Notes under the pieces: model-generated | The model's input: only the letters and a program-made list of their open reading frames with translations | What the model was told of the DNA's origin: nothing | The model's database searches: none | Assembly: GCA_043817155.1 (NCBI GenBank) | Contig: JBDRHE010000059.1 | Location: 97 to 64,096, forward strand | Direction of reading: 5' to 3' | Origin: Candidatus Omnitrophota bacterium | Lineage (GTDB): Bacteria; Omnitrophota; Gorgyraeia; JABMRN01; RBG-13-46-9 | Length of the DNA: 64,000 nt | Made by a program: the position numbers and the translations under genes | In this document: positions 1-64,000 of the stretch, in pieces | Layout of the letters: the number at the start of each line of letters is the position of its first letter | Position numbering within the stretch: the stretch's first letter is position 1

Positions 1-56
1 AGAAGAATATGAGCCTGCGCCGAAGCCCCTCACCTCTGGCTTACACGCTCTAATGA

Positions 57-238
57 TGCTCGTGTGGGGCAATTCTGTAGCGACTCTCCAAATTTCATAT
101 ACAATCGATCCATAAAGAGTTATGACATCTTAGGACAATCTTTTGTCCTTTTATGACAATATGAAATTTGGATGAGAGCTCTCTAAGATGATCGCTCATC
201 TTAGAGAGCGGCAAGCGGAAGAATTGCCCCACACGAGC
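57..238. repeat. 18-bp perfect inverted repeats (57-74 GCTCGTGTGGGGCAATTC / 221-238 GAATTGCCCCACACGAGC) enclosing a 14-bp-stem hairpin (178-209), a small hairpin (138-155) and a TTATGACA direct repeat; MITE-like or regulatory palindromic element
   Basis: Read directly from sequence; arms are exact reverse complements; internal palindrome CTCTCTAAGATGA-TCGC-TCATCTTAGAGAG. Confidence 0.5.
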
Positions 239-399
239 AATAATTAACTAGCCCGGTAATTCTAACCAGGTTAGAAATGCGTTTAATATTGTAAACGCTT
301 ACATGAAAGAGGTGTAGAGAAGAAGAACAGAATTCATTCCCCGGAAAATGTTTACCTCAACCGTCTATAAGGTAACGCCTTTTATTGAGATAAGAAGAG

Positions 400-461
400 G
401 GGATGCCGCAACTCACCCCACACCAAAGGTGTGGGGTTCAAACATAGCGGCATCCTTTTTG
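400..461 (+). terminator. Nested hairpin followed by a T tract. Outer 9-bp stem GGATGCCGC/GCGGCATCC; inner 10-bp stem ACCCCACACC-AAA-GGTGTGGGGT; then TTTTT. Plus-strand intrinsic-terminator-like structure.
   Basis: Perfect complementarity seen in sequence; U tract only on plus strand; lies inside the weak ORF 348..566, which is therefore probably spurious. Confidence 0.45.
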
Positions 462-691
462 TATGAAAATATCCGCCTTCGCCAAAACTCCGGAGGACAG
501 ATTCTTACTAATGAAACCTCTTCTAATCTCAATAAAAGGCTAACATTTTCCAATGGGCCCCTTTGAATTCTGTTCTTCTTCTCTTCATTCAGCAGACATG
601 TGCAATTTCAATATCCCGTACGCTACAAACCCTTGCTATAAATGCCGTAATGGAGGCGAATTTAAAATTTCTCCCATTCATGCCTTTCGAG

Positions 692-775
692 CGTGGTTTT
701 AGGGCTTACGGTGAGCAAATCACGTATATCTTGGCTTACGACAGAAGATTTGCGAACCGTAAGTCTAAAACCACG
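692..775. repeat. Long imperfect inverted repeat (CGTGGTTTTAGGGCTTACGGT ... ACCGTAAGTCTAAAACCACG) with an inner 7-bp stem. Candidate terminator or structured RNA about 45 nt downstream of the last gene of the minus-strand array.
   Basis: About 19 of 21 positions complementary, seen in sequence; no clean U tract on either side. Confidence 0.35.
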
Positions 776-819
776 GGAGAAATTTTATGAGCCGGAATTA
801 CGGCATTTGTAACAAGGTT

Positions 820-1737
820 TTAATGCGGGAAGATTGAAAGGATAAAGCCTGATATGTTTCCCCTGGCTCTAAGGAGATAATTCCTATCTCTTAGAAATAT
901 ACCCTTAACAAGGTTATTCAGGAATAGACCGAAACAGGCCCAAAGGCATAGCGATGAGGAGAGTTCGGCGTTCTTCTTCACAAAGTACAACCTGTTTAAT
1001 ACCTGCATCCTTCCGAGAGTAACACTTGCCCCGGTAACGCTTTCAGAGTTCGATAAGTGCCTTACCCTGGCATCGGCAACGACAAATAACTTAAAACCCT
1101 TGCCGACTCTATAGCTGAAGTCAAGGTCTTCGCAGTGCGCATAGCCTGTGAATTTCTCATCGAAACGGAATTTTTCGAAGACCTGCCTCCGGTATACCAT
1201 TGCGCATCCGCTCAACCATCCGACTGGGATAGTCTCGGCAACTTGGCACTGCTTGCTTTGGAAGCCGGAACGCATAACCATTCCGGGTCTCTCAGTATTC
1301 ACCAGAAATAGCTTTTCGAGGATTGAAGGTCTTCTGAGTCTATCACTCACGTTATTGAATGATGCCCCGCCCGTATCAGGGCTTGCGCTCTCCCAGAATT
1401 TCATCATATTTAAGAGCGAATCCTTCTCTATGACTATATCGTCATCGAAGAAGGCAATAAGGGTTGCCGTATCTCCCAAAGCCTTTACTCCGATGTTCCT
1501 CTGCATCGGCAGCGAAGCGGGCCTCTTCTCAACATATCTTATATTCAGATCCTTAAATCGATCTCTCTTCGAAAGACCTTTAAGAGGAGTCTCTCCCCCA
1601 TCTATAATTAACGTCTCTCCGGGCTTAAAAGCCCCCTGATCGATGCTCTCCAGAAGACGTATAAGCTCATTAGGTCTATCCTTCGTAGCAATAATTATGG
1701 TCAGTTCTTCTTTAGATAGCATTCTTAAACAGCGCAT
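820..1737 (-). CDS. Glycosyltransferase family 2
   Basis: N-terminal TIIIATKDRPNEL...DGGETP motif typical of the GT2 GT-A fold; DxD-like region FFDDD. Confidence 0.75.
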   Translation of the reverse strand: MRCLRMLSKEELTIIIATKDRPNELIRLLESIDQGAFKPGETLIIDGGETPLKGLSKRDRFKDLNIRYVEKRPASLPMQRNIGVKALGDTATLIAFFDDDIVIEKDSLLNMMKFWESASPDTGGASFNNVSDRLRRPSILEKLFLVNTERPGMVMRSGFQSKQCQVAETIPVGWLSGCAMVYRRQVFEKFRFDEKFTGYAHCEDLDFSYRVGKGFKLFVVADARVRHLSNSESVTGASVTLGRMQVLNRLYFVKKNAELSSSLCLWACFGLFLNNLVKGIFLRDRNYLLRARGNISGFILSIFPH

Positions 1738-2815
1738 ATCGCAATCTTGTCAAAATATCCTCGATCACAAGCTTCGGCATACATCGAATGTTATATGGAT
1801 AACCGCAAGAGCAACCGGCGCATCTCTTATAAAACATATTCTTCTTTGCCGCCCTATACCTCGTTTCCTTTCTTAAATCCGCTAAAGGCCGGTCTTTAAG
1901 ATTTCCAAAGGCCCCCATCGCATAACATCCTCCCAGAAGATTACCGTAAGGATCTATATTTATCCTGTCCTGGGAGCTTACGCATGGTATTTTTCCCTGA
2001 CGCGGATCATCGAAATAGCGCTCAATATATCCAATAGCCGGAAAGCTCAGCAATAGAGACTTTGGCTTTTTGCGCTTCGCGGCTTTGAGTATCTCCAGAA
2101 ATCTGTCGAATTCTTTGTTCTTTCGTATCCAGAACGTCTCCCTGTTCTCATCCACTTGGAAGATAGAAGAATTCTTATCCAGGAGACACACAGAAACGGG
2201 TAGAGAAAGGCTATCGGCTAGATCTTTGACATCTTCAAAGTGCCGTATCGTATCTTTCATAAGCGTAAAATTTACCGACGCGTCTATCCCCTTCCTCTTT
2301 TTCATATTTGAAATCAATATAGCGGACTCTTCCACCTTTGCGAAAGAACCGGATATCCCCCGAATTTTTGCGTACTCGTCTCCGAGCGCATCTATTGAGA
2401 CAACTACGGACCGCAAACCCGCTTTTATGAGGCCATCTAGCCTTCCTTCATCCAGAAGCATTCCATTTGTGGTTAGCCCTACGGTGAGACCATTTCGCCG
2501 GCTGAACGAAATAAGATCTTCGAGGTCTCCCCTTAAGAGAGGCTCCCCGCCGCTAAAGTGCACATTCTTAATTCCATTCTTCTTAAAGTCTTGGATGATC
2601 TTCTTCCATTCATCGGCTGACAACTCTCTTCCGGAAGGCTGCCTCCATTGCCGGCACATAACACATCTCAGATTACATCTATTTGTTATCAAGATGTTGC
2701 ACGAGCTGGCTTTGATCTCGAAAAGCCGATACGTCCCCGGCATTCCGGTTAAAAGACCGGTCTTTATTATTGTCGGAATATAATTTGCAACTATCTTTCG
2801 TATCCGTTTATACAT
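1712..2815 (-). CDS. Radical SAM protein with C-terminal SPASM-like Cys cluster
   Basis: CNLRCVMC (CxxxCxxC); glycine-rich SAM motif FSGGEP; C-terminal CAGCSCGYPYNIRC; TAATG stop/start overlap with the upstream gene at 2815. Confidence 0.8.
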   Translation of the reverse strand: MYKRIRKIVANYIPTIIKTGLLTGMPGTYRLFEIKASSCNILITNRCNLRCVMCRQWRQPSGRELSADEWKKIIQDFKKNGIKNVHFSGGEPLLRGDLEDLISFSRRNGLTVGLTTNGMLLDEGRLDGLIKAGLRSVVVSIDALGDEYAKIRGISGSFAKVEESAILISNMKKRKGIDASVNFTLMKDTIRHFEDVKDLADSLSLPVSVCLLDKNSSIFQVDENRETFWIRKNKEFDRFLEILKAAKRKKPKSLLLSFPAIGYIERYFDDPRQGKIPCVSSQDRINIDPYGNLLGGCYAMGAFGNLKDRPLADLRKETRYRAAKKNMFYKRCAGCSCGYPYNIRCMPKLVIEDILTRLRYALFKNAI

Positions 2816-4740
2816 TAATATTCGATCCTGTAAATAACAAAACGGGCGCCGGGTTTTTTATGGAAACGGCCGGGGGTATTTTTAAAAGCTTTGACTAATG
2901 TTACGTTCTTTTGCGGCAATAGTCTCTCGATAGACGGCATCGCCTCTTCGTCACTGGTATTGGGGCCCTGATTATAATAGATAAGCTCCGGCTGATATTC
3001 GATGGCGAGCTTGCGGAGACTCTCGGCGCGATCCTCCTCTTTTGTAGCTGCGGTTTTAATATTCTTATAGCCGGAGGGGATATAAACGCGCGTATAGTGG
3101 TCAGCTACGATCGTTGTATCAGCAGGAATATTATTAGCCCACCATTCTCTTACATCATAGATAACATCCTCATACCTGCGAAGCTGGAGCAATCTTAACG
3201 ATGTCGTTTCAATTGCATTCATTAATATCTGCGCAAAAAATAATATGCCGAGAAAAATAAGAACCAACTTTTTGAGCAATACTTTGCCGTTAAGTAAAGT
3301 CCCCAGCATACAAAACCCCTGCATGCTTAAAATGGACATAGCAATAAAAAATGGGAGTATATTATGGTCTTCCAGCCTTATCATGGAAAACATAACGACA
3401 AAGGATGGCACGATAAATATAAGCAAAATGAGTCTTTTGTATAATTGCAATAAACTATTTTTTTCAATACCGGGCTGACCGGCTTTGACCTGAAGTGAAG
3501 ATATATCCCGCTTATGTTTCTGATAGAGCTCAACGCCTAAATAAACTATAAATAAAGCAAAGATGATCGGGACGAATGCCGTGATGATGTGGACTATATT
3601 TTGCAACAAGATATATGCTATTCCTTTTTCAGACAACATATTGGTAGCCCTGCTTGTAGTGGCAACAGGACCTAACTGCGCGTATATAGTGATAAAATGC
3701 TGCGGGGTAATAATCCATCTAAAACCAAAAAAGAGAAGAAAACCCGTAAACATTGCGCATGCGCGCAATGAATGTGAATTCAGCTCATTAACGAACGATA
3801 TGATCTTCTTCAGTAAGGGATTCCTGGTTTTATCCAAGACAAGGATTGCCAGCGATAAAAGAATAAGACAAAATCCGGCCAAAGACATAGCGAGCATAAG
3901 CCTATTTTCTAATAAACTTCCCAAAAAACCAAACTGTTCATACCATGTAAAGCCGGAAGACTTACGCACGTAAAAACGGATAAAAATGAGAGGAAGTATG
4001 CCTACAATTAAGCCGATCGATGACGGGAAGACCCATGATAACTTAAGTTCGCGGAAAACCTCTTTACCGGAAATACTATTTTGGTAACGCTTTGCGAAAA
4101 ACATAGAGGCGATTACGGCTGCCACCAAAAAGATGCCGGCAAATTTAACCAAAAAACCGATTGCCGCGCAGGCGACCGCTATATATAGATTCCTCCTTCT
4201 AAAGGGATTCTCGCAAGCACGCAGAGCGTAATCCAATCCTATTATCATGATCAGTAAAACTAGAGGTTCGGGCTTTGCGTTGGTGAAGAAATAGGCCACA
4301 GCCGGCCTAACCGCTAAGAGCGCAACAGCCAATGCCGGTTGCCAACCATCCCCAAAATGGTATTTTACCAGGCGCCATAGGAAAAAAAACGCCAGGATCC
4401 ATGAAAGGAGGTGCATCCAGCGTAATATCATAATAAATGTTCCCGGTGTAAAATGGATCAAATTGGATGGAATGAGTCGAGCAAAATCCGCCAAATAACG
4501 CATTTCGAGTCCGTAATCAAAATCCCATTGAAAGCTCGCCCTCTTTTCACCGGTAAAATAGAACCAGGTAAGATCCATCATCCCGCCTTCATCGCCATTA
4601 AAATAAACGATCATATTCGGGTCGTTTATATTGTCGTTCATGCTGGGTGCTATTAATAGGAAAGTAGCGGCGCATATGACTGCCATAAATGCCCCGGCCG
4701 CCATTTGTTTATAAAAGATTCTTCTATTTATTTCGGACAT
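2815..4740 (-). CDS. Polytopic membrane protein, putative GT-C-fold glycosyltransferase (ArnT/PMT-like) or glycan polymerase/ligase
   Basis: More than 10 predicted hydrophobic helices plus a C-terminal soluble domain; start placed at an internal Met to avoid overlap with the upstream ORF; family assignment tentative. Confidence 0.4.
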   Translation of the reverse strand: MSEINRRIFYKQMAAGAFMAVICAATFLLIAPSMNDNINDPNMIVYFNGDEGGMMDLTWFYFTGEKRASFQWDFDYGLEMRYLADFARLIPSNLIHFTPGTFIMILRWMHLLSWILAFFFLWRLVKYHFGDGWQPALAVALLAVRPAVAYFFTNAKPEPLVLLIMIIGLDYALRACENPFRRRNLYIAVACAAIGFLVKFAGIFLVAAVIASMFFAKRYQNSISGKEVFRELKLSWVFPSSIGLIVGILPLIFIRFYVRKSSGFTWYEQFGFLGSLLENRLMLAMSLAGFCLILLSLAILVLDKTRNPLLKKIISFVNELNSHSLRACAMFTGFLLFFGFRWIITPQHFITIYAQLGPVATTSRATNMLSEKGIAYILLQNIVHIITAFVPIIFALFIVYLGVELYQKHKRDISSLQVKAGQPGIEKNSLLQLYKRLILLIFIVPSFVVMFSMIRLEDHNILPFFIAMSILSMQGFCMLGTLLNGKVLLKKLVLIFLGILFFAQILMNAIETTSLRLLQLRRYEDVIYDVREWWANNIPADTTIVADHYTRVYIPSGYKNIKTAATKEEDRAESLRKLAIEYQPELIYYNQGPNTSDEEAMPSIERLLPQKNVTLVKAFKNTPGRFHKKPGARFVIYRIEY

Positions 4741-4766
4741 TATATCTGCTTTTCCTTCATCATTTT

Positions 4767-5192
4767 TTAATCTTCCCAGTAATAGCCGCATTTTATATAC
4801 CGGCATTCATCTTTTTTGTCAAATGGGTACACCTTGCATATAAAAGGAAGAGCGTCAAAACCTTTCTCCTTCCATAATAGGCATATCTCTGTCTTATAAT
4901 CCCAATATCTGCAAACGAACTGAAACCTTCCGATTCTGTGAGAAGGGGCATAGCCGCAACACCCGCATTTTTTGCACTGGCCCTTCCTTGTTTTGAGGCT
5001 ATTTTTTATATATCCCTTGCGAAAGATCATATAAAAATGTCTTCTTAATTGGCACTTAATACACGATGGAGATAATAAGCTCTTCTTGTGGTTCAGCATT
5101 GCTCTTTGTTTATCCGAGACTTTAAGATCGCCGTTCACTGCCGAATCTTTATGACATGCGTTTACCTGCGAATTATTTGAAATCGAACACAT
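4767..5192 (-). CDS. YkgJ/UPF0153-family Cys-rich (CxxCxxCC) putative Fe-S/Zn-binding protein
   Basis: CKKCGCCGYAPS resembles the YkgJ CGACCTAPS signature; further conserved Cys (CRYW, CKVYPF, CGYYW). Confidence 0.55.
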   Translation of the reverse strand: MCSISNNSQVNACHKDSAVNGDLKVSDKQRAMLNHKKSLLSPSCIKCQLRRHFYMIFRKGYIKNSLKTRKGQCKKCGCCGYAPSHRIGRFQFVCRYWDYKTEICLLWKEKGFDALPFICKVYPFDKKDECRYIKCGYYWED

Positions 5193-5261
5193 CTAAACTT
5201 GCTCCTTTCATCTTTATCAGCATGAGCTTTTAAAAAGTAGCTGAACAAAGTTACTATGCGC

Positions 5262-6788
5262 CTACCCCTTCATTATATTAGTGCGTTCTGCCTTCTTCCT
5301 TGTTATGCTAAGAATTAAAACCTTAAGAGATATTGTGAGAGCTCTTTTAAATATTATAAGGAAAAATTTTGTGAAGGCTAACAAGACATCCGGCTTAAAA
5401 TACCACCTCTTCGGTAGCGATAGCACGCCTCCGCCGGATAGGGGTGATTTAAAGAGCATCTTATATAAGATTCGCGGTCTAAAATAGAACGTTAAGTTAG
5501 CCACGATCGTATCGAATATAAGGACCGGTGGATGTGTATCTTTAGGAACATACGACAAATCATCACCCTGCATATAGTGTTGGTTGCTGAAATTGGTCCA
5601 ATTCTCATGAATATGGAGCCCATTCTCCTCTTTGCCTATCCTAAAAAGCTCTGTGCCCGGATAGGGTATCGCGATGTTGAATCTGGCGCCATCAAGAGGC
5701 AGCTTGCACATCAATTTTAGCGTATCGTAGCGGTCTTTCCGTGTTTCCGACGGTAAGCCAAATATTAAAGATGCATCCGCTAAAATACCGACTTCATTAC
5801 ACATCTTTATGGCTCTCAGGTTATCTTCTACCAGCTCTTTTTTGTTAATAATTTTCATAAGACGCTCTGATCCGGTTTCAACGCCAAATGCCAAAGATAC
5901 AAAATTACAATCTTTAAGCCTTTCAAGCATCTCATAATCAACCTCTTTGCCCCTCGATGTGCCGATAAAGGCGACTTTCTTGTGGTATCCGCTGGCTATT
6001 ATCGCGTCCAATAATTCATACAGTCTTCTTTTGTTTATTGTAATACTGTCATCTATAAACCATATCTTCTTCTGGCCGTATCTATCAACAAGTTTTTTTA
6101 TATCCTCTACTATGCGCGTAGCGGAATAAAATCTATATGCCTTTCCGGATATTGCCCTTTGAGAGCAGAAGATACAATCGAATGGACATCCCCTTGAGCT
6201 TATGATCGTCCCAAAATCTCCATAGCTCTCACTGTCTTTTTCAAACAATTCATAATAAAACGGAGGAAGATCGTCGAGATTCTTTATCAGCTCTCTATCT
6301 GAATTATGAAAAACCTTAGAATCTGTTTTATATGATATGCCTTTAATATCTTTATAATCTTTTCCATTTTTGAGACATTCATAGAGTTCGCCGAGTGTCA
6401 GCTCCCCTTCCTTTCTTACGGCTACATCAGCTCCGGATTTAATAAGTATATCTTCGGGCAGAACACTCGGGTGTATCCCCCCTAAGACAACAGTCACTTT
6501 CGGATCGATAGATTTTACCATCCCTGTAAGCTCGATAACCCTCTTTGTCGTAATAGTGAGATTCGGGATTCCCACAATTCTGGGATGTTTTAATTTTGCA
6601 AGCTCGCCTTCCAGTCTATCCTGTGTCAACTCAACGATCTGCTCATCGATGACACCCACCTCATCTTTATTCTTCTCACGAAGATATGCCCCGAGAAAAC
6701 CGATGGATGTCGGAAAACAGGCGTATGTAAATTTCTTAACAACTGTTGGCTGCGATATTTTATCTACGGCGGGATTAATGAATAACAT
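5262..6788 (-). CDS. Cobalamin-binding radical SAM enzyme (class B-like)
   Basis: N-terminal B12-binding-like Rossmann region (VVLGGIHPSVLPED) followed by SSRGCPFDCIFCSQ; GGAGG-like RBS upstream. Confidence 0.8.
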   Translation of the reverse strand: MLFINPAVDKISQPTVVKKFTYACFPTSIGFLGAYLREKNKDEVGVIDEQIVELTQDRLEGELAKLKHPRIVGIPNLTITTKRVIELTGMVKSIDPKVTVVLGGIHPSVLPEDILIKSGADVAVRKEGELTLGELYECLKNGKDYKDIKGISYKTDSKVFHNSDRELIKNLDDLPPFYYELFEKDSESYGDFGTIISSRGCPFDCIFCSQRAISGKAYRFYSATRIVEDIKKLVDRYGQKKIWFIDDSITINKRRLYELLDAIIASGYHKKVAFIGTSRGKEVDYEMLERLKDCNFVSLAFGVETGSERLMKIINKKELVEDNLRAIKMCNEVGILADASLIFGLPSETRKDRYDTLKLMCKLPLDGARFNIAIPYPGTELFRIGKEENGLHIHENWTNFSNQHYMQGDDLSYVPKDTHPPVLIFDTIVANLTFYFRPRILYKMLFKSPLSGGGVLSLPKRWYFKPDVLLAFTKFFLIIFKRALTISLKVLILSITRKKAERTNIMKG

Positions 6789-6806
6789 TATCCTCTACCT
6801 TTCTAT

Positions 6807-7553
6807 CTAATGTTTCTTTCCTACACATATGAGACCAACGCCAAACGGAAAATTTATAAACTTGAGCATCTTTGACTCAATTCTCAATATGCGATATAGA
6901 ATCTTATTTAGAAGCCGCGGCACATAAAAAACATCGAGTAAAAATCTATCTTCTTTCGGTGCGCAAAAATAGCCGTATCTCTGCATTATCCTTATTGCCG
7001 CTATACCCGGGAACAGAAATGAATTCACATAACTCAGCTTCTTTATACTGAAATCGCTCTCTTGCATAATTTGTTTTAAGCTTCGACTCGTATATCTCCT
7101 CTTGTGATGAGCAAGATCGTCGTGGCGGCTCCATAAAAACTGGAAAGCGGAAGTCAATATAACGAGATGTCCGTCCTTCTTAAGGATCCTGTGCATCTCC
7201 TTAAGGAACGCCTCCTCTTTCGCGATATGTTCGATCAGACAAAAAGCTATAATGGTAGAAAATGAGTTGCGTTTAAAACCGGCATTCTCGGCTGATGTCC
7301 TTACCAGGCCGCGTATACCCCTTTTTTTGCAGAAGGCAACGGCTTCCTCTGAAATATCCGCCCCGTATACATTCCCGAAATGTCCCAGCGTCCTGGTAAG
7401 CCCTCCTGTCCCGCATCCGATGTCCAGAATCGCTACATCTTTCTGACTCGTGCAGAACCTATTGAGCATATCACCGCACATCCGCCTCATGCCCATGGTC
7501 CACCAGTGATCCTTTTCGAATTCGTACCACTGTTTATATATATCGGATTCCAT
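6807..7553 (-). CDS. Class I SAM-dependent methyltransferase
   Basis: Motif I VAILDIGCGTGGLT; post-I acidic GADISEEA; N-terminal HWW typical of this MTase subfamily. Confidence 0.8.
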   Translation of the reverse strand: MESDIYKQWYEFEKDHWWTMGMRRMCGDMLNRFCTSQKDVAILDIGCGTGGLTRTLGHFGNVYGADISEEAVAFCKKRGIRGLVRTSAENAGFKRNSFSTIIAFCLIEHIAKEEAFLKEMHRILKKDGHLVILTSAFQFLWSRHDDLAHHKRRYTSRSLKQIMQESDFSIKKLSYVNSFLFPGIAAIRIMQRYGYFCAPKEDRFLLDVFYVPRLLNKILYRILRIESKMLKFINFPFGVGLICVGKKH

Positions 7554-7571
7554 GCATGCACCTTAAGAAGA

Positions 7572-8420
7572 TTACAGATCTGAGTAATTTATCAGCACAA
7601 TGTTATTAAGGCCGACTATCTCTTTCATTTCTTCGCTCATAAGAAGATCGTATTCCCGCACCCAATCGCAAGCCCACCCGTGTAAGTCCTTCAAAAACCC
7701 GTATCTTTTGCTGATCTCAAGGTTGTCGCTACCTGGATGAAAACCTATTTCCGTAACCCCTGGTCCGATGCGCGGTAAAACACGCCTCATATAAGAAGCA
7801 TCCATATTCCCGCTTCTAAAAAACCCGAGGAATCGGTCGGGACTCCGGTATCTTGTCTTGCGCAATACATTAACATATCTCGTAAAAAATGCAAATCCTA
7901 TCTTCACAAGATCGATTTCGCGATATTCATACCACGGAATATTAAGCGCCCTTATCCTTTGGACGCCATATTTTTTCAACAATGGGCTTAATATCTTAAA
8001 AATCGGCGGAAAAAAGTGAATGTGCTGATGACTGTCCAGATGCGTGGGCACGAGTCCTGAATCGATAAATCTGGCTATCTGAGTTTCGCATTCCACTTTG
8101 ATATGCTCCGGATTGATCTTTCGCTTAAATATCTTTGCGCATAGCTTAGAATAGTCTCCGGGTAACCTGCCGTTATCCTCGACTATCGACGGTATCTTTT
8201 CAGCCGGAGCAAGAGGCCTCTCTCCGGTCAATATAAGGTGAACTCCCACACCAAGATCTTTGTTTCTTTTTGCTATAGCTACGGCATCTTCGAATTCCTC
8301 GCCGTTGACTGCCAGTGATGCGCTCGTCAACATGCCCTCTCTATGCGCTTTTTCAACAGAAGTATTGATAGACACGTGCAATCCGAAATCATCCGCGTTT
8401 AAAATTAGACGTTTCTCCAT
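7572..8420 (-). CDS. ChbG/YdjC-family carbohydrate deacetylase (HpnK-like)
   Basis: LILNADDFGLH ... HLDSHQHIH motifs characteristic of the YdjC family; start set at MEKRLIL immediately after the upstream stop. Confidence 0.7.
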   Translation of the reverse strand: MEKRLILNADDFGLHVSINTSVEKAHREGMLTSASLAVNGEEFEDAVAIAKRNKDLGVGVHLILTGERPLAPAEKIPSIVEDNGRLPGDYSKLCAKIFKRKINPEHIKVECETQIARFIDSGLVPTHLDSHQHIHFFPPIFKILSPLLKKYGVQRIRALNIPWYEYREIDLVKIGFAFFTRYVNVLRKTRYRSPDRFLGFFRSGNMDASYMRRVLPRIGPGVTEIGFHPGSDNLEISKRYGFLKDLHGWACDWVREYDLLMSEEMKEIVGLNNIVLINYSDL

Positions 8421-8422
8421 CC

Positions 8423-9244
8423 TTATTTCCTTCTGCAAATTACGACCTGAAGTATCCCATCTTTGCACAATGTGGATAAAAAGAATATTATGCGAACAGC
8501 CGCCATATATAAAAACTTTGTAACGATACCGGACACCGGGTAATCAACGGCACGCGCGGGATGATTGTGATTGCGATGATCAACAATATCGAGGTCGTTC
8601 ATTATCATGAGCGTTCTGAGCGAGTTATTCGAAAAACATTGAAGGTGGTGCAGGTCATATAATCTTTTATATGCTGCGCTGATCCCTGCCCTTTTCAGGA
8701 CTCGCGCGATCCTGTATATCATGCTATCGTCATTATCTGTGACTGTAAACATGATACCGTCCGGCCTCAATAGATTTTTCATTCTTTTTACAAAGGAATG
8801 CGGCGAATCGAGATGTTCGACAACCGTAATATTGCAGATGACGTCAAAAGTATCTTCAATCTCGCTATTCATAATGTCGCCCTTAATATAATGTATACCC
8901 GGATCGTCGTTATCCGTTAGATCGATTCCATGGAGTTCGAACGCGGAATGCCTCTCTTTTAGATACTTCAGGAAATCTCCTCTGCCGCATCCGACATCGA
9001 GGATTCGAAGAGGCCCCTCGCCTTTAAGCCCTATTATCTTCTTACGAATAAGTTCAAACAGTTTGAAATCCGGGTTGCTAAACCAGTTCTTGTGGGAATC
9101 TGAAAAATAATCATCCCCGTATTTTTCCTGCTTTTCTTTAGGCATATCTTTAAAGATATGGCCACACGAAGCGCACCTATGAAGACTTAGGTCTTTGTCC
9201 TCCGGCGTTATCGAATTATGATTATGACAAATGCTACACTGCAC
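8423..9244 (-). CDS. Class I SAM-dependent methyltransferase with N-terminal Zn-ribbon
   Basis: CSICHN...CASCGH zinc ribbon; ILDVGCGRGDFLKYL motif I; VCNITVVEHL motif. Confidence 0.75.
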   Translation of the reverse strand: MQCSICHNHNSITPEDKDLSLHRCASCGHIFKDMPKEKQEKYGDDYFSDSHKNWFSNPDFKLFELIRKKIIGLKGEGPLRILDVGCGRGDFLKYLKERHSAFELHGIDLTDNDDPGIHYIKGDIMNSEIEDTFDVICNITVVEHLDSPHSFVKRMKNLLRPDGIMFTVTDNDDSMIYRIARVLKRAGISAAYKRLYDLHHLQCFSNNSLRTLMIMNDLDIVDHRNHNHPARAVDYPVSGIVTKFLYMAAVRIIFFLSTLCKDGILQVVICRRK

Positions 9245-9249
9245 TTTTG

Positions 9250-10233
9250 CTATCCACCGTATTTAAGCTCATCCTTTTTCGCGGGTCTTTGAGTCTCTTT
9301 TGCTATAAAGACCGGGCGATTCTTCGTCTGATCGAATATCCTGCCTACGTATTCGCTCAAAATTCCGATTGTCATAAGCTGTATACTTCCCAGAAAGACA
9401 ACAGCCATCGCCAGAGTCGTCCATCCCGGCGGCATCGGCACAGGAAATATATTGAATATCTTTAGAATCCATATAAGAAGAACTAAAAATATATAAATAA
9501 CTGACGCGCTGAATATGATGAGGCTAAGCAGCATAATAAGATGCAGCGGGTATTTGCCGAACGAAAATATGCCGTCAAGCGCGAGATTGTAGAGCGCCTT
9601 GTAAGAGTATTTGGGTTTGCCGCTGTATCTTTTTTCAACGGTATAAGGAATGCCTATTTGCTTAAAGCCTACCCACCTCACTTGTCCGCGCAAAAACTTA
9701 TGGTATTCCGGCATCTTCAATATTACATTCAGTACCTCCCTGTCAATGAGCCTGAAATCAGACTGTCCAAAATGTAATTCCAGACCCGATATCTTCGATA
9801 TAAACCAATATGCTGTTTTGATGATCCTGTATTTAATAAATGGCAGGTTGGCATTCTTCTTTGTCGTATACACAACTTCGGTCCCTTTCCTCCATAAATC
9901 TATCATTTGAGGGACAATAGACGGCGGATGCTGCAGATCTGCGTCCATGGTAATCACAGCATCGCCCGTGCAATGCATCATGCCGGCAAAGATGGCGTTT
10001 TGGTGGCCAAAGTTTCGTGAAAGTGAAACGTACCCTACTTTCACGTCGCCTCTCTTCAACCTCTTAATTATTTCAATCGAATTGTCTGTACTGCCGTCAT
10101 CCACAAAGATCATTTCGTAGTCAACGTTGGACTGCGAGCATGCCTGCTTAACCTGCGCATAAAGAACCTCTATATTGTCTTCCTCATTAAACACGGGAAC
10201 GACAACTGAGACTTTAGATATGATATTCTTCAT
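9250..10233 (-). CDS. GT2 polyprenyl-phosphate glycosyltransferase (Dpm1/ArnC/GtrB-like) with C-terminal TM helices
   Basis: VVVPVFNEEDNI...MIFVDDGSTDNS...DADLQHPP motifs; two C-terminal hydrophobic helices. Confidence 0.8.
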   Translation of the reverse strand: MKNIISKVSVVVPVFNEEDNIEVLYAQVKQACSQSNVDYEMIFVDDGSTDNSIEIIKRLKRGDVKVGYVSLSRNFGHQNAIFAGMMHCTGDAVITMDADLQHPPSIVPQMIDLWRKGTEVVYTTKKNANLPFIKYRIIKTAYWFISKISGLELHFGQSDFRLIDREVLNVILKMPEYHKFLRGQVRWVGFKQIGIPYTVEKRYSGKPKYSYKALYNLALDGIFSFGKYPLHLIMLLSLIIFSASVIYIFLVLLIWILKIFNIFPVPMPPGWTTLAMAVVFLGSIQLMTIGILSEYVGRIFDQTKNRPVFIAKETQRPAKKDELKYGG

Positions 10234-10264
10234 ATTTCGCGCTCCTTATCGTTTGTTTTATAGA

Positions 10265-11794
10265 TTACAGTTCAAATGCTTTTTCGATATTCTCTTCGGT
10301 AGCCTCACAAAAAAACATACTCTTATATTTGTCGGCAACAGCGCGTATCTTCTCGGGCTCATTTTCCAATAAATATTCGATTTTTTCTATTTGCCTTCTC
10401 AGTTCTTCGGGGCTTTTTACTTCTTCCCATATGATACCTTTTCCATACTCCGAAAGCGGGTTGCTGTAATCAAATTGCTTGGTTCCCTTAACCGATATGG
10501 AAGGTATGCCGATACTGGCAGCCTCCACAAGTACGCTGCTGGCGGCGCTTACGACAGCTTTCGCGGTTTTAAAAAGCTTGTAGGTATCTTCGTTCGTCAC
10601 CGTCACGTACGGGGGTATGCGAGACATGAATTTTTCTACCGGTAAAGCCGGATGAGCCTTAAGGAGAATGTTTTGCGAACGGAGGTCCGCGTCAGAAAGC
10701 ATTTGCAGTATATTGTCGGCCTCTTCCTTGAAGCATGGCAGTAACACGACGATGTTCTTCTGGTCTTCTTTCTTCACTACGACATCAAATACTTTCGCGG
10801 ACCGTAAAGACGGTCCAAGCGCGTAATTTAATCTGGTTCCCTCCGGAATATAACTTGGGCCATTGGCGATGATCTTATCGGGTATCACTCCGAAAACCTG
10901 TTCATCCTCATCGGGCAGAATGTACAGATAATCCCTCGGATGTAAGAATAGCTGCGCCCCGTAGATACTGGCCTTCCCCGGTTTTGTCCTAAGGCCCATG
11001 TACAAATTTTTGTGTATGGGTTGATTCTCATACCAGCTTATCAGCTTGATCTTCTCGTAAGGCAGCGTAAGGAGCCTTTTGCCTAAAAGATAGCGTGAAA
11101 AACTGTAAAACGTTACCTGTCCCAGTGTCTCTATTAGTTCGTGCCTGATCAACCTCTCTTTATAGGAGCCTCGTTCCAGTGTTTTTGAAAATCTTAATAC
11201 GCGAAAAGGATACGCAAGCATAAAAATTAAAAGGCTCCGAAGATCGCCAAGCGATAGCATCTGGAATTCGGTTACGATAGGCACCTTCTCCTTCTTTAGT
11301 ATACGGAGGGCATCGTATAACTCGAAGGGTCTTTTATAATAAGAGGCGCTGTAAAAAAACGGGATATAAGCAAAATGCTTATTTTTTTTCTTGAGGACCG
11401 CCTCGAGGCCCGGAAAATAAAAATCATGAAAGCCTTGTGATATTTTAATGCTTTCGATTATAAAACAGATATCAATGGCGATAAGCTCCTCCTTACCGCC
11501 GTCAGGATAAAAACGCAGGCCGGATAAGTAATATTCCAAAAACTTTAAAAGATACATAGCCAAATGCAGGAAGCTTTTAGCGTAATACGTGAAAAGTTTA
11601 CAGGTGACTACCCACCACGGTACATTCGGAAAATCTTTTTTATTCAAAAAGTTACTGATGAAATCATTATTTACGGGGTTTTTGCTTAAAACCTGGTTTG
11701 ATATTAAAAAGATGTCTTTGTATGCCTCCTTATTAATCGAAGATATCGCTTCGTAGGCGGCTTTTATTTCATCTGGCATATTGTTTGTGTCCAT
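10265..11794 (-). CDS. Hypothetical protein, possible CDP-alcohol/CMP-sugar-dependent GT-B-like transferase (TagF or KpsC/S-like)
   Basis: No diagnostic motif recognised with certainty; alpha/beta C-terminal region; context only. Confidence 0.3.
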   Translation of the reverse strand: MDTNNMPDEIKAAYEAISSINKEAYKDIFLISNQVLSKNPVNNDFISNFLNKKDFPNVPWWVVTCKLFTYYAKSFLHLAMYLLKFLEYYLSGLRFYPDGGKEELIAIDICFIIESIKISQGFHDFYFPGLEAVLKKKNKHFAYIPFFYSASYYKRPFELYDALRILKKEKVPIVTEFQMLSLGDLRSLLIFMLAYPFRVLRFSKTLERGSYKERLIRHELIETLGQVTFYSFSRYLLGKRLLTLPYEKIKLISWYENQPIHKNLYMGLRTKPGKASIYGAQLFLHPRDYLYILPDEDEQVFGVIPDKIIANGPSYIPEGTRLNYALGPSLRSAKVFDVVVKKEDQKNIVVLLPCFKEEADNILQMLSDADLRSQNILLKAHPALPVEKFMSRIPPYVTVTNEDTYKLFKTAKAVVSAASSVLVEAASIGIPSISVKGTKQFDYSNPLSEYGKGIIWEEVKSPEELRRQIEKIEYLLENEPEKIRAVADKYKSMFFCEATEENIEKAFEL

Positions 11795-11801
11795 GTGCGT
11801 T

Positions 11802-12443
11802 CTATGTCTCTAATATCTGTTTCAAATTTTTCAAATCCTTGACTTTGACACAATCTATACCGGCGAAAATGGAGCCGTTATCGTTGATCTTCGCGATAAA
11901 ACGCGCGGCGTTTTCCTGCGCGGCTCTATAATCGCTTATAGCGTCTCCGATATATACGGCCCTGGCAGGCTCGATTCCTTCTTTCTTGATGATCGATCTG
12001 ACCATATCGGTTTTTTCATCCGGAGCGCCATAGACACCTTGAAAAAAGCCGTTCAATTTTCGCCTCCGGACAATTTCTCGTATTTCATCTTTTGGCGTTG
12101 CCGATAGCACAAAGCACTTATATTTTTCAGAATACTGTTCCAAAAATTCTCTCGCGCCTTTTACATACGGGCATAAGACCACGTCTTCCATAACAAGATC
12201 GGAGAATTTCCTCGAAAGATCCCGAAACGTATCCTCGTCTAACGGTCGCTTAAGCATCTCTTTGTATATATATATAAATTTTTCATACCGCGATACACCC
12301 TCATGAGCCAGATGGTAATCAACCACTTCCTTCACGATTCTTTCGCCCTCATCTTCAAAGAGCCTGGCAAATGCATCGCGCTTGATATTAAGTGATTCCA
12401 CTATGACACCATCGAAATCAAAAAATATTACCTCTGTATTCAT
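11802..12443 (-). CDS. HAD-superfamily hydrolase (HAD-IA phosphatase)
   Basis: FFDFDGVIV motif I (DxD); YIGDAISD motif; start at the internal Met that abuts the upstream stop. Confidence 0.75.
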   Translation of the reverse strand: MNTEVIFFDFDGVIVESLNIKRDAFARLFEDEGERIVKEVVDYHLAHEGVSRYEKFIYIYKEMLKRPLDEDTFRDLSRKFSDLVMEDVVLCPYVKGAREFLEQYSEKYKCFVLSATPKDEIREIVRRRKLNGFFQGVYGAPDEKTDMVRSIIKKEGIEPARAVYIGDAISDYRAAQENAARFIAKINDNGSIFAGIDCVKVKDLKNLKQILET

Positions 12444-12444
12444 A

Positions 12445-13365
12445 TCACGCCTCGACCGGCCCTTCTTTAACAACGAGCCCATCATGCGTAGAATGCTTAT
12501 TAAGTTCCTCATAAACACTCTGAATGCATTTCAGGATTCCCTGCCCTAGATCAAAATATGATTTACTGACAATCCTTTTCGCCATCTTGGGGGCAAAGAC
12601 ATAGGGCGTTATCTCGTAGTGGTCCGTTTTTCTGGGCGGTCTATATTCGATCTCGATCTTGTTACCCAACATCTCCTTTATCATAAGGAGGAGATCCTTT
12701 ACTTTCATCTGCTGGTTGCCGGTGATAATGGCGTATTGATTGCGATATTCGTCATCAAGTATATCGACGCTTGCCTTTGCCGCATCGTGCACATGAATAT
12801 ATTCGCGTATCTCTTCGCCGTCACCCAGTCTCACAACCTTATTTTCCTGAAGGGCTTCCTTTATCTTCGTGTAGATAAAGTTCCTTTCATCAGCCCGCGG
12901 TCCGTAAAGCGACCCGTAACGAAGTATGGTATACGGAATTCCAAAAATTTCGTTGTAGTCTTCCGCGATAGATTCGCATGCAAGCTTTGTGCTCCTATAA
13001 AACGAGCCTGCCTTGCTGTAAACATAGAGCGAACTCGCGAACACAAAACGCTTGACACCGGATTTGCGGCATGCTTCCAGGATAATGGAATTTCCCAGAA
13101 TATTTGATTTTATGCTGTCCAGAGGCCGTACGCTCGCTTCTCCTATATCGGATATGCCCGCAAAATTATATACAACATCGCACCCTTCGATTGTGTTATG
13201 CACTTTTTTTTCGTCAAGTACATCGCCAAGCACCATTCCCTGAGACTTCTGCAGATATGGCGAGGCCTTAAGGTCGTATATTACAACCCCGTGCCCGGCT
13301 TCCGACAAGACATCAGCAACATGGCTCCCCAGAAAGCCGGAACCTCCAAAAACTGCTATCTTCAT
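12445..13365 (-). CDS. NAD-dependent epimerase/dehydratase (extended SDR)
   Basis: MKIAVFGGSGFLGSHV Rossmann motif; YxxxK region YRSTK. Confidence 0.8.
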   Translation of the reverse strand: MKIAVFGGSGFLGSHVADVLSEAGHGVVIYDLKASPYLQKSQGMVLGDVLDEKKVHNTIEGCDVVYNFAGISDIGEASVRPLDSIKSNILGNSIILEACRKSGVKRFVFASSLYVYSKAGSFYRSTKLACESIAEDYNEIFGIPYTILRYGSLYGPRADERNFIYTKIKEALQENKVVRLGDGEEIREYIHVHDAAKASVDILDDEYRNQYAIITGNQQMKVKDLLLMIKEMLGNKIEIEYRPPRKTDHYEITPYVFAPKMAKRIVSKSYFDLGQGILKCIQSVYEELNKHSTHDGLVVKEGPVEA

Positions 13366-13369
13366 ACTA

Positions 13370-14293
13370 TCATCCTCCTTTAACTTTAATCCCCATCCCC
13401 CTCAAGAGGTTAGAAACACATTCCCTCTCCATCTCAATCCTTGCTTCTATTGCATAAGATCCGACGTGAGGTGTCAATATCACATTCTTAAGCTTTTTAA
13501 GCGGCCCTTTATATGGCTCGTTTCTGAAAACATCAAGCGCTGCGCCCATAAGCCTCCCGTTTCTGAGCGCCCGATATAAGGCTTCCTCGTCGATAATCTC
13601 TCCCCGTGATGTATTTATAAGCCACGCGCCTTTTTTTACAATGCGAAGCTCATCCGCGCCAAAAATTTTCTTTTTTCCCGAAACATGAAATGAAATAATG
13701 TCTGCCCAGGCAAGTAATCTTTTAAACGGAAGATACCTCGTGCCGTTTATTTTTCCTTTTACCGCATTATCCGTATATGCTATTTGGCAGCCAAAGGGTT
13801 TTAGAAGTTCAGCAACGTTTCTGCCGATTCTTCCGAAACCCACGATTCCCATCTTCTTCCCGAATAGAAGATGCCCCATTATCTTTTCCCATCTTTCATC
13901 CAAAATAGAGCCATGCATTGCAGGGATCTCTCTTAGGGCATTCAAGATCAATCCTACCGTAAGCTCTGAAACAGCGCGCGTGGGCGCATCAGGGGTATTA
14001 AATATCATTATTCCTTTTTTCTTAGCGGCATTTCTGTCAACATTGTCAAGGCCGCTGCCACACCGGGAAATAACCTTTAGTTCGGACAGCTTGCCTATAA
14101 CCTCAGCGTCTAATGATTCCGTTCCCGCGATAATGCCCTCGGCATCCCCGCAAAGCTCGAGAATCTCTTTTTTCTTCAATTTCCTTTTATGCGGATTTAA
14201 CACTACCTTAAAGCCGTTAGCTTTTAAAAGCTCTAAAGGTCCCTTGTCGTACCGAGCAAAGCTCGTTGTTGTAATAGTAATTTTACTCATCAT
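13370..14293 (-). CDS. D-isomer-specific 2-hydroxyacid dehydrogenase (phosphoglycerate dehydrogenase-like)
   Basis: GIVGFGRIGRNVAELL NAD-binding motif; catalytic region LINTSRGEIIDEEAL; start set at MMSKIT, overlapping the upstream stop. Confidence 0.75.
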   Translation of the reverse strand: MMSKITITTTSFARYDKGPLELLKANGFKVVLNPHKRKLKKKEILELCGDAEGIIAGTESLDAEVIGKLSELKVISRCGSGLDNVDRNAAKKKGIMIFNTPDAPTRAVSELTVGLILNALREIPAMHGSILDERWEKIMGHLLFGKKMGIVGFGRIGRNVAELLKPFGCQIAYTDNAVKGKINGTRYLPFKRLLAWADIISFHVSGKKKIFGADELRIVKKGAWLINTSRGEIIDEEALYRALRNGRLMGAALDVFRNEPYKGPLKKLKNVILTPHVGSYAIEARIEMERECVSNLLRGMGIKVKGG

Positions 14294-15155
14294 GCCCCTT
14301 TCGCCAATCCGAATATTTGGATGACCAGGTGTTGTCTTTTTTGAGAACCATTCCATAAAATCCCTCAAAATCAAATTTTTTCCAAAGGGGCTTTGTAACC
14401 CACAGAAGCCCCCTTTTCGGATATTGCAGATAAACACTTTCATCAACGATCTTCCATCCGGCATGCTTTACAATAAGCTTCCAGTCTTCGGGGCAAAGTT
14501 CGAAAATATGCGTGTTTTCGGCGTTTATCACGTCCTTATGATGTCCTCTTATATGATGCAATCCCACACGGCTTTTTCTAAGATACGGAACGGTGATTAT
14601 AAGCCTCTTTGCGTCTGTTTTTGATGAGAGCTTGTGAAGAAACCCGGCTGGATCCGCAAGGTGCTCTAGTATCTCGAAACATAAAAATAGGTCCGCATTG
14701 ATATTGTGGTCGTTTATATCCTCAGCCCTGGCGTTAATTGCCGTAAGCCCTCTGGCTTTGATCCTTTCGACTGCCTCCGGATCCATATTAACGCTTAAGA
14801 CGTTTATATCTTTCTCTTTTGAATAAAGCCCCATGATGTATTGTAGATGCGTCCCGGCAGAATCACCGATGTCGACTATTGAAGCTTTTTGAAATTCTCT
14901 CATGACTTTGTCTACAAGTGATATTTGAAATGCGTGTGTATTTCGTGCCTTGATCCTTAAAAACTCTGTGTCGAGCGTAAACATCGTATACTGGTTGGTT
15001 ATGTCGGGAACGATCTCTTTCAGCTTCGCGGCTAAAGAAGAGAGCCCCTGCTCCCCGGCGGCCTTTTCAAGCGAATTCCTGCCTATAAAAAATACGACTT
15101 TCTTAATGCAGCTTTTCATCTTTTTCATCTTATTTACCATATTTCTATAACGCAA
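14283..15155 (-). CDS. Class I SAM-dependent methyltransferase
   Basis: IVDIGDSAGTHLQY motif I; LCFEILEHLADP motif. Confidence 0.65.
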   Translation of the reverse strand: MRYRNMVNKMKKMKSCIKKVVFFIGRNSLEKAAGEQGLSSLAAKLKEIVPDITNQYTMFTLDTEFLRIKARNTHAFQISLVDKVMREFQKASIVDIGDSAGTHLQYIMGLYSKEKDINVLSVNMDPEAVERIKARGLTAINARAEDINDHNINADLFLCFEILEHLADPAGFLHKLSSKTDAKRLIITVPYLRKSRVGLHHIRGHHKDVINAENTHIFELCPEDWKLIVKHAGWKIVDESVYLQYPKRGLLWVTKPLWKKFDFEGFYGMVLKKDNTWSSKYSDWRKGHDE

Positions 15156-15179
15156 GCCTTTCAGTTCTTTATCAAAGAT

Positions 15180-15938
15180 TTATTCGCCGCCCGACACGGT
15201 CACAGTCTCATTGGTTATAAAATTGTTTTTTTCGCTCCCCAGATAATAGGCCATGTCTGCGATATCTTTGGGGCTACCCATCTTTTGCAAGGGTATCATA
15301 GCAACCCTTTTTTTCATGTCCTTAGGAAATTTCTTATGAAACCGGGTATCTATCACACCCGGCCGTATTGTATTTACTAAAATGTTGTGCCTGGCGCCTT
15401 CTTTCGCAAGTGTTTTTGTTACCCCTTCCAGCGCCAGCTTAGAACAACCGTAATGCATAGAACGGCTCGATCCCCCGTACTTGGCGGCAATGGAACTTAT
15501 GTTGACGATCCGCCCAAATCGCCTGTTTTTCATATGCTTAAATATATGCGCGCACAGCATCATAGGAGCAAAAGCATTGACCATGAATGTACCCGTGATG
15601 TCCCTCAACGTCAGCTTATTAAAATGTTTGTTCACTGTATAGGTTCCGGCATTGTTGATAGCGCTGTCGATGCCGGATTTACCGAGCCTTTTAACCAGGC
15701 CCATAAGTTGATTTTTGGACGCGAGGTCCGCCCTGATCAACCCGCAATCAACGCCTAGGCGCTCTATCGTCTTCTTTAGCTCCTTCGCTTTTTTTTCCGA
15801 CGAAAAATAGTGACATAACACATTCCAGCCTTCCTCTGCAAAGCGGATACACGTCTCTTTTCCTATGTCACTGGTCGCACCGGTTACAAAAACGGTTTTA
15901 CGTGATCTTGCGCGGTTTTTTAGGTTTTCCATAATCAT
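15180..15938 (-). CDS. Short-chain dehydrogenase/reductase (SDR)
   Basis: VFVTGATSDIGKE; NNAG; YGCSK (YxxxK) catalytic motif. Confidence 0.85.
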   Translation of the reverse strand: MIMENLKNRARSRKTVFVTGATSDIGKETCIRFAEEGWNVLCHYFSSEKKAKELKKTIERLGVDCGLIRADLASKNQLMGLVKRLGKSGIDSAINNAGTYTVNKHFNKLTLRDITGTFMVNAFAPMMLCAHIFKHMKNRRFGRIVNISSIAAKYGGSSRSMHYGCSKLALEGVTKTLAKEGARHNILVNTIRPGVIDTRFHKKFPKDMKKRVAMIPLQKMGSPKDIADMAYYLGSEKNNFITNETVTVSGGE

Positions 15939-15950
15939 TTACTCCTCAAA

Positions 15951-16694
15951 TTATTGTCCGTGTCTTTTAAGCCAATATTCTACCAGCGGCATCTGCCATT
16001 CATAATCTACGTCGAACCCGCCCCATTGTTTTAGCGGATATATTTTTTGCCCCATCCACTTCTGCGGAAGGAGACCTGCCTGGAGATTTTCGAGGCATCG
16101 TGGCCTCACGATAGAGGCCCCCATATCGGCAAACCAGACATCACCCTGCGAGTCTCTGTCGCAATTCAGTGTTTTTGGATCGCCGAAAGCTTCAAATGGC
16201 ACAAACGGCTTTAACAATCCGTCTTCCGCGATCCTTCTTGCTCTCAGCGGACTCCACATGTTATACCGCGATACGGTAACGGCAGAATCGTACTGCGGCT
16301 TGTCTTTCAGAACATTTATCCCTTGAGATAATGTTTCCGACGTAATCGTTGGGGCATTACACATGAGCAAAACTATAAGCTCTATTTGCTCACCCTTGTT
16401 CCTTTCTTTTGCGACTTCGTAGGCGTGAACATAAACATCCTCCCCAAGGGCGCTATCCGCGCATAACCGTGGAGGCCTTTCGATTACTTCCACACCGTTA
16501 GACTTCGCAAGTACCGCAAGGCGGTCATCATCAGTAGAAAGATATATTTTATCCACTAGAGCGCAACCCCTGGCGGCTTTCATCGGGTAACTGGCAAGCG
16601 GCTCTCCTAATACTTTTTTCAAATTCTTTCCGGGAAATCCCTGGCTCATCTTTCTCCCCATAAGTAAAGCAACTATCATTGTCTTACACCTCAC
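15951..16694 (-). CDS. Acylneuraminate/ulosonic-acid cytidylyltransferase family (CMP-sugar synthetase)
   Basis: N-terminal ALLMGRKMSQGFPGKNLKKVLGEPL matches the CTP_transf_3 P-loop region; adjacent SDR mirrors the ptmB-ptmA arrangement. Confidence 0.7.
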   Translation of the reverse strand: MRCKTMIVALLMGRKMSQGFPGKNLKKVLGEPLASYPMKAARGCALVDKIYLSTDDDRLAVLAKSNGVEVIERPPRLCADSALGEDVYVHAYEVAKERNKGEQIELIVLLMCNAPTITSETLSQGINVLKDKPQYDSAVTVSRYNMWSPLRARRIAEDGLLKPFVPFEAFGDPKTLNCDRDSQGDVWFADMGASIVRPRCLENLQAGLLPQKWMGQKIYPLKQWGGFDVDYEWQMPLVEYWLKRHGQ

Positions 16695-18184
16695 TTAAAA
16701 TATTTACTAAAATAAATATCCCTTAACTCGCCGAGCATCCGGTCTCCTTCATGCGTTAACCGTTCGGCTACCTTGATGTTATCGAAATAGGTCTTGGGCA
16801 TCTTGACATATAGTGGAAACGTCCTGACGAGCCCCTTTATTTGATCTGGCGGAAACTGCGGCATATTCAGAATGGAGCTCCTCATAAGGTTGGCTGTTTT
16901 TGCCTCTGGATCGAGATACCCCTTATCGATGCAATACTTTCGTAGCGGTATGCCCCTGTAAGGCACAAAGAAATAGGCATTTATGCTATCCGCTTTTATT
17001 TGCCTGTTTAAATTTATCGTATCGAAGACAAGGTCTCTTGTCTCATCGGGAAAGCCGATTATATTATTCACGGTAACAGGGATTCTACTTGTTTCAAGAA
17101 TCGTGAAGGCATCTATGACTTGCTTATTGGTAAAGTTCTTTCTTAAAACGTCTTTTCTGAATTTCTCGTTGCCCTGTTCTATGCCGATCGAGATCCTGTC
17201 GCAGTTCATATCTTCGAGCATCTTTATCTTTTTTTCGGTTATGGTTTCGATCCGCGTCTGGCACCAGAACGGCAACCCTATTTCTCTTATATATTCTTTC
17301 GCGAATTTATCGAGGTCTTCTTCTTCTCTCGCAAAAAATGTTTCGCTGTTGAAATAGATGTAATCGGCTTTATGTTTCTCGATCTGGAATTTCAACTCCT
17401 CGATTATTCTCGGTATCCGCTTTACCCGAAAATACTGGTTTTGACCCGCATCCAGGTACATCTTTCTTTTTAAGGGCGCCGCGCAGAATGAACAATTAAA
17501 CGGGCAACCCCTGTCCACGGAAATAGGTATCATCCGGAATACCTTACCCTGCATCGGCCTGAATAAGCGCTTTTCCTCAAACGCGCTAAAATCTTCATAA
17601 GGAAGATTATCCAAATTCGCGAGTTCTCCGAAAGTATTTTTGTAAATCTTTCCATCTTTTTTTATCCAGAGATTATTTATTGAGGTTATATCCTTATTGT
17701 CCCTTATTTTTACGCAGAGCTCAACCAGGGCTTTTTCTCCCTCGCCTATGCATATGGAATCGACATTTTCATTCTTTATGACCTCTTCCGGAGAGAATGT
17801 CGGACGGACGCCGCCAACTATAACATGCGCACCCTTATCTTTTACGCATGAAACTAAATCTATCCCGAGATCATAGGTATCATCGGTAGAAGAGACCCCT
17901 ATTATATCGGGCGCGTACTCGCAAACGGTCTTCTTGAAATCATCAAATACATCAGCGTCTTTATAGCTGACGCCCTTCTCTTCAAGGTTAAAGGGCCGAA
18001 GCTGCATATGTTCTACCCTTATTTCATCAACACTTTTTTCGGCCGTTCGGTAAAGAGTTGTATCAAATAGCTCTACTTCCATGCCGGCTTCTTTAAGACA
18101 GGCTGATAGTAAAGCTATATTAGTAGGCAAGAGATTCACCATCTGGAGGTTGGGATAGACCAGGAGTACTTTAAATTTACCCAT
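16691..18184 (-). CDS. Cobalamin-binding radical SAM enzyme
   Basis: B12-domain-like N-terminus (IIGVSSTDDTYD...VIVGGVRPTFSPEE); DRGCPFNCSFCAAP; start set at MGKFKVLL just after the upstream stop. Confidence 0.8.
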   Translation of the reverse strand: MGKFKVLLVYPNLQMVNLLPTNIALLSACLKEAGMEVELFDTTLYRTAEKSVDEIRVEHMQLRPFNLEEKGVSYKDADVFDDFKKTVCEYAPDIIGVSSTDDTYDLGIDLVSCVKDKGAHVIVGGVRPTFSPEEVIKNENVDSICIGEGEKALVELCVKIRDNKDITSINNLWIKKDGKIYKNTFGELANLDNLPYEDFSAFEEKRLFRPMQGKVFRMIPISVDRGCPFNCSFCAAPLKRKMYLDAGQNQYFRVKRIPRIIEELKFQIEKHKADYIYFNSETFFAREEEDLDKFAKEYIREIGLPFWCQTRIETITEKKIKMLEDMNCDRISIGIEQGNEKFRKDVLRKNFTNKQVIDAFTILETSRIPVTVNNIIGFPDETRDLVFDTINLNRQIKADSINAYFFVPYRGIPLRKYCIDKGYLDPEAKTANLMRSSILNMPQFPPDQIKGLVRTFPLYVKMPKTYFDNIKVAERLTHEGDRMLGELRDIYFSKYFK

Positions 18185-19211
18185 TTGCGCCTTCCCTCTC
18201 CTGTAGTTTAAGTATTTCGCTGTCCCTGAGGTAACAGCCATCGCACGAGGGAACTTCGTGAGCCAGGCCACTCTTATGGGCATCTCGCAGCTCCTTAAGT
18301 TTTGCGCATTTCCATGCATGCTTAAGTGTCGTCTTATTTATCTTGCCAAGCTCAAGAAGGCCGTCATCATCATGATTGCAGGGCAAGATGGTGCCGTCCC
18401 ACCAAACGGCCATTCGCTGCCATATTTGAGGACATGCCCACTTAAACGGCACTCCTCTTTTCTTCTCTTTCATCTCTTTATAATCAAGAAGCGCGACTTC
18501 GTTGGCGCGACTTTGCCAGAACTCTTTATAGGTTCCAAAATCCGATTCGATCTCTGGAAGCATCACCGTTTGGATCCTCACCTTGGGATGCTCCACATTC
18601 ATGCTCCTTTTTAGACTGTTTAGCTTCTCGATGTTTGCAAGCACGGTCTCGTATGTCGCGCCCGCCCTGTATCTCTCATACACATCCTTTGTATAGCCTT
18701 CGAAAGATATCGAGATCCTGTCAAGCCCGGCATCGATCAGTTTTCGCGAAATACCTTCGGTAAGGAGCATGGCGTTGGTATTGAAATATACGTCTATGAG
18801 GCCATGTTTTTTCGCGTAGCGCACGAACTCGGCAATGCGGGGATGAAGAAGCGGCTCTCCCCTTATGTTGAACTTAACACCGTATAAATTGTTGTCGGCG
18901 CCTTCATCGATAACGCTTTTCACCGTATCATATGAGATAAGTCCCTTCCTTATCGTCTTACCCCTGAAAGTTGTCGCGCAAAAAGAACATTTCAGATTGC
19001 AGGCGCTTGTTGCCTCAATGTCTATAAAAAGCGGGAAGTCTCCGGCATAAAACCGGAGAGGCCACGTCTGCCATTTTTCGCGATATTCAGCGAATCTCCT
19101 GTCCTTATTCTTCAGTATCTCTTCGCCTGCCACATGGCGGAAATTGGAATTCACCTCGATTGTGGCAAGACCTTTTACACTATATTGCTTATTCATCGCT
19201 CTATCGTCCAC
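18177..19211 (-). CDS. Radical SAM / SPASM-domain enzyme
   Basis: ACNLKCSFCATT; C-terminal CPQIW...CNHDDDG...CDGC auxiliary-cluster motifs. Confidence 0.8.
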   Translation of the reverse strand: MDDRAMNKQYSVKGLATIEVNSNFRHVAGEEILKNKDRRFAEYREKWQTWPLRFYAGDFPLFIDIEATSACNLKCSFCATTFRGKTIRKGLISYDTVKSVIDEGADNNLYGVKFNIRGEPLLHPRIAEFVRYAKKHGLIDVYFNTNAMLLTEGISRKLIDAGLDRISISFEGYTKDVYERYRAGATYETVLANIEKLNSLKRSMNVEHPKVRIQTVMLPEIESDFGTYKEFWQSRANEVALLDYKEMKEKKRGVPFKWACPQIWQRMAVWWDGTILPCNHDDDGLLELGKINKTTLKHAWKCAKLKELRDAHKSGLAHEVPSCDGCYLRDSEILKLQEREGANG

Positions 19212-20326
19212 CTTTTAGCTTTTGAACTAAATCTTGCGAATTCCTTGCCCATAAATCTTCTCTGGCAGTAAAGACAGCTGCCCTGAATATCGCCTTTTAT
19301 AACCACTTCCCGGAAACTCACCATCTTCGGTGTATTGAAATCATAATCTTTATGTATGTTACCTATGTTTCCCCCGTGGCTAAGATGGCAGCAGTATGAA
19401 ACATCGCCATCCGAATTAAAGCAGAAGTAATACCAGGGCTGGACGCATTTCGCCTCCCGAAATGAAGGTGATTCGGGATCAAAGATGTGCGGCAGGCGAA
19501 CGTCAAACGGAAAATTACGCCTCTCAAGCATCTTCGCGAGGAAAATTCGTGTATTTTCATCCTGGAGCGTAAGCGGCGTGTAGCCTTTTGATCCGTGAGG
19601 ATTTATATTATGAAAAACCACGAAACGAGGTTTTATTCTCTCTGATAGTTCCAGCATTTTATCTATAGCCGCGATATTCCCGGTCGAAAGCAGGTATGAC
19701 ACCGAAAAGTTCATATCTCTTTCCCTTAACATGCCAAGCCCCTCCATTATCGAATCAAATCCCGCTTGAGCGCCTCCTCTGGCTTTCTCATATGATTCGT
19801 AATCGTAGGCGTCCATACTAACGTTGATATAGTCCACCCGCGAAAGTCGGGAGATCTTATTTTTTATAAGGACGCCGTTGGTGGATATCTTGACGGTCAA
19901 ACCATGGTCCTTGCATATGCTAACAAGGTCTTCGATCTCGGGATGCAAAAGCGGTTCGCCTCCTGTCAGAAAAACAGTCTCAGCCATCTTAGGGGCTTTG
20001 TATTTCTCAAGCGCAGCGCGAAATTTCTCCGCGGTTATGTAGCTGGGAGTGAACTTATCAGGATCCCTGAGAAGATACAGGCACGTCGGACACCTCAAGT
20101 TACAATTGTCAGTGATTGTGGCCACAAATATCGGTGGAATAAAATCAATTTTTGATCTTCGCAGCACGCTTCTATCATATCGCAACCTGTTTAGATGCTT
20201 TTTGATGCTCCCGGGTTTTCTAATTGTTTTGTAAGGCATTCTCAAAAGCCCCATGTACCTATCCGGTAGTTTAGGCCTGAGATTGCGTTTTACCTGTTTT
20301 TTGCTATACGCTAAATTGTGCATCAT
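19193..20326 (-). CDS. Radical SAM / SPASM-domain enzyme
   Basis: DNCNLRCPTCLY; C-terminal CVQPWYYFCFNSDGDVSYCCHL...CLYC. Confidence 0.8.
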   Translation of the reverse strand: MMHNLAYSKKQVKRNLRPKLPDRYMGLLRMPYKTIRKPGSIKKHLNRLRYDRSVLRRSKIDFIPPIFVATITDNCNLRCPTCLYLLRDPDKFTPSYITAEKFRAALEKYKAPKMAETVFLTGGEPLLHPEIEDLVSICKDHGLTVKISTNGVLIKNKISRLSRVDYINVSMDAYDYESYEKARGGAQAGFDSIMEGLGMLRERDMNFSVSYLLSTGNIAAIDKMLELSERIKPRFVVFHNINPHGSKGYTPLTLQDENTRIFLAKMLERRNFPFDVRLPHIFDPESPSFREAKCVQPWYYFCFNSDGDVSYCCHLSHGGNIGNIHKDYDFNTPKMVSFREVVIKGDIQGSCLYCQRRFMGKEFARFSSKAKRWTIER

Positions 20327-22088
20327 ACAACCTTTTGTACAATCCGTCTTTTTCTAAGAGATCCGCGTGACTGCCTTCCTCGGAAATGCCGCCTTCGCTC
20401 AAAACGATAATATTGTCGGCGTGCAAAATTGTCGAAAGCCGGTGAGCGATAGCTATGACCGTGCGATCCTTTGTCAGTTTATCTATTGATTCTGTTATCA
20501 AACGTTCTGTTTCCGTATCCAGGGAGCTGGTTGCCTCATCTAACACCAATATTTCAGGATTATGCATTATGGCCCTCGCGATGGAAAGCCTCTGCTTTTG
20601 GCCTCCCGAAAGCTTCACACCCCTCTCGCCAAGCACCGTATCGTAACCGCGCGGGAGGGCCGCTATAAAACTGTGCGCGTTTGCAGCCTTTGCGGCTCTG
20701 ACAAGTTCCTCCTGCGAAATATCCGAATGCCCGTACGCGATATTCGCTTTTACGCTCACGTTAAAGATAAAAGCATCCTGGGAAACAAACCCTATCTTTC
20801 TCCTCCACTCCTTTAGCGAAAGGTCCTTTATATCTATCCCGTCCACCAGTAAGACGCCTGATTTCAGATCATAAAATCGCAATATCAGATTCACGATAGT
20901 ACTCTTGCCGGCACCCGAGGCTCCGACAAGAGCGGTTATCTTACCATTGGGTATAACGATACTTACGTCTTTCAAAACCTCGCGGTCTTGCATATAGGAG
21001 AAGCTGGCATGTTTAAACTCAAGTGAGTGAGAGAATCTGTCGATCATCTTTTTTCCGCTCTTTAACGTCCTCTTGTCGCTCTCTTCACACATTCTCTCGT
21101 AGTTGGTAAAAGCCGCCAGATTGCTCATTGCCTCCGCGCGTCCGCTATTCAGGGTATTTAGCTGGGTGAGCGTCTTCCCGAGCACAAGCAGGTAGGTGGC
21201 GATTAATGGAAACGTGCCGGCAATGTTTATTTTAGATACGTTTATAGCCACCAAAAAACAGATGACGACGATAGTGAATATCAAAACTTCACATAAGGGC
21301 ATAATGAGATATATATATTTGTTATTCTTGAATTGAAAATGCCACAGATTTTTAACAACGGCTTTAAAATTTCTCTTTTCCAGGTCCTCGGTACTGCACT
21401 GCTTTATAAGTCTTATTCCGCCCAGGATCTCCGTAAGTTTATAATTGAAGTCGGCCAATGCGGCTGACAGATTTATCCCGATTTTCTCCAACTTCTTCAT
21501 GATAAATTCAAGCGGTAGAATAACCATCGCTATCAACGCAAACACAACGATGCTCAGCTTCCAAGAAATCAAAAATAGAAGTAACATATAGGCGCACACC
21601 CTTCCTGAAAGAGCTATAAACTGCAATACCGCCAACGCAAAATTGCCGATACGCTCCACTTCATAACTGATATTACTGATAATGTGGCCGATCTTCGCGC
21701 CGTCAAAGAAGGATGTATCGTATTCCAGTAACTTATTCATGAGCCTGAGGCGCAGATCTCTTACGAGATTAAACCTCAATCGGGCTATCAGAAGATTGGA
21801 AAAATATATAAATACATTTTTAAATATCACTAAAAAAAGCAGCAGTATGAAGATGGCGGATATTATGGTCCCCTGGTTAACTGCTTTAACTGAAAGATCT
21901 AAATTTTCTATAAAAGGTATCTTCTCGATTAGACCCGTAGCATCGGTCGTCATCGCCTTTATAAGAGGTATAAGCATCGCGAAACTCGCGCCTTCAAAAA
22001 GCGACGCAACTACAATTAAAAATACGACCGAAACAGAAAGAATCGGGTATCGCTTCAGATAATTATAGGCAATCGCTACGAGTGTCAT
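20304..22088 (-). CDS. ABC transporter, fused permease/ATPase (MsbA-like exporter)
   Basis: Six TM helices N-terminal; Walker A GASGAGKST; signature LSGGQKQRLSIARA; Walker B ILVLDEATSSLD. Confidence 0.9.
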   Translation of the reverse strand: MTLVAIAYNYLKRYPILSVSVVFLIVVASLFEGASFAMLIPLIKAMTTDATGLIEKIPFIENLDLSVKAVNQGTIISAIFILLLFLVIFKNVFIYFSNLLIARLRFNLVRDLRLRLMNKLLEYDTSFFDGAKIGHIISNISYEVERIGNFALAVLQFIALSGRVCAYMLLLFLISWKLSIVVFALIAMVILPLEFIMKKLEKIGINLSAALADFNYKLTEILGGIRLIKQCSTEDLEKRNFKAVVKNLWHFQFKNNKYIYLIMPLCEVLIFTIVVICFLVAINVSKINIAGTFPLIATYLLVLGKTLTQLNTLNSGRAEAMSNLAAFTNYERMCEESDKRTLKSGKKMIDRFSHSLEFKHASFSYMQDREVLKDVSIVIPNGKITALVGASGAGKSTIVNLILRFYDLKSGVLLVDGIDIKDLSLKEWRRKIGFVSQDAFIFNVSVKANIAYGHSDISQEELVRAAKAANAHSFIAALPRGYDTVLGERGVKLSGGQKQRLSIARAIMHNPEILVLDEATSSLDTETERLITESIDKLTKDRTVIAIAHRLSTILHADNIIVLSEGGISEEGSHADLLEKDGLYKRLYDAQFSV

Positions 22089-24046
22089 TTATAGACCTTT
22101 CTTTTGTCAAATTCTGTCTTTAATAATTCATCAAGCGGGGTACGGATGTTTTCCGGATAGATGTACGGCTCAAAAAGACGTCTCTCATTTACTTGACCCT
22201 TTTTCAAGTCAAATATGCCCCGTATAACATATTCCAGATCTTTCGTCTCTCTTGCGTGATATACGGCCGAGGGCTCTATCTTTCCGTTTTTTCCCGCATC
22301 GCAAGCCGATACGTGACGATAACGTCCATTTCCGCCATACAGCAATACCGGTATCCTATTCTGAAGCGCTTCTTCAATTGTTGTAGAAGAAAAACTCACA
22401 AGCAGTCCGGACATGCCAAGCACATCCCTAAAAGGCTCGTCGATACTCAATACCACTTTTTCCGAAAAAGGTATAAGTCGCTTAAGTGCCTCTGTGTTTA
22501 TTTCGGCGGTAGGACGGAATCTTATTACTAGGACCGTATCGGCCATCGCCGAAACGACACGCGCTAGATCGGAAATAGATCTGATATACTCATCCGGTGT
22601 TTCATATATGTGGAATCTTAAGATATTGCTTGATTTAGGCGTCCCTGCGTGTAAAACTACCTTTATATCTTCAAAATTATGTTTTCCGCCAAACATACTC
22701 TCGAACAATAACTCACTCTTCTCGAGGTTCACAGGGGTTCCCCATATTAAGGGACCGGTCTTAACAAGACGCGCGCGGGAAGGAAATTGTTCCAGATACC
22801 CTTCCGCGAGAGGAGATTGAAGCGCGTAAAGCGGGAACGGACCCCTTAAAAATAGCCTGCCGTGCTCTCCCCACTCGATCCGTTCATAGTCATCCTTTGG
22901 CTTAACGAACGAGCCGTGACTGATAAAAACGGAAGGTATCTCTCGCTTCCGGCACAATTCTGCAAGAATGAGGTCGTCTACCCTGTTTCCGTTTGTGACA
23001 ATGGCACTCGGCTGCAAACGGTCTATAAATTGATCGAGCGTTGCCGTCCATAAGAATTGCCCTACCGTATAGTGGGCGATGTTATCCCGCACTTTCCGGG
23101 ATATGACCCATCCAAACGGAATTCCCTTGTGCGAAAACATCTCTTCTTCTTCACGCATTGCCCGGTCCAGATTTGCGAAGACATTTTTCTGAGTCCCTAT
23201 AGTTTGCGACCGTCTCTTCCATAAAAGATTGAAAAGCAAGTCCGGGACATTAAAAGCGGGCACATATGGTCCTCCGAGATAATAGAATGATGCATTTGGC
23301 ATCTTGGCTTTAAGATCTCTTGCGAGGCTATCCATTCCGTACATCTTTGTGGTAAAAAGAATCACTTCTCTCTTATTGCCAAAAGCTTTTTTCACTAATG
23401 TCATTTTTTCTGACATTTTAAATTTTGCAAATCTCAAAAGGAATTTGGCCGCATCGCCTGCATGAAGTTTCATTGAAATAAGCAATGAATTCCCCCCGGG
23501 GATCTCTTTTTTTAAGAAATCCTCATAATTGAGATTCTGCGCTTGTGCAACTGACCTGGTAAAATATCCGAGATATCTCTCCTCCGGTTCTATGTAGACG
23601 CTCGACGTAGTTTTTCTCCCGAGGGAGGAGGCGTATAACGTCCCGGGTCTATGCATTTCCGTGGCGCTTGTTATAATCTCAATTATCCACAGACAGTAGT
23701 TAATGGAAAAACGTATTAGAAACAGAAACCAGTCTTTATAGGCCTCCCCGACACCCAGGTCCGGATCAGAGAAATTGACCCTCTTCTCTATCCATTCCAT
23801 AAGAATTTTAGATTTCTCAAACGCAGCGATACGCGAACCATCTCCGAAATAAGGCAATGTGCTTTCCGCTGAAATCCCATTTTTCGCCAGGTCGGACCGG
23901 ACTACCGGACTGGTAGCTATAGAAAGAGAATCTTCCGGCATAAGCGTCCCATGACCGGGGTTCTCTTTTACGAATTTCTCGATATCCAAAACAGTATCGA
24001 AGAAAAATATCTTTTTTAGTTTTTTTGGCATTTCGAACAAAACCAC
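22085..24046 (-). CDS. Large hypothetical protein (653 aa), candidate surface-carbohydrate biosynthesis transferase
   Basis: No confident family motif; alpha/beta repeats; context. Confidence 0.3.
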   Translation of the reverse strand: MVLFEMPKKLKKIFFFDTVLDIEKFVKENPGHGTLMPEDSLSIATSPVVRSDLAKNGISAESTLPYFGDGSRIAAFEKSKILMEWIEKRVNFSDPDLGVGEAYKDWFLFLIRFSINYCLWIIEIITSATEMHRPGTLYASSLGRKTTSSVYIEPEERYLGYFTRSVAQAQNLNYEDFLKKEIPGGNSLLISMKLHAGDAAKFLLRFAKFKMSEKMTLVKKAFGNKREVILFTTKMYGMDSLARDLKAKMPNASFYYLGGPYVPAFNVPDLLFNLLWKRRSQTIGTQKNVFANLDRAMREEEEMFSHKGIPFGWVISRKVRDNIAHYTVGQFLWTATLDQFIDRLQPSAIVTNGNRVDDLILAELCRKREIPSVFISHGSFVKPKDDYERIEWGEHGRLFLRGPFPLYALQSPLAEGYLEQFPSRARLVKTGPLIWGTPVNLEKSELLFESMFGGKHNFEDIKVVLHAGTPKSSNILRFHIYETPDEYIRSISDLARVVSAMADTVLVIRFRPTAEINTEALKRLIPFSEKVVLSIDEPFRDVLGMSGLLVSFSSTTIEEALQNRIPVLLYGGNGRYRHVSACDAGKNGKIEPSAVYHARETKDLEYVIRGIFDLKKGQVNERRLFEPYIYPENIRTPLDELLKTEFDKRKVYK

Positions 24047-25383
24047 TTTCCGATCAGCGAAGAAGCCATCTCAACATCTTCTTCGGTTCTTACCTCTATG
24101 TGTGAATACGGATCGCTGACTTCAAAAATACCTATTCTCTGTCCCATGAGATTCCCTTCACGCAGGAATTCCGGATGCGTTACACACCCTATGCCTTTCA
24201 GCCCGATGAAGCTCGGTTCCTTGAATTTGCGGGGAACGATACCTTCGTCAAGCTGAACAATTTTGCTCGCGTTCTCCTTCCATATGGCTTTGTTCTCCCT
24301 CTTTACTGCGACTACGCTGTCAAATCCTTCCTGGGCAAGGTGCAAAATCATTTTATCCAGAAGTCCTTTTGGCCGGAACGGAAAGGTTGCCTCAAGGGAG
24401 ACTACGATATCGGGAAATATGCCTCTCTCTTCGATCTTCCCAAGAGAATATTGAAGCACCTTGGCTAAGTCGACATGATCATCGGATAGGGCCGAATCCC
24501 TTATAAACGGCGCTTCAGCGCCGAGCTCAATAGCCACTCGCGCGGTCTCTTCGGTGTCCGTAGATACAATGACTCTCTTTATGTACTCTGACTCGGTTGC
24601 CCTCTTTATCGTATAGTAGAGGAGCGGTCTGCCTGCAAGATCTTTTGTGTTCCCACGTACCGGCACAATAGCTACAACATCCAGTTTATTCATATCTATA
24701 TGCTTGTATTTATAATCCGCATTGAGGTCCTCCAATATTCTCACTACATTGGCGCACCGTTCTACATTGCCGTTCTGGTGAATACCATGGTAGTGATAGA
24801 CGCTGGCTTCCGGTTCATATACGATCTTGTAACCGTCTTGTATAGCCCTGTGCGCCCATACCCGATCCTCTATATTTGTTACCGTTTCGTCAAAAGGCAT
24901 CTTCTCCCACAGATCCCGGCGTATCATGCTGTTGGCATTGTGAAAAAAGCTGTCCTTCTTCTGAATCTTGCGGTCCAGACCAAAGATCAAAGCCAGATCT
25001 CTCTTATCCGAATCCGATGTGAAGCTCATTGCCTCCTGTCTACCGTAAACACCGGCTACACCATGATCAACAAAGTTGCTGACGAGCTTCCCGAGCCAGG
25101 AAGAACTTACCGGTATGCAATGTCCGGAAAGAAATGCGATATAAGTGCCCTCCGATTCTTTTATACCCATGTTGAGAGCCTTGCCGGGCAGATAATCCCT
25201 GCAGGTTATGATCTTGCTCACACCGAACTGTCTGACCTTCTCGAGCGTCTTATCGGCGCTCTCGTTGTCTACAACGATAATCTCGAAATCCTTATGGTCC
25301 TGGTGTGAAAGCGCATCCAGAACCTGGGTGATCCAACGCTCCTCGTTCTTTGTTCTTATAATAATGGAGATCGCCTTCTTCAT
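24016..25383 (-). CDS. Bifunctional GT2 glycosyltransferase (N-terminal) / cytidylyltransferase (C-terminal) fusion
   Basis: N-terminal ISIIIRTKNEERWI...FEIIVVDNESADKT (GT2); C-terminal VVAIVPVRGNTKDLAGRPLLYYTIKRA...RVIVSTDTEE (acylneuraminate cytidylyltransferase-like). Confidence 0.7.
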   Translation of the reverse strand: MKKAISIIIRTKNEERWITQVLDALSHQDHKDFEIIVVDNESADKTLEKVRQFGVSKIITCRDYLPGKALNMGIKESEGTYIAFLSGHCIPVSSSWLGKLVSNFVDHGVAGVYGRQEAMSFTSDSDKRDLALIFGLDRKIQKKDSFFHNANSMIRRDLWEKMPFDETVTNIEDRVWAHRAIQDGYKIVYEPEASVYHYHGIHQNGNVERCANVVRILEDLNADYKYKHIDMNKLDVVAIVPVRGNTKDLAGRPLLYYTIKRATESEYIKRVIVSTDTEETARVAIELGAEAPFIRDSALSDDHVDLAKVLQYSLGKIEERGIFPDIVVSLEATFPFRPKGLLDKMILHLAQEGFDSVVAVKRENKAIWKENASKIVQLDEGIVPRKFKEPSFIGLKGIGCVTHPEFLREGNLMGQRIGIFEVSDPYSHIEVRTEEDVEMASSLIGKWFCSKCQKN

Positions 25384-25389
25384 GATCTC

Positions 25390-26133
25390 TTACGCCCTAT
25401 TCTTGCTTAGTATCCGGTCATATCTAACCGATAGACCCGCGCCTCTTTTAAGGCCCTTGATCAGAGACTGTACCATCATAAGATCAGTCCGGCTCTTAAC
25501 GATCACAGCCGAGAGCTTGCTGACCGGATAGGTCCCAAACCTCCCACAGAAGAACGCATGCCCATTCCTTTCGAAGGTCTTCATAAAAAGATCTCTTCGC
25601 CATATCATTATCGAATATACAAAAGGTTGTACCGGTACAAGGTCCTGTGTTCTTGAGAAGATTGTGTCGATCTTAAAATTGATCGGTCTGCCCTTATGCA
25701 AACAGTGCACCTGCTCATTCTTGACTGTAATAAGTGAATCTAACCCGGACTTTACGAAATAAGTTACTACGTCCCTTATCTCCTTTGCCCCCTGCAAGGG
25801 TGAAGTCGGATTGACCCATGCAATGATATCGCAAGGATTCTCTTTTAAGAAGTCATAAACCACGCGGTCGGATTTGGCCTTGGATGTTGCCCATCGCTTC
25901 GGCCGTTTATAAAACTCTGCGCCATAGCGTTTGGCTATCTTCTGAAACAACGTATCCTCCGAATTAACGACTATACGGGTGAAAACACCGGACTCCTTTG
26001 CTGCCTGGATAGGATAATATATAAGCGGTTTCCCTGAAATAAGGGCCATGTTCTTCATCGCAAGTCTTGTACTACCCATGCGCGCCGGGATCATGGCGAC
26101 TATATTCTTTCCCTTAAACTTAAATCTTTGCAT
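25390..26133 (-). CDS. Acylneuraminate cytidylyltransferase family
   Basis: IVAMIPARMGSTRLAMKNMALISGKPLIYY P-loop region. Confidence 0.7.
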   Translation of the reverse strand: MQRFKFKGKNIVAMIPARMGSTRLAMKNMALISGKPLIYYPIQAAKESGVFTRIVVNSEDTLFQKIAKRYGAEFYKRPKRWATSKAKSDRVVYDFLKENPCDIIAWVNPTSPLQGAKEIRDVVTYFVKSGLDSLITVKNEQVHCLHKGRPINFKIDTIFSRTQDLVPVQPFVYSIMIWRRDLFMKTFERNGHAFFCGRFGTYPVSKLSAVIVKSRTDLMMVQSLIKGLKRGAGLSVRYDRILSKNRA

Positions 26134-27229
26134 TCTTCTCCTCTGTTTTAACGATCGATTGGTAATAATACCTGAAGTATAAGCTTTGCGCCTTATTAAA
26201 TATCCTGATTACAGGATCACCGCCAGAGTCTTTACGCAATAGCTCCTGTAGATTCTTCTTTTTAAAATTCATGCCGGCAAGGACGCTCTTCATTATCAAG
26301 GCCCCTATCTTTTCAGCGGATACAATGACTCGGCTGGCCCCGGAAGGTTCGTAAGCCAGGTTCGGCGTGCATAGAACACGGGAATATTCGTCCGCATAGA
26401 TTATCTTAAACCTGTGCTTCCGAAGTAGCCCGGTGATGCTCCTTAGATCAAAATTGTAATTATGCTCGATATCGAAGTACCTTAATGTATCTACCAGGCC
26501 ATGGACCTTTATTCCCGGAACCTCTATAAATAGGTACCCGTCCGGTTGCAATATATCATGAAGTCTGGCCAAAACCGCGTTTACATCGCTCACATGCTCA
26601 AGCATGTGTGAAAGGATAATAAGGCCGGGCCTTCTCTTCTGAAAGGTATAATTCATGAAATCCCCATGTACCAAATTAATTCCTTTCTCCTGTCCAAATT
26701 TTATCATCTTTGGATCGAGTTCTATGCCGAGAACGGCAAAACCTTTTCGAAGCCAGGGAAAAAGATTAGCCCCGTCGCTACATCCAAATTCGGCAATCAG
26801 ATCCTCCCGGGGTAACAGTTTGATAAAGTGTGATATAAAACGGAATCTTTCATAAGCAAAGCTATTCACCCTCTCTAAGAAAAGGTCTTCCATTGCCTTA
26901 TGTGAGGTATCCTTTCCTCTCAATGCATAAGAAAGATTCTCATATAGATACCTACTCCCTTCGGGATTTAGTATAGTAGATTTGAAACACCCATCACAAA
27001 AGTCACATATAACTACATCGGACGGAAGCCCCCTTCTGTTGGTTTCGGAAATCTTTGTAAAATCCTTTGTGCCGCAATACGGGCATATATCTATCTGGAT
27101 ATACCTACCCTTATAGTGTATCTCTTCCAGAAAGAGGCGCCTGGCTTCTTTCTGGAACTCAGTTAACCGGTAAGGCATATAATCGGTTCTAAAACTATGT
27201 TCCTTATTTAATAGCTTATCTGTTATCAT
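26120..27229 (-). CDS. Class I SAM-dependent methyltransferase with N-terminal Zn-ribbon
   Basis: CPYCGTKDF...CDFCDGCF; MTase core LIAEFGCSDGANL...GIELDPKM. Confidence 0.7.
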   Translation of the reverse strand: MITDKLLNKEHSFRTDYMPYRLTEFQKEARRLFLEEIHYKGRYIQIDICPYCGTKDFTKISETNRRGLPSDVVICDFCDGCFKSTILNPEGSRYLYENLSYALRGKDTSHKAMEDLFLERVNSFAYERFRFISHFIKLLPREDLIAEFGCSDGANLFPWLRKGFAVLGIELDPKMIKFGQEKGINLVHGDFMNYTFQKRRPGLIILSHMLEHVSDVNAVLARLHDILQPDGYLFIEVPGIKVHGLVDTLRYFDIEHNYNFDLRSITGLLRKHRFKIIYADEYSRVLCTPNLAYEPSGASRVIVSAEKIGALIMKSVLAGMNFKKKNLQELLRKDSGGDPVIRIFNKAQSLYFRYYYQSIVKTEEKNAKI

Positions 27230-27302
27230 CTCTTCTCACTCGTATCCAAATGAGCGGTTTTATATCGTCGAAAATAAGGATTTGAGATTCAAATCCGTGT
27301 CA

Positions 27303-27322
27303 TCCCCGCGAAAGCGGGGATC
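27303..27322. terminator. Strong GNRA-tetraloop hairpin ATCCCCGC-GAAA-GCGGGGAT in the 197-bp spacer between two sub-operons. Candidate terminator, processing or regulatory site. A second interrupted hairpin lies at 27365-27402.
   Basis: 8-bp perfect stem (6 GC) seen in sequence; only weak U tracts flank it. Confidence 0.35.
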
Positions 27323-27426
27323 CAGAAGTATATCTTTCTAATGCATTTGTTATTTACGCCTGGATTCCCGCTGGAGTTTAGACCGCAGCAGCGGTCCGGG
27401 AATGACAAACATTCTTATTTGGACCG

Positions 27427-29097
27427 CTATGATCTCTTCTCTTCGATTAGTCTCCTGTTTATCTTTTTGAGCGAAATACCCTGGTCTCCTCCTGAGCAGG
27501 TACCTCTCAACATGCTATCAATACTCTTATCCTTTCTGAATTGCCGATCTATCCTACCGGTGCCAGGCATCCTTCCTGGCTTAAGGGGCGAACGCATAAA
27601 ATAGCTGGCCCTCTTTTTTAGCCTTGTCAAGAGCGTTCCTTTCCTGTAATTGAGCCGCACCAGCATAATGAAATGCGCAAATCTAGCCGGGAGTCGATTC
27701 TTCTTCTTGCGGTTCCTGTCAAGATAATCCATATCGAGAGAATTTTTCAATCGGCCGGCCCAACCTGCTACAACCCTATCCGGAAGATCTGTGAGATTTA
27801 CACTGAAATTACCGTCTCCCGCGTCACCCGCAAGCGATGAAAGATACTTATCTTCATCCTTTATTATGCCGATAAGCTTAGCATACTTATAGAGCTGGGA
27901 GCCAGGGATGGGAATCGCGTACTTCCACTGGTATTGCTTGAAATTAAAATTCAGCGACTTCAGGAACTCGATCGTCTCTTCTATCGATTCATCCGTCTCT
28001 CCCGGCATACCTAGAACAAGCGCCGGTGATGTATATATCCCCGCCTCCTTGGTCCAAAGCGCCGCATCTACATTCTGTTTAACCGTGACGCGCTTATTTA
28101 TGATATTCAACATCCTCTGGCTACCTGATTCGAAACCATATTCTATCATCCAGCAACCTATCTCTTTAAAGCCATGCAGTATGTCACGATCCACGGTATC
28201 TACCCGCATACCGAGTATCCTGAATATTATGTCGAGCTTCCTTCTCTTATACTCCTCTATAAACTCCCAATTACGCTTCTTACTCGGCGCAAAACATTCA
28301 TCGCCAAAGGTGAAGAACCCTACATTAAATTTCTCTATACAGTATTCGATAAAATCGAAGATATACTTTATCGAATGTACCCTAAGTCCTTTGTAGGCCC
28401 TAAAACAGAAGCTACATTCGTTGAAGCACCCTCTGCTTGTTGGAATAGTGATCATTCTCTTTTTTCTTGAGGGGCTATAAATACGTTCATCCGAAATATC
28501 CATACCGAATTTCCTGATAAGTCCTACCCCATCCGGAAGATACTTATCCATATTTACCAGGTCGAACGCCGGGTAAGGTAGTTTATCCAGGTTTATTATA
28601 AGTTGCCTTTTATCCGTAAATACGGGTTTAGAGTCCTTCCTATAGCATATGCCGGCAATGCTCTTTAGATCCCCCTTCCCTTCCAGGCACTTTATCAGTT
28701 CGACAATGGTTACATCCCCCTCACCGCAAACAACAATGTCTATATCTGAATTGTTGAGCACAACAAGAGCAGCGCTTGACAGGCCGCCGCCCAGAATCTG
28801 GGTCTTATGTGGGAACGCCCTTCTGATCTCCCGGCTTAACTCCTTAACATATATATATGAGGTCGCTATTATTCCGCTTATTCCTATATATTTTGGGTCG
28901 ATCTCCTTTATCCTCTCTATAATCTCTTTGATCGTGATCCGTTCGGTATCGATATCCAATATCTCAGGCACATATCCGCTATCCCTAAGCGCGCTGGCTA
29001 TATACATTGAACCGTACGGCGGATACACGGTATTCTTCATGCCAAGCGGCGGAATGACGATCAAAAGATCCGTATTCCTGTCAGAATTCGATACCAT
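27427..29097 (-). CDS. Cobalamin-binding radical SAM enzyme with C-terminal extension
   Basis: B12-like N-terminus (IGISGIIATSYIY...ILGGGLSSAALV); SRGCFNECSFCFRA. Confidence 0.8.
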   Translation of the reverse strand: MVSNSDRNTDLLIVIPPLGMKNTVYPPYGSMYIASALRDSGYVPEILDIDTERITIKEIIERIKEIDPKYIGISGIIATSYIYVKELSREIRRAFPHKTQILGGGLSSAALVVLNNSDIDIVVCGEGDVTIVELIKCLEGKGDLKSIAGICYRKDSKPVFTDKRQLIINLDKLPYPAFDLVNMDKYLPDGVGLIRKFGMDISDERIYSPSRKKRMITIPTSRGCFNECSFCFRAYKGLRVHSIKYIFDFIEYCIEKFNVGFFTFGDECFAPSKKRNWEFIEEYKRRKLDIIFRILGMRVDTVDRDILHGFKEIGCWMIEYGFESGSQRMLNIINKRVTVKQNVDAALWTKEAGIYTSPALVLGMPGETDESIEETIEFLKSLNFNFKQYQWKYAIPIPGSQLYKYAKLIGIIKDEDKYLSSLAGDAGDGNFSVNLTDLPDRVVAGWAGRLKNSLDMDYLDRNRKKKNRLPARFAHFIMLVRLNYRKGTLLTRLKKRASYFMRSPLKPGRMPGTGRIDRQFRKDKSIDSMLRGTCSGGDQGISLKKINRRLIEEKRS

Positions 29098-30118
29098 ACT
29101 CTACACCAATCTTTCTGAATGCTTCATGTTCGATCGGTTTCAGCTCTATTCCAATCTTCCGTCTTCGTTCATATTCTTTTTTCTCCGGATCGCCCGCAAC
29201 CTGTACCGGTGTCCTATCATCAACAGCAGGTTCTCTTCTCAATTCATTCATCATCAGCGATAAGCGCTCCTTAAAAGCTTCTTTATCCTGAAAGCAGTCG
29301 ATCCTTATCGCGGAGATAAAATGACCGAGAAATCGCTTTTCACTCATGGGGGCCTCAAACATCATTGGAATATGTGGACCATGCGGCATACCGGTAAGCA
29401 AACTACACAGTATCTCAACCATCATACTGAGGCCATATCCCTTATAGCCGCCCATCGGCAAAAGCATGGTTATATCGTTCGGGTTCGTAGTCTCATTACC
29501 GTCCTTGTCCGCGCCTACACCTTCAGGTGCGACCTTCTTCTCATCCCTCAATTGCCTTATCTTGTTAAAAGTTACAACGCTTGTAGCCATATCCAAGCAG
29601 AATGGTTCTTCGCCCTTGCACGGAGCGGCAAAACATATTGGATTATTCCCAAGGAACGGCCTCTTGCCGTCATATGTCTTGATAAGAGCATCTGTATTAG
29701 TAAAACTCATGCCTATCATATCATGTTTTGCTATTTCTAACGCATAATACGACGCGGCTCCAAAATGACTGGAATTATAAATTGCGACATGCCCTGTTCC
29801 CGCCTTTGCAGCTAGTTCCACGGCTCTCTTTGCCGCTTCCATGCCTGCTGCATGACCGAATGTATGGTCGGCATCAAATGTTCCCGTGGACGCGGAAGTT
29901 TTTCTGAATCTGTATTGTGGATCCGGGTTAATGCGCCCGCCTTTAACTCCTTTAAGATAATGCGGCAAAAGCCTGACCCCGTGGGAGTCTACGCCTCTTA
30001 AGGAAGTCTGGGTAAGCCCCTCTGCGACATACAAAGCCACATCATCGCGAACACCGGCCTTCAATAGAACGCTTTTGATAAAATCTTTGAGATTGCCAGC
30101 CTGTATAGTGGCGCTCAT
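29081..30118 (-). CDS. Ldh_2 family (malate/L-lactate/sulfolactate dehydrogenase family 2) oxidoreductase
   Basis: GVDSHGVRLLPHY; AIYNSSHFGAASYYA; GNNPICFAAP, characteristic of the Ldh_2 family. Confidence 0.75.
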   Translation of the reverse strand: MSATIQAGNLKDFIKSVLLKAGVRDDVALYVAEGLTQTSLRGVDSHGVRLLPHYLKGVKGGRINPDPQYRFRKTSASTGTFDADHTFGHAAGMEAAKRAVELAAKAGTGHVAIYNSSHFGAASYYALEIAKHDMIGMSFTNTDALIKTYDGKRPFLGNNPICFAAPCKGEEPFCLDMATSVVTFNKIRQLRDEKKVAPEGVGADKDGNETTNPNDITMLLPMGGYKGYGLSMMVEILCSLLTGMPHGPHIPMMFEAPMSEKRFLGHFISAIRIDCFQDKEAFKERLSLMMNELRREPAVDDRTPVQVAGDPEKKEYERRRKIGIELKPIEHEAFRKIGVEYGIEF

Positions 30119-30127
30119 ATTAATCTC

Positions 30128-31336
30128 CTACATGTGGACATTTACAGCCGGCAAATCCGCCTCTACCGAACTGACAGGTATCCACGCTCCTTCACTTTCA
30201 AGACTTTTGTTTACTGCTTCGAGAACAGCTGTCGGCACAAGAGACTCTTTAAACGTCGGTCTTTTACCTTCCAGCTCTTTGATCTTCAATATACCTTCTC
30301 CGATTGCCGCTACGTCACTTAGGAATTGATGAAAACTTTCGATTCCATAACCACGATAAGCAACACTGCCTTTTGCCCCGTATGGTGCGCAGAAATACGG
30401 GTTGGGATTTTCCACGCCCTTTTCATCAGTTACAATTGTAATGCCCCGGTTCTTCTGATCTGACTTAAAGCTACCTTTCGTTCCCACGGCGTCTATTTTC
30501 TGGTAGGACATGGCGGTTGTCTTTTCCGGATCTACCCAATTGGTTAGAATATATGATATGAACTTTTTGCCTGAAGGAACCTCCCACTCTATCGCGGCCT
30601 GAATAGAATCATGCGCATCTATTCCTTTCGAAAGAAGCCAACCTTTCTGGCCTGTTGCCATCGCACGTTTCGGACGGGCGCCTGTTACGAAATAAATAAT
30701 ATCCACATAATGTATTCCCAGATACTGAAAAATGTTTGTCGAGGTAACCCAGTTTTTAAATAGTTTGGATGGTACGCTCTTCCTCTGACTATATTCTACT
30801 ACGAAACGCAGCAGATCACCGAGCGATCCTTCTCTTATAACGTCCTTCAATTTTTGATTGGCGAGATCAAGACGTTTGTGAAATTCGACTGCGCAATAAA
30901 CCTTATTCTTCTTCTGAACATTGATAAGCTCCCTAACCTCCTTCAAGGTAGGCGCAAGGGGTTTTACTACAAGTGTATGCAAACCGTTTTCTATGGCATA
31001 ACGCGCTATCTCAGTATGTAAGTTATCCGGCACAACCACTATCGCGCAAGCCGGCTTTGGTATTTCACGAATAGCCTCTTTGTAGGATTCCTTGTTTTTT
31101 TTACCATTATGCGGAAAATACTTAATGGTCGCTTCGACACCCATATCGCGTTTCAGCTTACTGATCTTTTTTCTGCCCTCTTTGATACCTTCGGGATCTG
31201 TTCCGGCAATATACACATTTCCAAGCGTATTATTCTTTTCCCATTCGCAAATAGCCGGCATAACTGTTCCGAATCCATCCGTTCCTCTGCCTGTAACATA
31301 CGCTCCCGTTCCGATCACCACAATATTTAAAGACAT
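30128..31336 (-). CDS. Gfo/Idh/MocA-family NAD(P)-dependent oxidoreductase
   Basis: N-terminal Rossmann IVVIGTGAY; VVKPLA (EKP-like motif); start set at MSLNIVV. Confidence 0.55.
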   Translation of the reverse strand: MSLNIVVIGTGAYVTGRGTDGFGTVMPAICEWEKNNTLGNVYIAGTDPEGIKEGRKKISKLKRDMGVEATIKYFPHNGKKNKESYKEAIREIPKPACAIVVVPDNLHTEIARYAIENGLHTLVVKPLAPTLKEVRELINVQKKNKVYCAVEFHKRLDLANQKLKDVIREGSLGDLLRFVVEYSQRKSVPSKLFKNWVTSTNIFQYLGIHYVDIIYFVTGARPKRAMATGQKGWLLSKGIDAHDSIQAAIEWEVPSGKKFISYILTNWVDPEKTTAMSYQKIDAVGTKGSFKSDQKNRGITIVTDEKGVENPNPYFCAPYGAKGSVAYRGYGIESFHQFLSDVAAIGEGILKIKELEGKRPTFKESLVPTAVLEAVNKSLESEGAWIPVSSVEADLPAVNVHM

Positions 31337-31353
31337 CGGTCCTCCCTTACATT

Positions 31354-32865
31354 TTAATCCGGCTTTAATACCCTGCGTAGCAGTTTGCATGCTCCGGAAT
31401 ACGTAAATCTTCTATAAAGTCGATGCACGTGATAGTTTGACCTGAATCTTGAGATCATCATCTTGGTCAATATTTTATATAAGGGTCTATGGCCTTTGTA
31501 AACATTATAATCGAACCACACAAAACCCTTTTGTATATCTTTTTTCGAGAACCCCGGAAGATCCAAAACAGCATGGCACCTTTCCAGCTTAGGATCGGGC
31601 TCTTTTTTTAATAGGCCTCTTTTGCGGCATATCGAATGCAGCTCGGTCCCGGGATACGGAAAGAAGATCGATGTAAAGATCTTATCCGGCAAACAATCCC
31701 TGCTGACCTTCAATGTCTCTTTAAAATCTGCCAGGGTCTCCCCGGGAATCCCTATCAGGGTATAAAAATTGATCTTGAGCCCGCACTTCCTTGCCAGCTT
31801 AGTCGCTCGCACGACATCCTGGTTCGAGTAGTCTCTTTTCAGGACCTGGCGGCGCACTCTTTCGCTTCCCGATTCAAGCCCGATATTCACGAACGTAAAA
31901 TTGGCTCTTTTAAATGCCCTAAAAAGGCTTTCCAGATCCATGTTTGGTGTAATTCTTAGGTTCACACCGAATGAAAGCGGCTCCTCCAGCGTCGCATTTA
32001 GCTTTTCGATTTTCGTGCATAGTTCGAGCGCCCATGCGTTACTGGTCCCGATCGTTTCAACTTCGAGATATATGTTTTTTTTATTCGGGAATCTGCCCGC
32101 AAAGTCCTTTAATTCCATGATAATCGCATCAGGGTTTCTAAATCTAACATAGCGCCCCTCTGTCAGTCTTCGCAGCGCGTGATTGCAGCAATATGGGCAA
32201 TCGAATGGGCACCCGCGACCAAGAAGCATCGGGTATCGCGCGCCTTTCTCTTCCTCTATCCACTCGGTCCACATTCCCCTGTCTGGAAAAGGCAGTTTGT
32301 CAATATCCTGAAAAAAAAGACGCGGTTGGTTTTTTTCCACCTGGTTCCCGTTCTTGATCCATAGATTCGGAATACCTGAAGGCGTGTTATTCTTTTCGAG
32401 CTGCGAAACCAGTTCAAGGGTCGGCTCTTCACCCTCCCCCACACATAACGCGTCAAAACTACCCGATAATACATTTTCGGGGTTAAGCGAAACGTGGTGA
32501 CCCCCTATTAAAAGGTAGATACGCGGGTACTTCGCCTTTGTATTATCGGCTATACGCGCGACAAAATCATATTCGGTACTGACGGCTGTAAAACATATTA
32601 AGCCCGGTCGAAATTCTTCTATACGTTTATCCAGAATAACCTCATTTCTTTTACCAAGGATCCTGCTTAAAACCACAAGCTGCGTTTCGTGACTATTTTT
32701 TTTAAGAACCGAAGATATATAGGAAATACCGAATTGCATCTGTTCGGGTGTCCTAAGCGGTCTTCCGGGAGAAAATATATCATCTACCGAGTAAACAAAC
32801 AGAATCTTCACGTCCGCCGTCCTCCGAATGATAAGGACCCTTCGATAATGGTATCGATGCCCCAC
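31354..32865 (-). CDS. Cobalamin-binding radical SAM enzyme
   Basis: B12-like N-terminus (LIGGHHVSLNPEN); GRGCPFDCPYCCNH. Confidence 0.8.
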   Translation of the reverse strand: MGHRYHYRRVLIIRRTADVKILFVYSVDDIFSPGRPLRTPEQMQFGISYISSVLKKNSHETQLVVLSRILGKRNEVILDKRIEEFRPGLICFTAVSTEYDFVARIADNTKAKYPRIYLLIGGHHVSLNPENVLSGSFDALCVGEGEEPTLELVSQLEKNNTPSGIPNLWIKNGNQVEKNQPRLFFQDIDKLPFPDRGMWTEWIEEEKGARYPMLLGRGCPFDCPYCCNHALRRLTEGRYVRFRNPDAIIMELKDFAGRFPNKKNIYLEVETIGTSNAWALELCTKIEKLNATLEEPLSFGVNLRITPNMDLESLFRAFKRANFTFVNIGLESGSERVRRQVLKRDYSNQDVVRATKLARKCGLKINFYTLIGIPGETLADFKETLKVSRDCLPDKIFTSIFFPYPGTELHSICRKRGLLKKEPDPKLERCHAVLDLPGFSKKDIQKGFVWFDYNVYKGHRPLYKILTKMMISRFRSNYHVHRLYRRFTYSGACKLLRRVLKPD

Positions 32866-34841
32866 CCTTTTTCATACTGTTCGTTCGCATAACGTACAGC
32901 CTCAAAATTCGATGAACCATCGTTAAACATCTTCAAAAGATCTCCTATATATCCCCGCATTCTCCCGGTAGTATTTCCGTCGGCAAACGGGTCAATATTA
33001 GAACCTGAAATCGGCTTCAACTCATCGGAATATCCTTTTCTGCGACTCTCCTCGATCGCGTTCTTTACACCCTCGCGTATCTCGGCTGACTTGGAGATAA
33101 CATTCATATTGCAAAGCCCAAGAGAATAATTCTTGGAGGTACCGTGTATATCATAGTAAACAAAAAACCTTCCCAGGATGGCGGCTAAAGAAGGTATCGT
33201 CATCGAGGCGCTAAAGACCGTATCTGCGGCCAGACAGGGATATAGGGCCGATTTTTCATAAAGAACAAGGGCGCGTTTTCGCTCGCAGAAATCTCTAACC
33301 CTCTCCTTGATAATGAGTTGACTGTTTATGCTCTCCGGTCGTTTTGCCTTTATGACAAGAAAATTCGAAGAATCGCTCTCCAGCCATTTAAATAACTCTT
33401 GATAAATATCCCGAAGGTTGCCGGGCGCAATATCCGAGTCTTCCGCGGCCACATTGTCAACGAAAGCAAGAATATTCTTTTTCGGATCATCATTCAATAT
33501 GGAAGAGCGCAGCTTCTTCGCTCTTTCGAATTCCCGGGCAAACGATATATCTGCCGGAAAGCCGGTTACGACAAAAAATATACACTGGTCATGGTTATCC
33601 ATTCGCATACGCGTCAGCCTTTCACCCCAGGTAAAGAAGATATCGTGTTGGTTCTGCTGGATATCCCATTCGGGCAGGTTGCTTTGCGACCATGAAGTAC
33701 CTAGACTTACGCCCCCTGACCGGTTAAGGGCAATGGTCGCAAACTGTGTCTTTGCGTCATCGGCATTCATCGTCCAGAGCACTTTTGTCCCCTTGATCCG
33801 AAAGAGGGCTTCGAAAAAGCTCACATAGCTTAAGATGTTCATTAAATACTTTGACATCCAGCGATGGATCCCCCCGGGCCTCATCAGCCCACGATAAATC
33901 CATACATTCCTCGCAAAGTAGTTTATGAAATACGCCCAGGCCAGCATGATCTCCCGGCACTTACTGCCGTAAAAAGGGTTGAAACTGTACTCCAGGGCGC
34001 AGTCTGAACGTTCCGCGTAAAAAACCTTAGCCGCCTTAGGTAAACTGGGAAGATAAAGCGAAAGGGTCTGGTCCCTTAAGTAGCACGCTTCTTTAGCGCC
34101 CCATGGAAGACAATTGCATAATTCTGTCGCATAGCGGTTAAAGACCAATGCGCATATCCTTTGTCTCTTCACCGTTTTCCCCGCGCGTAAGAAGAAGGAG
34201 GCTATCTTGCATATAATCGAATTAAGAATAAGCATGGTAATCCTGGCTAATTCACGTATATGTGAACATTTCTCTCTCAACATCGCCTTATCCGCATAGA
34301 AGTTCTTGCGAGGCAAGAGCCTTCCCTTTCCAAATGACCTATAAAAAAACGGCTTCAGACTACGTTCCTTATAAAGATCCAGGACGATATCCCGGAACAA
34401 CGTATTTTTTAATAAAACGGCTTCTATTTCGCCTACGTGTAAAAAAGTAGACGTAATTGCTGTGGCAAACTGTATTGGAAAGTAGAGCTCCCTACCTCCA
34501 TATTTACCAAAGATCGCGGATAATCTTGCGCGTTCATACCCTGTAACACCGTGGAAGGTCCTTAATATATTAGAAAAAAAACTATCCCTGATACGCTTAA
34601 TACCGTTCATCATCAATTTCTGAAATTCCGCGTAAGACTGGACCCTGTCCCCAAAAGAACGCCTGTATTCGATCTGCTCAAAGGACCAGCCCAGCATGTT
34701 CAGTAATTTCATAACGAAACGAATTAAAAATGCTCTGTTTTCATGAAAGTAATATATTCTGCGAACGGGGCGAAACTTTGTAAGCGCCGCAATAAGGCTA
34801 AACATGTTGATCGCGTCAATTATTAGTACGGGCCCGGTCAT
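32808..34841 (-). CDS. Large hypothetical protein (677 aa), candidate novel transferase
   Basis: No recognised motif; possibly distantly related to the 22085..24046 product. Confidence 0.3.
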   Translation of the reverse strand: MTGPVLIIDAINMFSLIAALTKFRPVRRIYYFHENRAFLIRFVMKLLNMLGWSFEQIEYRRSFGDRVQSYAEFQKLMMNGIKRIRDSFFSNILRTFHGVTGYERARLSAIFGKYGGRELYFPIQFATAITSTFLHVGEIEAVLLKNTLFRDIVLDLYKERSLKPFFYRSFGKGRLLPRKNFYADKAMLREKCSHIRELARITMLILNSIICKIASFFLRAGKTVKRQRICALVFNRYATELCNCLPWGAKEACYLRDQTLSLYLPSLPKAAKVFYAERSDCALEYSFNPFYGSKCREIMLAWAYFINYFARNVWIYRGLMRPGGIHRWMSKYLMNILSYVSFFEALFRIKGTKVLWTMNADDAKTQFATIALNRSGGVSLGTSWSQSNLPEWDIQQNQHDIFFTWGERLTRMRMDNHDQCIFFVVTGFPADISFAREFERAKKLRSSILNDDPKKNILAFVDNVAAEDSDIAPGNLRDIYQELFKWLESDSSNFLVIKAKRPESINSQLIIKERVRDFCERKRALVLYEKSALYPCLAADTVFSASMTIPSLAAILGRFFVYYDIHGTSKNYSLGLCNMNVISKSAEIREGVKNAIEESRRKGYSDELKPISGSNIDPFADGNTTGRMRGYIGDLLKMFNDGSSNFEAVRYANEQYEKGWGIDTIIEGSLSFGGRRT

Positions 34842-34853
34842 TCTCTTACCCTT

Positions 34854-35852
34854 TTATGATAGTCTGTGATTCGCGGTACAGGTGTTACATATTAAATCGG
34901 AAAAATCCAGCTTCTTATGCCTCGCTCTCAGAAGGCTCAGTTTCTCGCAGTGCCACAATTCCATAAGGCTACTGTCGTATACGTTTCCTATTTTTAGCGA
35001 ACCGTTATAATCGTTACAGCAGACCGTTACCTCCCCGTTCCAAAAGACAGACAGCCTTTGCCACATCTCGGAGCACGGCTTCTTTGGGAAAGAGCTGTAA
35101 TCGACCATAGATTCGGCCAGGATCTTCCTGTCACCGCTGGCGGCATTTACGTTAGTCACTGAAATAAAATCTACTTTATCTTTAAATCTATTGACAAAAG
35201 CCGGGATATATTTTGAGTTACTCTTCATCATCATAAACTGCAAAGTGAGAAGCGGTTTATGCCCTATGGGCTTAAGGGCAATAAAATCTTCCACGCTCTT
35301 CATGGTCGCCTCGAATTCTGCGCCCTTTCGCGTACGCTCATATGCCTCCCTCATGCCGCCTTCTATGGAAAAGGTGATTCTATCGAGCCCCGATGTAAGC
35401 AGCCTTTGGGCATTTCTACCCGTTAAAAGGGTTGCATTGGAATTAAACTGTGTATAGATATTCTGTCGTTTCGCGTAATCCACCATTTTGAATAAATCCC
35501 TGTGCAAAAAAGATTCGCCCCAGAGATTCAGTTTAACGGAACATACGCCAAGCTCGGCGCACTGGTCTATTATCCTTTTAAAAAGCGCATAGTCCATAAA
35601 ACCCACGCTGCGTGTCATCATGTTACGTTCGCACATGGGGCACTTAAGATTACAGGCATTTGTAAGTTCGATGTCAACCTGAAGAGGGGCATTGCTTTCG
35701 CAAAGGGAACTGCCGTAGTCTTCCCAGTCCTTCCTGAATCGCTTATAACGTTCGTCCTCCGGGAAAGCGTTTGCGCAGATCACCTGGAAACATCTATTAT
35801 ACTTTTTTCCGTCCGCCATATGCTTCTTTCCCTGTGTTCCCATTCTTGACAA
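34854..35852 (-). CDS. Radical SAM / SPASM-domain enzyme
   Basis: NACNLKCPMCERN; C-terminal CSEMWQRLSVFWNGEVTVCCNDYNG...CNTC; true start may be the internal MADGKK. Confidence 0.8.
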   Translation of the reverse strand: MSRMGTQGKKHMADGKKYNRCFQVICANAFPEDERYKRFRKDWEDYGSSLCESNAPLQVDIELTNACNLKCPMCERNMMTRSVGFMDYALFKRIIDQCAELGVCSVKLNLWGESFLHRDLFKMVDYAKRQNIYTQFNSNATLLTGRNAQRLLTSGLDRITFSIEGGMREAYERTRKGAEFEATMKSVEDFIALKPIGHKPLLTLQFMMMKSNSKYIPAFVNRFKDKVDFISVTNVNAASGDRKILAESMVDYSSFPKKPCSEMWQRLSVFWNGEVTVCCNDYNGSLKIGNVYDSSLMELWHCEKLSLLRARHKKLDFSDLICNTCTANHRLS

Positions 35853-37668
35853 TCAAATTGTCGTTCAAAATAAGTCCGTCCAGATCTGTTTTGAGAAATA
35901 CTCCCGTAGCATCCTCGGCCGTACGCACAATCGGGTATCCGTGAAGATTAAAACTCGTATTTACGAGCGCGTAGACACCGGTAATTTTTCCAAATTCAAA
36001 TATGAGATCATAATAGAGCGGGTTCTCCCGGCGTGACAATATCTGAGGCCGTACCGTATTGTCGTAAGGATGCTTGGCGGCCTGCAAAGCTCTCATGCCA
36101 AGAGCGCTTGTAGGGAACGCAACCGTCATATAAGGAGAAGGGATGATCTTATTGGACTTTTCTATATATCGGCCCTCATATCCCTTCAATATCACAGGCG
36201 CAAAAGGCATCCAGAAATCCCTGAACTTGATCTTGTCGTTGATCTTCTTTACGTTGTTAAAACACGCCGGATTCGCCAGGATAGACCTGTTGCCGAGAGC
36301 TCTGGATCCGAACTCCATCCCGTAAGTAGCCCGGGCTATAACCATATCTTTTTTCAAAAATGACGCTATTCTCTTAGCGGAGACTTTTGGATAGACAGTG
36401 TAACGACGCGGATCCCGGAAGTGCCTGCTTATCGCATCCTGACACTCTCTCTCGGTAATCTCATATCCCAGATATATCGTGGGGAAGATATCTTTTTTCC
36501 TATCGAAACGACCGTCGTATCTCGAAGCTGTGTGCAAACAGGCGCCTATGCTTGTGGATTCGTCCCCCGGCGAAGGCGAGACGTAGAAATTTTTCACTTC
36601 CTCGGTCCTTCCTATCTCCATATTTGTCTTAACATTCATTGCCGCTCCCCCGCCATAGAAAAGAGAATCCCTCCCGTATTTTCGCAAGATACGCTTTACC
36701 ATAGTGGTAACAAAGGATTCAAAATATAGCTGTATACCGGCCGCTACCTCATCAAATCTGTATCTTTCGAGGATGTCCCTGAAATGAAAATAGCAGTCCC
36801 TCGGCCTGGAATTCGATCTCAATTTCAGATTACGGTCTATCCACAGGGCCTCTTTATATACTTTAAAGACCTCTTCTTTGGCCTTGTCATTTTTGCAGTA
36901 AGGCGCAAGTCCCATAACCTTATACTCGTGTTCCAGCGGCTTCATCCCCAAAAGAAGCGTACAGTATTTATAAAAACGCGCAATATTCAACGAAGAATAA
37001 TGACGCAGGCACTTTATATCATTGCCGGTCCCTATTTCACCGATCATGCAATTCCTGCCGTCACCAAAGGCATCCAGCGTAAGAATAAGATTTTTACTGC
37101 CGCGGTTTCGTATACGCGCAGGCGCCGCCCAGTACGCGTACGCCGCGTGCGCCATATGATGATCGCAGAAAAGGATATTTGCGTGGTATCCAAAATGCGT
37201 ACAGAACTGTTCTTTACGCAACGATTGGTAGAAAGGAACCACATTCCTGTTTCCCCGGGAAGAATCTCTGGCATTTGCGATCTTATAATGTTTTTTACTG
37301 TATCTTTTCAAAATTTTGTCGGTCAAATTTTTTTCTATGCGCTTGGCGAAAAAGTTGCTTTTCCTTCCACCGTACAACACGGGACGCCAATACTTATACT
37401 GCTCCTCTATGTAATCATTCACGGTAAACCTGTGGGTGAAGGAATTGATCCAGAACGGATCGTGATTCACGGTAGAAAAAACGACGTAATCCAGATCTCT
37501 GACTTTTATATCCATACTTTGAAGACAATGCTCTATCGCCCTTTTCGGAAACCCCGACTGGTTTTTCTCTCTGGTAAACCTTTCCTCCTGCGCGGCATAG
37601 ACTATGCGGGAATCCCTGTAAAGGCAGCAGGAGGCATTGTGGTCATCGTATATACCGAGAATTATCAT
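35797..37668 (-). CDS. Carbamoyltransferase, NodU/CmcH family
   Basis: N-terminal ILGIYDDHNASCCLYRDSRIVYAAQEERFTREK matches the NodU/CmcH signature; ~620 aa two-domain size. Confidence 0.8.
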   Translation of the reverse strand: MIILGIYDDHNASCCLYRDSRIVYAAQEERFTREKNQSGFPKRAIEHCLQSMDIKVRDLDYVVFSTVNHDPFWINSFTHRFTVNDYIEEQYKYWRPVLYGGRKSNFFAKRIEKNLTDKILKRYSKKHYKIANARDSSRGNRNVVPFYQSLRKEQFCTHFGYHANILFCDHHMAHAAYAYWAAPARIRNRGSKNLILTLDAFGDGRNCMIGEIGTGNDIKCLRHYSSLNIARFYKYCTLLLGMKPLEHEYKVMGLAPYCKNDKAKEEVFKVYKEALWIDRNLKLRSNSRPRDCYFHFRDILERYRFDEVAAGIQLYFESFVTTMVKRILRKYGRDSLFYGGGAAMNVKTNMEIGRTEEVKNFYVSPSPGDESTSIGACLHTASRYDGRFDRKKDIFPTIYLGYEITERECQDAISRHFRDPRRYTVYPKVSAKRIASFLKKDMVIARATYGMEFGSRALGNRSILANPACFNNVKKINDKIKFRDFWMPFAPVILKGYEGRYIEKSNKIIPSPYMTVAFPTSALGMRALQAAKHPYDNTVRPQILSRRENPLYYDLIFEFGKITGVYALVNTSFNLHGYPIVRTAEDATGVFLKTDLDGLILNDNLIVKNGNTGKEAYGGRKKV

Positions 37669-38303
37669 CTCTTAACCGCGCCCCTTTCAGTCCTTAAGTT
37701 TTTACGCCTTACCATTTTGGCTTTTTTGAAATCTGACGCTGTGTCGATGTCCACAGAAACTTCGTTATCCATAGCGTAATACGCGATCTTTTTCAGGTTA
37801 AATGTTTTTTTCTCTAGCAACTTATCCGATTTTATGATATAGATGGCGCCGTTCGGAGCGTAAGCAAGGCGCCTGTCGGACTTTGCAACACTTATTAAAG
37901 AGTCCACCTTCTTCTTAAAAAAAAGTTTTAGGGCGCGGTCGATATCCGTTGCCGCTCTGAGAGGCGAAGTAGGCTGTAAGAGAATAACTGCGTCGAAATT
38001 CTGCATCTTTTTCCTGAAACGATCTGCCACGTACGCCGCGACCTCTGTGGCGCTTACCGAATCGCCGCAGAGTCTCTTAGGTCGCATAAAAGGCACTGAA
38101 GCCCCGTATCTTTTCGCGATAGCAGAAATTCTCTTACAATCCGTACTAACTACCACTCTATCGAGAAATTTACTCTTTTTCGCCTCCAGGATAGTCCATA
38201 TTACAAGCGGTTTCCCGAAAAAAAGTTTTAGATTCTTTTTCGGCAAGCGCCTGCTTCTACCCTTAGCGGGAATAACGCCCAGTATTGAATTGTTTTTATA
38301 CAC
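37665..38303 (-). CDS. Acylneuraminate cytidylyltransferase family
   Basis: ILGVIPAKGRSRRLPKKNLKLFFGKPLVIWTI P-loop region. Confidence 0.7.
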   Translation of the reverse strand: MYKNNSILGVIPAKGRSRRLPKKNLKLFFGKPLVIWTILEAKKSKFLDRVVVSTDCKRISAIAKRYGASVPFMRPKRLCGDSVSATEVAAYVADRFRKKMQNFDAVILLQPTSPLRAATDIDRALKLFFKKKVDSLISVAKSDRRLAYAPNGAIYIIKSDKLLEKKTFNLKKIAYYAMDNEVSVDIDTASDFKKAKMVRRKNLRTERGAVKR

Positions 38304-38334
38304 CTTTTACACCCTATAATATTGAGCCGGGTAA

Positions 38335-39399
38335 TTACATCAGCTTCTCTGTATGCTTCTTATATTCTTCCCATTGCCCTATATCGGAATAAGACTTCTG
38401 TGTCACGGGATAAACGCCGACATTCTCCTTCTCTGCCAGTAGAAGCTGTATTAATTCCGTCATGTCAAAATGTCTATCTTCCGGTATATACGAGAGAACT
38501 TCCCTGGACACCAAATACACACCTGTGTTGACGGTAAAGTCCAATTCCGGTTTTTCACGTATCTCCAGCATCCTGCCGTCTTTTTCAAAATTGACAATGC
38601 CATATGGAATTCTGTGGTGCTGAAGCGAGCCGACAACGGTCAGCATATTGCGCCTCTGGTGATGAAAGCGTAAAAGATCAACGTAATCTGCCTCAACAAT
38701 GATATCGCAATTGGAAACAATGAACGTATCTCCCACGGAAGCCGGTAATAGCCTGAGGCTTCCGGCGGTCCCCAGGAACTTCTTTTCCCAAATGTAGTGA
38801 ATTTTATAATTCTTTTCGATGCTATTGAAGTAGGTCTTTATCATCTCGCCTTTATAGTTCAGGGTGACATAAAAGTCCTTTATACCAAACCTGCCGAACC
38901 TATCCATTATCACCTCTATTACCGGCGTCTCCCCTATGGGTATGAGGGGTTTGGGAAGTATCCTTGTAAACGGACCAAGCCTCTCACCGATTCCGCCGGC
39001 CATTATGACAACGGGTACTTCTACATCTCCGTAAGCCATATTTTTGTCCCTGAATACGTCACTCCAGCACAAAATGTCCACAACCTTTCTTTCGCTCCCG
39101 GTAACTACCGGAACCACCTCAACCATATTTTCCGCCATTAGTTTTTTCACACCGAAGATACTGTATTTTTTTTGGGTGACGAAAACCGGCTTCCTGTTGA
39201 AACAATCGGTGATCCGGTCTTCGAAAGCTGCATTCTTTAACAACTTTCTTCTTATGTCCCCGTCCGAAAGGGATCCTATTAATGAACCGCCTTTGTTGCA
39301 TACAAAAAGAACTTTAAGCCCTGCTTCGTCGATTTTCTTCAGAGCCTCTTTTATGGTCGCTTTAGATGAGATCGATATCTTACTTATTATTTTTTTCAT
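38335..39399 (-). CDS. CBS-domain pair + sugar-1-phosphate nucleotidyltransferase (PtmE-like architecture)
   Basis: N-terminal CBS-like region; VVIMAGGIGERLGPFTRILPKPLIPIG nucleotidyltransferase motif. Confidence 0.7.
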   Translation of the reverse strand: MKKIISKISISSKATIKEALKKIDEAGLKVLFVCNKGGSLIGSLSDGDIRRKLLKNAAFEDRITDCFNRKPVFVTQKKYSIFGVKKLMAENMVEVVPVVTGSERKVVDILCWSDVFRDKNMAYGDVEVPVVIMAGGIGERLGPFTRILPKPLIPIGETPVIEVIMDRFGRFGIKDFYVTLNYKGEMIKTYFNSIEKNYKIHYIWEKKFLGTAGSLRLLPASVGDTFIVSNCDIIVEADYVDLLRFHHQRRNMLTVVGSLQHHRIPYGIVNFEKDGRMLEIREKPELDFTVNTGVYLVSREVLSYIPEDRHFDMTELIQLLLAEKENVGVYPVTQKSYSDIGQWEEYKKHTEKLM

Positions 39400-40594
39400 A
39401 GATCGCTCTCTTTCTGGGAGTGCTTTCTGATATTATAGTTTGATCGCATGGGCTTATTACCATGTTCCCCCATTTCATTTTGTAGGTATCTCCGGCATAC
39501 CGAATGGCCTGGTCTCTTTCTTTGCTATTATCAAACCCCTCCAGCAAACAATTTATAAAGTTGCCCATCCTCTCTCCTCCTCTGCCATCTCGGTAAGAGT
39601 CCAATTTGTCGGCATACGAAGACCAATCACCCAGGCGCGGATGATTGTTTGAATTCTCTTTATAGCTTTTTAACGTATTCATGAGCTCGCCTAAATCGTT
39701 AAAAATGAGCCTTCCGTATCCCCATTTATAGTATTTATGACCATTGAAGTTTGCGGGATCATAATGAACCCCTCTCTGCCCGGCAATTGCTACCTCTGCG
39801 ATAGCCGAAGCAATACCTATTCCCACAGTCATATCCGTACCGAACGAAACGCCGGAAGGCAAATAACCGACCATATCCTCGATCTTTTTGCACCTTCCGG
39901 TTCCGAGTGCCCTCTCAAGCAGGGGAAGAACGGAAGACAGGCTGTCCAGGATAAGATTGTTCTTAGATTTTATTATTAACCCAATGTCATCGTCTTGAAA
40001 TAACCACTCAAAAAATGCTTTATACAGCATCTCCACCGCGCCCTTGGCGATAGGGGTATGTGAGCTACATGCGTTATCAAAGAGGCTTATTATAAAATTC
40101 GCGCCTTTGTCTCTTAAAGCCTTGGAAATTTGCAATGACGATTCTACATTCTCTTCGGAGAATATGTCGATTGGATACCCGCATATAACGAATTTTTCAA
40201 TTCTGTCATGATTTACCTTGAAATAATCGAAATAATCTTTGTTCCAAATAAACATTATATGTTTTGGATGAAAACCGATATCAAAAAGATGGATTGGCGA
40301 TAGCTCCGATCGTTGTTTTCCTACAAGGACACCATTTTTATCCATGTCAAACGCTATGGCCTGGGCTATGTTTTCCGGTGACCCCTCTTCGGTTATATAA
40401 TGAACGCTGATATTAAAATGGTCGTAAAAAGAACGCCAGTAATAAACGCGTTCCGATAGAATATCACCCATTTTTACTATCCACTTTTCTGTAGGCCTTT
40501 CTGTTTTGTCTGCTTTTAAGGTCATGGCCTTCAAAATTTTAGGTGCTTGCCAGTAATGGCAATCTGTGCCGTTTTCAATGATACCTTGCTCCAA
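39380..40594 (-). CDS. Hypothetical protein (404 aa)
   Basis: No recognised motif. Confidence 0.3.
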   Translation of the reverse strand: MEQGIIENGTDCHYWQAPKILKAMTLKADKTERPTEKWIVKMGDILSERVYYWRSFYDHFNISVHYITEEGSPENIAQAIAFDMDKNGVLVGKQRSELSPIHLFDIGFHPKHIMFIWNKDYFDYFKVNHDRIEKFVICGYPIDIFSEENVESSLQISKALRDKGANFIISLFDNACSSHTPIAKGAVEMLYKAFFEWLFQDDDIGLIIKSKNNLILDSLSSVLPLLERALGTGRCKKIEDMVGYLPSGVSFGTDMTVGIGIASAIAEVAIAGQRGVHYDPANFNGHKYYKWGYGRLIFNDLGELMNTLKSYKENSNNHPRLGDWSSYADKLDSYRDGRGGERMGNFINCLLEGFDNSKERDQAIRYAGDTYKMKWGNMVISPCDQTIISESTPRKRAIYEKNNK

Positions 40595-40647
40595 AACTAC
40601 CCATCTAAAACCTTTGTCCTCTATGTCACGTATGACTTCTTTGCGTA

Positions 40648-41334
40648 TTACGAGGACCTTTCTTCCCCTATCAGCGTCATCGGCCGTATAACCCCTTTGG
40701 TAACATACGGAGTATTGTAACGCTTATCGAAATAAATCAGAACTTTTTCGGGTTTTATACCACTTTTTGCGTACCAGCACAGGTCGTTCCGTCTTGACGC
40801 GTCTAGACCCTCGGCGTAATGACAAGCAATAGCGTTCCGCGGTCTATCCTCCGCGGGCAGACAGTAATTCTTCTTGGTATCAAACAACCTGCGCTTAATA
40901 AGAACGACAAATTTCCTTAAGTGGTCACGGACTTTTTTTTTCAATAAATGGGCATGAGCTACATAATAAACCGCCCGGTTGTGCATAACTAATGGCACAT
41001 CTTCGAAAGACCAGCAGTTTTCTAACTCCGGCAATATACCTTCTCTCGGTATTGATACTGACTGCTCCCTCAAAGGTATATGCTTACCGGCGCGCCTATA
41101 CCATTGTATAACACATGCCTGGCGCACAAACGGAAATATCTCCTTTTTTATGGAGTATTGAAAATACAGCATGACCCTTTGGCTGGGCATCTTTTCAGCC
41201 ACTTCTTTATACGCATGCGAAGATGTAATGATATCCGATATGCGCAGTACATAGTCGAATGTTATGCGCTCGACTTCGTATCGAAGCGCAACACCTTCTT
41301 TGCATTTCATTTCTCCAAGATCATACTTTAACAT
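40648..41334 (-). CDS. Hypothetical protein (228 aa)
   Basis: No recognised motif. Confidence 0.3.
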   Translation of the reverse strand: MLKYDLGEMKCKEGVALRYEVERITFDYVLRISDIITSSHAYKEVAEKMPSQRVMLYFQYSIKKEIFPFVRQACVIQWYRRAGKHIPLREQSVSIPREGILPELENCWSFEDVPLVMHNRAVYYVAHAHLLKKKVRDHLRKFVVLIKRRLFDTKKNYCLPAEDRPRNAIACHYAEGLDASRRNDLCWYAKSGIKPEKVLIYFDKRYNTPYVTKGVIRPMTLIGEERSS

Positions 41335-42349
41335 TCAAGCTTTCCTTTTTTATTCCGGTCAGAGACGGGTAGGCTTCGACCCCTTCACCCGTTTTTTGCC
41401 AGTGATCATATCGCTCCTTTAACAACCCGTTCTCGAGGAGGATCTCATCCAGCCTTTCCCGGAAGGACCTTCTTATCTTAATCCCCGATAACTCATATCC
41501 AAAATGTTGCATAACTTTGTTGTTAACCAATTCGGCAAAGAATATTTCAAAAGGGTCTGCGCTCTTCTTCCATCTTCCGGCAGGGGCGCTGGATACAGTG
41601 TTCATTTTTTTATTAAAAGACGAGTCGCCGGTCCACCGGCGCCCCTGTCTATCCTTAAACTGCTTTACATCCAGCATAGCAGGCTCAAACTTTATCCTTA
41701 AAAATTTACAGAGTCTTTTTGCCTCGGTAAGTGGATTGTCGACAAAATTCTCATATTTCAGGATGTAATAGTTGTCTGGGTCAAGTGTCTCTCTGTACTC
41801 AACAGCCTTTTGGAATGAATGCTGTGAACAAAATACTGAATCAAGATAAGAATATCCTGGTTCGTACGTCATTTCTCTATAGCTACACAACACATCTCGC
41901 GGGTCCCTGAGAACATGAATCACTTTTCCCGAAGGAAACATCTGTAAAAAATTCGGGATCTGCCCCCAGCAAACATTCGTTTTTTCTCCCCATCCGGTTA
42001 CTATCTTCGCACAATCAGATGCCAGGGCTTTCATCACAATATCATAGATGTGCTTGTATTCGATTTTTTTGAGCTTCCGTATTTCGCTTATGGCTTTATC
42101 GAGATTAAATTCCATTTTCCATCTTTTTAATATGCGATCGTGGATTTCTTGTACAAGTCTCATAGCTTGATCGGCATCCCTTATCGGCTCGTATTTGCCG
42201 TAAGAAAACCTCATAAAATGGACGGAATCATATGTGACCCAAAGCTTAGAATGATTGTTAAGCATGCGACTGACAAGGGTTGTGCCGGAACGATATATGC
42301 CGGTAATAAATATTCTTGTTTCAAAACCAGAGATCATCTGTCGCCTCAT
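41321..42349 (-). CDS. Sulfotransferase (PAPS-dependent)
   Basis: 5'-PSB-like IFITGIYRSGTTLVSRML and 3'-PB-like VIHVLRDPRDVLCSY motifs. Confidence 0.75.
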   Translation of the reverse strand: MRRQMISGFETRIFITGIYRSGTTLVSRMLNNHSKLWVTYDSVHFMRFSYGKYEPIRDADQAMRLVQEIHDRILKRWKMEFNLDKAISEIRKLKKIEYKHIYDIVMKALASDCAKIVTGWGEKTNVCWGQIPNFLQMFPSGKVIHVLRDPRDVLCSYREMTYEPGYSYLDSVFCSQHSFQKAVEYRETLDPDNYYILKYENFVDNPLTEAKRLCKFLRIKFEPAMLDVKQFKDRQGRRWTGDSSFNKKMNTVSSAPAGRWKKSADPFEIFFAELVNNKVMQHFGYELSGIKIRRSFRERLDEILLENGLLKERYDHWQKTGEGVEAYPSLTGIKKESLNVKV

Positions 42350-43686
42350 TTTTTCGGTTTCACAATTTTAACGAATAGACTACCGTACCTGTCATTTGCA
42401 GCCACACCGATTGTGTCAATATCATCGGCATGTATCGAGTCATAATCAAAGGTGTATGACCATTTATCCAAAGAAGTGTCAAAATCAAAATTGTCGTGAA
42501 TAAAGCGACCCGTCTTCGTTTTTACAGAGAGGAAAGGTTGTGGGCCAAAAACTTTTCCCTCTACCGTTTCTACTTCCAGAAATGCCCTTTCGGCACTATC
42601 TTTAAAAGATACTTTAAGCTCAAGGGGTTCAAAGCTATTTCCGTCGCAATAAATCGCGGATCTAAACGCATCTACTGCTTCGCAAAATTTGAATTTGACA
42701 TCGGGATATCTTTTGCTTACATGACTGATTATATCTCTTGCAAAATCAACTTCATACGCCATATTGCGAAAATCATGGTTGGCGATACCCATGATCGTCG
42801 GTTTTCCGTCGCGGGCTCTTAAGAAGGCTTTTTCGACTTCATCAGGCGTAAGCTCCCTGCCCCTGGTTTTTATATCGAGGCATCTGCATATCCACCGCCT
42901 GCAGTTACCGGGAATTTGATAATTATCGTGGTTTGGTTGGTAAATAGACCAGTCATCCGGCGCCAACCTCCAGTCGCCGGACCGGCCGCCGGCTATGTCA
43001 ATTTGGTTCTCATGAACATCGTTCTCTTCCCGATATGCCCAGTTACTTGCGTCAAAGGGTACCCACTGTTCCAGGAATAGATGGCTGTCCGGCCGCTCTG
43101 TTTGAAAGCCTGCTCGAAACGCAACCGGAAACCAATTTCGTTCAATAATTCTTCTGCAAAGAATTTCATAAAGATACGGCGAATTCACATAACTTGTAGC
43201 GCAGCGATGAGCCTCTTTATACACGGACATTGGGTGAAAATGCCAATGTATTCCGTCTTGACTCGATCCGGTTCTTTCTTTCATCTGTTTGTAGTGGTCG
43301 AATATTTTATGGAAGCCCATATCGCGCCGCCTCGGATTGTGCGCGTAATTAACGTGGTCCACACAATACCAATTATATACCCATCCGTTCCCGAATGAAT
43401 CGAGCGCCTTATTTCTGAACTCCGGACTCATGACTTTTATAAGCATTGAGTCGATCTTCCCCCACGTATCGTTATAACATAAATTTCGGCTGCTAAAAAT
43501 GCTTGCGATAACGTCCGTATTTTTTCCGAAATCGATACATTTATCCTGAATGCGTTTTAAGTTTTCCCTTGTTGGCTCCAACGTTATGCCGAACATTTCA
43601 TGCAATCGTTGAAATGTTGCCTCTAAAGACTCATATAAAGGGCCTTCCGCATCTACACAGTGAATGATATAAACGATCTTTTCCAT
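42346..43686 (-). CDS. Hypothetical protein (446 aa), possible carbohydrate-active enzyme
   Basis: No confident motif; His/Asp-rich segments (DHVNYAHNP, WHFHP). Confidence 0.3.
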   Translation of the reverse strand: MEKIVYIIHCVDAEGPLYESLEATFQRLHEMFGITLEPTRENLKRIQDKCIDFGKNTDVIASIFSSRNLCYNDTWGKIDSMLIKVMSPEFRNKALDSFGNGWVYNWYCVDHVNYAHNPRRRDMGFHKIFDHYKQMKERTGSSQDGIHWHFHPMSVYKEAHRCATSYVNSPYLYEILCRRIIERNWFPVAFRAGFQTERPDSHLFLEQWVPFDASNWAYREENDVHENQIDIAGGRSGDWRLAPDDWSIYQPNHDNYQIPGNCRRWICRCLDIKTRGRELTPDEVEKAFLRARDGKPTIMGIANHDFRNMAYEVDFARDIISHVSKRYPDVKFKFCEAVDAFRSAIYCDGNSFEPLELKVSFKDSAERAFLEVETVEGKVFGPQPFLSVKTKTGRFIHDNFDFDTSLDKWSYTFDYDSIHADDIDTIGVAANDRYGSLFVKIVKPKK

Positions 43687-43802
43687 AGCTACTTAAGAGA
43701 TCTTGTGTTAATAAACGTGTCGAATGTTCGCTTGTGACATCCTCCTCACAAAATCAGCTTCTCTCTTTCTTTGCTGTATTTTCGGCTCTTCAAACGTTAC
43801 TT

Positions 43803-45032
43803 TTACCGTGCCATATCTTCATAAACTGTTCTTCTCAATTTCCATTTGCCGTCTTTGTTTTCCCATAAATGGGGCGATCGAAATTTTTCACAAAGTTCCA
43901 AAAATTCCTCTTTCTCCATGCCGATATACTCCATTACTTCGTCAAAATACTTTATAGGAAATTCTCCGTCGAACCTCCGGACAAGGGCCTTTCCTTCCTC
44001 CCTTGTAAGGTGCTTGTTGCGGATCTCCTGGGAAGCATCATAGGTAGCCCGGCCGATACCGAACTTTATATAGGTTGCGTAATACTGCAATCCGTCTATG
44101 CGATCGTCCAGACTGTTATATTTACTGTAAGTCCCTTCTGTCCTTTCCGGGTTTGCCGCGAAACCGGTATGCTCAACGGCGTAATAATAGGACTCCTGGG
44201 GCGTCCATTTTAAGTAATAACCGAGATAGTTCACCTTGATTTCGGATCGTTCCAACTGCTTATAGTCAGCCGGCAGATAGGTCTGTATATCATTCGCTGT
44301 TAAGCCGTGCTTTTCCATTAACTCTTTAACGCTTGCGCCGGCAATGTAGATTTCATCTAAATGCCGCATTGTATAATACGATTTGCCCCTGAGAGACGTA
44401 TTGGTATCGGCAATGGGATTGCCGTATTCGGCTTCATTTTCGCCGTAAAAAACAAGCAGAATGCCGAGCCTGGTCGCGAGTTTCGGCGCCAGATTTTTTT
44501 GGCCCAGAATAAACGGTTGAAAAGGGTGTAACAGATTTCTGATAGCTAACCTGGTTAACAGAGCGTGAACCCTGCCGTTGTAATTAAAGGATATATTGTC
44601 AAAGCCGCCTACGTCGATCCAGTTTCTAAAATTCTTCCATCCGATCTCTGTGTAAATGATAGGCGGCCAGGTTACTGTAAGCGGGTGCATGCCATATTTA
44701 TATTTTAGAATATGCGCCGCGTATGCGCTGTCTTTTCCTCCGCTTCCGGGCACGATACAATCATAATTACCGTCTTTCCTTCTATATTTTTCGAGAAGTC
44801 TTAAAAGCTCTTCTTCGCGGGTTTTCCAATCAATCTCTTTCTTGCGTTCGGCAAAGCGACACGCGTCGCATACGCCTTCTTTATCAATAAAAAGTGTCGG
44901 CTTCTTCTGAGTTACCGTGTGCTTAAATTCAGGCACTGACGAGGGCCTTTGGTTCGACATAACACAGCGCTTACAAAACTTTACAACTTTCGGTAAGCCG
45001 TATTTTGCCTCGAGTTTTTGCGTTTCTGCCAT
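43803..45032 (-). CDS. N-acetyl sugar amidotransferase (WbuX/PseA/AglX-like, PP-loop ATPase)
   Basis: N-terminal Zn-ribbon CKRCVMSNQRP...CDAC; PP-loop CIVPGSGGKDS. Confidence 0.8.
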   Translation of the reverse strand: MAETQKLEAKYGLPKVVKFCKRCVMSNQRPSSVPEFKHTVTQKKPTLFIDKEGVCDACRFAERKKEIDWKTREEELLRLLEKYRRKDGNYDCIVPGSGGKDSAYAAHILKYKYGMHPLTVTWPPIIYTEIGWKNFRNWIDVGGFDNISFNYNGRVHALLTRLAIRNLLHPFQPFILGQKNLAPKLATRLGILLVFYGENEAEYGNPIADTNTSLRGKSYYTMRHLDEIYIAGASVKELMEKHGLTANDIQTYLPADYKQLERSEIKVNYLGYYLKWTPQESYYYAVEHTGFAANPERTEGTYSKYNSLDDRIDGLQYYATYIKFGIGRATYDASQEIRNKHLTREEGKALVRRFDGEFPIKYFDEVMEYIGMEKEEFLELCEKFRSPHLWENKDGKWKLRRTVYEDMAR

Positions 45033-45034
45033 CT

Positions 45035-45718
45035 CTATCTATTCTCCTTTTTTCTGATCAATTCAGCCCAATTTTGGTATATCTTAAGGCCCTGCCCGGC
45101 GCTTCTTTCCGGATGAAACTGACAGGCAAAAATATTATCACGCTCAAGACTTGAGCAATACCTGATGCCCTCATAGGATGTGTATGATAACACGCTATCA
45201 TGCGTATCCGGCGCCACAAAGTAGGAGTGCACAAAATACATGAATTCCCCATCCCGGATGCCCCTTAACAGCGAGTCCTCCCAATAATCACCCTTTTTAT
45301 CATCGGGCCTCTTTAACTTATTCCATCCCACCTGCGGCACCTTCATGCCTTTATTGGAATCCCTTCCGGAAGAAAAGTTGACAACGGAACCTTTTATTAT
45401 ATTCAGGCCCTCGTGAACACCGAACTCTTCACTTTTCGTAAGCAAAAGTTGCATCCCTAAACATATACCCATAAAAGGTCTCCCCGTACCGATAAAGTCT
45501 TTGATCGGGCCTGCCAGATCCAATTTTTTAATATTACGCATGGCAATTCCAAACGCTCCCACGCCCGGCAATATTGCCGAGTCGCTGTTTACTATACCGG
45601 CGCTATCTGAAGTAATAAAGGCGCTTAGCCCCGCGTGTTCACAGGCCCGCTTTATGCTGAACAGATTGCCCATACCGAAATCTATTATAGCAACGTTTGA
45701 CTTAGAATTTACCGGCAT
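45035..45718 (-). CDS. HisH-like class I glutamine amidotransferase (WbuY/AglY-like)
   Basis: VAIIDFGMGNLFS; GVGAFG; catalytic ICLGMQLL; FHPE. Confidence 0.85.
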   Translation of the reverse strand: MPVNSKSNVAIIDFGMGNLFSIKRACEHAGLSAFITSDSAGIVNSDSAILPGVGAFGIAMRNIKKLDLAGPIKDFIGTGRPFMGICLGMQLLLTKSEEFGVHEGLNIIKGSVVNFSSGRDSNKGMKVPQVGWNKLKRPDDKKGDYWEDSLLRGIRDGEFMYFVHSYFVAPDTHDSVLSYTSYEGIRYCSSLERDNIFACQFHPERSAGQGLKIYQNWAELIRKKENR

Positions 45719-46589
45719 AAACGTCTTTCCCCTTTAGCGCTTCCCTGCATGGTATCCCGTGTTCGGACAGGAAGAACTTTATCTCGCTTAAGTTTGTCGG
45801 TCTAATTTTAGAAAAGATACGTCCGCTCTTTGCATACTCGAGATTTCCTTCGAGAGTATAATCGCCTTCATTAATTTTTCTGCGTTTGATGAAATCGTAA
45901 TGCAGAATTGAGGCAAAGCTTACTGCGTCAGCCTTCCCGTCAATAATTACATCTTTAATGTGGCCGGTTTGGCCTGCGCCCCCACAGGCTATGACCGGGA
46001 TAGACACTGTCTCCGAGATTTTACGCGTTAACTCCAGGTCGTAACCGATCCCCGTTCCTTCGCGATCAACAGAGGTCAGCATGATCTCACCGGCGCCAAG
46101 TTCGGTAACCCGCAAGGCCCACTGGCATACATCCATTCCGGTATGCTCTCTGCCGTTGTCGGTAAAGGCCTGGTAGCTGCCATCCGGTTGCTTGATAGCC
46201 TCTATAGAAATAACGATGGTTGATGATCCGAATTCCCTTGAGGCTTCACGAATGATGTCCGGGTTATTGATAGCCGCGGTATTAAGACTTACCTTATCCG
46301 CGCCGGCACGCAAGACCTCTTTTATGTCCCGAAGAGTCCTTATCCCCCCGCCGACCGTCAGGGGTATAAAAATGTCCCTGGCTGTCTTCTCGATTATCCG
46401 ATTCAAACTGTTGCGCCCGTATAAGCTGGCGACAACATCCATATAGATAAGTTCGTCCGCTCCGGTTTCGTAATAATACTGCGCGAACTCTTCGGGTTTG
46501 CCCAGAACCCTCAGGCCTTCCAGGTGAATGCCCTTGACTAAATTGGGCCCTTTAATATCCAGACGCGGTATAATTCTTATGTATTTCAA
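45702..46589 (-). CDS. HisF-like cyclase subunit (WbuZ/AglZ-like)
   Basis: RIIPRLDIKG...DELIYMD...TVGGGIRTLRDIKEVLRAGADKVSLNTAA is the HisF (beta/alpha)8 signature. Confidence 0.85.
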   Translation of the reverse strand: MKYIRIIPRLDIKGPNLVKGIHLEGLRVLGKPEEFAQYYYETGADELIYMDVVASLYGRNSLNRIIEKTARDIFIPLTVGGGIRTLRDIKEVLRAGADKVSLNTAAINNPDIIREASREFGSSTIVISIEAIKQPDGSYQAFTDNGREHTGMDVCQWALRVTELGAGEIMLTSVDREGTGIGYDLELTRKISETVSIPVIACGGAGQTGHIKDVIIDGKADAVSFASILHYDFIKRRKINEGDYTLEGNLEYAKSGRIFSKIRPTNLSEIKFFLSEHGIPCREALKGKDVYAGKF

Positions 46590-47308
46590 AACCCGCTTTC
46601 CTTATTTAAACGTGAATCTATAACTGCTTTGGCTAACGTAAGATCTTTCCTGGTATCGATATCTACAACCGTTTCGTTTACAATCATCGCTTTAATCCTG
46701 TCGCCGTAAATCGAGTAAAGAAACCCCGCCTTATATGGAATTTCTTTTGTAAATTTTTTATAAAATTTCTGCGCTTCAAACACGAGTGTATGGCCGTCAT
46801 GAATCATAAGCTTAGGCAATGCCTGCCTTCTGTAATGCGCTTCCCTCTTCATGGGTAGTTCGCGGTCAGTAAATTCAAACATCCATTCCGGATGATACTT
46901 CTCGATTCTTTGCATACTGATGACGGCGTCATAACTCCGATTTTTTCTTAAAAAAACAATGGCATCATAAAATAATTGTGGATACCGCGTCGGAATATTT
47001 CCGTATACGAGACTGCAATATCGGTACCCGGCCCCCTCTCTCTCGATAGCATCTGCCAGTACGTCATCGATCCTGCTTGCGTCACCGCACAACTTGCTTG
47101 GCCTGCTGATGTATGGAATTTTCTTCCTTTTGCAATAACTTATTACCCGCTCAATATTTGTCGATACGACCGTTTTTACCTCCTTCCCCAGCGACAAAGA
47201 GTAATCGATAGCGTATTCGGCCGCCATTCTGCCCCTTATTCCTCTGGTGCACTTGTCTCTTAATCCCTTGCTGCCTTTTCTTGCGCACACAACTGACAAT
47301 GTTTTCAT
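46586..47308 (-). CDS. Acylneuraminate cytidylyltransferase family
   Basis: LSVVCARKGSKGLRDKCTRGIRGRMAAEYAI P-loop-like region; weaker than the other paralogs. Confidence 0.55.
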   Translation of the reverse strand: MKTLSVVCARKGSKGLRDKCTRGIRGRMAAEYAIDYSLSLGKEVKTVVSTNIERVISYCKRKKIPYISRPSKLCGDASRIDDVLADAIEREGAGYRYCSLVYGNIPTRYPQLFYDAIVFLRKNRSYDAVISMQRIEKYHPEWMFEFTDRELPMKREAHYRRQALPKLMIHDGHTLVFEAQKFYKKFTKEIPYKAGFLYSIYGDRIKAMIVNETVVDIDTRKDLTLAKAVIDSRLNKESGF

Positions 47309-47319
47309 AATAAATTCCC

Positions 47320-48780
47320 CTAAAAGATATCGATTCCGCCATGCTCGGCACGGTGCTTTAATAATGCTTCGTCCTTAAAATAATCATCAGCCATGTCTCC
47401 GAAAAGATTCGTCAACTTGGCCATGTAACTTTCCTCGGTCTCCGGTTTGATTCGCGAGCGTACCTCGGATATCATCTCTTCTCTTTTGGAAATAAGTTCG
47501 GTATCTGTAAACACATTGGTTAAATTAATAAGAAAATCTCTGGCGTCCCCCATGGACATCACAAAATCATGTATTCGGTCCTTTTTGATTCGGCCTGTTC
47601 TGAGAGCGTACTCAAAAAGTTGCGTTCCCGGGTACGGCACGGCAAACATAATGGATTTTAGTGGTATATTATTTCTTACGCAAAACTCTACGGTTTTGCG
47701 GCATGATTCAACGTCCTCTTCCGGCATCCCTATCATAAAGCTTATAGGTAACATCATCTTATATCGCCTGTTTAACACGACCGCGTTCTCCATCTGGGCT
47801 ATCGTCACGTTCTTCCCCATAGACGCGAGCATCCCTTGAGAGCCGGATTCAAATCCATAAGATATGGACACACATCCGGCGCTCTTCATCCTTCGCACAA
47901 TATCATCGTCAACAAGGTTAACGCGCCCGGTACAGGACCACAAAAGTCCCGGAACGTTTCTCTCGATCTTCTCACAGAACTCATATATGCGTTTCTTTCC
48001 CATCAAAAACTCGTCATCCTGAAAAGAGATAAAGTCCACTTTATATTGTTTCCTTAAATACACAAGCGCCTCGACTATAAAATCAGCCGAATGCGCCCTG
48101 AAATTTCTACCCCAGGGTTGATAACAAAATACGCAGTCGTATGGGCATCCCCGGCTTGAGATAAAATCTATATCCCTTCCAAGACCTACCACGGGATTGG
48201 AAAGGTAAATTTCCATCGGAAGTAAATCGTAAGCCGGCAGATCGCTTTCGATATCGAGGTCCTGCAGTAGCTCCTGTTTCCCGGAACATATTATTTCGCC
48301 GTCAATTTTAAAGTAAAACCCCTTTACATTCGTCAATTCGCTAAAGGCGCCTCCTCCGGCCAGTCCTTCGATAAGGTCAACCATAGCCTTTTCACCTTCA
48401 CCCGCGCAAACAATATCTACATTCGAATGACGCAGCAAGACCTCGGGTACCGACATTGCCACGCTGCCACCCGCGATCACTATTGCCTCCCGATTTATTG
48501 CTTTTATAATGCCGGCATACTCGACAATAACCCTGTAAACCGGTATTAGACCTCCCATAAGGACTATATCAAAAGGCATCGAATTCAAAATTGACTTTAG
48601 CTCCGTTTTTGTATAGCGATGCGCGTTAGCGTCTATAAACGTTGGAGTTATACCCGTCTTCTTTCGAATAACATTCGCCAGAATAGCCAGGCCATGAGGT
48701 ATGTGCCTCGGTTTATCGTTTAAACGTATCGGAGGATTAATAATTATTATTCTGGGTAATTTTTTATTCAGTTTTGTCAT
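47320..48780 (-). CDS. Cobalamin-binding radical SAM enzyme
   Basis: B12-like N-terminus (IVLMGGLIPVYR...VIAGGSVAMSVPE); SSRGCPYDCVFCYQPW. Confidence 0.8.
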   Translation of the reverse strand: MTKLNKKLPRIIIINPPIRLNDKPRHIPHGLAILANVIRKKTGITPTFIDANAHRYTKTELKSILNSMPFDIVLMGGLIPVYRVIVEYAGIIKAINREAIVIAGGSVAMSVPEVLLRHSNVDIVCAGEGEKAMVDLIEGLAGGGAFSELTNVKGFYFKIDGEIICSGKQELLQDLDIESDLPAYDLLPMEIYLSNPVVGLGRDIDFISSRGCPYDCVFCYQPWGRNFRAHSADFIVEALVYLRKQYKVDFISFQDDEFLMGKKRIYEFCEKIERNVPGLLWSCTGRVNLVDDDIVRRMKSAGCVSISYGFESGSQGMLASMGKNVTIAQMENAVVLNRRYKMMLPISFMIGMPEEDVESCRKTVEFCVRNNIPLKSIMFAVPYPGTQLFEYALRTGRIKKDRIHDFVMSMGDARDFLINLTNVFTDTELISKREEMISEVRSRIKPETEESYMAKLTNLFGDMADDYFKDEALLKHRAEHGGIDIF

Positions 48781-50546
48781 TTTGATTCCAACAGTTGCAA
48801 CCTTGCCATCTGGTTAAAATGGCCGCCTATCTCAATTAGCTCGGAATACGCCCCTTCTTCGACTACTTTTCCGTTTTTTAACACATATATATAGTCGGCA
48901 TTAGCGATCGTTGAAAGACGATGGGCTATTACTACAATGGTGGTCTCCTTGGCGATTCTCTCAACAGCCTGTTGAATTAACCGTTCGGATCGCGTATCCA
49001 GCGAACTTGTAGCCTCATCTAGAATCAGAAGAACCGGCTCCCTAAGAATGGCCCTGGCAAGCGCTATTCTCTGGCATTGGCCGCCTGAAAGACAAATACC
49101 GCGATCCCCAACCATTGTACCGTAGCCCTTGGGAAACTCGCTTATGAATTCATCCGCATTGGCTAAAACGCAAGCGCGTTTGATACCTTCGTTTGTTGCG
49201 TCCTCCTTAGCCCAGAGAAGATTATCTTTGATGCTCATATTAAAGAGAACGCTCTCTTGAGGTACATAACCTATCCTTTTGCGATAAGAATCGATATTGA
49301 AGTCCCGTAAATCAACGCCGTCAAACATGATTCGGCCTTCTCTTGGCTCATTAAACCCCATGATCATATCAATAAGTGTTGACTTCCCTGAGCCTGATTC
49401 GCCTACGATCGCTACCATTTTTCCTTTTGGAATTTTTATACTAATATCTCTCAAAGCCAAATCATGATCAGGATAGGCAAATGAAACATTCTCAATGTAT
49501 ATAATTTTCTCGAATTTTATAAAAGAACGTTCACCTGATCCTTGCTTCAAGATCTCAGCCTCCGTCTTGAGCTTTTTAATCTGTTCGTAACTGGGACAAA
49601 AATTTGCTAACGCATTATTTTGAGTAATTATGGTTGCCAACAGCGGAATAACATATCGCAATGCCAAGAAGATAACGCCTATGTCCGATAAGGGTACCAT
49701 CAATCTTTTAGAAACCAAGAAACCTATTACAATGACCAATACACCAACTGGTTCATAAATAAGCGGGATCGACTCTTTAAGGGTATTCGCCTTCAGTACA
49801 ATTTTGCGTAAGGTATAAAGAGAGCGAGCGGTCTTTTCTATATTTTTTTTCTGATTTCCGAAACCAATTATCAGTTTAGCCAAACTTAAGCTCTCCTGCA
49901 TAACATGTGTTAATTCATTGGAACTGTTAGTCGCTTCCTTGCCAAGATTGTATCCTATGCCACTTAAATAATAAATAGGTGCAGCGAATAACAAACTCAC
50001 CATTAAGCTAATGGAAGTTACCTGCCAAGAGAGGTAAAATGGTATACTGAGATAGAATATTATCTGCAGAAAACAAGAAAGAAGCATTACCGCCGATCTA
50101 AAACCCTGCCCTACCATCTCCGTTTCGCGTGTCAATGTGTTAAACAGTGTCCCTTGCCTGTTACTGCTGAAAAATAACCATCGTGCCGAAAATATCTTCT
50201 CGAGAGTTTCGACAAAAATAGTGCGCCACACAACATTCCAAGTCTTTAGCGCCGTCCATCGTGCCAAAAGATAAAATGCATTTCTCAGGATCTGGAAGAG
50301 TAGAAAAAAAACAAGATAAGTACCCAGCGTAAGTGGTAATCCGAGGCTCTTGAATAATGTTACGATTTTTTGCGTAAGAACACTGATGCCTTGAGCTCCA
50401 GGGGACACAAAATAGTCAATAATGGGCGCAATGGAACAAAAAGACAACACCCCAAAGACGCTTACCGCAAGCAAAACCAGAGTATTAAGAATGAACAAAA
50501 AAGGAAATTTTTTAAATAGTTCGTAAAAGAATATAAGTACCTTCAT
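48777..50546 (-). CDS. ABC transporter, fused permease/ATPase (second MsbA-like exporter)
   Basis: Walker A GESGSGKST; signature LSGGQCQRIALARA; Walker B LLILDEATSSLD. Confidence 0.9.
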   Translation of the reverse strand: MKVLIFFYELFKKFPFLFILNTLVLLAVSVFGVLSFCSIAPIIDYFVSPGAQGISVLTQKIVTLFKSLGLPLTLGTYLVFFLLFQILRNAFYLLARWTALKTWNVVWRTIFVETLEKIFSARWLFFSSNRQGTLFNTLTRETEMVGQGFRSAVMLLSCFLQIIFYLSIPFYLSWQVTSISLMVSLLFAAPIYYLSGIGYNLGKEATNSSNELTHVMQESLSLAKLIIGFGNQKKNIEKTARSLYTLRKIVLKANTLKESIPLIYEPVGVLVIVIGFLVSKRLMVPLSDIGVIFLALRYVIPLLATIITQNNALANFCPSYEQIKKLKTEAEILKQGSGERSFIKFEKIIYIENVSFAYPDHDLALRDISIKIPKGKMVAIVGESGSGKSTLIDMIMGFNEPREGRIMFDGVDLRDFNIDSYRKRIGYVPQESVLFNMSIKDNLLWAKEDATNEGIKRACVLANADEFISEFPKGYGTMVGDRGICLSGGQCQRIALARAILREPVLLILDEATSSLDTRSERLIQQAVERIAKETTIVVIAHRLSTIANADYIYVLKNGKVVEEGAYSELIEIGGHFNQMARLQLLESK

Positions 50547-50570
50547 CCCTTTATCTTTCTATCTTCAAAG

Positions 50571-51515
50571 TTAGTCGATATCCATAAGATCCGTATACAC
50601 TTCCTGAAGAAGTGACGCGTTCGGATAATAATCCAAGAAATCCTTTACTGTCGAACGGTAGTCATTTTTATTTGTATCGGAAAAATAGTTTTTCCAAATA
50701 CCGATTTTTCCTGTCCAGCCACGCGGATACTTGGTTGAATTACTGCTGTTGTTCTCGGTATGCTTTTTGGCACCTTTTACAATTACGTTACACTTCTTCG
50801 CGCAATCCTGACTCACTGGAAATCCAACCAAGAAATTAGACATCACATTCAACGTCTCCTCTGTTTTTAAGACAAAGTCCTCGTATTTCAGTATCAGTGA
50901 CCTTTCTGCATTCCTGAAACGCAACCAATCAACCATCCAGCTGAGTGTCGCATTTAGATATCCTTCCCGTATCAAACATTGGAGGGATTCATTTATATCA
51001 ACTCCGTTTCTAAAAACCCATCCAGGAACCGGATAGACATTAGTCTTTACCCATCCGTTCTTTTCGTGCTCCTCTGCCGAAATAAGATAATCGCAAATGT
51101 TGCAATATAATGCAACAATCTGATCTGCAGGATGCCTTAACAGTATAATGTACTTAACTCCCAACAACTCTAAAACCTTCAGATTCTTGCCTGTCGCGCG
51201 TGTGTGAAATTTTAATACCCCTCCTTTCGGAAAGTCTTTTACCAATTCGGGCCGTAAATCCGAATCCCTGTTGGCGAGCATATATTTCGCATAGGACCTT
51301 GATTTCTTACTGACCATAGACAGAATCTCGGCGACGCATGAACCGATAACCGAAGAGGCGGACTTTGGTATAGCCGCTATAATTGTGAGGCGATCTTTAA
51401 AATAATTCTCTTTTAATTTTTTATTAGCTTCTTTGTTGGCTAGCAGATCCCTAATGGCCGCAATAACAGAAAACGGCAGATGTCTCATCTCGGGGATCTG
51501 GTTAGATCTTTTCAT
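50571..51515 (-). CDS. Putative sulfotransferase-like protein
   Basis: Degenerate 5'-PSB-like IIAAIPKSASSVIGS and 3'-PB-like YIILLRHPADQIV; tentative. Confidence 0.35.
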   Translation of the reverse strand: MKRSNQIPEMRHLPFSVIAAIRDLLANKEANKKLKENYFKDRLTIIAAIPKSASSVIGSCVAEILSMVSKKSRSYAKYMLANRDSDLRPELVKDFPKGGVLKFHTRATGKNLKVLELLGVKYIILLRHPADQIVALYCNICDYLISAEEHEKNGWVKTNVYPVPGWVFRNGVDINESLQCLIREGYLNATLSWMVDWLRFRNAERSLILKYEDFVLKTEETLNVMSNFLVGFPVSQDCAKKCNVIVKGAKKHTENNSSNSTKYPRGWTGKIGIWKNYFSDTNKNDYRSTVKDFLDYYPNASLLQEVYTDLMDID

Positions 51516-52732
51516 CCCAATAACTCCTTATTCTGACGTAAAAATTCCGAGCCAATCCGCAAAAGAAAGAGTTTATTTAGGTAGCTGGGTTTAAATAGAG
51601 ACCAGAAGCTACGCTGGAGCTCCTCATCCTCTTCTGTGGTTCTCCATCTTCCGTTCAAACGATCATCCATCTCACGAACCATATCAGCGATCTCCTCCGG
51701 TGTATTGTCAACCACCTCTATCCCTTCCTCAGCAAAATGCTCGGTCATAATGAACCTGCCCACACCGGAATCTATGACCTCCCGGAATGTTAATAAACGG
51801 TCCTCGCCTTTCCTACGATACTTCTTGGCAATTAAGAGCCCCCTGGAATCCCATGTAGGAATATACTCAAGGGGAGCTAGGTTTGACCACGCTATCGGCT
51901 TTCGAAAAATCCATGGAACTGTAACAAGGCCCGAGGCAGAACTTATAAAGAATCTGCAATTGGCGCATAGATAGATATCCAGAAAATCGTCTCTACACTT
52001 TGTCGCATAATCTATAATTCTCGGGTTCTTAACTCTTAGTGGCGCATTAACAGCGGCGCCCATTCTCACAACAAAGTATCCACGCATGACCAACTCTTCG
52101 GCCGTCAAGATATAATTTTCTACATCCACATCCTTGTAATCCTGATAGCTTGAATCAAGCTTTGGATGAATTTTGTCAAGATAGGCCGAATCCCTTGCAT
52201 GAAAACAGACAAAGGGAACACCTTGTGGGATTCCCAACTCTCTCAACTTCTTCTCCCCAATCTCAGTCTCCTTTTTGGTAAAGAAGAGGTGGGGCGATCT
52301 CAAGCAGTAACCACTTATATCCCTATCCGTAGGCAATTCGATGGTGTGCAATTTTCCACCCGGCAAAAATCTGTTAACCTTATCTAGAACGTGTGCATAC
52401 TGAAATATATGTATGTGGCGGCCCAGCATCCTCTTAAGCTGTTGATTGCATACCTCATACATAGACTGTAAATAGAAGATGTCTATCGTTCTCTTGCCGT
52501 ACTCATCATCATCACGTTTGCAAAGATAATGTTCCGTTTGAGCGGCGAAGTGGCCGATTCTACTGCTTGCCAGAAATCCAAAACGCATAGTGATGATAGG
52601 GCGCAATAGCCGCACAATGATAACGATTAAGAATGCCGGAGGCATCGATAATAGGATAGCGCACTTTTGCCTAAAGACACGCAATCCACCATTGGTTATC
52701 ATTCTTATTTGGCGCTTAAAAAACTCTGTCAC
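51512..52732 (-). CDS. Hypothetical protein with N-terminal TM helix, possible GT-B-like glycosyltransferase
   Basis: Hydrophobic N-terminus; no firm motif. Confidence 0.3.
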   Translation of the reverse strand: MTEFFKRQIRMITNGGLRVFRQKCAILLSMPPAFLIVIIVRLLRPIITMRFGFLASSRIGHFAAQTEHYLCKRDDDEYGKRTIDIFYLQSMYEVCNQQLKRMLGRHIHIFQYAHVLDKVNRFLPGGKLHTIELPTDRDISGYCLRSPHLFFTKKETEIGEKKLRELGIPQGVPFVCFHARDSAYLDKIHPKLDSSYQDYKDVDVENYILTAEELVMRGYFVVRMGAAVNAPLRVKNPRIIDYATKCRDDFLDIYLCANCRFFISSASGLVTVPWIFRKPIAWSNLAPLEYIPTWDSRGLLIAKKYRRKGEDRLLTFREVIDSGVGRFIMTEHFAEEGIEVVDNTPEEIADMVREMDDRLNGRWRTTEEDEELQRSFWSLFKPSYLNKLFLLRIGSEFLRQNKELLG

Positions 52733-52748
52733 TATTCTCTCCGATCAA

Positions 52749-53957
52749 TCAAACATCCACTTTAAGATTTTCTCGATTCGACTTTCTTATAACGATATAG
52801 TGATACGGTGTTCCCCACAGATTGCTTACATACTCTGTCCCGTGGTATGCAGATATCAAGTCCTTCAGTTCTCTGCCTCTGAGAGCATCATACAACTCTT
52901 TCATCTCAGAATTAAAAGACCGCACTCGTTCATCTTTACACTTCATAAGGTATTCATCTAAAGCGACCGGATACGCTATGGGCTGGGCAGTAAGGTTGCC
53001 GTCCTTCGTCCGCCTTGAAATCTCCCTTATCAAAAGAGAGACCGAATTGATCACCTCGGTTGTAGCGGGTTCGATTTCCGCACGCGATGAATAGAATCCT
53101 GTAAGAAAGAATGGAAATACCGCTGACCAGTTAGCGAGAATTCTTTTGTTCAGACTGCCTGAATTGGGGATATTCTTGTACCAGGAGAAATGATCGAAGG
53201 TACTCCACTTGGGTGAAGATGAATAGAATTTCGCATCATATTCTTTCGCCAATGAAAGAAGTTCGGAATAACTCCATAGGTACCGATCGCAGTAGAATGG
53301 GTTCACAAGACCATCCTTCCACCAAATTTCGAAAGAACGTGTGGTATTCAGTCGTGAATAATCCTGGCCATACAGATCCCTGGCTAGCTTACAAGAAGCC
53401 TTGCTACGAACATTCTTAATTCCTGCCAACTTGCATGCCCGCCAAAGCATAAGACGCCTCGTAAATTCAAGAAGGCTTCCATAACGATCTATGAATGAGA
53501 TAACCGCCAGTCCCCCCGGCACCAACGTTCTCAAGATCTTATGAACCATTCGATCCCGATTATCGAGCGTAAAGAGAAACCCTTCGGCAAGAACAATATC
53601 GTACGACATTTTGGGTGCAAAGCTCGCGAGATCATTCTTCTCCAATGAAACGATTCTATCCTGAAAGCCGAAACTCTTAAAGAGCATCTTGAGTCTTGGC
53701 AGCACCTGCCCATTCGGTTCCACCAGCGTGAGATCCGCTCCTAAAGAGGCAAGAACAAGCGCATTCTCTCCTGAATTGCATCCTATCTCAAGAACTGAAC
53801 GCCCCTTTATTAGCGAAAGAGGGATGTTCAAATGGCGCTCATACAGGTTGCACCTTTTTTGGAAGTGAGCGTTCCACTCCTTCCGGTCTCTGAGTTCAAT
53901 CGGTACCGGATTAAAGTTGTTACTTTGATAGTATTTCAATAAAGATTCTCTTGGCAT
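52749..53957 (-). CDS. Class I SAM-dependent methyltransferase with long C-terminal extension
   Basis: VLEIGCNSGENALVLASLGADLTLVEP motif I and post-I. Confidence 0.65.
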   Translation of the reverse strand: MPRESLLKYYQSNNFNPVPIELRDRKEWNAHFQKRCNLYERHLNIPLSLIKGRSVLEIGCNSGENALVLASLGADLTLVEPNGQVLPRLKMLFKSFGFQDRIVSLEKNDLASFAPKMSYDIVLAEGFLFTLDNRDRMVHKILRTLVPGGLAVISFIDRYGSLLEFTRRLMLWRACKLAGIKNVRSKASCKLARDLYGQDYSRLNTTRSFEIWWKDGLVNPFYCDRYLWSYSELLSLAKEYDAKFYSSSPKWSTFDHFSWYKNIPNSGSLNKRILANWSAVFPFFLTGFYSSRAEIEPATTEVINSVSLLIREISRRTKDGNLTAQPIAYPVALDEYLMKCKDERVRSFNSEMKELYDALRGRELKDLISAYHGTEYVSNLWGTPYHYIVIRKSNRENLKVDV

Positions 53958-53990
53958 CGGTTTTCTTTCCGGTTAATATTTAGCCTGCTA

Positions 53991-54665
53991 TCATACCCCT
54001 TTACGCTTACCGCAACCAATGGCTATTAAGTAGTGCGCCATTGGCCTAAAACCTGTGTGGATCACTTCATCGTTTGCCCCAAAGATAAAGACATTTGAAA
54101 AATATTGTCTCATCCTATCTTCAATCCGATCACCAGAGAAAAGATTGACATGACCGGCTTTCGTTATATCTTTTGCAAAGACTTGTGAAGTTACATTTGG
54201 TGTCCCTATGATAGCGATCCCATCTGGGTTAAGACAGTCAACGCACTCTTTGAAGAATCTGGACTCATTCTCGGGCAATATATGTTCTATAACATCGAGA
54301 ATAACCAAAGCATCACATTGGTCCTGTTTTCTATTTAAAAAATCGGAACATTCGAATGACACCCTGGGATCCTTCCAGTTCTTATTGCCGATATCTATTG
54401 AATCTTTATCCATGTCTATACCCTTTGCCTGGCCGCACTCAGTAGCCAGAAGCCAGGTACCGAGCCCCTCACCGCACCCAACGTCAAGCACGCGCTTGCA
54501 TGTGCCGATCACCTTTGCGGCAAATTTATAATAGCTCATCGAATAGAGAATCCTTCTGGGGCTACTCTTAAATTGGTAAGATAGATATCTTCCGAGTATA
54601 ACCTTGTCGTCTCCCATCAGCTCTTTCACGGATTCCCACTTTGATCTTTTACCGCAATCGCTCAT
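53991..54665 (-). CDS. Class I SAM-dependent methyltransferase (tandem paralog 1)
   Basis: VLDVGCGEGLGTWLL; VILDVIEHI; C-terminal VIHTGFRPMAHYLIAIGCGKR shared with the neighbouring paralog. Confidence 0.75.
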   Translation of the reverse strand: MSDCGKRSKWESVKELMGDDKVILGRYLSYQFKSSPRRILYSMSYYKFAAKVIGTCKRVLDVGCGEGLGTWLLATECGQAKGIDMDKDSIDIGNKNWKDPRVSFECSDFLNRKQDQCDALVILDVIEHILPENESRFFKECVDCLNPDGIAIIGTPNVTSQVFAKDITKAGHVNLFSGDRIEDRMRQYFSNVFIFGANDEVIHTGFRPMAHYLIAIGCGKRKGV

Positions 54666-55348
54666 AGCGAATATTCCGATCTTTTGTTACAACCTATGCA
54701 TACTAGATAATGCGCCATCTCCGTATAACCTGTATGTACCACCTCGTCATTGATCCCGAAAAGAAATACGTTTCTGAATATTCCTTGCATGGAGGTTTTC
54801 AAACGGGATGAGTCGAACATGTTAAGATGGCCTTCCTTACTCGCGGGTGACGCATAGGCTCGAGCTCTTATGTTAGGTGTACCGACAATGCCTATACCGT
54901 CCTCTTTTAAGTTGCTATAAATAGTGTCAAAGAAACGCTGTTCGCTTGATAGCGCTATATGTTCAACGACGTCTAAGCTTACAACCGTATCAAATTGGCC
55001 ATAAACTCGTCCCAGGAAATCATCTTTCATGAATGATATACGGTCGTTTGACCAGTTTTGCGTTGCTACCTCTATCGCGCTTACATCGGAATCTACACCT
55101 CTGTAACTCTTGGCAAATTCTGTTAGTATCGGAACGCCCATTCCTTCGCTGCACCCCAGCTCCAGGATGCTTCTGTCCTTAGACCCCACCTTAGCGGCAA
55201 ACTTATATCTGGAAAGGACGAAAGCCAGACGTTTGGGATCGTTCTTAAGATTGTAGGACCAATGTCGTCCGAGCGTCATCTGGCGATCACCAAGCATGTC
55301 TTTAACCCTTCTCCATACCGCTTTCTCGTTAATACCCTTATTACTCAT
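54662..55348 (-). CDS. Class I SAM-dependent methyltransferase (tandem paralog 2)
   Basis: ILELGCSEGMGVPIL; VSLDVVEHI; VVHTGYTEMAHYLVCIGCNKR. Confidence 0.75.
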   Translation of the reverse strand: MSNKGINEKAVWRRVKDMLGDRQMTLGRHWSYNLKNDPKRLAFVLSRYKFAAKVGSKDRSILELGCSEGMGVPILTEFAKSYRGVDSDVSAIEVATQNWSNDRISFMKDDFLGRVYGQFDTVVSLDVVEHIALSSEQRFFDTIYSNLKEDGIGIVGTPNIRARAYASPASKEGHLNMFDSSRLKTSMQGIFRNVFLFGINDEVVHTGYTEMAHYLVCIGCNKRSEYSL

Positions 55349-56285
55349 TGCTTATGCCCTTCCAGTTTGCCGCGACACGTTCTATGCAATCTGAAATTGG
55401 CGTAAAACCTATATCAGTTTCTCGTACTAATCGCTCTGTGCGCATGCTGGTATTCTTGGGACGCATAGTATTGAATCCGATTTCGTCTAATGAAACTCGA
55501 GAGATCTTACGGGTATCGCATCCCAGCGCTCTTGCCATCTCTATTGCCAGATCATACCGCGACCACCTCTCGGGCGAGCATACATTTACTACCCCGCAAA
55601 TCCCCCTGCTTTGCAGATCTGCCACCACCCTGACCAGATCTGATCTAAGCGTGGGGCAGAATATCTGATCATGGGCAGCCCTGATAGTACCGCCGGACAT
55701 AAGGATCCCTGCCATCTCGTCAAGCAGCGTGCCATCGTTTCTATTTAGCGAAAAGATCTTGCTCAGACGGATAATCAGGTAGTTTCCTTCGGTAATTTCG
55801 TCTATCTTCTTTTCAACCTCGGCCTTATGCCTGCCATACTCTACTATGGGAGATCTATCTGATTTATCCCTATAACCGCCTGAATAGCCATCAAATACAC
55901 AATCGCTCGAAGTAAATATGGGTTTCATACCTGAAGCAGCAAGTTGTCTAATAAGCTCAAGGGTACCATCAACATTAACTTTTCTGCTAAACTCCTTATT
56001 CTTTTCGCATTCAGAAATATCCGTGATCCCGGCAAGTATGAGAGCGTCTTTATAGCCTCTCTCCTTAAGCTTGAGACGACTTGTGTTCACCTCGAGAAGA
56101 TCCAATCGAGAGTCGCTTTGCTCTTCCTTTCTGCGAACTGTGCCTACACAATCTCGATGACTGGTCCGATAAGCTTCGAAGAAAGCAGAACCTAAATACC
56201 CGGACCTGCCTATTATTACGGTCTTGGGCAGTTCCAGTGGCAACTGCAAGTCGCTTAGTTTCTTTGCACCCTCTTTTATAAACAC
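55341..56285 (-). CDS. RmlD-like NAD(P)-dependent sugar-nucleotide reductase (SDR fold)
   Basis: VIIGRSGYLGSAF Rossmann motif; YGRHK (YxxxK); overall RmlD_sub_bind-like organisation. Confidence 0.6.
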   Translation of the reverse strand: MFIKEGAKKLSDLQLPLELPKTVIIGRSGYLGSAFFEAYRTSHRDCVGTVRRKEEQSDSRLDLLEVNTSRLKLKERGYKDALILAGITDISECEKNKEFSRKVNVDGTLELIRQLAASGMKPIFTSSDCVFDGYSGGYRDKSDRSPIVEYGRHKAEVEKKIDEITEGNYLIIRLSKIFSLNRNDGTLLDEMAGILMSGGTIRAAHDQIFCPTLRSDLVRVVADLQSRGICGVVNVCSPERWSRYDLAIEMARALGCDTRKISRVSLDEIGFNTMRPKNTSMRTERLVRETDIGFTPISDCIERVAANWKGISNE

Positions 56286-56289
56286 GCTT

Positions 56290-57051
56290 CTACTCCTTTA
56301 TAACATACGCTGCCGGGGCATTGGTCCATGACAGTGTCTTAATCTTGAATCCCTGCTTTCCCCCGAAAAACTCATCAACGGCTCTCGTCTCTCCTTGCCA
56401 TTCCGGCATCGAATATTCATCAAATAGCATAAGGCCGCCTGGCGAAAGAATCGGCCAGAGAGATTGGAGGGCCACTTTTGTAGGTTTATAAAGATCGCAG
56501 TCAAAATGAATCAATGAAAATCGAACCCCGCTATTTTCATTGACGAAATTAGGAACGGTCTCTTCTATGTCGCCCCTTACGAGTTTTATACGGGATTTCC
56601 ACGGTATAAATCTGTCCTCGTCAAATATCGCGATCGCCTCCCGGAGCTCCTCATAGTATTTGTCCGGGCTGAATCCTCCTTCAAACTTTTCAACCTCATC
56701 GGCGCTCTTGCCATCCTCAGGAGCAAGTTCACCAAAACCTTTCCAGTTATCGAACCCATAAACGACCTTCGTGCGGTCACCGATACAATAGGCCTCCAGA
56801 AGATTGGCCCAGGTCATAAGACCTAGGCCCCTGAAAACTCCGAGTTCCGCGATATCTCCTGGAACCTCAAGGGTCTTCTTGAAGAGTTCCGCATGCGCCA
56901 GGAATCTCTTGAGCCATTGCCTGCGAGCCAAAACGGGAAATAGCTTAACTGCATTCAAGGGGTCAATATGAAATTTCCGGCAGAAGTCCTCTATTCTGTC
57001 CTCTATGCTGGAATCCACCCCAGTCTTCTTAAATCCGTCAAACTCTCTCAT
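56290..57051 (-). CDS. Class I SAM-dependent O-methyltransferase, TylF/MycF (macrocin-OMT) family-like
   Basis: IAELGVFRGLGLM motif I; acidic residues D...D typical of metal-dependent sugar O-MTs. Confidence 0.55.
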   Translation of the reverse strand: MREFDGFKKTGVDSSIEDRIEDFCRKFHIDPLNAVKLFPVLARRQWLKRFLAHAELFKKTLEVPGDIAELGVFRGLGLMTWANLLEAYCIGDRTKVVYGFDNWKGFGELAPEDGKSADEVEKFEGGFSPDKYYEELREAIAIFDEDRFIPWKSRIKLVRGDIEETVPNFVNENSGVRFSLIHFDCDLYKPTKVALQSLWPILSPGGLMLFDEYSMPEWQGETRAVDEFFGGKQGFKIKTLSWTNAPAAYVIKE

Positions 57052-58057
57052 ATTTAGCAGCCTCCTTCAAATTGAATATATTGTACGCGTCTAATGGTTT
57101 AGGCCTATCTACGTTAGGCATAATATACGTATCAATAAACTCCTTGCTCTCCCCGCACAAACAGGACGGGTATTCCCCGTTAAACCAGGCGCTGCTTAAT
57201 AAACTTTCGCGCATCTCGCCAAGTGTTTTGTCGCGAATATTTCCAAGTGTAAACTGCATAAAATTGCAGGGAAGAAAGTGTCCGTCTGCAGATAACGCCA
57301 TAAATTCAGTGCCCGCAGGACAGTGGTCTTTCTCTCCGGAGTATATATCCCTATTCACCATTCTCTGCCCGTTCTTTAGCACCGGGGAATCTATCTGGAG
57401 TTGCTTAATATATCTGGAGTCTTCGGGGTTTACAAGGAGCTCTCTTCTGCCATCCCACTTGCCCCACGGCTCCGCTATCTGTACCTCCAGTCGTATACCT
57501 TTGGACTTAGCGTATTCATATGCTTTCTTAAAGCCGGTGTTATATAGCGATTTGTGCGTTACAACAATAGAGATTGAAACCAATAGCCCTTCTGACAACA
57601 CATAATCTATAGATTCAAGCACCCTCTTATAAGAGCCGGTCCTCCTGTTTGCATCATGTTCCTCCTCTATACCGGAATCGAGACTGAAAGCGATCTTATC
57701 AACCTTGAGACTCTTAAGCCAACGAATCTTATCCAGAGACATATTCCATCCGTTTGTAACGACGTTCAGATAGGTCTCGTCCGGATAACAAGAACGCAGT
57801 ATCGTTTCAAGGCGTTCAGGATCTTCAATCGGCTCGCCTCCCTGAAATACATAGTGGAATACTCCCAGGTTATATGCTTCGTCCAAAGTACTCTTCAATA
57901 TGTTCATTTCTACAGGCTTTACATGTGCAAAGGTTTCGGCGTAACAGTGAGTACACCTCATATTGCAGCGGGGAGTAACGTCAAGCGCAATAGTCCTTAA
58001 GGCCCCATTCTTATGTTCGTATTGCTTTTTATGTAACCTATTTTTTTCAGAATACAT
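57038..58057 (-). CDS. Radical SAM / SPASM-domain enzyme
   Basis: TPRCNMRCTHCYAE; C-terminal CPAGTEFMALSADGHFLPCNFMQF...CLCGE. Confidence 0.8.
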   Translation of the reverse strand: MYSEKNRLHKKQYEHKNGALRTIALDVTPRCNMRCTHCYAETFAHVKPVEMNILKSTLDEAYNLGVFHYVFQGGEPIEDPERLETILRSCYPDETYLNVVTNGWNMSLDKIRWLKSLKVDKIAFSLDSGIEEEHDANRRTGSYKRVLESIDYVLSEGLLVSISIVVTHKSLYNTGFKKAYEYAKSKGIRLEVQIAEPWGKWDGRRELLVNPEDSRYIKQLQIDSPVLKNGQRMVNRDIYSGEKDHCPAGTEFMALSADGHFLPCNFMQFTLGNIRDKTLGEMRESLLSSAWFNGEYPSCLCGESKEFIDTYIMPNVDRPKPLDAYNIFNLKEAAKYERV

Positions 58058-58070
58058 GCCTTACTTCCTC

Positions 58071-59180
58071 TTAAACAAATTCCAGGTGTTCTCTATCCTG
58101 TTCTAAATATTCTAAAACAAGCTTGTTCTTTACATTCGCCACACAGTGATGGTTGCATGCCGCTCGGGGATCAATTTTAAAGAATTTGCTTTTATCCAAA
58201 AACCAGAAATCCTTAAACCTTCTCTCTTTTATAGATCCGATCAAGCCGTCTTTCAGGTTATATGCTTTGTCCTGGCACGGATATATATTCAGGTCTGCGC
58301 CGATGACAGGGAGAATCTGAAGATACGGACACCATGAATACTCTTTGTTGAATCTCTCTTCAAGGGTATGGTATGAATCGTTTATCTCAAAACCATCATC
58401 GGCAAAGTCATTCACCATTCTCCCGATCGCTTCTTTAACCGTATCAAATATGGAACTGTGATAAAGATTGTTCTCTGCGCCGTCATTGCTGACAATACAG
58501 GGTGAGATCTTCACATTATCTATTCCAATATCCTTAAGTCTTTTGACAAATTGGTATATATGAGCAGCGTTAACCCTATCGACTATTATGCTGACGCCCA
58601 GAATGCATTTGCCGCCCAATTTTTTGAAGCGCTCTATATTACTCATTACCTTTGCAAATTCCCGCCTATCCACACCCCTGTATCCGGAGTAGCTCTCTTC
58701 ATCCCACCCATCCATTGAGACACGAAGCCATGTTCCGTAACGCGCAAAGATCGCAGCCAAATCGCCATCCAACAGTGATCCGTTCGTCAATGCTGCAAAT
58801 TTGACCGAGCTCGATCGCAACCTGTTAATAGCTTCCGTAAGGTGAGGGTAGCAGAGGGGTTCCCCCCCTCCGCTAAAGGTAACGGACTTAACCCCCATCT
58901 CTACTATGTCATCCAATATCTCCATCACTTTCTCCCTGGGAATCTGGTCTCTCCTATTCATATCCTTCCCGAGTTGCAGCCCGTCCACCCTGTATGCACA
59001 ATATCTACAATTGTGATTACATATGTTTGTTGGCTTTATCCTTATATGGATGGGGTTCATCACCCTGTCTACAGAGGGCGAGAGAGAGTCTATCTTATCC
59101 ATATAATGGAATATCTTAAGATTCGAGTATATAACCTTCTTATGACAATTCCTGTTCCTAGTCGAAGTATATGAACTCAT
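58071..59180 (-). CDS. Radical SAM enzyme with C-terminal Cys-rich (SPASM/twitch-like) region
   Basis: TNICNHNCRYCAY; C-terminal CPYLQ...YPCQD...CNHHC; start uncertain, one candidate Met follows an AAGGTGAT RBS-like sequence. Confidence 0.7.
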   Translation of the reverse strand: MSSYTSTRNRNCHKKVIYSNLKIFHYMDKIDSLSPSVDRVMNPIHIRIKPTNICNHNCRYCAYRVDGLQLGKDMNRRDQIPREKVMEILDDIVEMGVKSVTFSGGGEPLCYPHLTEAINRLRSSSVKFAALTNGSLLDGDLAAIFARYGTWLRVSMDGWDEESYSGYRGVDRREFAKVMSNIERFKKLGGKCILGVSIIVDRVNAAHIYQFVKRLKDIGIDNVKISPCIVSNDGAENNLYHSSIFDTVKEAIGRMVNDFADDGFEINDSYHTLEERFNKEYSWCPYLQILPVIGADLNIYPCQDKAYNLKDGLIGSIKERRFKDFWFLDKSKFFKIDPRAACNHHCVANVKNKLVLEYLEQDREHLEFV

Positions 59181-59820
59181 AATCACCTTTATATCCAAAC
59201 TCATTAAACAACCATATCCACTCTTCGGGTCTAAAGAATCCCTCGCAAGTAAGCGCCCAGCACTGGAGGTTCGTAAGCTCCTCCTCGGTTCTATAGCTCT
59301 CAACTGCTATGTATTTATATTTACCGACCCTCTCGATCTCCTTCAAAGATGACTTTAGGTCGTTTATAAGAAGATTGTGCAGGGTTGTTATGGATATTAC
59401 AAGATCAAACTCTCCGTCCTTAAATGGGAATTTATCCTCGGCCCTATATACAAAGAGAGACTCCCTTATCTCCTCCTTTGCATTCTCTATGGCATATTTT
59501 GAAACATCGAAACCCATAACGCTTGACAGCGGAAGTAGCTTTTTAAACTCATAAAGCAGAAAGCCCTTTCCGCAACCCACATCCAGGATCCTGGCCTTTT
59601 GGGGAAGACCATACAACTCTTTAAGTCTCTCCGCGACAACGCTCCAGCGCCCGTCGTATCTGTACCCGCCGTAGCCATACCTTCTCTCCCCATCCCAGTA
59701 TTCTTTCCCATATTCCCTGGCGGTCTTCATACATCCGGCTTTACTGTTTGCCATTCTACCTGTATAGTCTCTTTTTGTCTTCTTATGCAACGGGTTTATT
59801 GCGCTAATCAATCTTCCCAT
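59158..59820 (-). CDS. Class I SAM-dependent methyltransferase
   Basis: ILDVGCGKGFLLYEF; MGFDVSKYAIE; start uncertain (several in-frame Met between 59754 and 59847). Confidence 0.7.
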   Translation of the reverse strand: MGRLISAINPLHKKTKRDYTGRMANSKAGCMKTAREYGKEYWDGERRYGYGGYRYDGRWSVVAERLKELYGLPQKARILDVGCGKGFLLYEFKKLLPLSSVMGFDVSKYAIENAKEEIRESLFVYRAEDKFPFKDGEFDLVISITTLHNLLINDLKSSLKEIERVGKYKYIAVESYRTEEELTNLQCWALTCEGFFRPEEWIWLFNEFGYKGDYEFIYFD

Positions 59821-59857
59821 AAGGCCCTCTCTTCTCTTTAAAACCATTATCCTTTTG

Positions 59858-60907
59858 CTAAACAACCTTATCGCCTTGAGAGCGGGGCATATTCTGGACA
59901 TAACCACCCCCGTGGGTTGTAACCGCAAACTTTCCAAGGCACAAATTAACGAGCTCCTCAAAAGATGATTCACAATCCTTTATCTTTTGATATGCTCTCG
60001 GGATCCCATGTAGATCTACTCTATTACGGGCACGCAATCGGCCGACTTCGGCAAATCCTATTTTTGGCAATAACTTGTCATAATTAATGGAATGGCGAAG
60101 TGGTTTCAGCTTGGAGCTATCTCTTATGTAGAGATATCCTCCTTTACGCAGTACCCTGGATGTTTGAGACATGAGCCATAGAATGCCTGCAGAATTTATT
60201 TCGTTAAGTACCCATGTCGCGGTAATAAGATCTATAGAGCCACTCTCAACGATACCAAAATGCCATGACGGAATATGCTTAAGTCTATATTCAGGATGTT
60301 TGTTTACAAGCGCTTTGATGGAACTCTCGCTTAAGTTAAAATTCTCACATTCAACGACATCCAGATATATCGCTTCACCTCCTGACAAGAACCTGAAGAA
60401 GTCGCGTTGGATCGAATAGCTGTGCGGACTTGCTTCAAGGGCGTAAAAGTTAGAATCGAATCCTTTCCGACTATAAACGGCATGCGTGCCAAGACCCGGA
60501 CCAATGTCCAGATGGTTTATAGGAGAGCTTATTCCCCCACAAAAACTGCGCAATGCGCAATAATCCTGTGCCCTCACTACAGCATTGCACGTAACGCTCT
60601 TCTTGAAATCGTCTTCCATATCGCTTGGGAACGGAACGAAATGACGATATGCTTTAGATAGACACTCTTCGATGGTCCTTAGCATTTCATCATAGTCATC
60701 TGTCCTTATTCTCTCGGGTGTGGGGTACTGCTCAAAGAACATTGTAAGATACTGCAGGAATGCCTGCGGGCCATGAACAACCTCCACTTTTGACAGCTGA
60801 TCAGCATCAACCCAGGAGAACGGATTACCTATGCGATGTAGCTTCTCGCCATACGCCCAGCCCTGGCTTATAAAGGCCCTATTCAACGAACGAATAATAT
60901 CTTCCAT
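59858..60907 (-). CDS. Class I SAM-dependent methyltransferase
   Basis: HLDIGPGLGTHA motif I; LRKGGYLYIRD motif. Confidence 0.65.
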   Translation of the reverse strand: MEDIIRSLNRAFISQGWAYGEKLHRIGNPFSWVDADQLSKVEVVHGPQAFLQYLTMFFEQYPTPERIRTDDYDEMLRTIEECLSKAYRHFVPFPSDMEDDFKKSVTCNAVVRAQDYCALRSFCGGISSPINHLDIGPGLGTHAVYSRKGFDSNFYALEASPHSYSIQRDFFRFLSGGEAIYLDVVECENFNLSESSIKALVNKHPEYRLKHIPSWHFGIVESGSIDLITATWVLNEINSAGILWLMSQTSRVLRKGGYLYIRDSSKLKPLRHSINYDKLLPKIGFAEVGRLRARNRVDLHGIPRAYQKIKDCESSFEELVNLCLGKFAVTTHGGGYVQNMPRSQGDKVV

Positions 60908-60920
60908 ATAACTCCTTTGA

Positions 60921-62681
60921 TTACTGTATGCATCTTACCTTCTCTGACCCATCTACAGCCAGAGCCGAGAGAAAATGCCTGAAGACCAGACCGCTTAAAC
61001 TGACACCTGAATCATTAATTCTATTCAAGAATCGATCATATAATTTACTATAGAGCAACCTATAACGCCCATAGGTACTATCGAAAAAGCTACTTGCTTC
61101 CTCTCTCAATCTCTCATCCGTACAATCATCCGATATGAGATCTATTATGTTGTTGAAGTACTCATATTGCCGCTTGCCCACTTCTTTATTTAGTTGTTCG
61201 TAGTTATTCTTAAACTGCAGATACTCATCTTGCAACATTTCAAAAACCTTTCGATTCATCCTGTTAGTCATCCTTGCGATCAGGTTGCCTATATTTGTCT
61301 GTAATGAGTGTACTTCCCTGGTATTGGGAAAACGCACCAAGAGACTCTCCCAATGACCGGTAACGCGCGCCGCCAGTGGATCCCTTATCTTATACTTTGG
61401 CAATTCCCAGTGCCTGCCTGTTTCAATTACCCTCCCTTCTCTTTTAAGCCGATCATAGATCTCGGAATCCCGGATAAGCATTAAAACATTCGAAACAAAA
61501 TTTATATTGTCCGTAAAATCATATTTATGTAAAAATTCAATATTCTCTCTAAGCGTCTCCTCCGTAGAGTTTGGCCCAAACATAATGAAACCTGTTAATA
61601 CATAAAAGAGGTCGAGATCCCTTAAGATCTTTGCGGTGCGATGATTGTCTTCAACTGTTGCCTTCTTTCCGTAAAGCTTGATCTCACTATCGTTGGCAGC
61701 GTCAGATCCAATGATAACGACATCGACCCCTGCCTCCTTATATAGCTTTAAAAGCTCAATATCCTCTTCGCCCCTCCATGAATCACAGCGCAGATAGACC
61801 TTTGCGGAAAAGGGAACCCCGCGCCTTATAATGCCTTCGCAGATACGGCGCGATCGAACCTTCCCGAGTTTACCCGGATCCTCAAAGGAACTATCAGAAA
61901 AATTGAATACCCTGGCGCTGTAACGCTTGCTTAGGTACTCTACCTCATCGATTACCCTTTCCGGCGATCTTCCTCTCCACCTCTTACCCGCATGAACCTT
62001 GTGATAAAAGTTGACTGCGCAAAAACTGCAATTGCCTACACAGCCCCTGGAACTTATCATGCGCACACTCTCTATAAGACCGCCATCTACTAAATCCCTC
62101 TTTGCGTCTTCCAAAAGATCCCTTGCCGGAAAAGGTAATGTATCCAGGTCCTCTATAACGCATCTCTGCCTGTTTCTTATGATGTCGCCCGATTCATTTC
62201 GCCACACAAGCCCGTCTATCGAGTGGAGATCAGTTCTCTTGGCCCCTACTGCCTTTAATAGCTCCAGGGTCGTTACTTCACCTTCCCCCAAGATTATGAA
62301 ATCGTAAAGAGGTTCTTCTTTTAGTATCTCTTCCGACTTCGAGCACAGAAATGGGCCGCCAAAGATCGAGATCGACTCTGGTCTTACCGATTTGATCTTT
62401 GCGACTACCGTCCGAACCGGATGGTAATTTACCGTATTCAGCTGAAACCCATATATGTCCGCTGAGATCCCGGTTATCTCATTCTCATCGGTGATTAAGG
62501 CAAAAGTGTCACCCTCTCTTCTTACAAAGCATTGCTTGAATATTACATTATATTCCTGGTCTCTTAAGTACGCACCTACGCAAGCTATGCCGAGGGGAAT
62601 CTCCTGTTCATACTGGTAGTCGCCTTCTGTAACGACATTCATCATAGCAACTGTTAGATTGCGCGCACTCATACCTTGCAA
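60921..62681 (-). CDS. Cobalamin-binding radical SAM enzyme
   Basis: B12-like N-terminus (ISIFGGPFLCSKSEE); SSRGCVGNCSFCAV. Confidence 0.8.
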   Translation of the reverse strand: MQGMSARNLTVAMMNVVTEGDYQYEQEIPLGIACVGAYLRDQEYNVIFKQCFVRREGDTFALITDENEITGISADIYGFQLNTVNYHPVRTVVAKIKSVRPESISIFGGPFLCSKSEEILKEEPLYDFIILGEGEVTTLELLKAVGAKRTDLHSIDGLVWRNESGDIIRNRQRCVIEDLDTLPFPARDLLEDAKRDLVDGGLIESVRMISSRGCVGNCSFCAVNFYHKVHAGKRWRGRSPERVIDEVEYLSKRYSARVFNFSDSSFEDPGKLGKVRSRRICEGIIRRGVPFSAKVYLRCDSWRGEEDIELLKLYKEAGVDVVIIGSDAANDSEIKLYGKKATVEDNHRTAKILRDLDLFYVLTGFIMFGPNSTEETLRENIEFLHKYDFTDNINFVSNVLMLIRDSEIYDRLKREGRVIETGRHWELPKYKIRDPLAARVTGHWESLLVRFPNTREVHSLQTNIGNLIARMTNRMNRKVFEMLQDEYLQFKNNYEQLNKEVGKRQYEYFNNIIDLISDDCTDERLREEASSFFDSTYGRYRLLYSKLYDRFLNRINDSGVSLSGLVFRHFLSALAVDGSEKVRCIQ

Positions 62682-63613
62682 CCTTTGCGGTCGTATTTCA
62701 GTAAAGATACCGCAGCATCCATGATATGGCGTTTCGAAAGGCCGTTCAATTCTTTCATCTCCTGGTATGTTCCGTACCCCGAAGGGAATACACCTTTTAA
62801 CCCTAACCGTTTGAACCTGACAGGCATATTCCCCTCTTCGAGTATGACTTCGGCAACAGCGCTGCCTAAGCCACCGAAAATCGTATGCTCTTCAACAGTT
62901 ATAATGGTTCGGGTATCACGAGCCGCAGCCAATATGATCTCTTTATCTATCGGTTTTATAGTATGAATGTTTACCACCCTGGCGGAGATACCGGATTCCT
63001 CCAGCTCATATGCCGCCTCGAGAACATCCTTAAGTATACCGCCGGTGACTATAAACGTGATGTCCCGGCCTTCTTTCAAAGTTACGCCTTGTCCGGTTTT
63101 AAATTCATAATCTCTGCTATATATCTGTGGGCTCCCACCGGTTGCGAGCCTGATATAAACCGGGCCATCGATCTTTCGGGCCGCAAAGGTTATCTTTCTA
63201 GATTCCATCGGGTCGGCCGGGGAAAGAATTGTCATATTCGGCAAAGCCCTCATCAGGGCAATGTCCTCTACCGCATGATGCGTAGGACCTAAATCGCTGT
63301 ATACGAATCCTGCGCCTATGCCAACGAGTTTGACATTCATCTTCTGCATGCAAACATCATTTCTTATCTGTTCAAAGGCCCGCATGGTAAGAAAAGCGGA
63401 GATCGTATACGCAAAAGGGATCTTGCCGCATGAGGCAAGACCGGCCGCGACACTTACCATGTTCGCTTCGGAAATCCCGAAATTTAAGAATTGATCTGGA
63501 AACTCCTTGCGATATTTATCATACACAATAGCGCCGTTGTCCGCAACCAGGGCAAGGATCCTATTATCGTTCTTTGCCAGCCCATAGAGCGCCTCTATAT
63601 ATGCGTTTCTCAT
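62669..63613 (-). CDS. Transketolase, C-terminal (pyrimidine-binding) subunit of a split transketolase
   Basis: FLNFGISEANMVSVAAGLA...GPTHHAVEDIALMRALPNMTI is the transketolase Pyr-domain signature; ~314 aa matches the split-TK B subunit size. Confidence 0.85.
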   Translation of the reverse strand: MRNAYIEALYGLAKNDNRILALVADNGAIVYDKYRKEFPDQFLNFGISEANMVSVAAGLASCGKIPFAYTISAFLTMRAFEQIRNDVCMQKMNVKLVGIGAGFVYSDLGPTHHAVEDIALMRALPNMTILSPADPMESRKITFAARKIDGPVYIRLATGGSPQIYSRDYEFKTGQGVTLKEGRDITFIVTGGILKDVLEAAYELEESGISARVVNIHTIKPIDKEIILAAARDTRTIITVEEHTIFGGLGSAVAEVILEEGNMPVRFKRLGLKGVFPSGYGTYQEMKELNGLSKRHIMDAAVSLLKYDRKGCKV

Positions 63614-64000
63614 TATATCTTTTCCTCGAAATCGGCAATGTCCAGCTCTTTACACGCAATTTTCATCTCTTCGGCGTTTGGCAATCTGTAATGCCAGATA
63701 GGGGCATTTTCCATAAATGAGATCCCTTTGCCTTTAGTGGTATTGGCCACTACAAGGCCTGGTTTGCCCTTTCTGAAGGGAACATCTTTAAATACACCTA
63801 CCAGCTGTGAAACATCGTGACCGTCTACCTCTTCTACTTCCCACCCAAACGCCTTCCATTTATCGACCATCGGGTCCAGTGACACTATATTCTCGAGTCT
63901 GTCCATAGCTTGAAATCTGTTGTTGTCTATTATGACTACAAGGTTATCAAGCTTATGCTGCGGGGCAAATAGCGCAGCTTCCCATACCGAACCTTCCTGA
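63613..64000 (-). CDS. Transketolase N-terminal (ThDP-binding) subunit, 3' end only; gene continues beyond the window
   Basis: C-terminal part GKPGLVVANTTKGKGISFMEN...WHYRLP typical of the TK N-terminal subunit; reading frame open to the window edge. Confidence 0.7.
   Translation of the reverse strand, partial: QEGSVWEAALFAPQHKLDNLVVIIDNNRFQAMDRLENIVSLDPMVDKWKAFGWEVEEVDGHDVSQLVGVFKDVPFRKGKPGLVVANTTKGKGISFMENAPIWHYRLPNAEEMKIACKELDIADFEEKI

Follow-up and report, generated by a model that had tools for sequence, protein, structure and literature searches.

Why should one locus carry five acylneuraminate-type cytidylyltransferase (CT) genes and no recognisable enzyme for making their substrates? 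The locus lies in a Candidatus Omnitrophota MAG, in a 64-kb window (the whole stretch of DNA analysed) of a 137-kb contig, about 73 kb of which is outside the window. It forms a one-strand (minus) array, over 63 kb long with about 56 genes of sugar-building or cell-surface-glycan type, which ends downstream at about position 820 and continues past the upstream edge of the window, a transketolase N-subunit gene being interrupted at 64000. A Pfam scan of all 56 minus-strand ORFs with 100 aa or more gave no match to NeuB, DegT or Epimerase_2, and the 64 kb inspected contained no ulosonate synthase of any type and no LegC, LegG or LegB equivalent. The statement that the window lacks NeuB, an aminotransferase and a 4,6-dehydratase therefore largely holds; one SDR (12445-13365) gave a sub-threshold NCBIfam match to LegB (105.7 bits, cut-off 475).

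The window also encodes thirteen radical SAM proteins, about a dozen methyltransferases, a carbamoyltransferase, two sulfotransferases and two ABC exporters, together with transferase candidates (three GT2s, a GT-B protein and a PMT_2-type GT-C), an ArnC/PgfS-like polyprenyl-phosphate glycosyltransferase, PtmE and WbuXYZ. The ABC half-transporters are:

20304-22088, minus strand: membrane domain plus ATPase (Pfam ABC_membrane and ABC_tran), candidate flippase or exporter
48777-50546, minus strand: paralog, 28.5% identical to the 20304-22088 copy

Family membership and active sites of the five CTs

The five CT genes lie precisely at the predicted positions; bit scores are for Pfam PF02348 (CTP_transf_3), whose gathering cut-off is 22.6 bits:

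15951-16694, minus strand: CT1, cytidylyltransferase, 55.1 bits (hhalign probability 99.9%)
24016-25383, minus strand: GT2::CT2 fusion, N-terminal GT2 at aa 6-160 and PF02348 at aa 246-376, 55.4 bits
25390-26133, minus strand: CT3, 75.9 bits
37665-38303, minus strand: CT4, cytidylyltransferase homolog, 81.7 bits (PseF 136 bits, cut-off 205.7)
46586-47308, minus strand: CT5, cytidylyltransferase, 28.2 bits over the whole profile (hhalign against the NeuA/LegF profile, 99.6%)

All five exceed the cut-off and are homologous over their full length to a NeuA/LegF-type profile (hhalign, probability 99.6-100%), in agreement with the original prediction of five paralogs in one locus. The MobA-like and IspD-like identities against which that prediction was to be checked were rejected: PF12804 matches were weaker and below their own cut-off, no IspD family match was obtained, and the hhalign probability against E. 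coli IspD was at most 5%. Among solved structures (PDB), all five are closer to CMP-Neu5Ac, CMP-Pse and CMP-Kdn synthetases than to KdsB. The best NCBIfam match is PseF in every case, and none of the five reaches the PseF or KdsB equivalog cut-off, so that all substrate assignments rest on context. Family membership, residue patterns, module conservation and synteny are observed directly; substrates, the order of steps and the stage of tailoring (free acid or CMP-sugar) are inferred. Pairwise comparison, which had been suggested as a check, gave identities of 19-37% among the CTs, which argues that they are old paralogs of the NeuA/LegF/PseF/KdsB fold, each with its own conserved module, and not local duplicates. 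Orthologs of each in other phyla are 43-74% identical. Neighbourhoods with more than one CT are frequent in this context: of the 71 loci spanning 18 kb or more, 24 have 2-4 CT genes.

Residues were compared with those of NeuA, in which kcat drops 15,000-fold with D211A, D209A cripples the enzyme, activity is lost or greatly lowered with R165A and Q166A, and the partner subunit supplies K142, enzymes of this type being dimers that share active sites (PMC2901514). The full catalytic set is present only in CT1 and CT5, the sugar pockets of both are altered, and only these two look like standard working enzymes. Unlike NeuA, CT4 is without the lid, CT3 without both Mg-binding aspartates, and CT2 without K21 and D211. 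The N-terminal P-loop, predicted to be common to all five, is not shared by CT2, where an 8-residue deletion characteristic of its family takes out S15, K16 and K21 (NeuA numbering). The sugar-binding QPTSP site is different in each protein (QPTSP, NPTSP, CNAPT, GNIPT and EATFP).

Modules of CT5 and CT4

CT5 is preceded by a radical SAM gene and followed by an acetamidino-forming trio (43803-46589) that is kept in 76-80 of 80 loci (module A):

47320-48780, minus strand: B12-binding (class B) radical SAM protein, immediately upstream of CT5 (Pfam B12-binding and Radical_SAM)
45702-46589, minus strand: WbuZ (HisF-like), 274.8 bits, just below the NCBIfam cut-off of 299.7
45035-45718, minus strand: WbuY (HisH-like), HisH 189.7 bits, above the NCBIfam cut-off of 105.4
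43803-45032, minus strand: WbuX N-acetyl-sugar amidotransferase, NCBIfam TIGR03573 361.6 bits, above the cut-off of 203.2

In CT5 the catalytic residues R12, S15, K21, R71, D209 and D211 are complete, with N22→C, and the sugar pocket is divergent (Q104→Y, T106→N, N175→D, Y179→L). Its family counts no fewer than 168 members. Orthologs 55-60% identical to CT5 lie directly after a Leg core and a B12-radical SAM gene in three other loci. A Scalindua locus reads LegB, LegC, LegH, NeuB, LegG, PtmE, B12-radical SAM (65%), CT5 (59%) and WbuZYX; a second locus has the same layout (B12-radical SAM 69%, CT5 55%), the radical SAM ortholog immediately preceding the CT5 ortholog in both. A JGI 118-kb contig carries NeuB, Epimerase_2, PtmE and radical SAM genes and then the CT5 ortholog, with the B12-radical SAM gene just upstream and a SPASM-radical SAM gene in between. 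One further CT5-family locus had no detectable homolog of the window's B12-radical SAM protein upstream. On this synteny CT5 would occupy the LegF position of a legionaminic-acid-type pathway. Because its orthologs directly follow a complete LegB-LegC-LegH-NeuB-LegG-PtmE set and the window is cut upstream, the missing NeuB is less paradoxical than it looks; genes outside the window would have to make the nonulosonate skeleton.

Module A may thus represent the tail of such a pathway, in which CT5 would replace LegF to give a CMP-activated nonulosonate and WbuXYZ would make an acetamidino group from an N-acetyl group. The B12-radical SAM protein, which matches no NCBIfam equivalog, may tailor the nonulosonate by a radical step, most likely as a C-methylase. 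Fom3, a class B radical SAM enzyme, methylates a CMP-conjugate (PMC8158854), and a Kuenenia cluster combines tailoring at the CMP-NulO level with two legF homologs (bioRxiv 10.64898/2026.04.20.719630). In the literature we found no paper linking radical SAM enzymes to NulO pathways, and the roles given to them in these modules are proposals.

CT4 lies between two further genes (module B):

38335-39399, minus strand: PtmE-like sugar-1-phosphate nucleotidylyltransferase, directly upstream of CT4 (Pfam CBS and NTP_transferase)
35797-37668, minus strand: carbamoyltransferase of NodU/CmcH type, overlapping the CT4 end (Pfam Carbam_trans_N and Carbam_trans_C; NCBIfam NodU 80 bits, cut-off 1000)

The order PtmE, then LegF-like CT, recurs in 65-69 of 80 WbuX loci, and module B would retain this canonical pairing of a LegF-like enzyme with a nucleotide-sugar feeder. 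CT4 is the most NeuA/LegF-like of the five and retains QPTSPLR, PNGAIY and VDIDT. It has lost in frame a dimerisation/lid subdomain of about 30 residues (NeuA about 136-169), the carrier of K142, R165 and Q166: the alignment with 1eyr skips from residue 135 to 170, the lid measures 4 aa versus 31-40 aa in 30 relatives, and the protein 212 aa versus 226-280 aa in 81 relatives. Given this loss, CT4 is probably impaired or re-purposed.

Modules of CT3, GT2::CT2 and CT1

CT3 and the GT2::CT2 fusion are accompanied by (module C):

30128-31390, minus strand: Gfo/Idh/MocA oxidoreductase (Pfam; NCBIfam sub-threshold only)
29081-30118, minus strand: Ldh_2-family 2-hydroxyacid/ketoacid dehydrogenase (Pfam; NCBIfam sub-threshold only)
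27427-29097, minus strand: B12-radical SAM protein, between Ldh_2 and CT3 (Pfam)
26120-27229, minus strand: class I SAM methyltransferase, between Ldh_2 and CT3 (Pfam)
22085-24046, minus strand: 653-aa GT-B-fold protein, downstream of GT2::CT2 (AF2 pLDDT 89.5, pTM 0.91)

The CT3 P-loop is canonical (R18, S21, K27, N28). Both Mg-binding aspartates are replaced (NeuA D209→I/L, D211→K213, by MAFFT and hhalign equivalences), the second by lysine in 38 of 38 family members, and where a stand-alone CT immediately precedes a GT2-CT fusion (25 cases), it has the CT3-type I/V-x-K motif in 21. In the CT2 family, which gave 3774 matches at E<1e-10 (the best 120 of them 62-73% identical, across Omnitrophota, Brocadiaceae and Planctomycetes), Q104→E331, D209→E430 and D211→R432 are invariant, the E/R pair occurring in 24 of 24. 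The C-terminal domain resembles CMP-Pse, CMP-Neu5Ac and CMP-Kdn synthetases in fold (TM 0.7-0.77; AF2 and Foldseek). With Lys or Arg in place of Mg-binding aspartates, CT3 and CT2, judged by their residues, cannot work exactly like NeuA; probably they would either use a different and more anionic acceptor, which they activate or bind, or pass a CMP-linked sugar to the fused GT2.

An unbiased census of the GT2-CT family placed Gfo/Idh/MocA in 43, Ldh_2 in 41 and CT3 in 42 of 84 loci; where at least 5 kb of upstream sequence was available, both oxidoreductases were present in 24 of 30. Orthologs of the methyltransferase and the B12-radical SAM protein occupy the same place in five other loci. 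The 653-aa protein has no Pfam or NCBIfam match, and its homologs, which stand before or after the fusion in 21-25 of the 84 loci, are all annotated 'hypothetical'; the best Foldseek PDB matches of the model are UDP-GlcNAc 2-epimerases including NeuC (11-16% identity), which makes it a putative glycosyltransferase or NDP-sugar epimerase/hydrolase-like enzyme. In three loci an ortholog of the 20304-22088 ABC half-transporter lies downstream of the homolog of the 653-aa protein. Module C is a very widespread, uncharacterised unit. Since NeuB lies within 10 kb of the four-gene module in a minority of cases (roughly 4 of 17 full-length loci), a nonulosonate substrate for CT3 and CT2 is not indicated.

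CT1 is embedded among (module D):

18177-19211, minus strand: SPASM radical SAM protein, upstream of CT1 (Pfam; no NCBIfam equivalog)
16691-18319, minus strand: B12-radical SAM protein, upstream of CT1, its stop overlapping the CT1 start (Pfam; no NCBIfam equivalog)
15180-15938, minus strand: adh_short_C2 SDR, downstream of CT1 (Pfam, NCBIfam)
14283-15155, minus strand: methyltransferase, downstream of CT1 (Pfam, NCBIfam)
13370-14464, minus strand: D-2-hydroxyacid/phosphoglycerate-type dehydrogenase (Pfam, NCBIfam)
12445-13365, minus strand: SDR epimerase/dehydratase (Pfam, NCBIfam)
11802-12518, minus strand: HAD phosphatase (Pfam, NCBIfam)

CT1 has a complete catalytic set, a 41-aa lid and pocket changes Q104→M/F, T106→N, S107→A, N175→D and Y179→S; its motifs are kept in 7 orthologs. 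Orthologs 56-71% identical were found in six other loci with most or all neighbours shared. Both radical SAM genes co-occur with CT1 orthologs, and the SDR, the 2-hydroxyacid dehydrogenase and the SDR epimerase adjoin them in five loci. Pse is turned into 8-epi-Pse by EpaA, in which a CTP_transf_3 domain is joined to a reductase, and the SDR EpaB (PMC12053666), and the gene right after CT1 encodes an SDR of EpaB's Pfam family. The 'sequential re-activation of intermediates' raised in the original prediction therefore has experimental precedent. Module D may be a tailoring unit of the EpaA/EpaB kind, in which CT1, an accessory enzyme that is catalytically intact by its residues, would act with the redox and radical enzymes to re-activate a modified acid or to keep a CMP handle on it.

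Weighing the explanations

We hold, with moderate confidence, that the five CTs are old paralogs distributed over modules A-D, with CT5 and CT1 intact, CT4 impaired or re-purposed, and CT3 and CT2 re-tooled. That they are instead five enzymes for five different CMP-activated ulosonic-acid donors, all serving one complex glycan, is improbable. Membership of all five in PF02348, the distinct motif of each at the QPTSP site, the several kinds of ulosonate synthase in related loci (NeuB, KdsA-like, HpcH/HpaI aldolase) and the transferase candidates in the window are consistent with five donors; the absence of any synthase from the window and the losses in CT4 (R165, Q166 and K142 with the lid), CT3 and CT2, of a kind that abolishes or cripples NeuA activity (PMC2901514), argue against them. 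What stands of the predicted donor scheme is membership of the NeuA/KdsB superfamily and the missing synthases, but not the number of donors; one to three CMP-nonulosonate derivatives, with accessory or re-tooled CT-fold proteins for tailoring steps, are more likely. A secondary-metabolite cluster (nucleoside- or aminoglycoside-like), in which the CTs would add transient CMP handles as in fosfomycin biosynthesis, would suit the radical SAM, methyltransferase, carbamoyltransferase, sulfotransferase and exporter genes and the Fom1/Fom3 chemistry. It is very improbable given the glycosyltransferases (GT2s, GT-B, PMT_2-type GT-C, ArnC/PgfS-like), PtmE and WbuXYZ of the window, the full Leg pathways, Wzx-type flippases and Maf-like domains of relatives, and the occurrence of the modules across many phyla within polysaccharide-type loci.

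Two further explanations concern single copies. CT4 could be a decaying gene, and CT2 a non-catalytic CMP- or CMP-sugar-binding module for the GT2 or a pseudo-subunit of CT3, comparable to the two GT-A-like domains that bifunctional polymerases carry in tandem. None of 81 relatives shares the CT4 lid deletion, CT2 retains the STD motif and the residues corresponding to NeuA R71 but not K21, a stand-alone CT almost always precedes the fusion (active sites being shared in NeuA-type dimers; PMC2901514), and the whole-protein Foldseek search ranks two-GT-A-domain polymerases first. Such non-enzymes are possible, though we would not expect them: the CT4 ORF is intact with all other catalytic motifs kept, and purifying selection on the CT2 domain is strong, its former active site holding invariant E331, R337, R385, K388, H403, R408, E430 and R432, which suggests chemistry beyond binding. 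It is rather doubtful that CT3, and possibly the CT2 domain, were re-tooled for an anionic nucleophile supplied by Gfo/Idh/MocA and Ldh_2 (a phosphorylated or carboxylated 2-hydroxy or sugar acid), a basic residue replacing Mg-activated hydroxyl chemistry in the manner of IspD and the product being a CDP- or CMP-linked acid, not a 2-keto-3-deoxy sugar. The invariant K213 of CT3 with R18 and K27 intact, the IspD precedent, in which Lys27 and Lys213 stabilise the transition state with phosphate as nucleophile (PMC5020098), the tight tie to both oxidoreductases with NeuB nearby in a minority, and the Ldh_2 scores to sulfolactate and ureidoglycolate dehydrogenase models (224-244 bits, NCBIfam, sub-threshold) point in this direction. 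Against it, CT3 and CT2 are NeuA/KdsB-like (hhalign 95-100%, IspD about 5%), IspD K213 aligns with NeuA D209 and not D211 (read by eye, anchored on the common C-terminal E/D-D-L motif), and no kinase or mutase for a phosphorylated substrate was identified in module C.

Each CT belongs to its own conserved module, several with a radical-SAM partner, and these never-studied modules recur across environmental bacteria.

Family membership of five cytidylyltransferase homologs

The five ORFs that the original prediction had grouped as acylneuraminate-type cytidylyltransferases were confirmed with exactly the boundaries it gave, and each scored above the PF02348 (CTP_transf_3) gathering score of 22.6 bits. 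They are referred to here as CT1–CT5.

PF02348 homologs in the window and their scores
15951-16694, minus strand: CT1, 55.1 bits
24016-25383, minus strand: GT2::CT2 fusion, with a GT2 domain at aa 6-160 followed by CT2 at aa 246-376, 55.4 bits
25390-26133, minus strand: CT3, 75.9 bits
37665-38303, minus strand: CT4, 81.7 bits
46586-47308, minus strand: CT5, 28.2 bits, entire profile covered

When ortholog profiles were compared using hhalign, 208-223 columns of the CT1–CT5 families were aligned with a NeuA/LegF-type profile at probabilities of 99.6-100%, and a structural model of the CT2 domain matched CMP-Pse, CMP-Neu5Ac and CMP-Kdn synthetases (TM 0.7-0.77); by both measures, homology spans the whole catalytic domain, beyond the nucleotide-binding N-terminus. 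Against sequences of solved structures, CMP-Neu5Ac, CMP-Pse and CMP-Kdn synthetases outscored KdsB for all five, the best matches being NeuA (N. meningitidis 1EYR; V. cholerae 6IFD) and PseF (A. caviae 9FTB/9FTC). Motifs in common with these enzymes are the P-loop, R71, QPTSP, PNGAIY and DxD. However, identity was low and the matches of CT1-CT3 covered mostly the N-terminal half, and, relative to NeuA, D209/D211 are missing in CT3 and CT2, K21 in CT2 and residues ~136-169 in CT4.

Among NCBIfam models, PseF (TIGR03584) ranked first for all five (79.5, 73.9, 80.6, 136.4 and 39.0 bits for CT1–CT5; cut-off 205.7) and KdsB models, TIGR00466 and PRK05450 among them, ranked next (19-70 bits; cut-offs 155-281), so that none reached equivalog status for either. 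A KdsB identity was ruled out by these scores, which lie far under the cut-offs. The CTs share superfamily PF02348 with KdsB/KpsU, and the CT2, CT3 and CT4 families aligned with E. coli KdsB at hhalign probabilities of 95-98%, but the QGDEP motif of KdsB is missing from the CTs, and true KdsB-like CTs occur in related loci and not in the window. An IspD- or MobA-like identity, the outcome that the original prediction had named as speaking against it, was likewise rejected by HMM and profile comparison: PF12804 matched CT1 and CT2 more weakly and below threshold only, no IspD family match was obtained with PF01128 and PF12804 considered, and the hhalign probability against E. coli IspD was ≤5% for all five families.

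Pairwise identity among CT1–CT5 was 19-37%, which, together with separate orthologs in other phyla, ruled out recent tandem duplication; judged from sequence, the five are old paralogs and not local duplicates. Of 71 fetched loci of ≥18 kb, nine contained two CT-like genes, 14 contained three and one contained four, and several CTs per neighborhood are thus normal in this gene context. Two CTs are also found in the Campylobacter flagellin glycosylation locus. A Kuenenia cluster contains two legF homologs (bioRxiv 10.64898/2026.04.20.719630), and EpaA, which occurs in addition to PsaF, is a further two-CT case (PMC12053666).

Active-site residues

CTs and their orthologs were aligned with N. 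meningitidis NeuA (1EYR), the numbering of which is used here; the reference sequence was verified at residues 6-135 and 170-222, on either side of the central 34. In NeuA, the catalytic Mg2+ is bound by D209 and D211: kcat falls 15,000-fold in D211A, and D209A is a crippling change. Activity is lost or much reduced in R165A and Q166A; these two residues and K142 reach the active site of the partner subunit from the dimerization/lid subdomain, and the sugar is bound by Q104, T106, N175 and Y179 (PMC2901514). All of these residues were kept in 30 canonical LegF-like proteins of WbuX loci, in which the lid is 31-40 aa.

Residue patterns of the five families
CT1 family (n=7): all catalytic residues kept, including Arg12, Lys21 and D-V-D at 209/211; Q104→M/F, T106→N, S107→A, N175→D, Y179→S; lid 41 aa
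CT5 family (n=2 aligned, of a family of at least 168 members): catalytic residues kept save N22→C, including Arg12, Lys21 and D-I-D; pocket Y/N/D/L; lid 31 aa
CT4 (window copy): QPTSPLR, PNGAIY and VDIDT (D-I-D) kept; R12→K, K21 kept; lid just 4 aa
CT3 family (n=38): P-loop perfect, with Arg12 and Lys21; D209→I/L, and D211→K in 38/38; lid 27 aa
CT2 family (n=24): S15, K16 and K21 lost by an 8-residue P-loop deletion; D209→E and D211→R in 24/24; Q104→E; lid 28 aa

By these patterns, CT1 and CT5 alone look like standard, competent CMP-sugar synthetases, each with its own substrate pocket. CT4 is probably impaired or re-purposed: its alignment with 1EYR skips from residue 135 to residue 170, so that the dimerization/lid residues at ~136-169 are gone, the lid region is 4 aa versus 31-40 aa in 30 relatives, and its length is 212 aa versus 226-280 aa in 81 relatives. 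For the CT3 family (n=38), no substitute invariant acidic ligand was found at the D209/D211 site. Among 25 stand-alone CTs encoded directly upstream of a GT2-CT gene, this site reads I/V-x-K in 21, D-x-D in two and D-x-H in two. From these substitutions we infer that the NeuA mechanism cannot operate in its original form in CT3 and CT2.

Gene content and conserved modules

The window is one continuous array of ~56 minus-strand ORFs with a GC content near 0.44, and every minus-strand ORF of ≥100 aa was scanned with Pfam. Thirteen radical SAM (rSAM) proteins were found, which is unusually dense for 64 kb; seven have a B12-binding domain and three a SPASM domain. The array also encodes about a dozen class I methyltransferases, two ABC half-transporters, three GT2 proteins, a PMT_2-type GT-C, YdjC, HAD, several SDRs, a 2-hydroxyacid dehydrogenase, Ldh_2, Gfo/Idh/MocA, a split transketolase, a WbuX/HisH/HisF amidotransferase trio and a CBS-NTP_transferase (PtmE-like) protein. 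None of the rSAM, Gfo, Ldh_2, SDR or carbamoyltransferase proteins reached an NCBIfam equivalog cut-off. Two adjoining methyltransferase genes (53991-55348, minus strand; 224 and 228 aa) are 43% identical and form the sole clear recent tandem duplication in the array.

As the original prediction had noted, the window lacks a NeuB-type synthase and an aminotransferase: among minus-strand ORFs of ≥100 aa, Pfam detected no NeuB, DegT aminotransferase, PglD-type acetyltransferase or Epimerase_2. Of a legionaminic acid biosynthesis locus (LegB dehydratase, LegC aminotransferase, LegH acetyltransferase, LegG hydrolyzing 2-epimerase, LegI (NeuB) synthase, PtmE, LegF), the window, which is cut upstream, shows just the PtmE-like, CT and WbuXYZ genes. 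The array continues beyond position 64000; at this edge (62669-64000, minus strand) lies the split transketolase, with the C-terminal subunit complete and the N-terminal (TPP-binding) subunit cut at 64000. At the 3′ boundary, ~800 bases past the last gene (1-820) contain no ORF of >75 aa, tRNA or Rfam match. Rfam and tRNA scans of the window returned nothing, cobalamin riboswitches included.

A NodU/CmcH-type carbamoyltransferase (35797-37668, minus strand) and two sulfotransferases (41321-42349 and 50571-51515, minus strand) are encoded in the one array; their presence makes it likely that the product is both carbamoylated and sulfated, a combination unusual among bacterial glycans. A seven-gene block (2815-10233, minus strand) forms the 3′ end.

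Genes of the seven-gene block, in order of transcription
9250-10233, minus strand: PgfS/ArnC-like polyprenyl-phosphate GT2, first in the block; a methyltransferase gene is next
7572-8468, minus strand: HpnK-like YdjC deacetylase, 187 bits against a cut-off of 232.6; a methyltransferase gene is next
5262-6788, minus strand: BchE/HpnJ-like B12-rSAM; a 141-aa ORF is next
2815-4806, minus strand: PMT_2-type GT-C, end of the block

The logic of this block resembles that of ArnC/ArnD/ArnT or HpnI/HpnK/HpnJ, by analogy with which a lipid-linked sugar would be made, deacetylated, radically remodelled and transferred. The GT2-methyltransferase-YdjC-methyltransferase-rSAM portion is conserved in L081, one of the related loci fetched for comparison.

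The comparison set consisted of 80 loci around WbuX homologs, 80 around GT2-CT homologs and several more obtained by exact-protein look-up; co-occurrence was counted in 10-kb flanks of loci picked through two query proteins. Four conserved modules, A-D, were distinguished.

Conserved modules
Module A: B12-rSAM (47320-48780), CT5, WbuZ, WbuY, WbuX
Module B: PtmE-like protein (38335-39399), then CT4
Module C: Gfo/Idh/MocA, Ldh_2, (B12-rSAM, methyltransferase), CT3, GT2::CT2; often a homolog of U653, a 653-aa protein (22085-24046, minus strand)
Module D: SPASM-rSAM (18177-19211), B12-rSAM (16691-18319), CT1, SDR (15180-15938), extending to a 2-hydroxyacid dehydrogenase, an SDR epimerase and a HAD protein

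For module A, a Scalindua locus (L002) has the order LegB, LegC, LegH, NeuB, LegG, PtmE, B12-rSAM (65% identity), CT5-like (59%), HisF, HisH, WbuX, with the Leg genes confirmed by Pfam, and a second locus (L166) has the same layout (rSAM 69%, CT5 55% identity). Since the CT5 ortholog is the only CT adjoining the Leg core in both (12-21 kb readable), it occupies the LegF position. A JGI contig of 118 kb, with a partial Leg set, carries NeuB, Epimerase_2, PtmE and rSAMs, then a CT5 ortholog. For module B, the PtmE-then-CT order was found in 65-69 of the 80 WbuX loci, and the CTs of these loci share 33-41% identity with CT4. Module D, whole or partial, was found in six loci (L031, L093, L094, L104, L129 and L144), with CT1 orthologs 56-71% identical.

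Carriers of module C include Omnitrophota (L081) and Brocadiaceae (L083), and it recurs in numerous metagenomes of marine and freshwater origin. Among 30 loci with ≥5 kb upstream of the fusion, 24 contain Ldh_2 and Gfo, and unbiased clustering of all flank ORFs gave a CT, Gfo, Ldh_2 and the U653 family as top partners of GT2-CT. The fusion family comprises 3774 hits at E<1e-10, the best 120 at 62-73% identity. In the GT2::CT2 model (pLDDT 75), the N-terminal domain matches GT2 enzymes such as WrtF, PcManGT and TarS, and the entire model resembles polymerases with two GT-A domains. U653, encoded downstream of the fusion, has homologs annotated as "hypothetical" and no Pfam or NCBIfam family was found for it; its model (pLDDT 89.5, pTM 0.91) has a GT-B fold, the closest solved structures being UDP-GlcNAc 2-epimerases including NeuC (11-16% identity). 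Invariant motifs of the family (HGSH, SxSST..E and GRYxH) suggest a nucleotide-sugar enzyme. Paralogy of U653 with a 677-aa ORF (32808-34841) was considered and rejected, BLASTP detecting no similarity.

A protein of 618-624 aa without a Pfam family, encoded in three related loci (L083, L103, L113), is represented in the window by two minus-strand ORFs, 40648-41334 (228 aa) and 39380-40594 (404 aa). The two ORFs are out of frame with each other, which may reflect either a frameshift or a true split, and the 404-aa ORF matches the C-terminal half of the 677-aa ORF at 27% identity. Genes absent from the window are carried by related loci (L113:15185-16924, L107:14078-17360, L083/L084, L116:3378-4295) and include a fusion of HMGL-like aldolase and MptE/Maf-like domains, an HpcH/HpaI aldolase, HAD and a Fer4/LdpA_C protein; related loci also encode a genuine KdsB-like CT (155 bits to Pfam, VMIQGDEPM motif), and some of them additionally encode a KdsA-like DAHP_synth_1 protein. 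Together, these extra genes are a hint that ulosonic acids could be formed without NeuB in such neighborhoods.

Known systems and a proposed pathway

Compared with the Campylobacter-type Leg pathway (PtmE, LegB, LegC, LegH, LegG, LegI, LegF, PtmG), CT4 and CT5 share the fold and, apart from R12→K in CT4 and N22→C in CT5, the catalytic residues of LegF/PtmB, PtmE-like and WbuX/PtmG-like partners are present in the window, and CT5 orthologs fill the LegF slot of complete Leg clusters. However, CT5 is distant from LegF/PseF (39 bits to the PseF model), with a different sugar pocket, and is preceded by a B12-rSAM not known from characterized Leg pathways; CT4 differs from LegF in having no dimerization/lid subdomain, and LegB/C/H/G/I are missing from the window. 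In Acinetobacter baumannii prophages, EpaA and EpaB, an extra CTP_transf_3 protein and oxidoreductases, were shown experimentally to convert Pse to 8-epi-Pse (PMC12053666). By domains and gene arrangement, this pairing of a CTP_transf_3 protein with an adh_short_C2 SDR resembles CT1 (15951-16694) followed by the adh_short_C2 SDR at 15180-15938, and CT3 is linked to two oxidoreductases; EpaA is an aldo-keto reductase fusion, whereas the partners here are separate genes, including SPASM and B12 rSAMs. Fom3, of fosfomycin biosynthesis, is a class B rSAM methylase that recognizes a CMP-conjugate (PMC8158854), and Fom1/Fom3 offer the idea of CMP as a recognition handle for radical methylation, but the cytidylyltransferase domain of Fom1 comes from a different family and takes a phosphonate as substrate, and the window has neither a PEP mutase nor any further phosphonate gene. 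In the literature, no paper was found linking rSAM enzymes, nonulosonic acids and cytidylyltransferases, and no description was found of the CT5 subfamily and B12-rSAM within Leg clusters, of the CT1 module with SPASM and B12 rSAMs, or of the Gfo/Idh/MocA, Ldh_2, CT3, GT2::CT2 unit with non-canonical active sites.

The proposed scheme starts from what was directly observed, namely the family assignments, the patterns of active-site residues, the conserved modules and their synteny. CT5 would activate a legionaminic-type acid, with the skeleton coming from genes outside the window, and WbuXYZ would make the acetamidino form; there is evidence for amidation and other tailoring on CMP-sugars (bioRxiv 10.64898/2026.04.20.719630). 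The B12-rSAM next to CT5 would add a radical step, most simply C-methylation, for which Fom3 is a precedent, and CT1 with its SPASM and B12 rSAMs and SDR would follow an EpaA/EpaB-like logic. Judging from the two ABC half-transporters and the 3′-end GT-C, the product may be built on a lipid carrier, flipped and then transferred on the outside of the cytoplasm.

For CT3 and CT2, two explanations were considered. The two proteins may use an anionic nucleophile, with the metal replaced by Lys/Arg; Lys27 and Lys213 of IspD provide an analogy for metal replacement (PMC5020098), which may apply as a mechanistic idea only and implies no sequence relationship. Alternatively, CT3 and CT2 could act as a pair, in which CT2 would serve the fused GT2 by binding or transferring a CMP-sugar.

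CMP-activated C10 ulosonic acids for which enzymes have not been assigned were detected by mass spectrometry (bioRxiv 10.64898/2026.04.20.719630), and the rSAM-CT pairs would be obvious candidates for making them. A joint reading of the locus, which we consider possible but rather doubtful, is that the B12 and SPASM rSAMs coupled to CT5 and CT1 perform C-C or C-methyl chemistry, with legionaminic-type acids or CMP-conjugates of these as substrates, giving "higher-carbon" (C10+) CMP-ulosonic acids, and that, separately, Gfo/Idh/MocA-Ldh_2-CT3-GT2::CT2 constitutes a new pathway in which NeuA-fold proteins with Lys/Arg for Asp activate or transfer an acidic sugar.

Nonulosonic acids cap many bacterial surface glycans and influence surface charge as well as recognition by phages and the immune system. 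To our knowledge, their known biosynthesis employs one cytidylyltransferase per sugar and no radical chemistry. On the basis of sequence and gene context, this locus and its many relatives, found among Omnitrophota, anammox Planctomycetes, marine bacteria and other groups, point to Leg-type pathways with built-in B12-rSAM steps and their own CT subfamily, to accessory CTs linked with tailoring by redox and radical enzymes, and to a strongly conserved GT2-CT fusion (at least 3774 homologs) with a CT-like domain apparently unable to work like NeuA. The finding is relevant to glycobiology and to rSAM enzymology: it provides candidate enzymes for unexplained CMP-linked acids seen in nucleotide-sugar mass spectrometry and possible new biocatalysts for modified sialic-acid-like sugars.

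Follow-up and report, generated by a model that had tools for sequence, protein, structure and literature searches.

Two genes of the glycan cluster analysed here, ST1 and ST2, are by their sequences PAPS-type sulfotransferases, and the first of them is rather probably an active, cytoplasmic, PAPS-dependent enzyme that is dedicated to a nonulosonic-acid (NulO; legionaminic/pseudaminic-type) pathway, in which it would work as a unit with U446, an uncharacterised enzyme of 446 aa. As a class of enzymes sulfotransferases are ordinary, and NCBI already gives both genes this name; the bare finding is unremarkable, and the novelty lies in the setting, namely a sulfotransferase subfamily that is locked to NulO biosynthesis and to U446, often with an APS kinase of its own. 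The gene linkages described below suggest that the ST1 subfamily is tied to NulO biosynthesis and to the unannotated U446 family across many uncultured phyla, and that some environmental microbes make undescribed sulfated sialic-acid-like sugars. The ST1-U446 module itself appears to be undescribed.

Judging from its gene content, the window (the whole stretch of 64 kb that was analysed) is a NulO (legionaminic/pseudaminic-type) modification island, the genes of which all lie on the same strand. The genes considered here are as follows.

29081-30118, minus strand, Ldh_2-family dehydrogenase (Pfam Ldh_2, E=1e-106)
30128-31390, minus strand, GFO/IDH/MocA oxidoreductase (Pfam)
38335-39399, minus strand, PtmE-like CBS + nucleotidyltransferase protein, typical of the legionaminic-acid route (Pfam NTP_transferase + CBS)
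39380-41334, minus strand, split gene in two ORFs, 40648-41334 (228 aa) and 39380-40594 (404 aa)
41321-42349, minus strand, ST1, predicted PAPS-dependent sulfotransferase of the Sulfotransfer_3 (TPST/CurM-ST-like) clade (Pfam, NCBI name, profile against PDB)
42346-43686, minus strand, U446, conserved partner of ST1 (linkage, AF2 model)
43803-45032, minus strand, WbuX-type N-acetyl-sugar amidotransferase (TIGR03573 WbuX, 362 bits)
45035-45718, minus strand, HisH-like protein (GATase)
45702-46589, minus strand, HisF-like protein (His_biosynth)
46586-47308, minus strand, CMP-sugar (nonulosonic acid) cytidylyltransferase, with four further CTP_transf_3 paralogs in the window (Pfam CTP_transf_3)
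48777-50546, minus strand, ABC exporter with fused TMD and NBD, MsbA/PglK-like, directly downstream of ST2 (Pfam ABC_membrane + ABC_tran)
50571-51515, minus strand, ST2, predicted second sulfotransferase of the SULT-like (Sulfotransfer_1) family, 314 aa (Pfam, NCBI name)
51512-52732, minus strand, TIGR04372-family glycosyltransferase (NCBIfam TIGR04372, 234 bits)

The NulO genes of the window are the five CTP_transf_3 genes, the PtmE-like CBS-NTP transferase and the WbuX/HisH/HisF set. Because no NeuB or NeuC homolog was found in the 64 kb, it is the cytidylyltransferases, together with the PtmE-like gene and synteny, that carry the NulO link here. Related loci additionally carry NeuB, Epimerase_2, PglD-like and DegT genes, and orthologs of the PtmE-like gene adjoin NeuB in three of them (L002, L003 and L016). 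The acetamidino-forming enzymes WbuX, HisH and HisF (43803-46589) are frequent neighbours of the module, as in L002, L004, L013, L015 and L016, and a 52% identical ortholog of the cytidylyltransferase at 46586-47308 lies directly upstream of U446 in L001. The two halves of the split gene, which are divided by a 1-nt frame change near 40691-40697, jointly match in tblastn one protein of about 615 aa that comes after the sulfotransferase gene in L001 and L004. This protein has just a weak TIGR04417 PFTS match, and no usable family assignment was obtained for it or for the proteins of 677, 653 and 509 aa. Scanning the window for Rfam families and tRNA genes gave no hits.

The ORF at 41321-42349 had been predicted to carry clear RSGTT and RDPRD motifs, and this reading was borne out on the minus strand. 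ST1 (342 aa from the first ATG; 338 aa from the NCBI start, which lies 4 codons later at 42337) matches Pfam Sulfotransfer_3 (PF13469; gathering score 27) with 95.1 bits and E=9.4e-27, residues 13-223 corresponding to model positions 2-216 of 216, and it also matches Sulfotransfer_1 (PF00685) with 47.5 bits (E=2e-12). It is 100% identical to P0001, annotated by NCBI as 'sulfotransferase [Candidatus Omnitrophota bacterium]'; no NCBIfam model was found for ST1, ST2 or U446. The family profile of ST1 has its best PDB match in TPST1 (1.9e-18) and its second in the CurM sulfotransferase (1.5e-15), and in a single-sequence search of the PDB the latter (4gbm) is the closest solved protein (E=2.5e-10, residues 12-287). 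The motifs of ST1 are located as follows.

42278-42292, minus strand, 5'-phosphosulfate-binding loop (5'-PSB) R20-S-G-T-T24 (RSGTT, aa 20-24), identified by conservation and aligned with PRSGTT of TPST1
42227-42229, minus strand, D41, candidate catalytic base, at least 90% conserved, 21 residues after R20
41978-41992, minus strand, W120-G-E-K123-T motif, W120 and K123 invariant, G121 and E122 at least 90% conserved
41882-41908, minus strand, 3'-phosphate-binding motif (3'-PB) R148-D-P-R-D...S156, R148, D149, P150 and R151 invariant, S156 at least 90% conserved

Among 28 family members, the conservation of R20, S21, G22 and T24 in the 5'-PSB is 90% or more. The RDPRD motif (aa 148-152, nt 41894-41908) is followed by S156, 8 residues after R148 (R148-D-P-R-D-V-L-C-S156). 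K123 aligns in the family profile with the Lys of 'CNKDP' in TPST1 and is the presumed equivalent of the TPST catalytic Lys. The catalytic trio of TPST2 is Arg78, Glu99 and Lys158 (PMC10951654), and the distance from R20 to D41 equals that from Arg78 to Glu99 in the human enzyme (21 residues), a spacing from which D41 may be taken as the counterpart of Glu99. Position 41 is Asp in ST1 as against Glu in TPST and CurM ST; the two most divergent members of the family have Gly there. H44, a candidate catalytic His from a gapped alignment with CurM, was rejected for lack of conservation, several members having Q, K or N at this position. When the whole window is translated in all six frames, [KR]SG[ST]T is seen a single time (in ST1) and R[DNH]P.D at three places; given these counts and the Pfam matches, the motifs of ST1 and ST2 are more than a product of chance.

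The likeness to TPST1/2 comprises a nearly identical 5'-PSB (PRSGTTL in TPST, YRSGTTL in ST1), the aligned catalytic Lys and the acidic residue 21 positions after the Arg. TPST1/2, however, are type II membrane proteins of the Golgi, with tyrosine in acidic peptides as the sulfate acceptor, whereas ST1 has neither a hydrophobic N-terminal segment nor a membrane anchor, its 5'-PSB beginning at residue 20; it is encoded in a nucleotide-sugar biosynthesis operon and has Asp, not Glu, at the base position. ST1 would bind PAPS through the 5'-PSB (R20-SGTT) and the 3'-PB (R148...S156), with D41 and K123 in the roles of Glu99 and Lys158 of TPST2, and the sulfo group would be transferred to the position that U446 exposes or creates.

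U446 lies directly upstream of ST1, and its stop codon overlaps the ST1 start by 4 nt. A U446 homolog was found within about 0.8 kb of the ST1 homolog in all 13 distinct loci selected by the sulfotransferase, directly adjacent in 8 of them, and these loci span at least seven lineages (Omnitrophota, Desulfobacterales, Dehalococcoidia, Campylobacterota, Gammaproteobacteria, Nitrospirales, Nitrospinaceae and an archaeal-type contig being represented). In the reverse test, which took 25 loci chosen solely via U446 and having 5 kb or more of sequence on either side, an ST1-like gene was present within 5 kb in 17 and adjacent in 11. The two genes are on the same strand in 31 of 33 pairs, and their stop and start codons often overlap across related loci. 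About one third of the U446-selected loci have no sulfotransferase gene; among the direct neighbours of 92 U446 genes, where group-transfer enzymes dominate, there are 30 sulfotransferases and about 25 SAM methyltransferases. The linkage to ST1 offers the first clue to the function of the U446 family, which has at least 1860 proteins and no Pfam domain.

In an AF2 model (pLDDT 87.9), U446 is predicted to combine an N-terminal CE4/PuuE-like beta/alpha barrel with a C-terminal beta-sandwich. The best Foldseek matches of the N-domain belong to the CE4/PuuE superfamily, namely the PuuE allantoinase 3cl6 and the polysaccharide deacetylases 3s6o and 1z7a (prob 0.98-1.00), but they are weak in statistics (best E=1.5e-3, TM 0.41-0.50); chitin deacetylases and GH57/GH38 enzymes are further matches. 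In the model, the barrel strands carry invariant His, Asp and Glu residues at their C-terminal ends, a further point of likeness to the superfamily. U446 differs from it in the extra C-terminal beta-sandwich and in its motif pattern (HxxDxE, HWHFH and HD), which is not the canonical CE4 set, and PF01522 (Polysacc_deac_1) was detected in none of 37 family members, even at E<5. The U446 profile matched no PDB sequence, and its comparison by hhalign with a bona fide CE4 protein from L003 gave a probability of 0.3%. Neither sequence nor profile links U446 to CE4; the modelled likeness is one of fold only, and the weak match points to a hydrolase or deacetylase fold of the CE4/PuuE type.

The likeliest role of ST1 is PAPS-dependent sulfation of a NulO-pathway sugar, coupled to U446. 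U446 would act on the NulO or on a nucleotide-sugar precursor and expose or create a nucleophilic group, most simply by removal of an N-acetyl group, and the modified, CMP-activated sugar would then be built into the surface glycan. We infer this acceptor and this order of reactions, as well as N-acetyl removal as the possible chemistry of the modelled fold. Because canonical Polysacc_deac_1 genes adjoin U446 in 5 loci, U446 may not be the deacetylase. As to the bond formed by ST1, O-sulfation is slightly favoured over N-sulfation.

If ST1 O-sulfates a NulO, its functional analogues would be WSCD1 and WSCD2, the vertebrate sialate O-sulfotransferases, which sulfate a nonulosonic (sialic) acid (PMC9304399). 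Both are Golgi enzymes of eukaryotes with sialylated glycoconjugates as their substrates, and they are likened to ST1 by function alone; no other enzyme that sulfates a nonulosonic acid, and no prokaryotic counterpart of WSCD, was found in the literature searched. For N-sulfation, a tentative reading, which we regard as possible rather than probable, is that U446 and ST1 are a prokaryotic two-protein counterpart of NDST, the heparan sulfate N-deacetylase/N-sulfotransferase of animals, in which the 5- or 7-N-acetyl group of a legionaminic/pseudaminic-type NulO, or of its precursor, would be removed and an N-sulfate (sulfamate) then formed. NDST1 follows the same proposed logic of a deacetylase-fold enzyme coupled to a PAPS sulfotransferase, and NDST1 (9f6z) is among the structural matches of the U446 N-domain, a weak one at rank 24 (prob 0.41, TMq 0.38). 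The relation is one of analogy and not of membership: NDST1, a Golgi protein of eukaryotes, has both domains fused in one chain and a GlcNAc polymer as its substrate, whereas U446 and ST1 are separate cytoplasmic proteins, the products of two translationally coupled genes of a NulO operon. If this reading is true, N-sulfated sialic-acid-like sugars would be present on the surfaces of bacteria and archaea that are widespread but uncultured (Omnitrophota, Nitrospinaceae, Dehalococcoidia, Desulfobacterales and others), and could explain the unassigned 'N-linked sulfate' of NulO-rich environmental EPS (PMC10483923).

The target of ST1 might instead be an ordinary sugar next to the NulO, O-sulfated in the finished or lipid-linked glycan, with the adjacency to U446 reflecting shared regulation and not a common substrate. 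We consider this unlikely, although bacterial carbohydrate sulfotransferases characterised so far are nearly all O-sulfotransferases acting on oligo- or polysaccharides. The glycan of Halorubrum sp. [quoted passage not shown] However, in L004, L005, L008, L010, L011 and L016 the ST/U446 pair is located among genes of the monomer pathway (NeuB, CMP synthetase, DegT and PtmE-like genes) and not beside glycosyltransferases, and the coupling to U446 in 13 of 13 loci across phyla, often with overlapping codons, is tighter than an association at the level of a regulon. Both observations speak against this reading.

Action on the assembling glycan is the probable role of ST2. In the original prediction this ORF was listed with degenerate PKSASS and LRHPADQ motifs; the ORF and the motifs (PKSASS, aa 50-55, nt 51351-51368; LRHPADQ, aa 126-132, nt 51120-51140) stand, but the term degenerate does not, as the motifs conform to the norm of a separate SULT-like family, with PKSxS at the 5'-PSB and Ala or Ser at the serine position of the 3'-PB (Ala in ST2). 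ST2, which is identical to the NCBI protein P0380 ('sulfotransferase domain-containing protein'), matches PF00685 over residues 28-287 with 31.7 bits and E=1.3e-7, above the gathering score of 22. Its key residues are K51 (PKSASS), H104 (LKFHT), R127-H-P-A-D131 and the segment YPRGWTGKIGIWKNYFS (aa 263-279), which aligns with rKGITGDWKNHFT of SULT2A8; the KxH motif and the WKNYF-type C-terminal motif had not been mentioned earlier. Pairwise comparison of ST2 with ST1 gave no similarity beyond one motif, and a reading of ST2 as a degraded ST1 paralog was therefore rejected.

The stop codon of the TIGR04372 glycosyltransferase gene overlaps the ST2 start by 4 nt. Homologs of this glycosyltransferase are encoded beside ST2 homologs in L097 (47% identity) and L099 (36%), with an ABC exporter ortholog (51% identical) between the two in L097; the grouping of glycosyltransferase and ST2 (and ABC exporter) is kept in these loci. 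Because ST2 is translationally coupled to the glycosyltransferase and followed by the ABC exporter, it probably sulfates the assembling glycan, as a second, unrelated SULT-like sulfotransferase. This grouping, and the APS kinase linkage of related loci, resemble the large sulfated capsule/EPS clusters of marine bacteria such as Cobetia marina KMM 1449, in which genes for PAPS synthesis and one or more sulfotransferases accompany glycosyltransferases and an ABC exporter (PMC11766843). The sulfotransferases of such clusters modify rhamnose or other hexoses of kps-type capsules, whereas the present cluster is centred on NulO, has ST1 tied to the CE4-like U446 and is without PAPS-synthesis genes in the window.

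ST2 could also be a degenerate, non-catalytic protein of the sulfotransferase fold, such as a subunit with a binding or scaffold role in the glycosyltransferase/exporter machinery, but this is improbable. The 5'-PSB of ST2 departs from the SULT loop PKSGTTW by the replacement of Gly by Ala and of Thr-Thr by Ser-Ser, Ala takes the place of the 3'-PB Ser, the Pfam match scores only modestly, and a single-sequence search of the PDB with ST2 gave no match at E<0.1. Against such a role, the PAPS-contacting and catalytic residues of SULTs are kept throughout the ST2 family: K51, R127, H128, P129 and D131 are at least 90% conserved, 26 of 30 members retain the His of LKxH, and the block GWTGxxGxWxxYFS is conserved. 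The Ala/Ser variation is a trait of the family, purifying selection is clear, and synteny is conserved.

Less probable again is that ST1 is an activating sulfotransferase like that of CurM, the sulfate serving as a leaving group to be eliminated or displaced by U446 or another enzyme, so that the final glycan would carry no sulfate. The activating domains of CurM and OLS (4gbm, 4gox) belong to the same bacterial Sulfotransfer_3 clade as ST1, CurM ST ranks first or second among its structural matches as given above, and tight pairing with the hydrolase-fold U446 could reflect a two-step activation and elimination. However, CurM ST is a domain within a PKS module (ACP-ST-TE) that sulfates a beta-hydroxyacyl-ACP, whereas ST1 is a stand-alone protein and the window encodes no PKS, ACP or thioesterase domain. 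The His of the CurM Glu-x-His (His62) corresponds to the variable H44 and is not conserved, the family profile fits TPSTs, which form stable sulfate esters, better than it fits CurM ST, and the loci in which U446 occurs without any sulfotransferase, often with a methyltransferase, fit decoration better than activation.

That the two ORFs belong to some other P-loop family with similar short motifs by chance can be set aside almost entirely: RSGTT-like motifs do resemble generic P-loops, but the Pfam sulfotransferase matches are full-length in ST1 and ST2, all 109 ST1 homologs contain PF13469 and/or PF00685, and at E<0.01 the ST1 family profile matches nothing in the PDB but sulfotransferases, 51 solved ones in all. 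The prediction of PAPS-type sulfotransferases in a glycan cluster is thus upheld by the Sulfotransfer_3 score of ST1 and the Sulfotransfer_1 score of ST2, both above threshold, and by the alignments, in which the PAPS-binding residues are conserved in both families.

In other genomes the sulfate donor may be supplied through genes linked to the module. A look for PAPS-synthesis genes elsewhere in the genome had been proposed as a check; none (no cysDN, cysC or cysQ) was found in the 64-kb window, but related loci gave a positive result, as an APS kinase gene lies beside the module in 12 of them (Pfam-confirmed, with 190-197 bits, in L038 and L048). Sulfated prokaryotic surface glycans had been described as uncommon, but sulfated capsules with sulfotransferase and PAPS genes are better documented than this implied (PMC11766843). 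In the literature searched, no characterised member of the ST1, ST2 or U446 families and no sulfated bacterial NulO was found, and papers on sulfotransferases with nonulosonic, legionaminic or pseudaminic acid, or on Omnitrophota with nonulosonic acid, gave no description of the ST1-U446 module. NulOs and sulfate occur together in the matrices of environmental biofilms, and the identity of the sulfotransferases at work there is an acknowledged gap (PMC10483923). Should sulfated sugars of the legionaminic/pseudaminic type be the product of the module, this would be a modification that we have not found reported for prokaryotes, and the module would provide candidate genes for this gap.

The Ldh_2-family enzyme at 29081-30118 was likewise confirmed as such, but the accompanying hint of sulfur chemistry was not. 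Its score against the equivalog model of L-sulfolactate dehydrogenase (ComC, NF040650) is 224 bits, the cutoff being 500, and two ureidoglycolate dehydrogenase models gave 244 and 238 bits, also below their cutoffs, so that no NCBIfam equivalog cutoff is reached. Among PDB proteins, malate dehydrogenase 1z2i (221 bits) scores higher than sulfolactate dehydrogenase 2x06 (177 bits), and ureidoglycolate dehydrogenase is a neighbour at similar scores. An assignment as sulfolactate dehydrogenase was rejected because of the low equivalog score and because malate and ureidoglycolate dehydrogenases are as close; on these comparisons, the pair formed with the GFO/IDH/MocA oxidoreductase is not tied to sulfur chemistry. 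The pair is kept in Omnitrophota-type clusters, with orthologs of the two proteins in L001 and L002 that are 71-73% and 55-62% identical, respectively.

The original prediction placed two PAPS-type sulfotransferase genes in the glycan cluster; both ORFs are real, lie on the minus strand and have their motifs where they had been reported:

41321-42349, minus strand: ST1, sulfotransferase, 342 aa
42278-42292, minus strand: RSGTT, 5′-phosphosulfate-binding (5′-PSB) motif of ST1, aa 20-24
41894-41908, minus strand: RDPRD, 3′-phosphate-binding (3′-PB) motif of ST1, aa 148-152
42346-43686, minus strand: U446, 446-aa protein encoded directly upstream of ST1
50571-51515, minus strand: ST2, sulfotransferase, 314 aa
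aa 50-55 of ST2, minus strand: PKSASS
aa 126-132 of ST2, minus strand: LRHPADQ

Both proteins exceed the curated Pfam thresholds, ST1 for Sulfotransfer_3 (E=9.4e-27, 95 bits; gathering score 27), with a further match to Sulfotransfer_1 (E=2e-12), and ST2 for Sulfotransfer_1 (E=1.3e-7, 31.7 bits; gathering score 22). Their enzyme class is ordinary: they are members of known superfamilies and are already named "sulfotransferase" (ST1) and "sulfotransferase domain-containing protein" (ST2) at NCBI. What appears to be new is a module of ST1 and U446, with or without an APS kinase, in clusters for nonulosonic acid (NulO) biosynthesis.

ST1 belongs to a compact family of about 86 full-length homologs (33-64% identity), beyond which similarity drops sharply. 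Across 28 aligned members the PAPS-binding and candidate catalytic residues are conserved: R20, S21, G22 and T24 of the 5′-PSB and S156 of the 3′-PB are at least 90% conserved, as is D41, and R148-D-P-R151 of the 3′-PB is invariant, as is K123 in a W-G-E-K-T motif. The catalytic lysine of tyrosylprotein sulfotransferase (TPST) aligns with K123, and in human TPST2, the catalytic trio of which is Arg78/Glu99/Lys158 (PMC10951654), Arg78 and Glu99 are separated by 21 residues, exactly as are R20 and D41. The PAPS-binding and catalytic apparatus of ST1 is predicted, from sequence, to be intact and conserved. No N-terminal hydrophobic segment is found in the ST1 sequence, and ST1 is therefore probably a soluble cytoplasmic enzyme.

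The neighborhoods of ST1 homologs fall inside legionaminic/pseudaminic-type NulO clusters, which encode NeuB, a NeuC-like Epimerase_2, a PglD-like acetyltransferase, a DegT aminotransferase, a PtmE-like transferase and CMP-NulO synthetase. Such loci occur in Omnitrophota, Desulfobacterales, Dehalococcoidia, Campylobacterota, Gammaproteobacteria, Nitrospirales and Nitrospinaceae, and on one contig carrying topoisomerase VI; a search of 185,579 reference species found only 10 such loci, all of them from MAGs. In all 13 distinct loci selected through the sulfotransferase, a U446 homolog lies within about 0.8 kb of it (directly adjacent in 8), and in the window the U446 stop and the ST1 start overlap by 4 nt. 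In the reverse direction, 80 metagenomic loci were chosen through U446 only, and scoring was confined to the 25 in which U446 is flanked on each side by 5 kb or more; 17 carry an ST1-like gene within 5 kb, 11 of these directly adjacent. The two genes share a strand in 31 of 33 cases, with the sulfotransferase on either side of U446, and the same arrangement recurs on a 6.5-Mb contig reached through a U446 homolog. Because all 13 sulfotransferase-selected loci carry U446, yet only 17 of 25 U446 loci carry a sulfotransferase within 5 kb, the tie is asymmetric: ST1-type genes always accompany U446, which also occurs without them. The U446 family is a frequent member of NulO clusters: of 34 loci that span 10 kb or more, 26 have a NulO marker. 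Among the genes of NulO biosynthesis, ST1 is firmly linked to U446.

The search for PAPS-synthesis genes proposed with the original prediction gave a divided result. The 64-kb window contains no cysC, cysD/N, sat, cysQ or PAPS reductase gene; in 12 related loci the module has an APS kinase as a neighbor, which Pfam confirms (190-197 bits for L038 and L048). Some of these are unusual fusion proteins adjoining the ST/U446 pair: in L048 (5116-6021) the strong kinase domain (190 bits) is fused to a cytidylyltransferase-like domain, and in four loci (L030:4802-5989, L046:3682-4818, L054:3595-4830 and L065:4744-5955) a weaker APS-kinase-like domain (64-72 bits) is fused to a SAM methyltransferase. 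That PAPS is the donor is best supported by this linkage. Bacterial capsule clusters combining sulfotransferases and PAPS genes are established, for example in Cobetia (PMC11766843).

U446 belongs to a highly conserved family of at least 1860 members (E<1e-5; at least 50% identity among the best 120), in which neither Pfam nor NCBIfam recognizes a domain and for which sequence searches detect no PDB relative. The confident AlphaFold2 model (pLDDT 87.9, pTM 0.89) has a beta/alpha barrel at its N-terminus followed by a beta-sandwich at its C-terminus, and the invariant H9, D12, E14, D110, H149, H151, D212, H304 and D305 lie at or just past the C-terminal ends of the barrel strands. With the full model Foldseek matched the sandwich alone. 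The N-domain gave as top matches PuuE allantoinase (3cl6) and the "polysaccharide deacetylase family" entries 3s6o and 1z7a (prob 0.98-1.00, TM 0.41-0.50; marginal in E-value), further insect chitin deacetylases and GH57/GH38 enzymes, and, at rank 24, human NDST1 (prob 0.41), a heparan sulfate N-deacetylase/N-sulfotransferase (NDST). Because of these N-domain matches, U446 is modeled as a very distant, fold-level member of the 7-stranded deacetylase/glycosidase barrel superfamily. Group-transfer enzymes dominate among the direct neighbors of 92 U446 genes: sulfotransferases (30), SAM methyltransferases of four families (about 25), DegT aminotransferases (8), HisF (7), CMP-NulO synthetases (6), canonical CE4 deacetylases (5) and WbuX (4). 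In about 17 loci, whether or not a sulfotransferase is present, U446 directly adjoins a member of one SAM methyltransferase family of about 260 aa (for example L003:9173-9940, L013:9195-9977 and L029:7326-8087); no close copy of it lies beside U446 in the window.

In the model that we propose, U446 would act on a NulO or its nucleotide-sugar precursor to expose or create a nucleophile, most simply by de-N-acetylation, which would also explain the frequent pairing with methyltransferases and the occurrence of U446 without a sulfotransferase. ST1 would then sulfate that position with PAPS, and the product would be CMP-activated and built into a surface glycan. Against this model stands the absence from the 64-kb window of PAPS genes and of any NeuB or NeuC homolog, and against U446 as a deacetylase, the canonical CE4 genes that sometimes adjoin it. 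To our knowledge, the known bacterial carbohydrate sulfotransferases and the closest relatives of ST1 are O-sulfotransferases, which counts for O-sulfation; the deacetylase-fold partner and the dependency pattern favor NDST-like N-sulfation. O-sulfation by ST1 is considered somewhat the likelier, and an NDST-like two-protein system making N-sulfated NulOs is a tentative possibility. O-sulfation at the glycan level, of a sugar next to the NulO, has a precedent in the Halorubrum N-glycan (PMC6137143) and is rather unlikely here. Sialic-acid sulfation is known only from animals, by WSCD1/2 (PMC9304399), and the searchable literature holds no description of a sulfotransferase tied to NulO biosynthesis, of a sulfated bacterial NulO or of the U446 family. 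For the NulO-rich, sulfate-rich EPS of granular sludge, in which N-linked sulfate is reported to exceed O-linked sulfate, the responsible sulfotransferases were stated to be unknown (PMC10483923).

ST2 has no detectable pairwise similarity to ST1 and comes from a small family of its own, with 212 representatives in a set of 1.84 billion proteins and 37 matches in another search. Its motifs had been called degenerate; the variant sequences are real, but they are family traits and not decay, because the pattern is conserved in 30 members, in which K51 and R127-H-P-x-D131 are at least 90% conserved and the 3′-PB serine position is Ala or Ser throughout. The histidine of L-K-x-H104 is kept in 26 of the 30, and a conserved block, YPxGWTGxxGxWxxYFS, aligns with the RKGxxGDWKNxFT motif of cytosolic SULTs. 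The simplest reading of ST2 is as a putatively active SULT-like enzyme, although its loop carries substitutions (G to A and TT to SS); a non-catalytic ST2 is improbable. Its gene is translationally coupled to that of a TIGR04372 glycosyltransferase and is followed by an ABC exporter; the trio (48777-52732) recurs at L097:4755-9005 (47% and 51% identity for glycosyltransferase and exporter), and only the glycosyltransferase-ST2 pair at L099:6622-9074. In both loci, just as in the window, a split transketolase and a B12-radical SAM gene lie upstream. Because of this conserved arrangement, ST2 more probably acts on the assembling glycan. In another ST2-family locus (L098:2867-7438), the gene for a 1176-aa Maf-type flagellin NulO glycosyltransferase adjoins a further Sulfotransfer_3 gene, which suggests that the sulfated glycan may decorate flagellin in some organisms.

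The ST1 family profile gave 51 distinct matches to solved structures at E<0.01, the best being TPST1 (1.9e-18), TPST2 and the CurM ST domain (1.5e-15). Activating sulfation of the CurM kind by ST1 is very improbable. A gapped CurM alignment suggested H44 as the catalytic histidine, which was rejected because the residue is not conserved in the family. That the proteins are not sulfotransferases at all is scarcely credible, given the Pfam matches of both and the 51 structures matched by the ST1 profile, which bear sulfotransferase-family names throughout, bar two unnamed entries.

The source contig is a 137,462-bp piece of a Candidatus Omnitrophota MAG. All 55 substantial ORFs of the window (annotated with Pfam and NCBIfam) lie on the minus strand, almost contiguously and often with 4-nt overlaps, in a co-directional array of at least 64 kb that continues past the right end; its sole gaps are 4807-5261, 27230-27426 and 43687-43802, and the window has no tRNAs or Rfam elements. 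Its other contents include:

15951-16694, 24016-25383, 25390-26133, 37665-38303 and 46586-47308, minus strand: five paralogous CMP-sugar cytidylyltransferases (CTP_transf_3)
5262-6788, 16691-18319, 27427-29097, 31354-32865, 47320-48780 and 60921-62681, minus strand: six B12-binding radical SAM enzymes
1712-2815, 18177-20326, 34854-35852 and 57038-59303 among them, minus strand: six further radical SAM/SPASM enzymes
PtmE-like CBS plus nucleotidyltransferase, a legionaminic-route marker
WbuX/HisH/HisF, an acetamidino system
about ten SAM methyltransferases
carbamoyltransferase, YdjC, HAD and several dehydrogenases, other modifying enzymes
GT2, GT-C and TIGR04372 glycosyltransferases
two MsbA/PglK-like ABC exporters

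The cytidylyltransferase at 24016-25383 is fused to a GT2 glycosyltransferase, as in L001. The radical-SAM density is exceptional for one glycan cluster, and the radical SAM and methyltransferase set presumably serves C-methylation or other sugar tailoring. A NodU/CmcH-type carbamoyltransferase (35797-37668) implies carbamoylation as another decoration.

The Ldh_2 gene (29081-30118), once taken as a hint of sulfur chemistry, is a clear family member whose NCBIfam scores all miss the equivalog cutoffs (224 bits for sulfolactate dehydrogenase, where the cutoff is 500; 244 bits for ureidoglycolate dehydrogenase, where it is 356), and in the PDB sulfolactate dehydrogenase is no nearer than malate or ureidoglycolate dehydrogenases. 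Together with an adjoining GFO/IDH/MocA gene it is kept in two Omnitrophota-type loci (L001 and L002; 71-73% identity) and not in loci of other phyla; it belongs to the cluster, and nothing links it to sulfur chemistry.

In L001, L002 and L004 a single protein of about 615 aa has N- and C-terminal parts that correspond, in the window, to two ORFs in different frames, 40648-41334 (228 aa) and 39380-40594 (404 aa). The frame changes within about 40648-40725, probably in the "aaagggg" stretch near 40691-40697; a frameshift, a pseudogene or an error of assembly would account for the split. The C-terminal half of 39380-40594 is paralogous (27% identity) to that of 32808-34841, one of several 500-680-aa proteins without family assignment (also 22085-24046 and 10265-11794). 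Weak matches of these proteins to TIGR04417 (PFTS), TIGR04326, NeuC and a BFO_1060 glycosyltransferase are a hint that they may be GT-B-like enzymes of surface carbohydrates, perhaps the NulO transferases.

Follow-up and report, generated by a model that had tools for sequence, protein, structure and literature searches.

Two questions are raised by a run of three genes in an uncultured Candidatus Omnitrophota bacterium: do they together encode an enzyme that converts the N-acetyl group of a sugar into an acetamidino group, although two of them resemble histidine biosynthesis genes, and if so, on which sugar does it act? The genes lie in a stretch of DNA of 64 kb (hereafter the window), for which an original prediction made from the nucleotide sequence alone had proposed that a PP-loop N-acetyl sugar amidotransferase (NASAT), a HisH-like and a HisF-like protein are encoded in a row. 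We recovered these as three minus-strand open reading frames at exactly the predicted positions (Table 1), and given the E-values of the profile searches chance is excluded for the identities of the triad genes.

Table 1. The triad and the neighbouring genes discussed in the text (positions refer to the window).
Feature	Position	Strand	Length (aa)	Profile	Remark
CT2	37665..38303	-		CTP_transf_3, 81.7 bits	Second cytidylyltransferase
PtmE-like protein	38335..39399	-		CBS and NTP_transferase (Pfam)	Usual companion of legionaminic acid operons
Sulfotransferase	41321..42349	-		Sulfotransfer_3, 95.1 bits	Paired with U446
U446	42346..43686	-	446	No match in Pfam or NCBIfam	Conserved protein, directly downstream of NASAT
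NASAT, Legionella type	43803..45032	-	409	TIGR03573	PP-loop ATP pyrophosphatase with Zn-binding tetracysteine motif
HisH2	45035..45718	-	227	TIGR01855, Pfam GATase	HisH-type class I glutaminase (HisH2/WbuY-like), predicted ammonia source
HisF2, "type A"	45702..46589	-	295	His_biosynth	HisF-type (beta/alpha)8 barrel, presumed to channel ammonia from the glutaminase to NASAT
CT1	46586..47308	-	240	PF02348	Divergent CTP_transf_3 cytidylyltransferase, just upstream of HisF2
B12-binding radical SAM enzyme	47320..48780	-		B12-binding and Radical_SAM (Pfam)	Travels with CT1

The genes from CT1 to NASAT are tightly packed: CT1 and HisF2 overlap by 4 nt and HisF2 and HisH2 by 17 nt, while 2 nt separate HisH2 from NASAT. 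A Shine-Dalgarno-like motif is present at each of these three junctions, and the start codon of HisF2 is TTG, with AAGGAAAG preceding it. A promoter and terminator scan of positions 41000-51600 gave fewer sites than were found in shuffled sequences, such that no operon boundaries can be called in this region, and a tRNA scan predicted zero tRNAs. At least 560 related triad stretches were present across the species-representative genomes scanned; the order HisF-HisH-NASAT is retained in 76-78 of 80 genomes representing many phyla, and the HisH gene adjoins that of NASAT in 78 of 80 related loci. The triad is an ordinary, widespread module, its genes are real and correctly read, and the enzyme set is already a known one to which an Omnitrophota example is added here.

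The lineage of the triad was assigned using discrete characters together with curated HMM cut-offs. NASAT matches the WbuX profile TIGR03573 at profile positions 1-343 of 344 (361.6 bits; cut-off 203.2; E 4.8e-108). Both the Zn-ribbon and the SGGKDS motif named in the original prediction are present, the former as two CxxC pairs, C20/C23 (CKRC at residue 20) and C55/C58 (G-V-CDAC at 55), and the latter at residues 97-102, in agreement with the SGGxDS definition of the PP-loop (PMC10607449). The protein is 60% identical over 383 aa to the crystallised NASAT of Legionella pneumophila (LpNASAT; PDB 8WEX), and all four cysteines align with those of the structure. The spacing between the Cys pairs is 31 residues, the same as in LpNASAT, and it is 31-32 in 79 of the 81 type-A proteins. 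Among eight NASAT paralogs in the fetched loci the spacing is 16 residues in seven and 17 in one; those that adjoin WbuZ/AglZ-like second copies of HisF have the 16-residue spacing. The structure paper (8WEX), in which the use of ATP by LpNASAT was inferred from the structure only, describes a segment of 15 residues, located between the Cys pairs, as missing from other NASATs, including WbuX, WbpG and the homologs from Campylobacter and M. maripaludis. By its sequence, i.e. the 60% identity and the shared 15-residue insertion, the window NASAT belongs to the Legionella-type (Leg5Am) lineage. To our knowledge, in vitro activity has been shown for no NASAT of this lineage.

The two remaining triad proteins have the folds that were predicted for them. 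HisH2 has an intact Cys-His-Glu triad, with the GICLGMQ nucleophile at residue 84, HPE at residues 202-204 and a PGVG oxyanion strand, and scores 59.8 bits against Pfam GATase, while HisF2 scores 217.6 bits against Pfam His_biosynth. These folds and the glutaminase triad are shared with imidazole glycerol phosphate synthase, as are the ammonia-gate residues R5/E46/K99/E167 of HisF2, which like D11 are invariant, the interface residue D98 and both phosphate-binding motifs. Could HisH2 and HisF2 then be a genuine imidazole glycerol phosphate synthase that lies beside NASAT by coincidence? HisH2 exceeds the cut-off of the HisH equivalog TIGR01855 (189.7 vs 105.4 bits), a model that cannot tell it apart from the HisH of the histidine pathway, and HisF2, with D11 and the phosphate-binding motifs kept, comes near the cut-off of the NCBIfam hisF model (TIGR00735; 277.0 vs 294.55 bits). 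However, the score stays below this curated cut-off in all four type-A HisF proteins tested (the window and loci L002, L016 and L082), E stands in place of the catalytic D130 in 77 of 77 members and in place of D176 in 74 of 77, and a conserved insertion of approximately 30 aa (about residues 232-262) precedes the last helix at the C-terminus. Moreover, the HisF2 lineage travels with NASAT across phyla in the proportion of genomes given above, which argues against a grouping with histidine biosynthesis, and profile searches detected zero his-operon genes in the 64-kb window; a his operon close by, together with HisH and HisF of the histidine type, had been named beforehand as the finding that would speak against the triad. 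Given the residue signature, synteny and missing his genes, we rejected HisH2 and HisF2 as histidine-pathway enzymes, a reading that is already close to refuted and to which we give next to no credence.

HisF2 also scores below the two equivalog models for HisF-like proteins of known acetamidino systems, i.e. WbuZ (TIGR03572; 274.8 bits, cut-off 299.7) and AglZ/HisF2 (NF038364; 204.9 bits, cut-off 310). Hence, of the pair of profiles suggested for checking the triad, TIGR03573 is passed by NASAT and TIGR03572 is narrowly missed by HisF2, and the orthologs from L002, L016 and L082 show the same near-miss of the WbuZ cut-off. HisF paralogs present as second copies in L025, L043 and L021 pass NF038364 with 364-394 bits. 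In such WbuZ/AglZ-like second copies, L or V stands in the place of D11 while D130 is retained; in type A it is D11 that is retained, and D130 has become E. Since HisF2 falls below both the WbuZ and the AglZ cut-off, we place the set in the Legionella-type lineage and not in WbuXYZ or AglXYZ proper. Two discrete markers part the Leg5Am type from the WbuXYZ/AglXYZ type: the spacing of the NASAT Cys pairs (31 vs 16) and the D11/D130 signature of HisF2. Because this HisF2 lineage lies just under the hisF, WbuZ and AglZ cut-offs while its HisH partner passes the histidine model, automatic annotation can be expected to mislabel these proteins or leave them vague.

With respect to the substrate, the closest relatives of NASAT, at 66-76% identity, are encoded within operons for legionaminic acid. 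Among the 63 related triad loci that are at least 15 kb long, a NeuB/LegI gene lies within 10 kb of the triad in 59, and at least three of LegB/C/I/G are present in 49. In Ca. Scalindua (L002) a legBCHIG operon, in which LegB, LegC, NeuD, NeuB and NeuC all score above the NCBIfam cut-offs, is followed by genes for a PtmE-like protein, a B12 radical SAM enzyme, CT1, HisF, HisH and NASAT, and the products from PtmE-like to NASAT are 53-74% identical to their counterparts in the window. Of the 80 triad loci, 65 have a PtmE-like homolog, and its usual place is the second gene upstream of HisF2. CT2, which scores 136.4 bits against PseF and thus below its cut-off, likewise has homologs in 65 of 80 loci and is the type of cytidylyltransferase that precedes HisF2 in most of them. 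The orthology to the Leg5Am system of L. pneumophila and the leg operons that flank the triad elsewhere support the acetamidino ulosonic acid that was originally proposed as the product.

In the window itself we found no homologs of NeuB, NeuC, LegC or LegH anywhere in the 64 kb, and the core pathway for nonulosonic acid is accordingly encoded elsewhere or absent. This would suit a triad that places the acetamidino group on another sugar supplied by other enzymes of the cluster, as in the conversion of UDP-L-FucNAc to FucNAm by WbuXYZ or the modification of a 2,3-diacetamido uronic acid (WbpG, AglXYZ). An SDR epimerase/dehydratase, an RmlD-like reductase and a GFO/IDH/MocA oxidoreductase with a weak match to UDP-GlcNAc 3-dehydrogenase are encoded in the window and could supply a different N-acetyl sugar, and TIGR03573 spans NASATs of several substrates. 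Nevertheless, we regard a substrate outside the nonulosonic acids as unlikely: NASAT carries the LpNASAT-specific insertion, its nearest relatives belong to legionaminic acid operons, the adjacent CT1 is a transferase of the CMP type and not of the UDP/dTDP type, and HisF2 misses the WbuZ and AglZ cut-offs that second-copy paralogs elsewhere pass.

The triad can be compared with several named systems. The O-antigen of L. pneumophila is built from Leg5Am7Ac. ORF 26 and ORF 27 of its LPS locus are presumably the HisF and HisH homologs, and we take LpNASAT to be the product of ORF 28 (lpg0748), an assignment of our own that is stated in neither of the two papers concerned. The window has in common with this locus the PP-loop, the four Zn cysteines, the 15-residue segment and a CMP-sugar synthetase alongside; it differs from the L. 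pneumophila locus, with its neuA/neuB/neuC genes, in three respects: NeuB/NeuC-type genes are missing from the 64 kb, the cytidylyltransferase comes from a divergent subfamily and has a B12 radical SAM enzyme as its partner, and an uncultured Omnitrophota bacterium takes the place of a gammaproteobacterial pathogen as host. Campylobacter PtmG (Cj1324) and PseA (Cj1316c), associated with CMP-Leg and Pse of the flagellin glycan, are of the NASAT family with the same proposed reaction, and we know of no dedicated HisH/HisF partner genes alongside them; they also differ in the absence of the LpNASAT-type insertion noted above. The three-protein architecture and the match to TIGR03573 are shared with WbuX/WbuY/WbuZ (E. 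coli O145, FucNAm) and WbpG/HisH2/HisF2 (P. aeruginosa O5, ManNAc3NAmA), which in contrast use UDP-hexosamine derivatives. The logic of an amidotransferase, a glutaminase and a HisF-like barrel is also that of AglX/AglY/AglZ in the N-glycan of Methanococcus maripaludis; there the target sugar is a uronic acid and not a nonulosonic acid, and the source of the window is, unlike that of AglXYZ, bacterial.

Taken together, the triad is likely a glutamine-dependent amidotransferase of NASAT, HisH2 and HisF2 with a CMP-Leg-type substrate and a Leg5Am7Ac-type product. From the observed gene identities, catalytic motifs, lineage and leg-operon synteny elsewhere we infer the reaction chemistry, the channelling, the substrate and the timing at the CMP level as follows. 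HisH2 would hydrolyse glutamine to release ammonia, which would be channelled to NASAT through the HisF2 barrel docked on HisH2; in P. aeruginosa, HisF2 binds the NASAT WbpG in pull-down experiments (PMC11445079), which supports ammonia delivery by HisH2/HisF2 in such systems. The PP-loop of NASAT would convert ATP to AMP and PPi, activating the carbonyl of the N-acetyl group of the sugar, and ammonia would then displace the activated oxygen to give an acetamidino (acetimidoyl-amino) group. The likeliest substrate would be a CMP-activated 5,7-diacetamido nonulosonic acid of the legionaminic type, CMP-linked by CT1, and the resulting Leg5Am7Ac-type sugar would be destined for a surface glycan. 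For comparison, ORF 28 of the L. pneumophila LPS locus is a homolog of ptmG, for which the conversion of CMP-Leg5Ac7Ac to CMP-Leg5Am7Ac has been described (PMC3766260).

The cytidylyltransferase that had been predicted next to the triad was confirmed as CT1, albeit with a marginal match to PF02348 (28.2 bits; gathering threshold 22.6). Its score against PseF (TIGR03584) is 39 bits, far under the cut-off of 205.7, it gave zero matches to LegF- or NeuA-specific models, and it aligns weakly to the NeuA structure 1EYR (E 2.9e-4). At least 97% of 120 family members retain residues R10/S13/K19, R161-Q162 and D216xD218, and by its PF02348 score and these nucleotide-binding/Mg motifs CT1 falls within the CMP-nonulosonic acid synthetase family, outside the PseF equivalog. 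CT1 is 59% identical to the sole cytidylyltransferase within the portion of the Scalindua leg operon that was fetched, and some homologs with 53-60% identity are labelled CMP-N,N'-diacetyllegionaminic acid synthase by JGI. These similarities suggest that CT1 probably represents a divergent subfamily of CMP-legionaminic-acid-type synthetases.

Orthologs of the B12 radical SAM enzyme (65-71% identity) adjoin CT1 in L002, L082 and L135, and radical SAM/CT1 pairs of lower identity are present in L060, L119/126 and L136; on contigs of at least 5 kb, 28 of 54 CT1 matches have a radical SAM match on an equal-sized contig. The closest PDB entry to the radical SAM enzyme is the dehydratase AprD4 (86 bits). 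A literature search on radical SAM enzymes in nonulosonic acid pathways gave no paper joining both topics.

The family of U446 comprises at least 1860 homologs, with 53-75% identity among the best 120, and its members are found in nonulosonic acid clusters among metagenome loci. U446 follows NASAT in L033 and belongs to the block in L082 and L037 as well; 26 of 45 metagenome loci have a sulfotransferase homolog close to U446, and the L082 block also contains one. The AF2 model of U446 has a pLDDT of 82, and its N-terminal domain has no fold match in the PDB.

The complete module of the window, from the sulfotransferase to the radical SAM enzyme (41321-48780), is present as the same block in L082. 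The triad itself is less unusual than this setting, in which it is conserved together with a B12 radical SAM enzyme, U446 and a sulfotransferase. The setting might be taken to mean that the triad acts on a different or modified nonulosonic acid, pseudaminic-type or a legionaminic acid altered by the radical SAM enzyme, and yields an undescribed acetamidino product. The radical SAM enzyme and CT1 form a conserved pair inside leg operons, U446 and the sulfotransferase recur beside the triad, and the window encodes five CTP_transf_3 paralogs, 12 radical SAM enzymes and approximately 10 methyltransferases. On the other hand, an orthologous radical SAM gene is missing from the vicinity of the triad in about 70 of the 80 type-A loci, and the triad itself is therefore not dependent on the radical SAM enzyme; such a sugar is suggested by genes and not by chemistry, and AprD4 is a distant match. 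We consider this change in the substrate of the triad very unlikely and retain the legionaminic-type substrate. Separately, and only tentatively, the module as a whole (radical SAM enzyme, CT1, HisF2, HisH2, NASAT, U446 and sulfotransferase) might build an undescribed legionaminic acid derivative in Omnitrophota and scattered lineages, in which the 5-acetamidino group would be joined by a C-methylation or deoxygenation that the radical SAM enzyme carries out on the CMP-sugar, and perhaps also by sulfation.

The triad alone changes little in existing knowledge. Among its recurring partners, the radical SAM enzyme with CT1, and U446 (a large family) with the sulfotransferase, are candidates for a new chemistry acting on sialic-acid-like sugars of bacteria. 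Sugars of this kind influence how the surfaces of environmental and host-associated microbes are recognised. With regard to the source of the DNA, an archaeal origin was rejected, as three proteins of the window are 100% identical to proteins of a Ca. Omnitrophota MAG (NCBI). The source contig measures 137,462 bp, and locus tags ABID09_04490 to ABID09_04510 fall within the window. Finally, the window as a whole is a 64-kb cluster on one strand that is rich in tailoring enzymes.

Exactly three ORFs, all on the minus strand, fill the interval 43803-46589 and encode, as the original prediction had it, an N-acetyl sugar amidotransferase (NASAT), a HisH-type glutaminase (HisH2) and a HisF-type barrel (HisF2); together with the gene for a divergent cytidylyltransferase (CT1) they overlap or almost abut. 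The NASAT scores well above the TIGR03573 cut-off and carries the predicted PP-loop (SGGKDS at 97-102) and Zn-ribbon (CxxC pairs at 20-23 and 55-58). HisH2 has the GICLGMQ nucleophile, HPE at 202-204 and the PGVG oxyanion strand, and the HisF2 ORF starts with TTG preceded by the Shine-Dalgarno sequence AAGGAAAG. The adjoining gene, predicted to be a CMP-sugar synthetase, is a cytidylyltransferase according to PF02348, but the match is weak and PseF is far below its cut-off (39 vs 205.7 bits; NeuA 1EYR, E 2.9e-4). Of the proteins encoded in the window, three match NCBI entries from a 'Candidatus Omnitrophota bacterium' MAG at 100% identity (two tagged ABID09_04510 and ABID09_04490), and the window is therefore of bacterial origin.

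Features of the window, with identity to the orthologs in locus L002 (Ca. Scalindua)
Feature	Position	Strand	Size or number; profile matches	Identity to L002
U446	42346-43686	-	446 aa; directly downstream of NASAT	
NASAT	43803-45032	-	409 aa; TIGR03573 'N-acetyl sugar amidotransferase' 361.6 bits (cut-off 203.2)	74%
HisH2	45035-45718	-	227 aa; HisH model 189.7 bits (cut-off 105.4)	53%
HisF2	45702-46589	-	295 aa; Pfam His_biosynth 217.6, hisF 277.0, WbuZ 274.8 bits	71%
CT1	46586-47308	-	240 aa; upstream of HisF2; PF02348 28.2 bits (cut-off 22.6)	59%
B12 radical SAM		-		65%
Radical SAM proteins	1-64000	-	12, including 6 with B12-binding domain	
Class I methyltransferases	1-64000	-	~10	
CTP_transf_3 paralogs	1-64000	-	5, one fused to GT2 at 24016-25383	
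Sulfotransferases	1-64000	-	2	
Carbamoyltransferase	1-64000	-	1	
ABC exporters, MsbA/PglK-like	1-64000	-	2	
GT2 enzymes and PMT_2-type transferase	1-64000	-		
Split transketolase	1-64000	-	1	

The window NASAT matches one solved structure, 8WEX (546 bits, 60% identity over 383 aa), which is the Legionella pneumophila NASAT (LpNASAT; PMC10607449). In the LPS locus of this species ORF 28 (lpg0748) is described as a homolog of ptmG, which is reported to convert CMP-Leg5Ac7Ac to CMP-Leg5Am7Ac (PMC3766260); we take LpNASAT to be the lpg0748 product, an identification of our own that is stated in neither paper. LpNASAT has a segment of ~15 residues between the Cys pairs that is missing in the other NASATs compared, i.e. 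WbuX, WbpG and those of Campylobacter, Vibrio and M. maripaludis (PMC10607449), whereas the window NASAT has both this segment and the LpNASAT Cys-pair spacing of 31 residues. The spacing is 31 or 32 in 79 of 81 close relatives and 16 or 17 in each of the eight paralogs of lower identity that the fetched loci contain. As judged from sequence, this discrete character places the window NASAT in the Legionella/Leg5Am lineage and not with WbuX, WbpG, PseA or AglX.

A scan of species-representative genomes gave at least 560 related stretches. Among the best 80, which were examined, the NASATs are 66-76% identical to that of the window, the HisF-HisH-NASAT order is conserved in 76-78, and the hosts include Omnitrophota, Planctomycetota, Acidobacteriota, Chloroflexota, Bacteroidota, candidate-phyla-radiation groups and others. 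The usual order is LegB, LegC, LegH, LegI, LegG, CBS+NTP-transferase (PtmE-like) and cytidylyltransferase, followed by the triad; in loci of at least 15 kb a NeuB/LegI gene lies within 10 kb of the triad in 59 of 63, and three or more of LegB/C/I/G occur in 49. In L002, LegB, LegC, NeuD, NeuB and NeuC score above the NCBIfam cut-offs and precede the orthologs of the window genes. Since no cytidylyltransferase besides the CT1 ortholog was seen in the part of this operon that was fetched, we argue that window CT1 is a putative CMP-legionaminic-acid-type synthetase, in agreement with the JGI name of several homologs at 55-60% identity ('CMP-N,N'-diacetyllegionaminic acid synthase') and with the conserved family residues R10, S13, K19, R161-Q162 and D216xD218.

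The main caveat on the substrate is that the core pathway is absent from the window: tblastn with the Scalindua Leg proteins gave no match to LegC, LegH, LegI or LegG, the sole LegB match was a generic SDR (26%), and no nonulosonic acid synthase is present in the 64 kb. In this Omnitrophota genome the tailoring and activation block stands apart from the core pathway, which, if it exists, must lie outside the window. The proposed acetamidino ulosonic acid is backed by Legionella-type orthology and leg-operon synteny but not by LegC/H/I/G genes in the window. The original finding is real and its interpretation of the triad supported. As an ortholog the triad is ordinary, belonging to a system that is known and widespread; its surroundings are of more interest than the triad itself.

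Variants of the HisF2/HisH2 pair were also seen. A 'Ca. Wujingus californicus' contig (L136, 15303-16979) has a single 558-aa HisF-HisH fusion adjoining NASAT, and L081 (977-1144) has a 55-aa HisF remnant after CT1, 77% identical to residues 4-59.

The original prediction named a nearby his operon as the mark of genuine histidine-pathway HisH/HisF; profile searches found no other his gene within the 64-kb window, and on this ground, together with the residue signature and the synteny, this reading was rejected. The window HisF2 did not reach the WbuZ cut-off (TIGR03572; 274.8 vs 299.7 bits). We refer to its lineage as type A, of which the fetched loci contain 77 full-length members. Four type A proteins (window, L002, L016 and L082) are slightly under all three NCBIfam equivalog cut-offs (hisF 277-285 vs 294.55; WbuZ 273-279 vs 299.7; AglZ 203-212 vs 310). 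With a T. maritima HisF sequence as reference, type A retains the ammonia-gate residues R5, E46, K99 and E167, interface D98, D11 and both phosphate-binding motifs, with D130 replaced by E in 77/77 and D176 in 74/77; the D-to-E change is also seen in PDB alignments, apart from this reference. Some genomes with type A have a second HisF copy, and those passing the AglZ (L025, L043, L021) or also the WbuZ (L025, L043) cut-off carry the opposite signature, D11 lost and D130 kept.

From established family knowledge, glutamine would be hydrolysed by HisH2, the HisF2 barrel would serve as passage for ammonia, and the acetamido carbonyl would be adenylated at the NASAT PP-loop, the activated oxygen then being displaced by ammonia to give the amidine. 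Type A HisF2 has a conserved insertion of ~30 residues ahead of the last helix, a candidate docking element. In P. aeruginosa HisF2 physically binds WbpG (PMC11445079), which by analogy supports ammonia delivery, and ATP use by NASAT has been inferred from structure (PMC10607449).

CT1 and a B12-binding radical SAM gene form a conserved adjacent pair (46586-48780 in the window, minus strand) inside leg operons of several phyla, found again in L002, L060, L082, L119/126, L135, L136 and one JGI contig; counting CT1 homologs whose contig is 5 kb or longer, 28 of 54 have a contig of exactly the same length as that of a top radical SAM homolog. The nearest solved relative of the enzyme is the dehydratase AprD4 (only 86 bits), and our literature search gave no paper connecting radical SAM enzymes with nonulosonic acid pathways.

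No Pfam or NCBIfam model matches U446. Its homologs number at least 1860, and all of the top 120 (53-75% identity) are named 'hypothetical'. It occurs in nonulosonic acid clusters: of 45 metagenome loci, 26 have a sulfotransferase nearby, 20 have NeuB and 13 have the triad. In the AF2 model (pLDDT 82), an alpha/beta domain in which many His/Asp residues are invariant, without fold match in the PDB, is combined with a C-terminal beta-sandwich. The entire seven-gene block of the window, which runs from a sulfotransferase gene through U446 and the triad to CT1 and the B12 radical SAM gene, is kept in L082 (8598-15937; 32-74.5% identity), a 4.2-Mb contig labelled 'Thermoplasmata archaeon' (CP070672.1), which suggests that the block was transferred horizontally or that the assembly is mislabelled. 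In the related Omnitrophota locus L135, the leg genes come immediately after genes for APS kinase, ATP sulfurylase (PAPS synthesis) and a sulfotransferase (1223-4914), which hints at sulfated glycans and agrees with the recurring sulfotransferases beside the triad.

Every gene in the window is on the minus strand, and the load of tailoring enzymes in this co-directional array is unusual. A 677-aa protein (32808-34841, minus strand) has no Pfam match; its homologs (39-44%) lie directly past the NASAT region in two other Omnitrophota loci, L135 (17820-21440) and L136 (18281-20311); in L135 the next genes belong to the GFO/IDH/MocA and Ldh_2 families. Both families are also found in the window (30128-31390 and 29081-30118), 1.4-3.7 kb downstream of the 677-aa gene and after a B12 radical SAM gene. 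Finally, three consecutive minus-strand ORFs (58071-59303, 59158-59973 and 59858-60907) overlap by 116-146 nt, and their TTG/GTG starts, taken from a mechanical ORF list, are probably placed too far upstream.
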